DNA of 32,000 nt from Acinetobacter wanghuae. GTDB lineage: Bacteria > Pseudomonadota > Gammaproteobacteria > Pseudomonadales > Moraxellaceae. Numbering within the stretch: the stretch's first letter is position 1; every line of letters starts with the position of its first letter. A program made the translations under genes and the position numbers. Under the pieces are notes generated by a model. That model did not search any database, was not told the origin of the DNA, and saw only the letters and a program-made list of their open reading frames with translations. Location of the stretch: assembly GCF_009557235.1 (NCBI RefSeq), contig NZ_CP045650.1, positions 2,670,001 to 2,702,000 of the forward strand, written 5' to 3'. Shown here in pieces: positions 1-32,000 of the stretch.

Positions 1-310
1 GTTTAGGATGGATAATCGTCCGTTGACCAATTTCTTTGATCAACTCAATACCTAAATCGACTTCAGTCGGATTAAAACTAAAAATATAGCTATCAATATC
101 TAAAGGAATATCTTGAAGGGTACAGTACTGTAGAAACTCATTTTGCTCTTGTTTAACTAATAAGTTCTTGACCGCTTCATCCTGAGCAAAGACATGTTCT
201 GATGTATTTTTTAAAAATACATCACACCAATACACTTGATGACCGTATTCAGCCAATACACCTGCCAATACACCTGAATAAAGTGTTCTACCAAATACTG
301 CAACCTTCAT
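1..310 (-). CDS. ugd: UDP-glucose 6-dehydrogenase, 5' part only (truncated by window edge)
   Basis: Not in the ORF track because it runs off the edge. My translation from the ATG at 310-308 gives MKVAVFGRTLYSGVLAGVLAEYGHQVYWCDVFLKNTSEHVFAQDEAVKNLLVKQEQNEF..., open to position 2. It lies 11 nt downstream of galU, as in the conserved galU-ugd-gpi-gne1-pgm arm of Acinetobacter K loci. The call rests mainly on synteny and recall of the atypical N-terminus. Confidence 0.65.
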   Translation of the reverse strand, partial: MKVAVFGRTLYSGVLAGVLAEYGHQVYWCDVFLKNTSEHVFAQDEAVKNLLVKQEQNEFLQYCTLQDIPLDIDSYIFSFNPTEVDLGIELIKEIGQRTIIHPK

Positions 311-321
311 ATAATGACCTA

Positions 322-1197
322 TTAAAGTGCCAGTTCTTTAATCATAGCTTTAAATTCTGTACCTAATTTTGGATGATCAACCCCGTAGTATAATACTGCT
401 TTTAAGTAACCAAGCTTACTACCACAGTCAAAGGTTTGACCTTTCATACGGTAAGCCTCTACCACATCAGTCTGTTGCAGCATCGCAATTGCATCTGTAA
501 GTTGAATTTCATTGCCTGCACCTTTAGGGGTTTGCTCCAAAAGCTGCATAATTTTAGCGGGTAGAATATAACGACCAACCACTGACAAATTAGAAGGTGC
601 TTTATCCACTGCTGGCTTTTCTACAATCCCTTGCATTTGAATACTTTCACCTTCCGCAGGCGATTTAGCAACATCAACAATACCGTATTGATCGACTAGA
701 TGATTTGGTACAGCTTCCACCATAATTTGTGATGCTTGTGATGCTTCAAAACGTTTAATCATCAGACTTAAATCATTTTCTCCATCTGAATCTTTCACCA
801 ATACATCAGGCAGTAATACAGCAAAATCGTCTGTACCTACAACAGCTTTAGCACATAACACTGCATGCCCTAAACCAAGTGGTTGCGGTTGACGCACACT
901 AATCACTTTGACATGCGAGGGTAAAATTTCTGTGATTTCTTTGAGCAGGTCAAATTTCTTTTTATTTTCTAAAGTCGTTTCTAGCTCAAAGTTACGGTCA
1001 AAGTAGTTTTCAATAGACGCTTTTGAAGAATGGGTCACTAAAATAATTTCTTCGATACCTGCAGCAACTGCTTCACGTACCACGTACTCAATGGCTGGAC
1101 GGTCAACAACAGTGACCATTTCTTTAGGAATGGATTTACTTGCTGGTAAAAAACGTGTGCCTAGTCCTGCGACAGGTAAAATTGCTTTTTTGATCAT
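322..1197 (-). CDS. galU: UTP--glucose-1-phosphate uridylyltransferase
   Basis: 291 aa. The N-terminal signature AILPVAGLGTRFLPASKSIPKEM is typical of GalU, as are the length and the position next to ugd. Confidence 0.92.
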   Translation of the reverse strand: MIKKAILPVAGLGTRFLPASKSIPKEMVTVVDRPAIEYVVREAVAAGIEEIILVTHSSKASIENYFDRNFELETTLENKKKFDLLKEITEILPSHVKVISVRQPQPLGLGHAVLCAKAVVGTDDFAVLLPDVLVKDSDGENDLSLMIKRFEASQASQIMVEAVPNHLVDQYGIVDVAKSPAEGESIQMQGIVEKPAVDKAPSNLSVVGRYILPAKIMQLLEQTPKGAGNEIQLTDAIAMLQQTDVVEAYRMKGQTFDCGSKLGYLKAVLYYGVDHPKLGTEFKAMIKELAL

Positions 1198-1326
1198 CTT
1201 GCCTTAGCCCAATATAAGTTCTTTACACTTGAACATACTATGTTTGAAAAATAGAACACATAAAATGATATTTACAAATCAAAAAGATATATATTCAAAA
1301 TATCTAGATGAAAATCTTACCAAATT

Positions 1327-1335
1327 TGCTACAAT
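1327..1335 (+). promoter_or_regulatory. Candidate extended -10 (TGcTACAAT) for the plus-strand itr-manC-gtr-gtr block
   Basis: tgcTACAAT at 1327-1335 lies in the 180-nt AT-rich galU/itr divergent intergenic region, about 43 nt upstream of the ATG at 1378. The -35 is weak (GATGAA at 17-nt spacing). This is pattern match only. Confidence 0.3.
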
Positions 1336-1377
1336 ATGGCTATCAAATAAATTTTGAGCTTGGTGAGGTACAATAAA

Positions 1378-2013
1378 ATGACGGAAATAAAACTTAATAA
1401 TAAAATTCCGCGAATATCTAAACGATTATTTGACATTATTTTTTCAATTTCATGTTTAATTATATTATCCCCATTACTTGTTACTTTGTATTTCATTGTT
1501 ATTCGGGATGGCGGACCCGCTTTTTACGGACATGAACGAGTAGGACGTAACGGTAAGAAGTTTAAATGCCTTAAATTTAGATCTATGTCTGTCAACTCCC
1601 AAGAACTACTAAATGAATTACTTATGAATAATCCTTCCGCTCGCAAAGAGTGGGAAACGACCTTTAAATTAAAACAAGACCCGCGTGTTACACCTATTGG
1701 AGAATTCTTAAGAAAAACAAGCTTGGATGAGTTGCCGCAACTAGTTAATATACTTAAAGGCGAAATGAGTACTGTAGGCCCTAGACCTGTTACGCAGCAA
1801 GAATTACCCATGTATGACCAATTCATTCACTATTATTTGAGCAGTAAACCAGGTTTAACAGGCCTTTGGCAAGTTAGCGGACGTAGTGATGTTGATTATA
1901 ATACACGTGTCAAATTAGATACAGATTATGTAATGTATTGGTCATTTATTAAAGACATTATTATTATTTTAAAAACGGTAAAAGTTGTATTTAAAAAAGA
2001 TGGGGCTTATTAA
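1378..2013 (+). CDS. Initiating polyprenyl-phosphate hexose-1-phosphate transferase, ExoY/WbaP-C-terminal type
   Basis: The ORF track starts at the TTG at 1354. The ATG at 1378 is preferred because of GGTGAGG 9 nt upstream. It has one N-terminal membrane helix (FDIIFSISCLIILSPLLVTLYF). The bacterial sugar-transferase motifs are present: KFKCLKFRSM, the NPxxxxEWxxxxKLxxDPRVTP insertion, SLDELPQL, GPRP and PGLTGLWQVSGR. That insertion is typical of hexose-1-P transferases (WbaP/WcaJ/ExoY/CpsE). Confidence 0.85.
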   Translation: MTEIKLNNKIPRISKRLFDIIFSISCLIILSPLLVTLYFIVIRDGGPAFYGHERVGRNGKKFKCLKFRSMSVNSQELLNELLMNNPSARKEWETTFKLKQDPRVTPIGEFLRKTSLDELPQLVNILKGEMSTVGPRPVTQQELPMYDQFIHYYLSSKPGLTGLWQVSGRSDVDYNTRVKLDTDYVMYWSFIKDIIIILKTVKVVFKKDGAY

Positions 2014-2044
2014 TGATTAGTAAATTTAATTTTGAGGTAGAAAA

Positions 2045-3472
2045 ATGATTCCAGTAATATTATCAGGAGGTTCGGGTACACGTCTTTGGCCTTTATCACG
2101 TTCAAGCTACCCTAAGCAATTTCTGCCTATAACAGAAGATAAAACCCTATTTCAACTCACATTAGATCGAATCTCAAATTTAAATCAATCTCTTATTAAT
2201 TTTCAAAACCCTATCATTGTTACCAATGAGGGACACCGCTTTATTGTAGCTGAACAACTTCGCCAGCAACAGGTGAATGCCAAAATTCTACTTGAACCTG
2301 TTGCTAGAAATACAGCACCAGCCATAGCAGCCGCTGCTGAACTTGCTCTATCTTATGGTGAAGACCCTGTATTACTTATTCTTGCTGCTGACCACATCAT
2401 TGAAGATCAAGAAGCTTTCAACAAGTCTGTTGAAGTCGGGCTCCAAGCTGCTGAGGCTGGTCAATTGGTAACATTTGGTGTTGTACCCACCTCTCCTGAA
2501 ACTGGTTATGGTTATATTAAAGCTCAAGATATAAATACATTCGAACTAGAAATTCAAACATATGCCATTGAGAAATTTATTGAAAAACCAAATTTAGCAA
2601 CAGCACAGGAGTATATTAAGGAAGGGTCATATCTCTGGAATAGCGGGATGTTTATGTTTAAAGCATCTGTATATCTAGAGGAATTAGAAAAATATAATCC
2701 AGCTATTGTTGAAAATGCAAAAGCTTCTATTCAATATAGTAAAAATGATTTAGATTTCGTCCGGTTGGATAAAGAGCATTTCGAACAATCACCAGAGGAT
2801 TCAATTGACTATGCCGTTATGGAGCATACTACTAAGGCTGTAGTTGTGCCATTATCTGCTCATTGGAATGATGTTGGTGCTTGGAAAAGTGTGTGGGAAG
2901 TAAGCAATAAAGATATAAATGGTAATGTACTACGTGGTGATACCATAGCTGAAGGCACAACTAATTCACTTGTATATGCAGAACATCGTTTAGTGAGTGT
3001 TTTAGGTCTTGAAAATGTAGTGGTGATCGAAACTTCAGATGCAGTTTTGGTTGCCAATAAAAATAAAGTTCAAGACATAAAAAAAATCGTTGAAAAGTTA
3101 AAACAATCTAAACGCCCTGAGGTAGATACTCATCGTAAAATGTACCGCCCATGGGGAAGTTATGATTCGATTGACAGTGGCAGCCGTTATCAGGTGAAGT
3201 GCATTGTGGTGAATCCAGGACAAAAGCTTTCTTTACAAATGCATCATCACCGTGCAGAACATTGGATTGTGGTGAATGGCACAGCCAAAGTGCGTAAAGG
3301 TAATGAAACGGTTCTACTCACTGAAAACCAGTCTATTTATATTCCTCTCGGTGAAATCCATGCCTTAGAAAACCCAGGTAAAGTACCACTCGAACTCATT
3401 GAAGTTCAATCAGGTTCTTACCTAGATGAAGATGATATTATTCGTTTCGAAGACGTATACGGTCGAGTATAA
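2045..3472 (+). CDS. manC: Bifunctional mannose-1-phosphate guanylyltransferase / mannose-6-phosphate isomerase (type II PMI-GMP)
   Basis: 475 aa. N-terminal nucleotidyltransferase motif VILSGGSGTRLWPLSR. C-terminal cupin with QMHHHRAEHWIVVNGTA and GEIHALENPG. GAGG ribosome-binding site upstream. Confidence 0.92.
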   Translation: MIPVILSGGSGTRLWPLSRSSYPKQFLPITEDKTLFQLTLDRISNLNQSLINFQNPIIVTNEGHRFIVAEQLRQQQVNAKILLEPVARNTAPAIAAAAELALSYGEDPVLLILAADHIIEDQEAFNKSVEVGLQAAEAGQLVTFGVVPTSPETGYGYIKAQDINTFELEIQTYAIEKFIEKPNLATAQEYIKEGSYLWNSGMFMFKASVYLEELEKYNPAIVENAKASIQYSKNDLDFVRLDKEHFEQSPEDSIDYAVMEHTTKAVVVPLSAHWNDVGAWKSVWEVSNKDINGNVLRGDTIAEGTTNSLVYAEHRLVSVLGLENVVVIETSDAVLVANKNKVQDIKKIVEKLKQSKRPEVDTHRKMYRPWGSYDSIDSGSRYQVKCIVVNPGQKLSLQMHHHRAEHWIVVNGTAKVRKGNETVLLTENQSIYIPLGEIHALENPGKVPLELIEVQSGSYLDEDDIIRFEDVYGRV

Positions 3473-3487
3473 TTTAGTTTTATATAA

Positions 3488-3511
3488 TCTGGGCAAGTCA
3501 TCTTGCTCAGA
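3488..3511 (+). other. Intercistronic stem-loop after manC
   Basis: TCTGGGCAAG-TCAT-CTTGCTCAGA forms a 10-bp stem (one G-U) with a 4-nt loop, 16 nt after the manC stop. There is no clear T-tract, so it may be an attenuator or stabiliser rather than a full terminator. Confidence 0.35.
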
Positions 3512-3537
3512 TTAAAAGTATTGGAATATAGATATAT

Positions 3538-4686
3538 ATGTCTAAGGTAATAAATACAGCAGTAGTAGCAGATTGGCTTGTTACCTATGCCGGAGCAGAA
3601 CGCGTACTTTGCGAAATGCTTAAGACAGTGCCTCATGCTGATCTTTTTGCTGTTATTGATTTTATAGATGAAACTACTAGAAAGAAATACTTTCAAGGTA
3701 AGCTCGCACAAACGACATTTATCCAACATCTTCCATTTGCACAAAAAAAGTATCGTAATTATTTACCGTTTATGCCGTATGCAATTGAGCAATTAGATGT
3801 ATCAAAATATGATGTTGTTATATCCAGTAGCCATGCAGTAGCAAAAGGAATTTTAACTGGACCAGATCAATTACATATTAGCTATGTTCACTCTCCTATT
3901 CGCTATGCTTGGGATTTACAACATCAATATTTAAATGAACTAAATCTAAATAAAGGACTCAAAAGCTTAATTATACGTTGGCTATTACATAAAATTAGAA
4001 TGTGGGATTATAGAACATCTAATGGTGTAGATCATTTTGTTGCGAATTCAAAATTTATCGCAAGAAGAATTAAAAAAGTATACGGCCGTGAAGCAGATAT
4101 AATTTATCCGCCTGTCAATACTGATATTTTCCAACCAAAAGATAATAAGGATAATTATTATGTGACTGCTTCACGTATGGTACCCTACAAAAAAATCGAC
4201 CTAATTGTCGAATCTTTTAGTCATATGAAAGATAAAAAACTTGTTGTTATTGGTGATGGTCCTGATATGGAAAAAATTAAGGCCAAAGCCTCAAGTAATA
4301 TTGAAATTTTAGGATATCAAAACAATGATGTAATGCAAGAATATATGCGCAATGCAAAAGCATTTGTATTTGCTGCAGAAGAAGATTTTGGTATTACACC
4401 TGTTGAAGCACAAGCATGCGGTACTCCAATTATCGCATTCGGCAAAGGTGGTGCCTTAGAAACTGTAGTTGGAAAAAATGCTGAAAATCCAACTGGAGTT
4501 TTTTTTGAAGAACAAAAAATCGATTCTCTTATAAAAGCGATTAGTTCATTTGAAAGAGAACAGCACATATATACACCTGAAAACTGTAGATTAAATGCCT
4601 TAAAATTTTCTACGGATAGATTCAATCAAGAATTTTCAAAATACATTGAAGACAAATGGAATTTATTCCAAATATCTAATAATTAG
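3538..4686 (+). CDS. GT4-family glycosyltransferase, WbaZ-like (putative mannosyltransferase)
   Basis: 382 aa. N-terminal DWLVTYAGAERV and HSPIRYAWD motifs, which I associate with WbaZ-type mannosyltransferases. C-terminal EDFGITPVEAQACGTPIIA (EX7E region). Adjacent to manC. Mannose specificity is inferred. Confidence 0.75.
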   Translation: MSKVINTAVVADWLVTYAGAERVLCEMLKTVPHADLFAVIDFIDETTRKKYFQGKLAQTTFIQHLPFAQKKYRNYLPFMPYAIEQLDVSKYDVVISSSHAVAKGILTGPDQLHISYVHSPIRYAWDLQHQYLNELNLNKGLKSLIIRWLLHKIRMWDYRTSNGVDHFVANSKFIARRIKKVYGREADIIYPPVNTDIFQPKDNKDNYYVTASRMVPYKKIDLIVESFSHMKDKKLVVIGDGPDMEKIKAKASSNIEILGYQNNDVMQEYMRNAKAFVFAAEEDFGITPVEAQACGTPIIAFGKGGALETVVGKNAENPTGVFFEEQKIDSLIKAISSFEREQHIYTPENCRLNALKFSTDRFNQEFSKYIEDKWNLFQISNN

Positions 4687-4738
4687 TTTAAAATCCATCG
4701 ATATTTTTCGCTTACCATCTTCTATTCAAAGGTTTATT

Positions 4739-5752
4739 ATGAATAAACAAAATCGTAAAATAATTTTTGACACAAGATGGTTTGGTGAACATGGAATTGG
4801 TAGGTTTGCAAAAGAAGTATATGACAAAGATATATTTAAGCCTATTAAATTAACAGGAAATCCTATCAGTATATTTGACGTATTAAAACTGACATTATAT
4901 TTATTATTTCATCATGATTTTTTCTACTCCCCAGGCTTTAATGCACCTTTCTTTTTTCTAAAGCGAACAGCAATTACTCTGCATGATTTGAACCATATAG
5001 ATCTGGATGCAAATAGTTCTTTTTTAAAAAGGTTATACTATAATTTAGTTTTAAAGCGTGCTTGTAAAAAATGTGCATTCATTGTGACTGTCTCAGAATT
5101 TTCTAAAAAAAGGATTGTAGAATGGAGTGGAATAAATCCAGATAAAGTAAAAGTCGTTTATAATGGAGTCTCTGATGCATTTCATGCAAACGTAAAACCC
5201 TATGAACCAGGTTTTCCATACATTTTTATCGTTGGAAATCGAAAACTTCATAAAAATGAAGATAGAGCTATGCGTGCATTTGCACAAGCAGATATAGATA
5301 AGGATATTAAATTAGTATTTTCGGGTGATCCATCAGATCAATTACTACAAACTGCAAATGAATTAAGTATTACCGAACGTATTATTTTTTTAGGTCGATT
5401 AACTGAAGAGCAACTTGCTAGCACATATAAGGGGGCTATTTGTTTGTTATTCCCATCTCTATATGAAGGATTCGGACTACCAGTTATAGAATCTATGGCA
5501 TGTGGAACACCTGTAATTACTTCAAATACAACTTCACTAGTTGAAGTCGCTGGTCAAGCTACTGAATTAATAGATCCCAAAAACGTAAATAATATATCAC
5601 AAAGTATTAATAGGCTATACTCTGACAAACAATTACAACAAAAAAATATCAACTTAGGATATATTAATATAAAAAAATATTGTTGGCAGTCTAGTAAAAA
5701 AAGATTAAAGAAAATTTTGCAAGAAATATTTATTAATAGAATGGAAAGATGA
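4739..5752 (+). CDS. GT4-family glycosyltransferase (putative mannosyltransferase)
   Basis: The track ORF starts at 4646 and overlaps the previous gene. The ATG at 4739 (MNKQNRKIIFDTRWFGEHGIGRF) with AAGG upstream is preferred. DxRWxxxxGIGR N-terminus and EGFGLPVIESMACGTPVITS EX7E motif. Confidence 0.8.
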   Translation: MNKQNRKIIFDTRWFGEHGIGRFAKEVYDKDIFKPIKLTGNPISIFDVLKLTLYLLFHHDFFYSPGFNAPFFFLKRTAITLHDLNHIDLDANSSFLKRLYYNLVLKRACKKCAFIVTVSEFSKKRIVEWSGINPDKVKVVYNGVSDAFHANVKPYEPGFPYIFIVGNRKLHKNEDRAMRAFAQADIDKDIKLVFSGDPSDQLLQTANELSITERIIFLGRLTEEQLASTYKGAICLLFPSLYEGFGLPVIESMACGTPVITSNTTSLVEVAGQATELIDPKNVNNISQSINRLYSDKQLQQKNINLGYINIKKYCWQSSKKRLKKILQEIFINRMER

Positions 5753-5784
5753 AGTAAATAATTTTAAAATTAACATCTTTCCAT
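5741..5784. terminator. Bidirectional hairpin between convergent genes
   Basis: Perfect 11-bp arms ATGGAAAGATG (5741-5751) and CATCTTTCCAT (5774-5784) enclose a second perfect palindrome, TAATTTTAAAATTA (5759-5772). Both sides are T-rich. It sits exactly where the plus-strand block (ends 5752) meets the minus-strand operon (ends 5792). Confidence 0.6.
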
Positions 5785-5791
5785 TTTAGCT

Positions 5792-6928
5792 TTATATTAT
5801 ATCAATCCATTTTTTCATTATATAATCTTTTCTGAAGCTATTTAAGTTAAAACTAAATTGAATAATATTATTTTTATAATCTGAAATTATTTTTACCAAT
5901 CCACTAATATCATCAAAAATAAAGTCTTCATTATCAATTAATAGTTCTGGCATTCCACCAACACGTTTAACAGCGACTGGAACATTTCTACTTAAAGCTT
6001 CAATTACCACTCTACCGAATGGCTCTTCCCATTTAGAAGGCACTATAAGCAAATCTATACCATCGATAAATTCAAATGCATTTTGAAGACCAGAAAAGAA
6101 AAAATTAGACTGAATATTAGAATAATTTTGATGCAAATACTTAATATATTCACTATCTCCTTTGCCAGCTATAAATAATAAGTTATTTTTATCATTTAAT
6201 TTTTGCATACTCTCAAGAATCATATCAATGCCTTTAGTAGGATGAATTCTACCTAAATAACCGATTTTAAATTCATTAGAAGGACTCTTTTCTCTCTCAA
6301 CTTCTTCATCAAAACATATATTATGAATAACAGAATTTTGAGCATTTTTAAAATACCCAAACTGTAAATGCTTATTTAGAATAAAATTGCTAATTCCAAC
6401 CACATGATCAACATAATAAGAATTAAATTTTTTGTTTAAGGTAATTAAAGAACAATTTAAACATCTATTTAGACAATTAGAATTATTTTTAAACATATTA
6501 GCATTAGTACACAGTAATGAATAACTTCTTAGAATATGAATTACTTTACAATTATTTTTCTTTGAAATTTTCCACAATATACTAGATATATCTTCAATAG
6601 TACTACTAACTACAGTGTCAGGATTATATTTTTTAATGATTTCATCAAGTATTGAAGCTATAAATATATTATTTGCATCAATGGTATGCCAAATAATCTT
6701 TTTTATAAGCGAATTACTAGACTCATAAGACCAATAAATATTTTTAAATTTCAATCTTTCAACGAAAACATTATTTATAACTTCCTTACAGTAAGATGAA
6801 CTAATTGTTATAACTTTAACTTCATATCCCAGACTTACTAAGTTTTCTGCTAGGGCCTGAGTAGATATTTCCCCGCCACCACTAATATGGGGATAATAAC
6901 TTCTGCAAAATATAAGAACTTTTTTCAT
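5792..6928 (-). CDS. GT4-family glycosyltransferase
   Basis: 378 aa. N-terminal YYPHISGGGEIS. C-terminal EEPFGRVVIEALSRNVPVAV (EX7E-like). Contains an unusual C-x11-C-x3-C-x2-C cluster. Confidence 0.8.
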   Translation of the reverse strand: MKKVLIFCRSYYPHISGGGEISTQALAENLVSLGYEVKVITISSSYCKEVINNVFVERLKFKNIYWSYESSNSLIKKIIWHTIDANNIFIASILDEIIKKYNPDTVVSSTIEDISSILWKISKKNNCKVIHILRSYSLLCTNANMFKNNSNCLNRCLNCSLITLNKKFNSYYVDHVVGISNFILNKHLQFGYFKNAQNSVIHNICFDEEVEREKSPSNEFKIGYLGRIHPTKGIDMILESMQKLNDKNNLLFIAGKGDSEYIKYLHQNYSNIQSNFFFSGLQNAFEFIDGIDLLIVPSKWEEPFGRVVIEALSRNVPVAVKRVGGMPELLIDNEDFIFDDISGLVKIISDYKNNIIQFSFNLNSFRKDYIMKKWIDII

Positions 6929-6943
6929 AATTAACCTTAAAAA

Positions 6944-8149
6944 TTAATTTGGCTTCATCTTACCATTTAGATAAAGAATATTGATAAGAAGTGAAAAACC
7001 CATGACAGTTGGAAAAAAATATATAGTTAAAAGAGTGTAAGAGGACAATGAAAAAATTATATACAAAAAAATAATTTTTAACTTATTTTTATTTTCTATA
7101 AATAAGGTTATAATAAAAATATAAGTTAAACTAATTAAGTATAATAGAAAACCCAAATTACCAAAAGCAGTCTTTATATATAAAAATTGATTCTCCACAT
7201 AACTACTAGCACCTACTCCAAAAATATAATACATATCGTCTGTCTTAATATAAGAGTTTAATAATTCATATTGACTCTCTCTCATAGATACTGTATCAAT
7301 TGCAACATTATTACTATCAATAAAAGTATATAATTTACTTAAAAAAACTTTACTCATATCTATGTAAAGATCATAATAATTTTGAATTATAATAAAAACA
7401 GAAGTAATCAATAAAATTGATAAATTTAAAACTATATATAACGTTCTTTTAAAATTTAAAAAAGTACCGAATATAATCATAAGCAATAAAGAGACATACA
7501 TAGTTCCAGTATTTTGAGATAACATTCCCAATAAAATACCGTATAAACAAAAATGAAACATTATAATTTTTTTCTTAGCCAAAAATATTAAACAAAATAA
7601 AGACAAAATAAAGACTTGACCATCCATTGTAGGATACCCTACTCCAAAACGACCATAATCTTTATATACCTCATTAAAGAATGGAAGAGGAAAAAAATAA
7701 AGTGGCAACGTTACATAACCATACAATGAGGACAAAACAACAAATATATTCACTATTTTTTTCTGAAGTAAATCATTACCTTTTAATAGTGCATATGTAG
7801 CCAAAAAACAAAATGGAAAAATAAAATGTTTATAATAAATACTAAATTTATTACCAAATTCTTGTTCAACAAAATAAAAATCAGAAAAATTTAAGAATAT
7901 AGTAATTGGCCATAAACAAAGAATAAAAAATGAGAAAAGGATCAAAGGAATAAATTTTGATAAATATTTTTTATCAATTCTTCTTCTAAATATAAACCCT
8001 AAAATTAATATTAAAAGAAGAGAAATTTCTCTAATTAAACTTAAATAAGGAGAAAAAATTAAATTATTTCTCACACCATCAAAAACTATAAAAAAAATAA
8101 CAACAAAAAAAAGTGTTGCTAAAAAATTATCTCTTTTTAAAACATACAT
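6944..8149 (-). CDS. wzy: Oligosaccharide repeat-unit polymerase (Wzy / O-antigen-ligase-like polytopic membrane protein)
   Basis: 401 aa. About 10 hydrophobic segments, extremely AT-rich (10/60 G+C at 7021-7080), with no soluble-domain motifs. The position is typical of wzy. A WaaL/PglL-like ligase cannot be excluded by eye. Confidence 0.7.
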   Translation of the reverse strand: MYVLKRDNFLATLFFVVIFFIVFDGVRNNLIFSPYLSLIREISLLLILILGFIFRRRIDKKYLSKFIPLILFSFFILCLWPITIFLNFSDFYFVEQEFGNKFSIYYKHFIFPFCFLATYALLKGNDLLQKKIVNIFVVLSSLYGYVTLPLYFFPLPFFNEVYKDYGRFGVGYPTMDGQVFILSLFCLIFLAKKKIIMFHFCLYGILLGMLSQNTGTMYVSLLLMIIFGTFLNFKRTLYIVLNLSILLITSVFIIIQNYYDLYIDMSKVFLSKLYTFIDSNNVAIDTVSMRESQYELLNSYIKTDDMYYIFGVGASSYVENQFLYIKTAFGNLGFLLYLISLTYIFIITLFIENKNKLKIIFLYIIFSLSSYTLLTIYFFPTVMGFSLLINILYLNGKMKPN

Positions 8150-8159
8150 AATTTACCTA

Positions 8160-9323
8160 TCAATTATCCCCAAATATATCACGTGTATATACTTTATCTG
8201 TGACATCACTTAACTCTGGAACAGTTCTATTGGCAATAATTACATCTGCTCGTTGTTTAAAATCTGAAAAATTATTCACTACTTCAGAATTAAAAAATCG
8301 TTCTTCCGTCAGATTCGGCTCATAGACAATCACATCAATACCCTTGGCTTTGATCCGCTTCATAATACCTTGGATCGCTGACTCCCTAAAGTTATCAGAT
8401 CCCTGCTTCATGACTAGACGATAAATCCCAACCACTTGAGGTTTTAATTTCAAAATTTGTTCGGCAATAAAATCTTTACGTGTGGTATTTGATTGAATAA
8501 TAGCTGAAATTAAACTTTGTGGTACGTCTTGGTAATTTGCTAAAAGTTGCTTAGTATCTTTTGGTAAACAATAACCACCATAACCAAAGGAAGGATTGTT
8601 ATAATGCGTTCCAATACGTGGATCTAAACCAACTGCCTGAATAATGTCTTTACTATTTAACCCGCGCAAAGCACAGTAACTATCTAATTCATTGAAGTAA
8701 GCAACACGCATCGCTAAATAAGTATTTGAGAATAACTTTACTGCTTCTGCTTCAGTTGAATCCATCAATGCAATATCAACTTCTGGCTTTAAGCTTGCAC
8801 TTTTAAAAAGTTCAGCAATTTTTTGACCAACTTCACTCTTATCTCCAACCACGATGCGTGATGGATATAAATTATCAAATAAGGCTTTGCCTTCACGTAA
8901 AAATTCGGGTGAAAAGACGATTTTGAGATTTGGAAAAAGCATTTGAACTTTTTTGGTAAAACCAACCGGAATTGTTGATTTAATAATAATTACTGCCGAA
9001 GTACCTAATACATTTAGATCATTTAAAACTTGTTCAATTGAACTGGTATCAAAATAATTGGTTTTCTCATCGTAATTCGTTGGTGTAGCAATAATGATAT
9101 AGTCAGCATCTTTATATGCTTCTGATTTATCTAAAGTCGCCTTAAAGTTAATTTCCTTCAATAGGTATTCTTCAATCAACTGGTCTTGAATCGGAGATTT
9201 TTTTTCTCGTAGTAATTTTATACGATTTTCGTCAATATCTAATGCAACAACTTGATGTTGCTGACTAAATAACATGGCATTAGAAAGGCCAACGTAACCT
9301 GTACCAACAATAGTTATATTCAT
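8160..9323 (-). CDS. ugd: UDP-glucose 6-dehydrogenase (short about 388-aa form)
   Basis: [15 protein letters not shown] Rossmann motif and catalytic-Cys motif [14 protein letters not shown]. The length matches E. coli Ugd/HasB-type enzymes. Confidence 0.9.
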
Positions 9324-9325
9324 AC

Positions 9326-10291
9326 TTATTCACCATTAAATAAAGAATAAAGGCTTTCATTCATTGCAGTTTCCCCAAATAAATCGATCATTGTAAGATT
9401 CCCCTCTTGCTTACTACTGCTTGGTTTAGTCAAAATATCTCCTAAATCCTTTAATGTAGGGAAGGTTTCAATGTATTTACTACCCATTTTTTCTTCAGCC
9501 CATTTGAAAAATGGTGTTTCTAAAGCATATACTTTTGATCTTAATGTCATAGCATAAAAGAAACTTCCCGACACTATCATATCATCATCATTATGAGTAA
9601 TTAGCATTCCAGCACTCTTTTCAACCAAAGATTTTACTTCATTTTGAGTTAAAAATTTAGGAATTATTTCTATATTGGTCTTATACTCAGAAATCTTAAC
9701 AAGCTTGTTTAAATATTCACTATCCTGACATATACCAGCAATAATTAATTTTTTATTAGAAGGAAAAATCTCTATAACTTTTTCTATTTTTTTATATGGA
9801 ACGATACGACCAAATATAATATAACTGTTACCACCATTAATCAGATTACTATCACTTATATTCTCATATAATGGGTGGGGTACATAAGCACGATTAGAAT
9901 TCAACTCTGTTAATGAATGTACAACGACTATATTTGCCATCCTCTCAAATACAGAAATTGCCCATTTTGCTTTTAGAATATCATTTTCCGAGCAATTATG
10001 CGGATAATTATTATGTTTAACATAAACAAATTTTCCCAAACTAATCCTGCATAATAAAAAAACAAGAAATACCTTTAGGAAACCTAATATACTAAATTTA
10101 GTATTTTTTACGATTTGATTCTCAAACCAATTTAAAAAAATAAAATCATTATCTCTTATTAAGAGTAAAGATTTTATGAAATTTCTCTTACTCATCGGAA
10201 CTACTAAACCATAATTTGATAAATAATACTTCATTCTATTACAATAATCATTTTCACAACTTTCAAATGGTAGATAGTATATTTTTCTCAA
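9326..10291 (-). CDS. Divergent GT-B-like protein, putative glycosyltransferase of unknown specificity
   Basis: 321 aa. Only weak GT4-like features: [17 protein letters not shown] resembles the GRLxxxKG segment, and [16 protein letters not shown] sits in place of the EX7E helix. It overlaps wzx by 4 nt and lies 2 nt from ugd. Confidence 0.45.
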
Positions 10292-11736
10292 TTCTTTACA
10301 CCTTTAAAAACTCTAACTAAAGCCCACTCAAAAATATCATTTATATATTTATTTGAGTAGATAAATAATATGATCAAAAAACAAAACATACCTAATAAAA
10401 TCTTAAAAATAAAACCAATAAGCCCATAAGGTAGAAAATTATTCATTATACTTAAAATAAAAAACATTACTACGCTTGCAATAAGTATAGGTAAATTAAC
10501 AAAAAAGTAATCAAAGAAACTATATCCTATAACTCTACAAACTACATATGTTGCAATGATAAAATTTATAGAATTTGACATTAAATAAAATTGAGAAAAA
10601 AATATAATATCATTACTAAGTTTTATCGATACAAAAAAACCTAAAATAGTTAAAAAAGCCCCGAAACACCCTAACCTAAATAAGACATCTGTACGACCCT
10701 TTGCCATTAAAACACTACCAGTTGAACTTCCTAAAGCTTGAATCATTCCAACTGGACATAGCCATAACAATAACGATGAAACCAATAACCATTCTTTACC
10801 AAAAGTGAAACTTACAAAATCTTCTCTTAATGCCATCAGACCTGTAAGCATAGGGAAACTTAAAAGACTTACAGATATTGTATTTCTTGTGAATAATTCT
10901 TTAAACGCTTTATCATTATTTTGTAATTTACTAAATGCCGGAAAAAAAGCTCTTGATAATACTGATGTCAAAGTCTGTATGGGAAACAGCATAATTTTGT
11001 AGGATAAGTCATATGCTCCTAATACTGTAGTGGTCATATTCTTACCTATTATATATTTATCAGCATTTCTATATGAATAATTAACTAAATTAAAAGCAAA
11101 TAAATTTCCACTAAAACTTACTAATTCTTTAATGTTTTTAATATCTTTAAACCTAACATTCCTAATAGACCAACCTGAAGAATTTACGATTAAGATTGTT
11201 GAAATCAATGCATTAGATATAGCTTGAACCACAATACTATAAACTCCACCACCAATAACTGCCGTTAAGATACAAAGCATTGTAGACAAAATAATACTAC
11301 TACACTCTATAAAAGCTAATTTCTTAAAATCGGATTCTCTTTCCATCAACGCTTTCTGCGTTGTAGCTAAACTCAATATAGGAAAGGTAAGTGATAGTAA
11401 AATAATTACATTAGACAGTTTTTCTTGAGAAAAGTAAGCTGAAAAAAATTGTGCTGAAGCCATTAGAAATGCACATACCAATATACCTAATAACATATTG
11501 AGTAAAAAAACAGCATTAATAACTTTATTATTTAATAGATTTTTTTGAATTATTGCAGCAGATGTACCCATATCACGAAATAGCATACCTAAAGCAACAA
11601 TAATTGATGCAAGTGCAATTAAACCATATTCGCTAGGTAGCATTAGTCTTGCCAATAATATTAAAACAGCAACTTGGCATAAAATTTTAGATATCTGAGA
11701 TATTAAAACCCATTTCACACTATTTATTAAATTCAA
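10288..11736 (-). CDS. wzx: Polysaccharide flippase, WzxC-like (MOP/PST family)
   Basis: 482 aa and polytopic. The N-terminal pattern VKWVLISQISKILCQVAVLILLARLMLPSEYGLIALA matches the WzxC/ExoT-type PST signature. The probable TTG start is preceded by AGGA that overlaps the gdr stop codon. Confidence 0.85.
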   Translation of the reverse strand: MNLINSVKWVLISQISKILCQVAVLILLARLMLPSEYGLIALASIIVALGMLFRDMGTSAAIIQKNLLNNKVINAVFLLNMLLGILVCAFLMASAQFFSAYFSQEKLSNVIILLSLTFPILSLATTQKALMERESDFKKLAFIECSSIILSTMLCILTAVIGGGVYSIVVQAISNALISTILIVNSSGWSIRNVRFKDIKNIKELVSFSGNLFAFNLVNYSYRNADKYIIGKNMTTTVLGAYDLSYKIMLFPIQTLTSVLSRAFFPAFSKLQNNDKAFKELFTRNTISVSLLSFPMLTGLMALREDFVSFTFGKEWLLVSSLLLWLCPVGMIQALGSSTGSVLMAKGRTDVLFRLGCFGAFLTILGFFVSIKLSNDIIFFSQFYLMSNSINFIIATYVVCRVIGYSFFDYFFVNLPILIASVVMFFILSIMNNFLPYGLIGFIFKILLGMFCFLIILFIYSNKYINDIFEWALVRVFKGVKN

Positions 11737-11745
11737 AACAATATC

Positions 11746-13599
11746 CTAAAATATATCTTTATGATAACCATCTACATACTTGGATAATATTATTTCCAAC
11801 ACAAAATTATCAAATGTTATGCAAGCACTATTAAGATTGATAAAAATTTTTTTACTTTTCGTATAGTCAATATATTTCTCAAAAGACTTCAAAATCCTCT
11901 CATGCCCTGTTTTTTCCACATTATCCACATCAATCAATAATTCTTCATACAGCTTTTCACCAGGACGCAAACCCGTAAACTGAATCTCAATATCCCCCAC
12001 CCCATTTTCATCAACAGGTCGGAATCCACTGAGACGTATCATTTGTCGAGCTAAGTCAACAATCTTTACTGATTCACCCATATCCAATAAAAATACATCA
12101 CCACCTATGCCCATCGCACCTGCTTGAATCACGAGCTGTGCCGCTTCAGGAATGGTCATAAAGTAACGTGTTACCTCAGGATGAGTCACCGTCACAGGGC
12201 CACCTTGCGCAATCTGCTTTTTAAACAGTGGCACTACTGAACCCGATGAGCCCAAAACATTACCAAACCGTACAATACTGATTTGGGTTTTAGGATTGGT
12301 TGATGCTAAACCTTGGCAATATAACTCTGCCATTCTCTTAGATGCACCCATGACATTGGTTGGACGTACTGCTTTATCGGTTGAAATCAGTACAAAGGTT
12401 TCTACCCCTTGTGCGACAGCAGCATCGACACTGCGCTGCGTGCCAATCGAGGTGTTATAGATCCCTTCAAAAGGATTGGCTTCAACAAGCGGTACATGCT
12501 TATAAGCTGCAGCGTGATAGACCGTTTGCACGCTATATTGTTGTAAGATCCGTTCCAATTTGGCTTGATTGGTCACTGAACCTAAAATCGGGATCACTTG
12601 AATCCCTGAATTTTGTAATTCGCGATCAATCGAGTACAACGCAAACTCTGACATTTCAAACAGCACGAGCATTTTAGGTTGATGCTTCACGATCTGACGA
12701 CAAAGCTCAGAGCCAATCGACCCCCCCGCCCCAGTCACCATCACCACTTTATTTTTAATATTCTTTTTTAGTAGTTCAGGTTTTGGTGGTACAGGATCAC
12801 GACCAAGTAAATCAATAATATCCACTTCACGGATATCGGCAACCTTAACCTGTCCATCGACCAGTTGAGTGACTCCTGGCAATTCCATGATTTTGACGTC
12901 GGTGGCTTCAAAGGATTCAATAATTTCCTTTTTACGAGCACGTCCGACTGATGGCATTGCAAGTAACACTTCTTCAATGCCAAATTTCCCGAGTTTCTTT
13001 TGCGCTTTTTTCGGTGAATAAATCTTTAAACCACTTAAAGATTGCCCTTTCAGTGATTTTTTATCATCAATAAAACATACGGGAAGATAATCATCAGAAC
13101 GGTTTAACGCAGCCGCAATTTGTTGTCCTGCAAGCCCTGCCCCATAAATCGCTACGCGTTTGCGAGTTTGTTTTTTGGCAAAAGTTTTAAGCGTCGCATA
13201 ACGAATGACTGCGCGACTCCACCACATGTAGGAAAACAGCATAAAGCCGTACATGAGTGGAATACTCATCGGAATAAAGGCAACATCTAATTTTTTAATC
13301 GCATAGAGTGCGACAATTTGAATAAATGTCCCAATCGAAATACGCAGTAAATAGTCTTCGTTAAATGAACGGACAATGGCACGGTAAATCCCGAGCAAAG
13401 CGAAAATCAGTACACCTGCAATCGCAACATAAACATACCAAGCCTCAAGTCCTTGCATCACGGTGACATTTGGACGTGCCAAACGAATGGCGTAGGCCAG
13501 CCACATCATAAGTGGCAACATGCACATGTCCATGGTCACCAAAACCACTTGTTTTTGGCGACGCGGTAAAGATGCAATGGAACGAATAAAATCTTTCAT
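11746..13599 (-). CDS. gdr: Membrane-anchored UDP-GlcNAc 4,6-dehydratase (PglF/WbpM/CapD family)
   Basis: 617 aa. Four N-terminal membrane helices and two Rossmann motifs (VAIYGAGLAGQQ, VMVTGAGGSIGSEL). STDKAVRPTNVMGASKRMAE signature of the Polysacc_synt_2 family. Confidence 0.9.
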   Translation of the reverse strand: MKDFIRSIASLPRRQKQVVLVTMDMCMLPLMMWLAYAIRLARPNVTVMQGLEAWYVYVAIAGVLIFALLGIYRAIVRSFNEDYLLRISIGTFIQIVALYAIKKLDVAFIPMSIPLMYGFMLFSYMWWSRAVIRYATLKTFAKKQTRKRVAIYGAGLAGQQIAAALNRSDDYLPVCFIDDKKSLKGQSLSGLKIYSPKKAQKKLGKFGIEEVLLAMPSVGRARKKEIIESFEATDVKIMELPGVTQLVDGQVKVADIREVDIIDLLGRDPVPPKPELLKKNIKNKVVMVTGAGGSIGSELCRQIVKHQPKMLVLFEMSEFALYSIDRELQNSGIQVIPILGSVTNQAKLERILQQYSVQTVYHAAAYKHVPLVEANPFEGIYNTSIGTQRSVDAAVAQGVETFVLISTDKAVRPTNVMGASKRMAELYCQGLASTNPKTQISIVRFGNVLGSSGSVVPLFKKQIAQGGPVTVTHPEVTRYFMTIPEAAQLVIQAGAMGIGGDVFLLDMGESVKIVDLARQMIRLSGFRPVDENGVGDIEIQFTGLRPGEKLYEELLIDVDNVEKTGHERILKSFEKYIDYTKSKKIFINLNSACITFDNFVLEIILSKYVDGYHKDIF

Positions 13600-13649
13600 T
13601 GAGGCTCAATTATCTTGGCTGAAAAAGCACGCTGTGATTATACGCTGTT

Positions 13650-14825
13650 TTAGGCGTGAATCTTGGCAATCACGCTTTGAATCGCATCTACGATTTTTTG
13701 TAGGCTTTGTTCAGACAGTGTTGGATGCACCAAGAACATCAGACTACTTTCGCCTAAAGCTTTAGCATTGGCTAAACGTGTTGCTGGACGCCACGGTGTC
13801 TCATCAAAAGCTTTTTCTAGATAGACTTCTGAACATGAGCCACTAAAACATGGCACTGCTTGCGCACTGATTTCCGCCATGATGCGATCACGTGACCAGC
13901 CTTCAGGTAAAGTACTAACATTGACCTGTACATAGCATTTATAACTTGCATGCACATAATCAGAAGATGGTTTCGCCACTGTAAAATATGGACTATGTTC
14001 AAATACAGCTTGGATACGTGCCATATGGGCATGACGTTTTGCTGTCCATTCAGGCATTTGTTTCAGTTGCAAACGACCAATCACCGCCTGCATTTCCATC
14101 ATGCGCCAGTTGGTACCAAATGAATCATGCAACCAACGAAAACCCGGTGGATGTTGTTTGTTATACACACTATCAAAGTTTTTGCCATGATCTTTGTATG
14201 ACCACATTCTTTTCCAAAGATGCTCGTCATTGGTGGTGACCATACCGCCTTCACCACCAGTCGTCATAATCTTATCTTGGCAAAAAGACCATGCACCAAT
14301 ATGACCGATTGAACCTGCAGATTTACCTTTATACATCGCACCATGCGCTTGAGCACAATCCTCAATCACGAAGATGTCTTTTTCCTCAGCCAATTGCATG
14401 ATCGGATCCATATCACACATCCAACCTGCTAAATGCACACAAATAATGGCTTTGGTATTCGGCGTAATCACCGCTTCAATGGTACGGCGTGAGATGTTTT
14501 GTGAATCAAATTCAACATCAGCAAAAATAGGATTGGCACCTGCAGTGACAATTGAGCTTGCTGAGGCCAAGAACGTGCGTGAAGTGACAATCACATCATC
14601 ATCTGAACCAATACCGAGGGCCTTGAGGGCTAAATCAAGTGCCACCGTGCCATTTGCCACGGCAACGGCATGTTTGGTTCCTGCAAACTGTGCAAATTCC
14701 TTTTCAAATTCACGGCATTCCTGACCTGTCCAATAATTGACTTTATTAGACAAAAGGACTTTGGACACCGCATCGGCTTCTGCTTGGGTAAAGCTTGGCC
14801 AAGGCTCAAATGCACTGTTTAACAT
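13650..14825 (-). CDS. PLP-dependent UDP-4-keto-6-deoxy-sugar aminotransferase (DegT/DnrJ/EryC1; PglE-like)
   Basis: 391 aa with typical DegT-family layout, including the SFCQDK PLP-lysine motif. It sits between the dehydratase and the acetyltransferase. Confidence 0.9.
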   Translation of the reverse strand: MLNSAFEPWPSFTQAEADAVSKVLLSNKVNYWTGQECREFEKEFAQFAGTKHAVAVANGTVALDLALKALGIGSDDDVIVTSRTFLASASSIVTAGANPIFADVEFDSQNISRRTIEAVITPNTKAIICVHLAGWMCDMDPIMQLAEEKDIFVIEDCAQAHGAMYKGKSAGSIGHIGAWSFCQDKIMTTGGEGGMVTTNDEHLWKRMWSYKDHGKNFDSVYNKQHPPGFRWLHDSFGTNWRMMEMQAVIGRLQLKQMPEWTAKRHAHMARIQAVFEHSPYFTVAKPSSDYVHASYKCYVQVNVSTLPEGWSRDRIMAEISAQAVPCFSGSCSEVYLEKAFDETPWRPATRLANAKALGESSLMFLVHPTLSEQSLQKIVDAIQSVIAKIHA

Positions 14826-14841
14826 GGAATTTTCCTAAAAC

Positions 14842-15504
14842 TTATTGCTGTGAAGTCGTGACAATCCGCGCAGGATTACCCACCACTGTTGCGCCCGCAG
14901 GGACACTTTTGGTGACCACGGCGCCCATGCCGATAATCGCGCCTTTGCCAATCACTAAAGGCTGATCGGAGGTACCCTGCTTAATCATGGCACCTGCGCC
15001 AATATAGGCATGATCATGAATATGAATATTGCCGTTGCATTTTACGCCTGGTGCGAAAGTAACGAAATCCCCAATCACACAATCATGCTCAACATAGCTA
15101 TATAAATTGGCATGGAAGCATTTGCCAATTCTAATATTGGAGGTGATGGTGACAAATGGACTTAAGGCTGAACCTTCCGCGATGTGTACTTCATCCATGA
15201 AAATAACGTTATCGGCAGAGATTGACCAAAGCCGAATACCATCTGCTTCTAAACGCTGGGCAATTTTTTCGCGTACACGACTATTGGCTATCGCAATTTG
15301 CACGTATTTTGTCGATGCAGATTCATTTAAAAATGCCTTATAGTTCATGGCACGATGACCGTTTACCACACTAATTTCTGTTAAAGCATCATCAATAAAG
15401 ACAATTTCAGATTGATCTTGTTCACGCGCCAATTGCTGACGTGCCACAGGCATCAGACTACGTCCACAACCTGAAGCACCATAAATTGCATAGAGTGTTG
15501 TCAT
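14842..15504 (-). CDS. UDP-4-amino-sugar N-acetyltransferase (PglD/NeuD/VioB family)
   Basis: 220 aa. N-terminal Rossmann-like IYGASGCGR followed by C-terminal left-handed beta-helix hexapeptide repeats (IGAGAMI, IGKGAIIGMGAVV). Confidence 0.85.
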   Translation of the reverse strand: MTTLYAIYGASGCGRSLMPVARQQLAREQDQSEIVFIDDALTEISVVNGHRAMNYKAFLNESASTKYVQIAIANSRVREKIAQRLEADGIRLWSISADNVIFMDEVHIAEGSALSPFVTITSNIRIGKCFHANLYSYVEHDCVIGDFVTFAPGVKCNGNIHIHDHAYIGAGAMIKQGTSDQPLVIGKGAIIGMGAVVTKSVPAGATVVGNPARIVTTSQQ

Positions 15505-16106
15505 TATTTTTGTTCCGGTGTACCGGTAAATTTCGTCATGGTTGCTTCGCCTTCGGCACTGATGTCATCTTTGGCAATGACTTTTTTTATAGTTTTCAGC
15601 ATGATTTTAAAGTCGAGCCATAGCGATTGGTTTTCAACATACCATGTATCGAGTTCGAATTTCTTTTCCCATGAAATCGCATTGCGCCCGTTCACTTGTG
15701 CATAACCGGTGATGCCCGGACGCACATTATGCCGTTTGGCTTGTTGCTCATTATATAAAGGCAAATATTCCATCAGTAAGGGACGTGGACCAACGATGCT
15801 CATATTACCCTTTATCACATTCCACAGTTCAGGCATTTCATCGAGACTGGTTGCTCGAAGTATTTTTCCAAATGGGGTGAGGCGTTCACTGTCCGGTAAT
15901 GGATTGCCCTCAGCATCAAGCGCATCTTTCATGGTACGGAACTTAATCATTTTAAAAGGCTTGCCGTGTAAACCCGGACGCACCTGACGAAACAGTACTG
16001 GCGAACCGAGATTCTTTTTCACTTTATGAGCCACAATCAAATACACCGGAGACAGCAAAATTAAAGCCGTCGATGCAATGGTGATATCTAAAATGCGTTT
16101 GATCAT
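15504..16106 (-). CDS. itrA: Initiating undecaprenyl-phosphate sugar-1-phosphate transferase, short PglC/WeeH (ItrA1) type
   Basis: 200 aa. Single N-terminal helix, then FKMIKFRTM, SLDEMPELWNV, GPRP and PGITGYAQVNGRN. It lacks the EW...DPR insertion seen in the 1378-2013 enzyme. Located beside the bacillosamine-type gene set. Confidence 0.88.
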   Translation of the reverse strand: MIKRILDITIASTALILLSPVYLIVAHKVKKNLGSPVLFRQVRPGLHGKPFKMIKFRTMKDALDAEGNPLPDSERLTPFGKILRATSLDEMPELWNVIKGNMSIVGPRPLLMEYLPLYNEQQAKRHNVRPGITGYAQVNGRNAISWEKKFELDTWYVENQSLWLDFKIMLKTIKKVIAKDDISAEGEATMTKFTGTPEQK

Positions 16107-17245
16107 GCCAAGATTCCCATTTCACCAAGCATATATTTGTTCACCTGATGCACATCATATTTATTTAAGGCAATTTCACGGGAACGCTGTCCCATCAACT
16201 CAATGAGTTTTGGATCTTCAATAAAATATTGCATGCTTTGCACCAAATCATCGACTGATTTTACCCCGACTAAATAGCCGTTTAAACCATGCGATACCGT
16301 TTCACGACAACCCGGTGCATCGGTGGTAATCACCGCTCGACCCATTGCCATGGCTTCTAACACAGTACGTGGCGTACCTTCACGATAAGATGGCAACACA
16401 TAGACTGAGCTTTCCGCAATGGCAGGACGCACATCACTGAGTTTACCCCAATATTTCAGACGACCATCAGCAATCCACTCATCAAGTTCAGCTTGGGCAA
16501 TCGCAGATGGATTATCATCAATCCAACCCACTAAATGAAATTCTGCTTCAGGATATTTAGCTTTAATGATGCGTGCCGATTCAGCATATTCACGTACGCC
16601 TTTATCACCGAGTAATCGAGCTATCAGCAAGAATGATGCTTTGACCTGCCCTTGTGCATTTTTCGGTAAGGGCATGACATCAAAATCTTGCACATTTACG
16701 CCTGACCCATTCACCACTACAGTGGGTTTATTGGCTTCGAGCAAGTGCATATCTTGGAACAGTTTTAAATCATCAGGATTTTGGAAAAAGACTTTGTCGC
16801 TATGTTTTAAGGCTTGGGCATATAAGCCATGCACCATTTTTTGGAACAGACTGCGCTTGCCCAATTCCACATTTTGAAAGGCATAACCAAGACCGGTAAT
16901 TAACGCAAAACGATGCGGGACTTTGGCAAGCCATGATGCGAGCATGCCGTAAATCACCGGTTTAATCGTATAAGACAATACATAATCTGGCTGAATATGG
17001 CGAATCTGCTGATACAGATTTTTAAGGAGTTTTAAATCCGCCAATGGATTGGTGCCAGTGCGTTGCATTGGAATTTCATGCAAATGATAGCCAAGCGCTT
17101 CAAGCTTTTGCTGTTCTTCGGGAAAGCTTGCAAACTCAGGTGCCATGATATGAATTTCATAGCCATGAGCAGCAATGGCTTCTAATAATTTGCCACGAAA
17201 ATTCAGCACCGACGGCAAAAAACTACTGATCATTAAAAATTTCAT
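16103..17245 (-). CDS. GT4-family glycosyltransferase, PglA-like
   Basis: The ATG at 17245 forms an ATGA overlap with the upstream stop (the track start at 17260 is a GTG). N-terminal MKFLMISSFLPSVLNFRGKLLEAIAAHGYEI resembles PglA-type enzymes acting on Und-PP-diNAcBac. C-terminal REGTPRTVLEAMAMGRAVITTD. Confidence 0.8.
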   Translation of the reverse strand: MKFLMISSFLPSVLNFRGKLLEAIAAHGYEIHIMAPEFASFPEEQQKLEALGYHLHEIPMQRTGTNPLADLKLLKNLYQQIRHIQPDYVLSYTIKPVIYGMLASWLAKVPHRFALITGLGYAFQNVELGKRSLFQKMVHGLYAQALKHSDKVFFQNPDDLKLFQDMHLLEANKPTVVVNGSGVNVQDFDVMPLPKNAQGQVKASFLLIARLLGDKGVREYAESARIIKAKYPEAEFHLVGWIDDNPSAIAQAELDEWIADGRLKYWGKLSDVRPAIAESSVYVLPSYREGTPRTVLEAMAMGRAVITTDAPGCRETVSHGLNGYLVGVKSVDDLVQSMQYFIEDPKLIELMGQRSREIALNKYDVHQVNKYMLGEMGILA

Positions 17246-18336
17246 GCCTGTTGGCTCCACACCTGCATATATTGACGGCTGACGGTTGCAATACTGAAAT
17301 TTTGCTCAACACGCTCACGCGTTGCCTGTTTTAAGGTTTGTTTTTCTGCCTCGGTTTTTTGTGCATATTCTAAAATGGCCTCTGCCAAGGCTTGCGCATT
17401 GCGTGGCGGAACAATACGGCCTAAATCCTGCACAATGTATTTGGCATCGCCAACATCGGTACTGATACAGGGTAAACCCGATGCCATGGCTTCCACCAAT
17501 ACATTCGGAAAACCTTCGGTGATTGAAGTCATTAAGAAGGCATCAATGGATTGATAAAAAGCAGGCATATCTGAGATTTGATCAAGCAAATGGACTTTTT
17601 GAGGATCTAACTGATACTGCTCAAATAAGGCTTTAACATCTGGGTTTTGTAAACTTGCGCCACCACCCGCAATTTTAAAGACGATGTTTTCATCTTTCAG
17701 CAAACCCATCGTTTCAAACAAATACGGATAGCCTTTGGCATGTCGATAATTACCAGCAAACCCAATCACGGTTGGTTTATTCACTTGTGGATTGGGTTGA
17801 AATTTATCGAGAAAGACACCATTGGCAATTACATATTGATGGGTATTTTGAAAGCCAAAATCAGTATGTTGCTGTTTAGAAGAATGTGCACAATAAATAA
17901 TAGCAGTCGGTTGTTTGGATAAAACCTTACTTAAACCGAGTGCAATTTTGGTACTGATCGATTCATCTTTTGGTGATGCAAGTGAGTGATGAATTCCCCA
18001 CACTACATTCGGTTTTTGGGCTAAACCGATGACACTGAGACTGGTCAATACATTGGCATGGTACATCCAACATTGCACAGTTTTCGGTTGTAATTGTTTG
18101 AGTAAACTACGCAATTTTTGAATCGTACTCAGCGTATTTAAACCATTCCACCCTAAGGCATAATGTGACTGACAACGATCAAGCGTACTTTGATATACCT
18201 CTGAGGTTTTCATCAAAGCAATAATGACATGCTGATATTGATTTTCAGTATATTGAATCAGGCGTGCCAACATCATCTCGGCACCGCCGACGCCTGCAAA
18301 GTTGGTGATGACATGTACCATTAACGGTTTATTCAC
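17242..18336 (-). CDS. GT4-family glycosyltransferase
   Basis: 364 aa. GVGGAEMML N-terminal motif and TEGFPNVLVEAMASGLPCISTDVG EX7E motif. The GTG start forms a GTGA overlap with the upstream gene. An alternative ATG lies at 18321. Confidence 0.85.
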   Translation of the reverse strand: MNKPLMVHVITNFAGVGGAEMMLARLIQYTENQYQHVIIALMKTSEVYQSTLDRCQSHYALGWNGLNTLSTIQKLRSLLKQLQPKTVQCWMYHANVLTSLSVIGLAQKPNVVWGIHHSLASPKDESISTKIALGLSKVLSKQPTAIIYCAHSSKQQHTDFGFQNTHQYVIANGVFLDKFQPNPQVNKPTVIGFAGNYRHAKGYPYLFETMGLLKDENIVFKIAGGGASLQNPDVKALFEQYQLDPQKVHLLDQISDMPAFYQSIDAFLMTSITEGFPNVLVEAMASGLPCISTDVGDAKYIVQDLGRIVPPRNAQALAEAILEYAQKTEAEKQTLKQATRERVEQNFSIATVSRQYMQVWSQQA

Positions 18337-19451
18337 GCCTTTGACTCCAACAAATCTCGGTACTGACGCACCACGGTATCTTTATGGAATTGCAAACAAT
18401 GCGCTTTAAAGCTTTCCGCATCAAACTCGACATAATCATGATACAGCGCCTTATGCATAGCATGACTTAAGGCTTTTTGATCATCACATGGTACCAAAAG
18501 CCCAAACTGACCCTCTGCCAAAATTTCACGCGGACCACTTGGGCAATCGGTACTGACTACTTTGACTTTGGATGCCAATGCTTGAATCAGCACCCCCGGC
18601 AAACCTTCCCAATTCGAACTTAAAACAAACAGCGAAGCATATTTAAAATAGGCATATGGATTTGGATCAAAGCCCGGTAAATCCACCACGTCGGTTAAAT
18701 TCAAATCTTTAATTAAGGCTTCAAATTCAGCACGTAACTCACCTTCACCCAAAATAATCAGACGGGTTTCAGGATGCATCTGATGCAATTCATAGAAAGC
18801 ACGAATCAATAATCCAAAATTCTTGGCTTCGGTTAAACGCCCTACTGCCAACACCACTTGATGATCTTGACTAAAGAATCGATGCTGTACCTGTGCTTTG
18901 AGTTTTTGCAAATAACGGCTGTCAATCACAGGGTTATAAATGGTGCTCAGGTTATCTTCAGCGTAATGGTAGTACTGTCTAAAATCTTCTAATACACCAT
19001 TGGATACACACACTACTTGATCGGCACTGCGATAAGTCCAATTCACCAAACGGTTAAAGACAAACTTTTTCAGTCCCCTCAGTTTCATATTTTTCGAGGG
19101 CGTCGATACTTCACGCAAAATCAGTTTGCTGTGACTTTTTGCCAAACGTTTTGAAATGGCACAGACGATATTGCTGTGACTTTGCGTGGCAATCACTGCC
19201 TCATAAGGCACGGCTTTAAGCAGTTGTTTTAATGGCGTGATCGCTCGAAATACACGACCGCAATTGAGGTCAATCAGCTGAATTTTAGAGTCGACTTCAG
19301 GCAATAATTTGGCTTTTTCTCCGCTTAAATCACAGACCACCACATCGACATCACGGCCTTGCTGTACCAAGTTATTTGCCAATTGGATCACGGTACGCTC
19401 CGCACCGCCACCGCCTAAAGTTGGCAAGAAAAACATGACTTTATTCAGCAT
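18333..19451 (-). CDS. GT4-family glycosyltransferase
   Basis: 372 aa with LGGGGAERTVIQLAN and WEGLPGVLIQALASKVKVVSTD motifs. Confidence 0.85.
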   Translation of the reverse strand: MLNKVMFFLPTLGGGGAERTVIQLANNLVQQGRDVDVVVCDLSGEKAKLLPEVDSKIQLIDLNCGRVFRAITPLKQLLKAVPYEAVIATQSHSNIVCAISKRLAKSHSKLILREVSTPSKNMKLRGLKKFVFNRLVNWTYRSADQVVCVSNGVLEDFRQYYHYAEDNLSTIYNPVIDSRYLQKLKAQVQHRFFSQDHQVVLAVGRLTEAKNFGLLIRAFYELHQMHPETRLIILGEGELRAEFEALIKDLNLTDVVDLPGFDPNPYAYFKYASLFVLSSNWEGLPGVLIQALASKVKVVSTDCPSGPREILAEGQFGLLVPCDDQKALSHAMHKALYHDYVEFDAESFKAHCLQFHKDTVVRQYRDLLESKA

Positions 19452-19480
19452 AGAATAACCTAAAATGTGGGGAGAATGAG

Positions 19481-20032
19481 TTAAGAGGATTTTTGCTGTT
19501 GCACTTGCATGGCACGTTCAACACGCTGTTGATAATCGGTGATCCCGACCAAGTCACTATCACTGGCACAAGTGTTTTGAATTTTGGCTTGATAATCGGC
19601 AAAGTTTGAGACTACTTTGGCAGGCACACCAATTGCTACGGCGTTATCGGGAATATCTTTAGTCACCACCGAACCTGCACCAATCACCACATTGGAGCCG
19701 ATGCTTACACCCGGCATAATAATGCTATTTACACCAATAAAGACATGTGAGCCGACCTGAATCGAGGCAAAGCGTTGATAACGTTTTCCTTGCGCATCTT
19801 TGACCAAACAGGTACTACCATCGTGGGTAATAAACTTCACGCCCGAAGTGACCGTAACATGATCACCAATAGAGACTAAAAACGGTTCTGAGCCCCAATT
19901 TTTAATATAAATTCGGCAGTTTTCACCCACTTTCACCCCCTTTTTACGTGCATATGCCACACTGCCTTTAGCCATAAAATAAGCCAAATCAAACAGCTGT
20001 CGAAAAGCAGAAACAATAAATGCCATATGCAT
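19481..20032 (-). CDS. Hexapeptide-repeat (LbH) acyl/acetyltransferase
   Basis: 183 aa. Repeats VGSHVFIGVNSIIMPGVSIGSNVVIGAGSVV then P..AVAIGVPAKV. The start may be the ATG at 20026, which has better AGG spacing. Confidence 0.8.
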   Translation of the reverse strand: MHMAFIVSAFRQLFDLAYFMAKGSVAYARKKGVKVGENCRIYIKNWGSEPFLVSIGDHVTVTSGVKFITHDGSTCLVKDAQGKRYQRFASIQVGSHVFIGVNSIIMPGVSIGSNVVIGAGSVVTKDIPDNAVAIGVPAKVVSNFADYQAKIQNTCASDSDLVGITDYQQRVERAMQVQQQKSS

Positions 20033-20129
20033 GACCTATGTCAGGTGTCAAAAGAGGGAAAATCACTGAATATTTTACGCTGAAAATGCACTTTAGGATA
20101 TCAATGCCAAAGTCAGCATGATGACCTGA

Positions 20130-20741
20130 TTATAGGTCTTTGATTTTCTTAACAGGACTACCGACATATACACCTGCATCATCAAGCGGTTTAGACACTA
20201 AACTACAAGCGCCAATGACGCTGTTGCTTGGAATGGTGACACCATCTAAAACTGTCACACGTGCACCCAGCCAAATATTTTCACCGAGGTTAACCCCTAG
20301 TTTGGTAATCGCATCTTTGACCAAAACATCAGGCTCACCAAACTTATGATTACTCGCAATAATCATACTTTGCGTACCAATACGGGTGTTGTCACCAATC
20401 GTCACACCACCACAGCCATTGATATACGATTTGGAATTAATACTGACATCTTTACCAATCACCACCTTGCCACCAAAGCATTTGATATAACAGTTTTCAC
20501 CAATAAAACTGTTGTCAGCAATTTCTAGCACTGCGCCATTTTCAACGATCAGACTCACATAATCACCAATATAGACATTGCTACCGATCTTCACTTTTCC
20601 ACTGATATCCACGGTACAGCCTTTGCCGAAATAGCGAAACTTAGTGCCAAAAGTCACATTATAAAATTGCTGACGACATTGTGCAGTGAACCAATTCATC
20701 AGTTTTAATAGTTTAAAAAACATCAGTTTTTGTTTCTCCAC
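20130..20741 (-). CDS. Hexapeptide-repeat (LbH) acyl/acetyltransferase
   Basis: 203 aa with long LbH repeats (IGSNVYIGDYVSL, IGENCYI, IGKDVSI, IGDNTRIG, LGARVTVLDGVTIPSNSVIGACSLV). The track start is the GTG at 20741 (19-nt overlap with wzx). The ATG at 20723 gives a TGATG 1-nt overlap and is equally plausible. Confidence 0.8.
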   Translation of the reverse strand: MEKQKLMFFKLLKLMNWFTAQCRQQFYNVTFGTKFRYFGKGCTVDISGKVKIGSNVYIGDYVSLIVENGAVLEIADNSFIGENCYIKCFGGKVVIGKDVSINSKSYINGCGGVTIGDNTRIGTQSMIIASNHKFGEPDVLVKDAITKLGVNLGENIWLGARVTVLDGVTIPSNSVIGACSLVSKPLDDAGVYVGSPVKKIKDL

Positions 20742-21895
20742 ACCACATATAAAATGGCAAAGTTATAGATAATCAATGCGATAGGCACCGCCAAGAGCAT
20801 ATAAATTTTATCGTCAAATAAAATATATAAACCTGCAAATAATGCAAACTTAATGATCAGTTCAACGATTTGCAGTTTAAACAACACTTGGCTGTTGCGC
20901 TTAGCAATTAAAAAAGCCGAGCTAGGTGGATTAAAGAAAATTGCCCAATAGCCCAAAGCCAAAATTTGGAAATAGCTTGAGATCCCGACCCATTCATGAC
21001 CAAAAATCCATAAATACAGGGATTCAGGCAAGATAAAGAAAATGGCAAATAAAGGCAGTGAAACGAGACTGAGTAATACACTCGCCTTCAAGGCACTTTG
21101 ATTGGATTCTGTGGTTTTAAATTTGCGGATAAAGAACTGACGTAAGGTTTGCGAAATCAGATTAATCGGCACACGCAAAGTCCGCTCGACAATGGCGTAG
21201 AAACCCATCGCCTGCACGCCGACAAAATGCGACACCACATAGTACGGCAAGTTATGCGAAAAACTATTCAGCAAGGCATGGGGTGTATTGGCATAAATGA
21301 AATCTTTGTAGTTTTTAAATGCCTGCCAACTGACTTGATAGAGTTGATGCTTTAGCAAATAGACTAACACCGCGACAATCATGATGATCGAGCTGATGTT
21401 ATAACTGTTTACTAAACTAATTTGCATCACAAGCGGTAAAGACAGTTGTACTGCCACCACAATTAAACTTCTAAAAATATTTAAACCTGCACAAAAATAT
21501 TCTTTGTGTGCGGAGAATTGATAATTATATAGGCTTTGAATCAGGGTATTAGCCAATACACCTGTGGCAACTGCCCCTGCCATTTCAACGTTCAAAATAA
21601 CGCTGATGACAATGCCACTGATGATTGCAATGACCGTTGAGAACACCGCCCCTTCAAAGATCAGGCTTTTTTTATCCTGCTCCTCGGCGACCAATAAAGC
21701 TTGATCCAGACGTAAGTTCGCAACCGTCGATAAAACACTGACAATGGCTAAGGCAATCCCATACGCACCAAAGTCGGCTACAGAATACAGGCGCGTTAAA
21801 ACAGGAAGTGCGATAAATGTCATTATCGCACCTGCCAGTAAACTTAAGGTAATCAGTCCAATCGACTGATATTTTGCGAACAGTTTCGCAATCAT
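20723..21895 (-). CDS. wzx: Polysaccharide flippase (MOP/PST family)
   Basis: 390 aa polytopic membrane protein with a PST-like N-terminus (LTRLYSVADFGAYGIALAIVSVL). It sits right after gna-gne2, as in many K loci. Confidence 0.8.
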   Translation of the reverse strand: MIAKLFAKYQSIGLITLSLLAGAIMTFIALPVLTRLYSVADFGAYGIALAIVSVLSTVANLRLDQALLVAEEQDKKSLIFEGAVFSTVIAIISGIVISVILNVEMAGAVATGVLANTLIQSLYNYQFSAHKEYFCAGLNIFRSLIVVAVQLSLPLVMQISLVNSYNISSIIMIVAVLVYLLKHQLYQVSWQAFKNYKDFIYANTPHALLNSFSHNLPYYVVSHFVGVQAMGFYAIVERTLRVPINLISQTLRQFFIRKFKTTESNQSALKASVLLSLVSLPLFAIFFILPESLYLWIFGHEWVGISSYFQILALGYWAIFFNPPSSAFLIAKRNSQVLFKLQIVELIIKFALFAGLYILFDDKIYMLLAVPIALIIYNFAILYVVWRNKN

Positions 21896-21905
21896 CTATT
21901 CAAAA

Positions 21906-22928
21906 TCATTTTAAGTTATTCACGTACCAACGCATGGCGAGTTGAATACCTTCGGCAATTTTAAACTCAGGCGCATAACCTAAATGCGCTTGAATTTTGG
22001 CAATACTCGCTTGTGAATGACGGACATCACCAGCACGGAAATCACGGTACACCGGATCACGTTCAAACTGCACATCATTTTCCGCAAGTGCCACTTGAAT
22101 AGCACGATATAAGTCATTCAACGTGGTACGGTCACCGACAGCCACATTATAGACCTGATTCTTCGCTTCATCCGATGCAGTCGCCGCCAAAATATTGGCT
22201 TGCACAGTATTGTTGATAAAGCAGAAATCACGGCTGGTTTCACCATCACCATTGATGAAAACATCTTCACCAGCAATCATCGATGCTGTCCATTTTGGAA
22301 TCACTGCCGCATAAGCACCGTTTGGATCTTGGCGTTGACCAAACACGTTGAAGTAACGCAGACCAATGGCTTTAAAACCGTACGCACGTGCAAATACATC
22401 GGCATACAGTTCATTCACGTATTTCGTTACCGCATACGGTGACAATGGATTACCAATGTTTTCTTCGACTTTTGGTAGTGCAGGATGATCACCATAGGTC
22501 GAGCTACTTGCCGCATAGGTAAAGCTTGCGACACCGGCATCACGTGCCGCAGTCAACATATTTAAGAAACCACTAATATTGGTTGCATTGGTGGTGATCG
22601 GATCGGCGATTGAACGTGGTACAGAACCTAATGCCGCTTCATGTAAGACATAGTCCACACCTTCACAGGCTTTTTGGCAATCTGCAAACTGGCGGATATC
22701 ACCTTCAATGAAGCTGAATTTTGTCCATTGCTCAGCAGATACTAAACTTTGAACTTCATCCAAATTATGCTGATGACCTGTAGCAAAGTTATCTAAACCC
22801 ACCACCGTTTGATCAAGCTTCAGCAAAGTTTCTAAAAGGTTTGAGCCGATAAAGCCTGCAACTCCTGTCACAAGCCATGTTTTTGGCTGGGCTTTCAGTT
22901 GCTCACATACCTGTTGATATTGATTCAT
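21906..22928 (-). CDS. gne2: NAD-dependent UDP-GlcNAc(A) C4-epimerase (WbpP/TviC family)
   Basis: 340 aa SDR with [12 protein letters not shown] and [11 protein letters not shown] (YxxxK). Paired with gna, as WbpO/WbpP and TviB/TviC are. Confidence 0.8.
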
Positions 22929-22942
22929 GAAACAATGTCCTT

Positions 22943-24220
22943 TTACAAACGCAAATCAGATTCGGCTTGAGATAACACATATTTCAAGTCATACAATACA
23001 TGCTCAGCTTTGCCTAAAGCACGGATAGCTTGCGCACCCATCGCTTTAAACTGATCATGCGCCACGGCTAAAATCACGGCATCATATTTGCCATTTTCTA
23101 AAGTCGAAATTGGCTGAATGCCATATTCATGCTCAGCCTCTTGAGCATCAATCCATGGATCATAGACATCGGCATCAATATGATATTCTTTGAGTTCATT
23201 CACGATATCAATGATGCGGGTATTACGAATATCAGGGCAGTTTTCTTTAAAACTTAAACCTAAAATCAAGACTTTGGCATCTTCAACTTGAATGCGTTTT
23301 TTCAGCATCGCTTTCACAAGCTGAGTTACCACATACGCACCCATGCCATCATTTAAACGACGACCTGCCAAAATAATTTCAGGGTGATAACCAATCGCTT
23401 GTGCTTTATGGGTTAAATAGTACGGATCCACACCGATACAGTGACCACCTACTAAACCTGGACGGAACGGTAAGAAGTTCCATTTGGTGCCTGCTGCTTG
23501 CAGCACCGCTTCGGTATCAATGCCCATTTTATTAAAGATCACGGCAAGCTCATTAATGAGTGCAATATTCACATCACGTTGCGTATTTTCAATGACTTTC
23601 GCAGCTTCAGCGACTTTAATACTTGTTGCTTTATGTGTACCGGCTTCAATGATCAGGTTATAGACTTCATCGACAAAGTCAGCGACTTCTGGCGTTGAAC
23701 CTGCGGTAATTTTTAGAATATTGGTGACACGGTGCAGTTTATCGCCTGGATTAATCCGCTCAGGACTATAGCCAGCAAAAAAATCTTGGTTAAATTTCAA
23801 GCCTGATACTTTTTCTAGCTCAGGGATACAGACTTCTTCCGTTGCGCCTGGATAAACCGTTGATTCATACACCACCACATCGCCTTTTTTTAGCACTTTA
23901 CCAATGGTTTGTGATGCTTTCACAAGTGGCGTTAAATCAGGCTGTTTATATTCATCAATCGGTGTTGGAACTGTAACAATAAAGAAATTACAGTCAGAGA
24001 GGTCTTCAAGCTGAGAGCTATAAGTTAAATGTGTAGATTGTTGTAATTCTTCAGGAGATACTTCTAAAGTATGGTCTTCGCCACTGCGCAATTCATCAAT
24101 ACGTTTTTGATGGATATCAAAACCCACGACAGGAACTTTCTTGCCAAACTCTACCGCCAGTGGTAACCCGACATAACCTAATCCGATAATCGCAATTTTA
24201 AGTTCAGAGATGGACAGCAT
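22943..24220 (-). CDS. gna: UDP-N-acetyl-D-glucosamine 6-dehydrogenase (WbpO/TviB family)
   Basis: 425 aa with [17 protein letters not shown] and catalytic-Cys motif [12 protein letters not shown]. It is the first gene divergent from wza, as in Acinetobacter K loci. Confidence 0.88.
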
Positions 24221-24544
24221 GTGATAGCCTTACATGTTTTAATGAGAGAAAATCCCATACAGGATTCTGTCAATAATTATAACAGAATTTAAAACTGATG
24301 AGATTTACCAAGCTTAATTTGTGCTTAACCGTAAACCCTCAAAATTATAAAAAATTATTTTGAAATTTAATCCTTTACTAGTATCCTTAAATAAAACAAG
24401 AAAACTTAATACTTTTTAATTAACTAGAACACATCAGAGATTACCTAGGCGTACAGTCTAAGTTAGTATAAAATCAAAACATATTAGTTGGTTGATCTTT
24501 TTATAAAACAATCAAACCATTATTTTTATAAAATAGGATTTCGA
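24221..24544. promoter_or_regulatory. Divergent control region between gna and wza
   Basis: 324-nt AT-rich non-coding gap between the two divergent operons. It must hold promoters for both. I could not assign individual -35/-10 hexamers with confidence. Confidence 0.5.
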
Positions 24545-25645
24545 GTGAGTTACTATCGTTATAGCTTTCTATTAGCACTCAGTTTAGGAATGACCGGTTG
24601 TGCGATAACATCTGGCATGCAAACTTATGACTTACCTGCGGAAGGCATATATCAAACAGATGCAGGAACACAGGTTAATGTCATTAAGTTAACTCAAGAA
24701 AATTTATTTGCAGTTCAACCTGCTCAAAACAATCCTCAACAAATTGCTCATTTATTCCAAAAAAAGCATCAAAACTATACTTTGAGCTCTGGCGATATTT
24801 TATCGATTTATTTATGGGCTTATCCAGAAATCACACCACCAACCAATACTATTTCAAGTGATCAAAGCATCAATTCAAACGGTTTTCAAATCGACTCTAA
24901 TGGGTTCATTCAGTTTCCTATCATTGGACGCTACAAAGCAGCAGGCAAGTCGCTTCATCAGGTGACCACTGAATTGCGTAGCCAATTAGCCCGTTATTTG
25001 AAAACACCTGATGTCATTGTGCGTGTTCTTTCATATCAAGGACAGCGTTTCTCTGTCCAAGGTAATGTAATGAAAGGTGGACAATTTTACTTAAGTGATC
25101 AACCAATTAGTGTTTATACCGCACTGGGCATGGCTGGTGGTGTCAACAGCCAATATGGTGACAATGCGTCTTTAACTTTAGTTCGCCAAGGACAAAGCTA
25201 TATACTCAATAGTGTTGAACTCGAAAAAAATGGCTATTCGCTCCACAACCTTCTCATTCAACCCAAAGATACGCTATACGTAAATTCTCGCGAAAATCAA
25301 AAAATATACATCATGGGCGAGTCTGGTAAGAATCAGTCTTTAGCCATGCGCGAACAAGGCATGAGCTTGAGCGATGCTTTAGGTGAGAGCTTAGGTCTCA
25401 ACCCTCTCTCCGCAAGTCGTAGTAAAATTTATGTCGTCAGAAGTAATCCAATTCATAATATGACTGAAGTGTATAATGTTGACCTTAGCAGTATTGGTGA
25501 TTTTGGTTTAGCGAATCAATTTAAGATGCAGCCTAATGATATCGTTTATGTTGATGCATCTGGTTTAGCTCGCTGGCAACGTGTGATCAATCAAGTTATT
25601 CCGTTCTCTAACATTATTTATAACTTTGATCGTTTGGGGCAATAA
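24545..25645 (+). CDS. wza: Outer-membrane polysaccharide export lipoprotein
   Basis: The track ORF starts at the TTG at 24488. The GTG at 24545 is preferred: AGGA lies 6 nt upstream, and it gives signal peptide SYYRYSFLLALSLGMTGC with a lipobox-like MTGC. Poly_export-type N-terminal region (GDILSIYLW). Followed by wzb and wzc. Confidence 0.85.
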   Translation: MSYYRYSFLLALSLGMTGCAITSGMQTYDLPAEGIYQTDAGTQVNVIKLTQENLFAVQPAQNNPQQIAHLFQKKHQNYTLSSGDILSIYLWAYPEITPPTNTISSDQSINSNGFQIDSNGFIQFPIIGRYKAAGKSLHQVTTELRSQLARYLKTPDVIVRVLSYQGQRFSVQGNVMKGGQFYLSDQPISVYTALGMAGGVNSQYGDNASLTLVRQGQSYILNSVELEKNGYSLHNLLIQPKDTLYVNSRENQKIYIMGESGKNQSLAMREQGMSLSDALGESLGLNPLSASRSKIYVVRSNPIHNMTEVYNVDLSSIGDFGLANQFKMQPNDIVYVDASGLARWQRVINQVIPFSNIIYNFDRLGQ

Positions 25646-26073
25646 TGCAATTTCAAAATATCCTTGTGGTCTGTATCGGTAATATTTGCCGAAGTCCAAT
25701 GGCTGAATATTTTTTAAAACATGCTTGTCCTAGCTTAAATATTCAATCAGCAGGTATTGCGGCGATGGTCGATCATCCTGCAGATGATAAGGCCAAAGCC
25801 TGTATGCAACTCCATGGCATTAACATGGATGCTCATATTGCACAAAAGTTAAACGCTCATTTAGTTAAGAAAGCTGATCTGATTTTAGTGATGAGTAAAA
25901 ATCAGCAACAGCATGTAGAACAAACTTGGCCTTTTGCGAAGGGTAAAGTATTTCGATTGGGGCATTGGCAAGATAAAAATATTGCAGATCCATATCAGCA
26001 TGATCAGCAGTTTTTCGACGAGACCTGCCAACTAATTCAACAGTGCGTAAGCGACTGGAAAAAACATTTTTAA
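25645..26073 (+). CDS. wzb: Low-molecular-weight protein-tyrosine phosphatase
   Basis: 142 aa with CIGNICRSP (CX5R P-loop) and a DP motif (IADPY). TAATG overlap with wza. Confidence 0.92.
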   Translation: MQFQNILVVCIGNICRSPMAEYFLKHACPSLNIQSAGIAAMVDHPADDKAKACMQLHGINMDAHIAQKLNAHLVKKADLILVMSKNQQQHVEQTWPFAKGKVFRLGHWQDKNIADPYQHDQQFFDETCQLIQQCVSDWKKHF

Positions 26074-26080
26074 TTTTTGA

Positions 26081-28276
26081 ATGACAATTATGAACCAAAA
26101 CACTAACACTGAAGACACTATTGACTTAAAAGAGTTATTTTTCTCATTAATTGCTCAGTGGAAATTAATCGCGCTGTGTGTGATTTTAAGTTTAATTTTT
26201 GCATTGCTTTACCTAAGAACAACGCCTGATACCTATAGTGTCAACGCACTTGTTCAGGTTGAAGAATCAAAAGGAACTTCCGCTGCCTTATTGGGTGATC
26301 TATCGAGTATGATCGATCAGAAACAACCTGCCCAAGCTGAAATTGAAATTTTAAAGTCACGCATGGTGTTAGGGAATGTCATTCAAAAGCTAAATTTAGA
26401 TATTCTTGTTTCTGGTACGCAAGATGGTTTGTTAGACCGTCTATTTACACCGCACGACTATAGTACAAAATATTCAAATCAATCTGTACACTTTAAAGAT
26501 GATTTAAAAGGTTTTGATATTCGAAGCTTGGATATCCCTGCACTGTATATGAATGAAGATTTAAAACTTCATTTTGATCAGCAAAAGTTTAACTTAATTG
26601 ATCCAAAAACAGATCAAATCCTATTTACTGGTTTACTTAACCAAGTCAATGAAAGCACAACACCTGCGGGACACTGGAAAGTTAAAATCTTTAGTAAAGA
26701 TCGCTTTGAAGATAGTTATATTGTACAAAAACAATCTCTCCCTGCCGCAGTAGACCGACTATTATCAGATTTTTCAGTCGCTGAAAAAGGGAAATTAACT
26801 GGAATTTTAGGTCTCAATCTACAAGGTGAAGATAAACAACATATTACCCAAGTTCTAAACGAGATATTAGGATCTTATAATCGTCAGAATGTAGAGCGAC
26901 GTTCTGCTGAAACGGCACAGACTCTAAAATTCTTAGACGAACAACTACCTGAGCTTAAAGCTAAACTTGATATTGCCGAACGAGAGTTCAATACATTCCG
27001 TCAAAAGTATAATACAGTGGATGTCACAAAAGAATCTGAGCTTTATTTGACGCAAAGTGTGGCTTTAGAGACTCAGAAAACAGCGCTTGAACAAAAAGTT
27101 GCTGAGGCATCAGCCAAATACACCAACGAACATCCTGTCATGCAACAAATGGATGCTCAGCTCTCTGCCATTAATAATAAAATTGCAGAGCTCAATAACA
27201 CATTAAAGCAACTTCCTGATTTACAGCGCCGTTATTTACAACTTTACCGTGAAGTTGAAGTACAACAGCAAATGTATACTTCCCTGCTTAATTCATATCA
27301 ACAACTACGTATTGCCAAAGCAGGTGAAATTGGTAATGTACGTATTGTGGATCAAGCTGTTGAGCCTATTGAGCCAATAGCACCAAAAAAATTGCAAATC
27401 TTAGTTCTCTCAATTTTCTTGGGTGGTTTCCTCGGTACTTTACTTGCCTTATTACGTAATATGATGCGTTCAGGTATTAAAGATGCATCTCAAATTGAAA
27501 ATGAGTTGGATGTACCTGTTTACGCAACTGTTCCTCGTTCGCCTATTCAAGAAAGTCGTATTAAGTTCTTAAAGAAGAAGAAAAATATTCCTATTCTTGC
27601 ACTTAAAGACAGTAATGATATTGCAATTGAGAGTTTACGTAGTGTTCGTACCACCATTCACTTCTCACTCGCTGAAGCAAAAAATAATATTATTGCCATT
27701 TCTGGCCCCGCACCTGAAGTGGGCAAATCATTTATTACGACAAATTTAGCCGTAATTTTAGCCCAAGGTGGTAAAAGAGTTTTAGTCATTGATGCAGATA
27801 TGCGTCGTGGTTACTTACATAAATACTTTGATCAAGTAACTTCACCGGGTTTGTCTGAGATGTTATTAGGCTCATCATCACTGAATGATGTAATTAAAGC
27901 ATCTACCCTTGATAATTTATTCTTTATGCCTCGTGGTAAAAGTCCAACAAATCCATCTGAATTGTTAGGATCACAGAAGTTTAAACAAACTTTAGAATTA
28001 CTCTCTGAACAATATGATCATATTTTAATTGATACACCACCAACTTTAGCTGTGACTGATGGTGTAATTATTGCACAGTATGCTGGCGTAAATTTACTTG
28101 TTGTTCGTCATGCGAAAACGCATATGAAAGAGTTAGAAATTACCATTAATCGCTTAGAGCAAGCGAATGTGAAGGTTAACGGTATTATTCTGAATGATGT
28201 GCAACGTAATAGTGGTAGCTATGGATATGGCTATAACTACAGTTATGCTTATAAAGCTCAAAAAGATCAGGACTAA
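26081..28276 (+). CDS. wzc: Polysaccharide co-polymerase / BY-kinase tyrosine autokinase
   Basis: 731 aa. Two membrane helices flank a coiled-coil periplasmic domain. Walker A GPAPEVGKSF, A' VLVIDADMRRG, Walker B ILIDTPP. C-terminal Tyr cluster SYGYGYNYSYAY. Confidence 0.93.
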   Translation: MTIMNQNTNTEDTIDLKELFFSLIAQWKLIALCVILSLIFALLYLRTTPDTYSVNALVQVEESKGTSAALLGDLSSMIDQKQPAQAEIEILKSRMVLGNVIQKLNLDILVSGTQDGLLDRLFTPHDYSTKYSNQSVHFKDDLKGFDIRSLDIPALYMNEDLKLHFDQQKFNLIDPKTDQILFTGLLNQVNESTTPAGHWKVKIFSKDRFEDSYIVQKQSLPAAVDRLLSDFSVAEKGKLTGILGLNLQGEDKQHITQVLNEILGSYNRQNVERRSAETAQTLKFLDEQLPELKAKLDIAEREFNTFRQKYNTVDVTKESELYLTQSVALETQKTALEQKVAEASAKYTNEHPVMQQMDAQLSAINNKIAELNNTLKQLPDLQRRYLQLYREVEVQQQMYTSLLNSYQQLRIAKAGEIGNVRIVDQAVEPIEPIAPKKLQILVLSIFLGGFLGTLLALLRNMMRSGIKDASQIENELDVPVYATVPRSPIQESRIKFLKKKKNIPILALKDSNDIAIESLRSVRTTIHFSLAEAKNNIIAISGPAPEVGKSFITTNLAVILAQGGKRVLVIDADMRRGYLHKYFDQVTSPGLSEMLLGSSSLNDVIKASTLDNLFFMPRGKSPTNPSELLGSQKFKQTLELLSEQYDHILIDTPPTLAVTDGVIIAQYAGVNLLVVRHAKTHMKELEITINRLEQANVKVNGIILNDVQRNSGSYGYGYNYSYAYKAQKDQD

Positions 28277-28280
28277 CCTC

Positions 28281-28310
28281 AAAGACCAGCAAATTTGCTG
28301 GTCTTTTTGA
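28281..28310 (+). terminator. Rho-independent terminator after wzc
   Basis: Perfect 26-nt palindrome AAAGACCAGCAAA/TTTGCTGGTCTTT (28281-28306) running into a T-tract, 5 nt after the wzc stop. Confidence 0.8.
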
Positions 28311-28429
28311 TTTAAATCCTACAAAAATTAAACTCGCCTCAATCGGATTTAAACGTTCTATTCAAGCTTTAGCTAAATTTTCTGCTAATATTAATTCAAC
28401 ATTAACGATAACATGATATTGGAAAAAAC

Positions 28430-29134
28430 ATGAGTAAGGCCTTACCCATCGCTGTCGCTGTCATCTTAGGTGGTGCCGCGCTAGTTCCTGTTTACTATGC
28501 AACTCAAAACCCCGCTGCACAAACGTCTAAAGCACCTCAGAATGCAACAGCCGTAGCTAAAATCAGTTATGCACTGGGTTATGAGGTCGCTCATCAAACA
28601 CCACCAGAGCTAGATATTAACAGTTTTATTACGGGTGTTCGTGATGGTCATGCACGTACTGAGCCTGCCTATGATGAAAAACAACTGCAAGAAGCATATG
28701 AACAATTCCAAAAAGATATGCAACAAAAGCAAGTAGATACCGCTAAGCAAACTCAGTCATCGAATGATACATTCTTAACAGAAAATGCGAAAAAAGCAGG
28801 TGTTAAAACCACAGCTTCAGGCTTACAGTATGTTGTGACACAAGAAGGGAAAGGGAAATCGCCAAAAGCGGATTCTGTGGTTAAAGTGCATTACAGCGGC
28901 AAGTTAGTCGATGGTACTGTTTTTGATAGCTCAATTGAGCGTGGTGAGCCAATTGAATTCCCACTGAATCAAGTGATTCCGGGTTGGACCGAAGGTCTGC
29001 AACTCATGAAAGAAGGCGGTAAAGCAACGTTCTATATCCCATCTCAATTGGGTTATGGCGAACAAGGTGTTCCAGGCACAATTCCTGCCAACAGCACGCT
29101 CATTTTTGATGTTGAACTGATTCAAGTGAAATAA
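28430..29134 (+). CDS. fkpA: FKBP-type peptidyl-prolyl cis-trans isomerase (Mip-like)
   Basis: 234 aa. Signal-like N-terminus and FKBP domain [16 protein letters not shown]...[28 protein letters not shown]...LIFDVELI. It flanks the K locus as in Acinetobacter. Confidence 0.88.
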
Positions 29135-29143
29135 TAATGACAA

Positions 29144-29171
29144 GGGAGAGCGTAAGGCTCTCCTTTATTTT
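29144..29171 (+). terminator. Rho-independent terminator after fkpA
   Basis: GGAGAGC-GTAAG-GCTCTCC stem-loop (29145-29163) followed by TTTATTTT. Confidence 0.7.
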
Positions 29172-29176
29172 GAGAA

Positions 29177-29872
29177 ATGATAATGAAAATATATATTGGT
29201 GTGGCTGCGCTCATCTTGAGCTCACAGATGGTTTTGGCAAAAGATATCAATAAGAAAAGTTCACAAGCTGAACAAGTCGGCTACAGTTTTGGTTACCTCA
29301 TGGGTCGCAGTAATGCTGAATCTTTGCAAGGCATGGACTTAGACGCCTTTAGTGCTGGCTTAAAAAGTGCTACAGCCGGTCAAAAATCTGCTTTAAGCGA
29401 TGAAGAAATGGCCAGCATTTTGACTCAGTTTAAAAAACAGAATGAAGCCAAAGAACTCATCGCTTTAAAACAAAAAGCAGAAGAAAACGCCAAAATTGGT
29501 CAAGTCTTCTTATCTGAAAATGCAAAAAAATCAGGTATTCAAGTCACAAAATCTGGATTGCAATACCAAGTGATTCAAGAAGGCAAAGGTAAGTCTCCGA
29601 AGGCGAATAGTAATGTCCGTGTACATTATGAAGGTCGTTTAATTGATGGTACGGTATTTGATAGCTCAATTGCTCGTAATCAACCTGTCGATTTCCGTAC
29701 CAGTCAAGTCATTACCGGTTGGACTGAAGGCTTACAACTCATGAAAGAAGGTGCAAAATACCGCTTCTTTATTCCGGCGGCATTAGCTTATGGGCAAATT
29801 GGTTCAGGTGATGTGATTGAGCCGAATAGCACGTTAATTTTTGATGTCGAACTCATTGAAGTCATGAAATAA
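29177..29872 (+). CDS. fklB: FKBP-type peptidyl-prolyl cis-trans isomerase (second Mip-like paralog)
   Basis: 231 aa. Signal peptide MKIYIGVAALILSSQMVLA (start may be the ATG at 29183). FKBP domain [16 protein letters not shown]...[14 protein letters not shown]...LIFDVELI. Confidence 0.85.
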   Translation: MIMKIYIGVAALILSSQMVLAKDINKKSSQAEQVGYSFGYLMGRSNAESLQGMDLDAFSAGLKSATAGQKSALSDEEMASILTQFKKQNEAKELIALKQKAEENAKIGQVFLSENAKKSGIQVTKSGLQYQVIQEGKGKSPKANSNVRVHYEGRLIDGTVFDSSIARNQPVDFRTSQVITGWTEGLQLMKEGAKYRFFIPAALAYGQIGSGDVIEPNSTLIFDVELIEVMK

Positions 29873-29879
29873 ATCAAAA

Positions 29880-29908
29880 GGAGATGCCAAGTGCATCTCC
29901 TTTTTTTT
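29880..29908 (+). terminator. Rho-independent terminator after fklB
   Basis: GGAGATGC-CAAGT-GCATCTCC (29880-29900) followed by T8 (29901-29908). Confidence 0.85.
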
Positions 29909-30014
29909 GACGCTTAAGATTAAAATTATCTGCTGTTTTCATGTGACTTTTCATATCGAATGATTATTTTTATGCTTTAATCAGAAGTATAGACACAATA
30001 ATTAGGAGCTCAGC

Positions 30015-30749
30015 ATGGCCGCTATTCAGACTCGCGAAATTCAATATACCGCTCAAGATGGTCAAACACTCATTGGCTATTTTGCTGCACCCGCAGATAC
30101 CCAACCTGTTGCAGGTATCTTGGTTGCACCAGAATGGTGGGGACGTAACGAATATACTGAACAGCGTGCACGTGAACTTGCTGAGCATGGCTATGCTGCC
30201 CTTGCCATTGATATGTATGGTGATAAAAAAGTCACAACAGACTCACAACAAGCTTATGCATGGATGATGCAAACCTTTGAATCTAGCAATACCATTGTGA
30301 ATCGTGCGACTGCGGCACTCGATATTTTAAAATTACAAGCAGAAGTCGATGGCAATAAATTGGCTGCAATTGGTTTCTGTTATGGCGGTAAAGTGGTGTT
30401 AGATTTAGCACGTGCAAATGCTCCGCTTCAAGCCGTTGCCACTTTCCACGCCAATCTATCAACGGCAACCCCTGCTCAAGTCGGTCAAGTACAAGCTGAA
30501 ATTTTAGTCCTACATGGCGAGCTTGATAGCATGGTCAGCTTAGACGATGTTGCCAAATTCCGTGAAGAAATGCACGCTGCACAAGTTGCGCATGAAGTGA
30601 TTGTCTTTGAAGATGCCAAACATGGCTTTAGTAATCCTCTTGCCGACGAACGCGCCAAAGCCAATGGTGTTGACCTCGGCTATAACGCAGATGCAGAACA
30701 AAAAAGTTTAGCTGCCATGTATGAGCTTTTAGCTGAACGTCTCGCTTAA
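30015..30749 (+). CDS. Dienelactone hydrolase family protein
   Basis: 244 aa alpha/beta hydrolase. Nucleophile motif GFCYGG, an Asp in LHGELDS and a His in AKHGF. AGGAG ribosome-binding site. Confidence 0.8.
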   Translation: MAAIQTREIQYTAQDGQTLIGYFAAPADTQPVAGILVAPEWWGRNEYTEQRARELAEHGYAALAIDMYGDKKVTTDSQQAYAWMMQTFESSNTIVNRATAALDILKLQAEVDGNKLAAIGFCYGGKVVLDLARANAPLQAVATFHANLSTATPAQVGQVQAEILVLHGELDSMVSLDDVAKFREEMHAAQVAHEVIVFEDAKHGFSNPLADERAKANGVDLGYNADAEQKSLAAMYELLAERLA

Positions 30750-30818
30750 AGCGATTGAAAAATACAAATATACAGATGGGTTAACAGATATGAATAATAG
30801 TGAAAGAGGAAGATAAAA

Positions 30819-31178
30819 ATGACTGAACATAACTGTCTATATTGCGATTTTGATGAATATGACGTGATCGCAAAAAATGATTTTGGTGTCATTATTGCTG
30901 AACCGCATCCATTATCCAAAGGGCATAGTGTCATTGTCCCTTTACGTCATATCGCATCCTTTTTTGAGATTAGTGACAAAGAGCGAAAAGCCATGATGTC
31001 CCTGTTAGAACAAGCGCGTAATGAACTGCAATTGCGTCATCAACCTGCGGGCTTCCATGTCGGTTTTAATGATGGTGAGGTGTTTAAATCTAAATCTGAA
31101 CATCTCCATATTCATATTATTCCGCGCTATGAAAATCAAACCCTCAAACTTGATCAACGCTGGGGCATTGAAGATTAA
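30819..31178 (+). CDS. HIT (histidine triad) family protein
   Basis: 119 aa. HLHIHIIP histidine-triad motif near the C-terminus, an N-terminal CxxC, and GAGGAAG upstream. Confidence 0.85.
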   Translation: MTEHNCLYCDFDEYDVIAKNDFGVIIAEPHPLSKGHSVIVPLRHIASFFEISDKERKAMMSLLEQARNELQLRHQPAGFHVGFNDGEVFKSKSEHLHIHIIPRYENQTLKLDQRWGIED

Positions 31179-31197
31179 GCAGAGCTAACCCCATTAA

Positions 31198-31227
31198 AGA
31201 GTGAATGATTTGTATGTCATTCACTCT
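31198..31227 (+). terminator. Stem-loop after HIT gene (probable terminator)
   Basis: 11-bp perfect arms AGAGTGAATGA/TCATTCACTCT with an 8-nt loop, 20 nt after the stop. The downstream T-tract is weak. Confidence 0.5.
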
Positions 31228-31295
31228 GCTATTTACAATTCCCTACCCTCTGCTTTATCCACTTTTCACATTTCTCTCGCTTTGATTCCGCTATA

Positions 31296-32000
31296 ATGAT
31301 CGACTCATTTCACGGTCTTGTTGGCTCCATGTTTGTATTTTCAGATGCCCTTTTAGCTTGGTTCGATGTTCATGGTCGCCACGATTTACCATGGCAAGTT
31401 GCCGATGATCCTTATAAAGTTTGGGTCTCTGAAATCATGTTGCAACAAACCCAAGTCAAAACTGTACTGCAATATTTTGACCGTTTTATGCAGCGTTTTC
31501 CGACCGTACATGACTTAGGTACAGCATCTTGGGATGATGTCGCGCCTTATTGGGCAGGACTCGGTTATTACGCACGTGCACGCAACTTGCATAAAGCAGC
31601 AGGCATTGTGGCAGCACGAGGTCATTTCCCACAAACATTGGAAGAATGGATTGAATTGCCCGGAATTGGTCCATCGACAGCGGGTGCGCTGATGTCTCTA
31701 GGGCTACGAAAATACGGCGTCATTATGGATGGCAATGTGAAACGTGTGCTGTCTCGTTTCTTTGCCATTGAAGATGACCTAAGTAAACCTATGCATGAAC
31801 GTGCCATGTGGGAACTAGCAAAAAGCCTGTGTCCAAGCGAACGTAACCATGATTACACTCAAGCGATTATGGACTTGGGTGCCACGATTTGTACGCCCAA
31901 AAAACCATTATGCTTGTATTGTCCGATGCAAGCTGAATGTAAGGCCCATGCACAAGGCTTGGAAAATGAGCTCCCGTTTAAAAAAGCCAAAAAGCCTGTG
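31296..32000 (+). CDS. mutY: A/G-specific adenine DNA glycosylase, N-terminal part (runs off window)
   Basis: Not in the track because there is no stop in the window. My translation is MIDSFHGLVGSMFVFSDALLAWFDVHGRHDLPWQ...YKVWVSEIMLQQTQVKTV...LPGIGPSTAGALMSL...CTPKKPLCLYCPMQAECKA. This gives the HhH-GPD motif and the first part of the 4Fe-4S Cys cluster. The start could instead be the ATG at 31329. Confidence 0.88.
   Translation, partial: MIDSFHGLVGSMFVFSDALLAWFDVHGRHDLPWQVADDPYKVWVSEIMLQQTQVKTVLQYFDRFMQRFPTVHDLGTASWDDVAPYWAGLGYYARARNLHKAAGIVAARGHFPQTLEEWIELPGIGPSTAGALMSLGLRKYGVIMDGNVKRVLSRFFAIEDDLSKPMHERAMWELAKSLCPSERNHDYTQAIMDLGATICTPKKPLCLYCPMQAECKAHAQGLENELPFKKAKKPV

Follow-up and report, generated by a model that had tools for sequence, protein, structure and literature searches.

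A bipartite capsule locus of Acinetobacter wanghuae that may direct the synthesis of two separate undecaprenyl-diphosphate-linked glycans

Introduction

In Enterobacteriaceae, a colanic acid or group 1 cps cluster lies beside an O-antigen cluster, giving two Wzx-dependent pathways with different initiating transferases; each cluster has a separate Wzy, and the products go to different destinations (Wza-Wzc export or WaaL ligation). Within Acinetobacter, the closest described relatives of the locus analyzed here are the A. baumannii K locus (KL1, for instance) and the wee (emulsan) cluster of A. venetianus RAG-1, which resemble it in the placement of fkpA and of wza-wzb-wzc divergent from gna, in the galU-ugd-gpi far end, and in the kinds of genes present, namely, gna/gne2, wzx, atr, gtr, itrA1, the qhb/wee acetyltransferase and aminotransferase, and gdr (PMC3628348). 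Their variable region is single, with a wzy and only one wzx; a second, redundant itr is present in some of them. The A. baumannii types KL19, KL24 and KL39 are also similar in that region 2 includes itr, gtr and wzx but no wzy (PMC9676051); these are strain-specific capsule types without a second cassette. Outside capsule loci, the Burkholderia OGC, which is conserved genus-wide (PMC12645811), and the pgl systems of Neisseria and Campylobacter encode an initiating transferase, a flippase and a small number of glycosyltransferases but lack a polymerase, and are conserved across species; the two pgl systems employ diNAcBac chemistry via PglC, PglA, PglD, PglE and PglF homologues.

Results

Two initiating transferases and two flippases in one K locus

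The 32,000-nucleotide stretch of DNA analyzed here (the window) holds the K locus of Acinetobacter wanghuae. Two initiating transferases of the Bac_transf family, both full length, and two MOP/Wzx flippases are encoded there together with one wza-wzb-wzc set (Table 1). The locus consists of module A, which runs from gna, its first gene, divergent from wza, to gdr (11746-24220), and module B (1378-11742). The GC content is 42.2% in module A, 29.9% in module B and 42-44% in the core flank; the composition of module A is core-genome-like, and this gene set is ancient and conserved clade-wide. No more than 9 bp separate gdr from wzxB, and no terminator intervenes; module A is probably co-transcribed with the minus-strand genes of module B. 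At the galU end, galU is followed by ugd, gpi and an epimerase gene in locus L001.

Table 1 Features of the A. wanghuae K locus (positions in the window)
Feature	Position	Strand	Assignment
galU	322..1197	-	PF00483; first gene of the conserved galU-ugd-gpi-gne1 K locus end
itrB	1378..2013	+	PF02397 218.6 bits, profile 1-179/179; short WbaP-type phosphoglycosyl transferase, 211 aa, module B
manC	2045..3472	+	PF00483, PF22640, PF01050; bifunctional GDP-mannose pyrophosphorylase and PMI
gtrB1	3538..4686	+	PF00534, PF13439; GT4 glycosyltransferase
gtrB2	4736..5752	+	PF00534; GT4 glycosyltransferase, 338 aa (public gene call, L001)
gtrB3	5792..6928	-	PF00534; GT4 glycosyltransferase
wzyB	6944..8149	-	sole Wzy-like polymerase candidate in the locus, in low-GC module B
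ugd	8160..9323	-	PF03721, PF00984, PF03720; UDP-glucose 6-dehydrogenase, module B
orf289	9326..10195	-	PF00534 E 5e-4, under threshold; weak GT1-like candidate
wzxB	10288..11742 (482 aa, 10288-11736)	-	PF13440 248 bits, NF007773 246 bits; WzxC-like MOP flippase, module B
gdr	11746..13599	-	PF02719 407 bits; PglF/WeeK-like UDP-GlcNAc 4,6-dehydratase, last gene of module A
aminotransferase	13650..14825	-	PF01041 320.8 bits; DegT-family 4-aminotransferase (qhbB/PglE-like)
N-acetyltransferase	14842..15504	-	TIGR03570 175 bits, above cut-off; WeeI/PglD-like, predicted to complete UDP-diNAcBac
itrA1	15504..16106	-	PF02397 218.6 bits, profile 1-178/179; PglC-type small phosphoglycosyl transferase, module A
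gtrA3	16103..17245	-	PglA-like GT4; predicted second step, on Und-PP-diNAcBac
gtrA2	17242..18336	-	PF00534, PF13692; GT4 glycosyltransferase
gtrA1	18333..19451	-	PF00534; GT4 glycosyltransferase, dimorphic across species
atrA2	19481..20032	-	PF14602, PF00132; hexapeptide acetyltransferase
atrA1	20130..20723	-	PF00132; hexapeptide acetyltransferase, 197 aa per relatives' gene calls (L030-L035)
wzxA	20723..21895	-	PF13440 64.8 bits; short MOP flippase, 390 aa, module A
gne2	21906..22928	-	NF011728 540 bits, full length; TviC/WbpP-like UDP-GlcNAcA 4-epimerase
gna	22943..24220	-	NF011729 702.6 bits (cut-off 592); TviB-like UDP-GlcNAc 6-dehydrogenase
wza-wzb-wzc	24488..28276	+	PF02563, PF22461; PF01451; PF02706, PF13807, PF13614; single export and tyrosine-kinase set

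Both transferases retain the SLDE(L/M)P catalytic motif. Residues 8-211 of ItrB match the C-terminal catalytic domain of Salmonella WbaP (8t53 residues 325-528, E 8e-83), and the protein is 64-68% identical to WbaP fragments of Klebsiella and E. coli; its TIGR03022 score of 324.7 bits falls under the cut-off of 403 because the N-terminal domains are missing. Acinetobacter homologues of 208-213 aa are known, and homologues of the same length occupy the same position in other species. ItrA1 matches Campylobacter PglC over residues 2-195 (8g1n, E 1e-69), and its orthologues in 21 loci are 84-96% identical to the window copy, with a dN/dS of 0.046. Both flippases score above the PF13440 gathering threshold and cover the whole profile. 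WzxB has about 12 hydrophobic segments; homologues of WzxA are exactly 390 aa long in 120 of the 120 best matches listed and 92-100% identical across species (dN/dS 0.066 at dS 0.9). Thus, the observations in a preliminary description of this DNA hold: two intact transferases of different classes, two intact flippases, one export set, and the division of sugar-nucleotide genes into gna/gne2 plus the diNAcBac genes in module A and manC plus ugd in module B. The profile searches it called for show full-length PF02397 and PF13440 domains, and none of the itr and wzx genes looks like a decayed remnant: both transferases keep their catalytic motifs, the length of WzxA is constant, and itrA1 and wzxA are under purifying selection. 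As to its premise that a KL type normally carries one itr and one wzx, A. baumannii KL types are documented to have 'at least one' itr, with ItrB2 redundant (bioRxiv 10.64898/2026.07.20.739706), so that a second itr is not by itself unprecedented.

A single candidate polymerase

The only polytopic proteins encoded in the locus are WzxA, WzxB and WzyB. In the profile search, WzyB itself had no Pfam match; it contains about 11 hydrophobic segments, and among its relatives (82 homologue clusters), 21 of the 55 that were aligned match PF04932 (Wzy_C). The best PDB fold match of its AF2 model (pLDDT 92.5) is the WaaL ligase 7tpg (E 1.8e-4, TM 0.53). R167, D176, R290 and E319 are invariant in the family, and no His is invariant among the aligned relatives. 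Judging from these sequence and model comparisons, the WzyB family appears to be allied to Wzy_C, with a predicted WaaL-like fold. The preliminary description was silent on wzy.

Module A is conserved across Acinetobacter

The gene order of module A recurs in 24 loci, which come from some 20 or more Acinetobacter species, including A. lwoffii, A. johnsonii, A. schindleri, A. indicus and A. towneri. Most module A proteins have a median identity of 86-92% to their window counterparts, compared with 72-79% for fkpA and 71-78% for wza-wzc. The dN/dS values of the module are 0.05-0.11 at dS 0.7-1.4; ratios this low at such dS indicate that its conservation reflects constraint rather than recent transfer, with strong purifying selection acting on the module. 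Orthologues of gdr are 81-96% identical (19 loci), and GtrA1 shows 65-71% identity in most loci, 89% in L006 and at least 90% in A. indicus members. The wza-wzb-wzc set is far less conserved than module A, with divergent allele groups at 55-66% and 72-80% identity and one wzc at 33%.

The enzymes of module A are Pgl-like, with homologues of PglC, PglA and WeeI/PglD. Residues 12-371 of GtrA3 (dN/dS 0.062) match Campylobacter PglA (8dqd, E 7e-40), and the N-acetyltransferase matches 7l7y (E 3e-95), 4m9c (E 2e-84) and Campylobacter PglD (3bss, E 2e-16). In 23 of the 24 copies of module A, no polytopic gene other than wzxA is present; module A almost never holds a wzy. In A. amyesii (L026), a 353-aa polytopic ORF, which could be a Wzy, is inserted inside the module.

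Module B is a mosaic, strain-variable cassette

Compared with A. schindleri (L031), WzxB is 85%, ManC 81%, GtrB1 73% and the orf289 product 60% identical, whereas the central glycosyltransferases and wzy differ; module B is mosaic and strain-variable. In every relative with sequence past gdr (YH12128, A. schindleri, A. towneri, A. variabilis, A. chengduensis and A. indicus), gdr leads into a different variable second region and not into galU. In NCu2D-2, the galU-side half contains a similar variable second region, with no flippase in the visible part. Each of these regions includes an EpsG or Wzy-like gene and, NCu2D-2 excepted, its own flippase; wherever the galU end is visible, a second Bac_transf gene adjoins galU. 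The doubling of itr and wzx is therefore explained by the junction of a conserved, wzy-less module A with an ordinary strain-variable capsule cassette. Far from being an oddity of A. wanghuae, as the preliminary description took it to be, this layout is the standard architecture in a large non-baumannii Acinetobacter clade; no description of it was found in the literature searched.

Discussion

With two initiating transferases and two flippases, each accompanied by glycosyltransferases of its own, the locus is expected to yield two different Und-PP-linked glycans, a claim of the preliminary description that genomics supports well, given the intact gene sets and the constraint on module A. Its first choice, two polymers sharing one export machine, is disfavored by the single Wzy-like polymerase and the lack of one in module A; its alternative, one capsule and one unpolymerized glycan, fits better. 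We put at about even chances the joint proposition that the bipartite locus encodes two separate glycans with the following fates: a Wzy-dependent capsule from module B, and from module A a conserved oligosaccharide, diNAcBac-initiated, O-acetylated and left unpolymerized, whose most likely role is that of donor in the O-glycosylation of proteins or pilin.

Module B would be a complete Wzx/Wzy capsule cassette, in which the short WbaP-type transferase would supply the first residue of the unit, probably a hexose-1-phosphate (of Gal, for example), three or four glycosyltransferases would lengthen the unit with GDP-Man (manC) and UDP-GlcA (ugd), WzxB would flip it, WzyB would polymerize it and Wza-Wzb-Wzc would export the polymer. 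In module A, gdr, the aminotransferase and the N-acetyltransferase would make UDP-diNAcBac, and gna and gne2 would make UDP-GlcNAcA and UDP-GalNAcA; the sugar identities for both modules are predictions from the gene content. The PglC-type ItrA1 would begin the unit, the PglA-like enzyme and two more GT4 enzymes would extend it to roughly a tetrasaccharide, the two hexapeptide acetyltransferases would decorate it, and the dedicated 390-aa flippase would move it to the periplasmic face. The absence of a polymerase from module A makes it most likely that the product stays a single oligosaccharide, which an O-oligosaccharyltransferase of the PglL or TfpM type encoded elsewhere may transfer en bloc to proteins or pilin. 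PglL is found in almost all A. variabilis genomes (PMC12904642), and TfpM in A. johnsonii, A. indicus, A. towneri and A. pseudolwoffii (PMC9829042). Against this reading, the field currently regards the O-glycans of Acinetobacter as K units (PMC12645811), and both KL1, with gna/gne2 and itrA1/qhb/gdr, and the RAG-1 wee cluster make polymerized capsule units (PMC3628348).

The module A unit might also be polymerized by a Wzy encoded outside the locus, so that a conserved common capsule or antigen and a variable capsule share Wza-Wzb-Wzc. We consider this less likely than not, though the most probable of the alternatives: KL19, KL24 and KL39, without wzy in the locus, are polymerized by a genomic-island Wzy (PMC9676051; bioRxiv 10.64898/2026.07.20.739706), the capsules of RAG-1 and KL1 contain the same sugars (PMC3628348), the place of module A, adjoining wza and divergent from it, is the classical capsule-gene position, and the possible Wzy ORF of A. 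amyesii lies, in that one species, within the module. Such a scheme requires a conserved unlinked wzy across 20 or more species, while polytopic genes besides wzxA are missing from nearly all copies of module A, and the divergence of the wza-wzb-wzc allele groups is more readily explained if these genes vary along with the variable capsule than if they go with an invariant module. It is improbable that the modules are interdependent, with A mainly feeding UDP-diNAcBac, UDP-GalNAcA and spare enzymes to the downstream cassette and the strain making a single glycan. The A. lwoffii F78 capsule does contain a QuiN4N (bacillosamine-type) derivative (PMC3726653), and module A passes into the minus-strand genes of module B almost without a gap; but precursor supply leaves unexplained three conserved glycosyltransferases, two acetyltransferases, a dedicated initiating transferase and flippase, and the low dN/dS, and module B of the window is already equipped with an initiating transferase, a flippase and a polymerase of its own.

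Slightly less probable still is transfer of the module A oligosaccharide to lipid A-core by a WaaL-type ligase, as a conserved one-unit LOS cap (semi-rough LPS). A Wzy-less, Wzx-dependent unit is what such a ligase would use, and WaaL homologues have been reported from two non-baumannii Acinetobacter genomes, close to the OC locus (PMC3628348); yet 50 genomes of A. variabilis yielded no WaaL homologue (PMC12904642), a species in which at least one genome has module A (L033), and the LPS of A. lwoffii F78 is reported to be rough (PMC3726653). That one itr/wzx pair is a non-functional recombination leftover, comparable to the redundant itrB2 of A. baumannii (bioRxiv 10.64898/2026.07.20.739706), is strongly disfavored and very improbable, considering the full-profile transferases with catalytic motifs kept, the length conservation in more than 100 WzxA homologues, the low dN/dS of itrA1 and wzxA at near-saturated dS, and the itrB homologues in other species.

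Compared with known systems, ItrB matches the WbaP catalytic domain end to end at about 60-65% identity, including the DE dyad, but it is 211 aa long, whereas the solved WbaP chains have 476-528 aa, and it lacks the N-terminal transmembrane and accessory domains, and its NCBIfam WbaP scores are under the cut-offs. The WzxC-like WzxB, the WbaP-like ItrB and the two pathways side by side recall the adjacent clusters of Enterobacteriaceae, except that the two-flippase A. wanghuae locus has one polymerase and one export set. Unlike OGC and pgl, module A lies inside a capsule locus and is probably transcribed together with capsule genes, uses uronic-acid sugars and Wzx instead of PglK, and has no linked OTase; its product is a putative donor for protein glycosylation. 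In contrast to KL19, KL24 and KL39, module A always occurs beside a cassette with its own Wzy. Finally, relative to KL1 and RAG-1, the KL1-like set of the window is devoid of wzy and near-invariant across species, and is followed by a complete variable cassette before galU.

Two initiating transferases and two flippases in one K locus

Proteins encoded in the window match entries from two A. wanghuae assemblies with full identity. The K locus lies in reverse orientation within the window and shows much of the frame that is characteristic of Acinetobacter: fkpA is located at one side, wza-wzb-wzc is divergent from gna, and the galU-ugd-gpi(-gne1)-pgm end is present, with galU followed by ugd, gpi and an epimerase in L001, the K locus from a second A. 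wanghuae assembly. The feature that is absent is a single variable region 2 with one wzx, one wzy and one (occasionally two) itr. The window locus consists of two regions, modules A and B, with two wzx, two itr and one Wzy-like gene. The GC content is 42.2% in module A, 42-44% in the core flank and 29.9% in module B. Both fkpA paralogues are kept in most relatives.

Features of the K locus and its flanks (window positions)
Feature	Position	Strand	Remarks
galU	322-1197	-	locus end
galU/itrB intergenic region	1198-1377		180 bp
itrB	1378-2013	+	211 aa; SLDELPQL motif; WbaP-type catalytic domain
plus-strand block (part of module B)	1378-5752	+	converges on the minus-strand block
minus-strand block, from gna downwards	24220-5792	-	
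wzyB	6944-8149		401-aa product
itrA1	15504-16106	-	200 aa; PF02397 positions 1-178/179; SLDEMPEL motif
gtrA1	18333-19451		
gna	22943-24220	-	divergent from wza-wzb-wzc
wza-wzb-wzc	24488-28276	+	divergent from gna
two tandem fkpA paralogues	28430-29872		FKBP_N + FKBP_C; 234 and 231 aa
dienelactone hydrolase	30015-30749		beyond the fkpA pair
HIT-family protein	30819-31178		beyond the dienelactone hydrolase

The preliminary description claimed two intact initiating transferases of different classes, and this claim holds: both Bac_transf proteins, one PglC-like and the other WbaP-like, span the whole PF02397 profile (218.6 bits each) and retain the SLDE(L/M)P catalytic motif. Residues 2-195 of ItrA1, the transferase of module A, align with Campylobacter PglC (8g1n, E 1e-69), and the hydropathy scan detects one hydrophobic segment (residues 8-26). 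ItrA1 has all the features of a small monotopic PGT of the PglC type, that is, ~200 aa, the full PF02397 domain, the Asp-Glu dyad and an N-terminal helix. Its predicted substrate is UDP-diNAcBac (QuiNAc4NAc), given that gdr and the genes for an aminotransferase and a WeeI-like acetyltransferase adjoin itrA1, and that itrA1 of A. baumannii always accompanies QuiNAc4NR genes. In ItrB, the transferase of module B, residues 8-211 align to residues 325-528 in the C-terminal catalytic domain of WbaP from Salmonella (8t53, E 8e-83), and the protein is 64-68% identical to WbaP fragments of Klebsiella and E. coli. The N-terminal four-helix membrane bundle and the accessory domain of WbaP (full length ~470-530 aa) are missing from ItrB, which accounts for NCBIfam scores below the WbaP cut-offs (TIGR03022, 324.7 bits vs 403; NF011751, 296.9 vs 907), only positions 249-456 of the WbaP model being covered. 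ItrB appears to work like the catalytic domain of WbaP, with its DE dyad, but is not a canonical WbaP.

The two flippases are likewise intact, as originally proposed. Both match the full PF13440 profile above the Pfam gathering score (GA 23), WzxB, which is WzxC/PRK10459-like, with 248 bits and ~12 hydrophobic segments, and WzxA with 64.8 bits and ~10 such segments in a crude hydropathy scan. Each of the two proteins thus combines a Polysacc_synt_3/Polysacc_synt domain with the polytopic character of Wzx/MOP flippases.

The sugar-nucleotide genes that had been assigned to each module were all recovered. Module A encodes a TviB-like gna (702.6 bits, above the cut-off), a TviC-like gne2 and a complete diNAcBac set, namely, gdr, a DegT aminotransferase and an N-acetyltransferase. 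The latter matches solved hexapeptide acetyltransferases (7l7y, E 3e-95; 4m9c, E 2e-84) and Campylobacter PglD (3bss, E 2e-16). Campylobacter PglA acts on Und-PP-diNAcBac, and the glycosyltransferase adjoining itrA1 is a full-length homologue of this enzyme (8dqd, E 7e-40). In module B, profile searches identified manC and ugd, along with three GT4 enzymes that match clearly and an ORF with weak similarity to GT1.

The gdr stop codon is separated from the wzxB start by at most 9 bp, and no terminator-like site lies between them. Judging from the size of this gap, module A and the minus-strand half of module B probably form one transcript; the promoter and terminator scan was uninformative, with 71 promoter-like sites vs 70.7 expected and 8 terminator-like sites vs 6.8 expected. 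The genes itrB-manC-gtrB1-gtrB2 are inverted relative to the remaining locus. Because galU and itrB diverge from their shared intergenic region, the galU-ugd-gpi operon must have its own promoter, with no read-through from region 2. The inverted itr arrangement is found also in Acinetobacter sp. NCu2D-2 and YH12128.

A single candidate polymerase, in module B

The number of polymerases was overlooked in the preliminary description: there is one Wzy-like gene, and it belongs to module B. According to the hydropathy scan, only three proteins encoded in the locus are polytopic, namely, WzxA, WzxB and WzyB. WzyB itself has no Pfam or NCBIfam match, even at E = 10. An exhaustive search yielded 82 clusters of homologues, and PF04932 (Wzy_C) is matched by 21 of the 55 aligned relatives. 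The only significant PDB match of the AlphaFold model (pLDDT 92.5) is the O-antigen ligase WaaL (7tpg, E 1.8e-4, TM 0.53). The residues that are invariant in the family are R167, D176, R290 and E319, and an invariant His is absent. This pattern of invariant Arg, Asp and Glu without His, together with the position of the gene among glycosyltransferases, favours a polymerase rather than a ligase or an oligosaccharyltransferase. An ortholog of wzyB is present in none of the fetched loci.

No hidden wzy was detected in module A by ORF and hydropathy checks. The genes of this module are tightly packed, with gaps of -4 to 97 bp, and the ORFs belong to soluble-enzyme families throughout, except for wzxA and the N-terminal helices of gdr.

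Conservation of module A across species

Also overlooked at first was that module A is not strain-specific: a scan of the genome collection, limited to one genome per species, with WzxA as the query returned 24 loci. The 120 best WzxA homologues listed each have a length of exactly 390 aa and are 92-100% identical; their source species include A. lanii, A. indicus, A. lwoffii, A. schindleri and A. johnsonii. The gene order in those of the 24 loci that are sufficiently long is gna-gne2-wzxA-atr-atr-gtr-gtr-gtr-itrA1-acetyltransferase-aminotransferase-gdr. Most proteins of module A have a median identity of 86-92% to those of the window, with lower values for gtrA1 (~68%) and atrA1 (81%); for the neighbours, the median is 72-79% (fkpA) and 71-78% (wza-wzc). 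Pairwise dN/dS within module A is 0.05-0.11 at dS of 0.7-1.4, so that the similarity is due to constraint over the long term rather than to a recent sweep. The 90% clusters of module A proteins carry generic names only ('glycosyltransferase', 'oligosaccharide flippase'), and contain neither KL nomenclature nor A. baumannii members.

The preliminary description allowed that one itr or wzx could be a decayed remnant. This is not what we found: all four proteins match full profiles, and for itrA1 and wzxA, the dN/dS values and the conserved lengths rule decay out.

Within the module, gtrA1 is dimorphic, being ~65-71% identical to the window gene in most species and 89% identical in one fetched locus (L006); the relatives from A. 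indicus and Acinetobacter sp. YH16032 share the 90% cluster of the window protein. The rest of module A stays 85-95% identical, and this looks like an allelic swap of a glycosyltransferase within a conserved module. A third hexapeptide acetyltransferase of ~180 aa, located between gtrA3 and itrA1, was read from the ORFs of five loci (L008, L009, L013, L021 and L023; for example, L009:15809-16357) and appears in the gene calls of four more (L030, L032, L033 and L035); the size of the gap between gtrA3 and itrA1 suggests nine further cases. It is missing from the window and six fetched loci. This presence-absence pattern suggests glycoform variation in the O-acetylation of the module A glycan.

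In the A. amyesii locus (L026:11761-12837), a very hydrophobic, AT-rich ORF of 353-359 aa, with no Pfam match, is inserted between atrA1 and atrA2. None of the other 23 loci has an insertion of this kind; the ORF may encode a Wzy that was acquired. In Acinetobacter sp. UBA3106 (L027:15556-17900), gna and gne2 occur a second time (90% and 88% identity) after a module A that ends at gtrA2; rearrangement or duplication could account for this variant, as could an artefact of MAG assembly. Across L007-L028, wza-wzb-wzc fall into two allele groups, 55-66% (A. johnsonii-like loci) and 72-80% identical to the window, and wzc of BSP-28 (L022:4402) is only 33% identical; the export genes are thus more variable than the adjoining genes of module A.

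A variable second region after gdr

In the relatives, galU never directly follows gdr. Where ~0.4-1 kb past gdr is visible, this stretch opens with a different wzx, with ugd or with a UDP-GlcNAc 2-epimerase; A. lwoffii SU1904 has a near-identical copy of the window wzxB in this position. Six further look-ups centred on gdr each revealed a full second region. This region comprises wzx, ugd, rmlBDAC, an EpsG-type wzy and glycosyltransferases in Acinetobacter sp. YH12128, where the overlapping locus L003 contains a WbaP-like itr divergent from galU; a mosaic relative of the window module B with a different wzy in A. schindleri; wzx, a pyruvyl transferase, EpsG, a glycerophosphotransferase and a 206-aa Bac_transf protein adjoining galU in A. 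towneri; wzx, EpsG and fnl-like genes in A. variabilis; mnaAB, an Amj-family protein, a 416-aa protein without a Pfam match and a 209-aa Bac_transf protein adjoining galU in A. chengduensis; and ugd, wzx, rmlBDAC and EpsG in A. indicus. The chromosome of Acinetobacter sp. NCu2D-2 encodes an orthologue of WzxA and also has a WbaP-like itr next to galU. Orthologues of the window module B genes are only sporadic among the fetched loci. The architecture, in which a conserved wzy-less module precedes a variable complete cassette, is thus general for the clade.

Several of these regions have peculiarities of their own. The variable region of A. chengduensis lacks a MOP/Wzx gene and encodes a 247-aa Amj-family protein (PF10997, alternative lipid II flippase; L034:15410-16153) next to the polytopic 416-aa protein; a flippase of the Amj type may have been recruited to a capsule pathway. 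The second-region wzx of A. variabilis (L033:11912-13162) is called as pieces of 55 and 344 aa, which may be due to a frameshift, and a stretch 81% identical to ugd in A. schindleri (L031:14398-15441) has no gene call and may be a pseudogene. In NCu2D-2 (L002:1-3287), Tn7-like tnsC, tnsD and tnsE lie immediately past pgm at the end of the K locus, a position matching that of the Tn7-family remnant that adjoins the A. variabilis K locus (PMC12904642).

Possible fates of the module A glycan

Module B contains a full Wzx/Wzy gene set and varies as capsule genes do; we therefore assign to it a complete Wzx/Wzy capsule pathway that would supply the polymer exported by Wza-Wzb-Wzc. The product assembled and flipped by module A would be an O-acetylated oligosaccharide with diNAcBac as its first sugar and with GalNAcA or GlcNAcA among the others, approximately a tetrasaccharide, given one initiating transferase and three glycosyltransferases. 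The module appears to hold nothing able to polymerise this unit, and its most economical fate would be en bloc transfer by an O-oligosaccharyltransferase. The clade has enzymes of this type: almost all A. variabilis genomes encode PglL (PMC12904642), and TfpM pilin OTases are known from A. johnsonii, A. indicus, A. towneri and A. pseudolwoffii (PMC9829042). The broader possibility is that a large non-baumannii clade (lwoffii, johnsonii, schindleri, indicus, towneri, wanghuae and others) keeps a conserved, wzy-less, diNAcBac-starting K-locus pathway for protein or pilin O-glycosylation, independent of the capsule; we put this forward tentatively, with rather less than an even chance of being correct.

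The strongest rival explanation is that module A units are polymerised by an unlinked Wzy, as happens with the K units of A. baumannii KL19, KL24 and KL39 (PMC9676051). The same sugars occur in polymers in KL1 and the RAG-1 emulsan cluster (PMC3628348), and the 353-aa polytopic ORF within module A of A. amyesii would fit such a route, but conservation is far lower in wza-wzb-wzc, which form divergent allele groups, than in module A. It is less likely that the module A glycan caps LOS via WaaL, which was not found in A. variabilis (PMC12904642). Pure precursor supply by a module that includes its own initiating transferase and flippase is less likely as well, and so is a dead remnant, considering the constraint on the module.

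If module A indeed serves O-glycosylation, the 'common pathway for capsule and O-glycosylation' of A. baumannii would fail for much of the genus, and the clade would possess a Burkholderia-like conserved O-glycan. The assumption that one K locus equals one K unit, for capsule and protein O-glycans alike, underlies typing, phage and depolymerase targeting, and glycoconjugate design. Should a second, invariant pathway be widespread, K-typing tools based on A. baumannii would mis-read other species and report an extra itr or wzx. A conserved glycan on the surface or on proteins would act as an antigen across species, and bioconjugation with PglL/TfpM would gain a defined substrate. A 2025 review, which derives Acinetobacter O-glycans from variable K units, calls the conservation of O-glycans and glycoproteomes outside A. 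baumannii unclear (PMC12645811); with specific genes and a glycan mass at hand, this question would become directly testable.

Relationship to known systems

All parts of the locus are members of known families. No description of the bipartite K-locus layout was found in the non-subscription literature searched; the paper on the K locus of A. variabilis includes gna/gne2 and qhb/gdr among its modules and does not flag a conserved wzy-less unit. The bipartite layout is a solid observation that is general and comes with a clear testable prediction.

The locus shares the common frame of the Acinetobacter K locus but departs from it in lacking a single variable region. Clusters for O-glycosylation of the OGC or pgl-like type combine an itr, glycosyltransferases and a flippase, without a polymerase, with conservation across species, and module A shares all these features. 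It would work like a pgl- or OGC-type cluster dedicated to one glycan, membership in this class being contingent on a link to an OTase.
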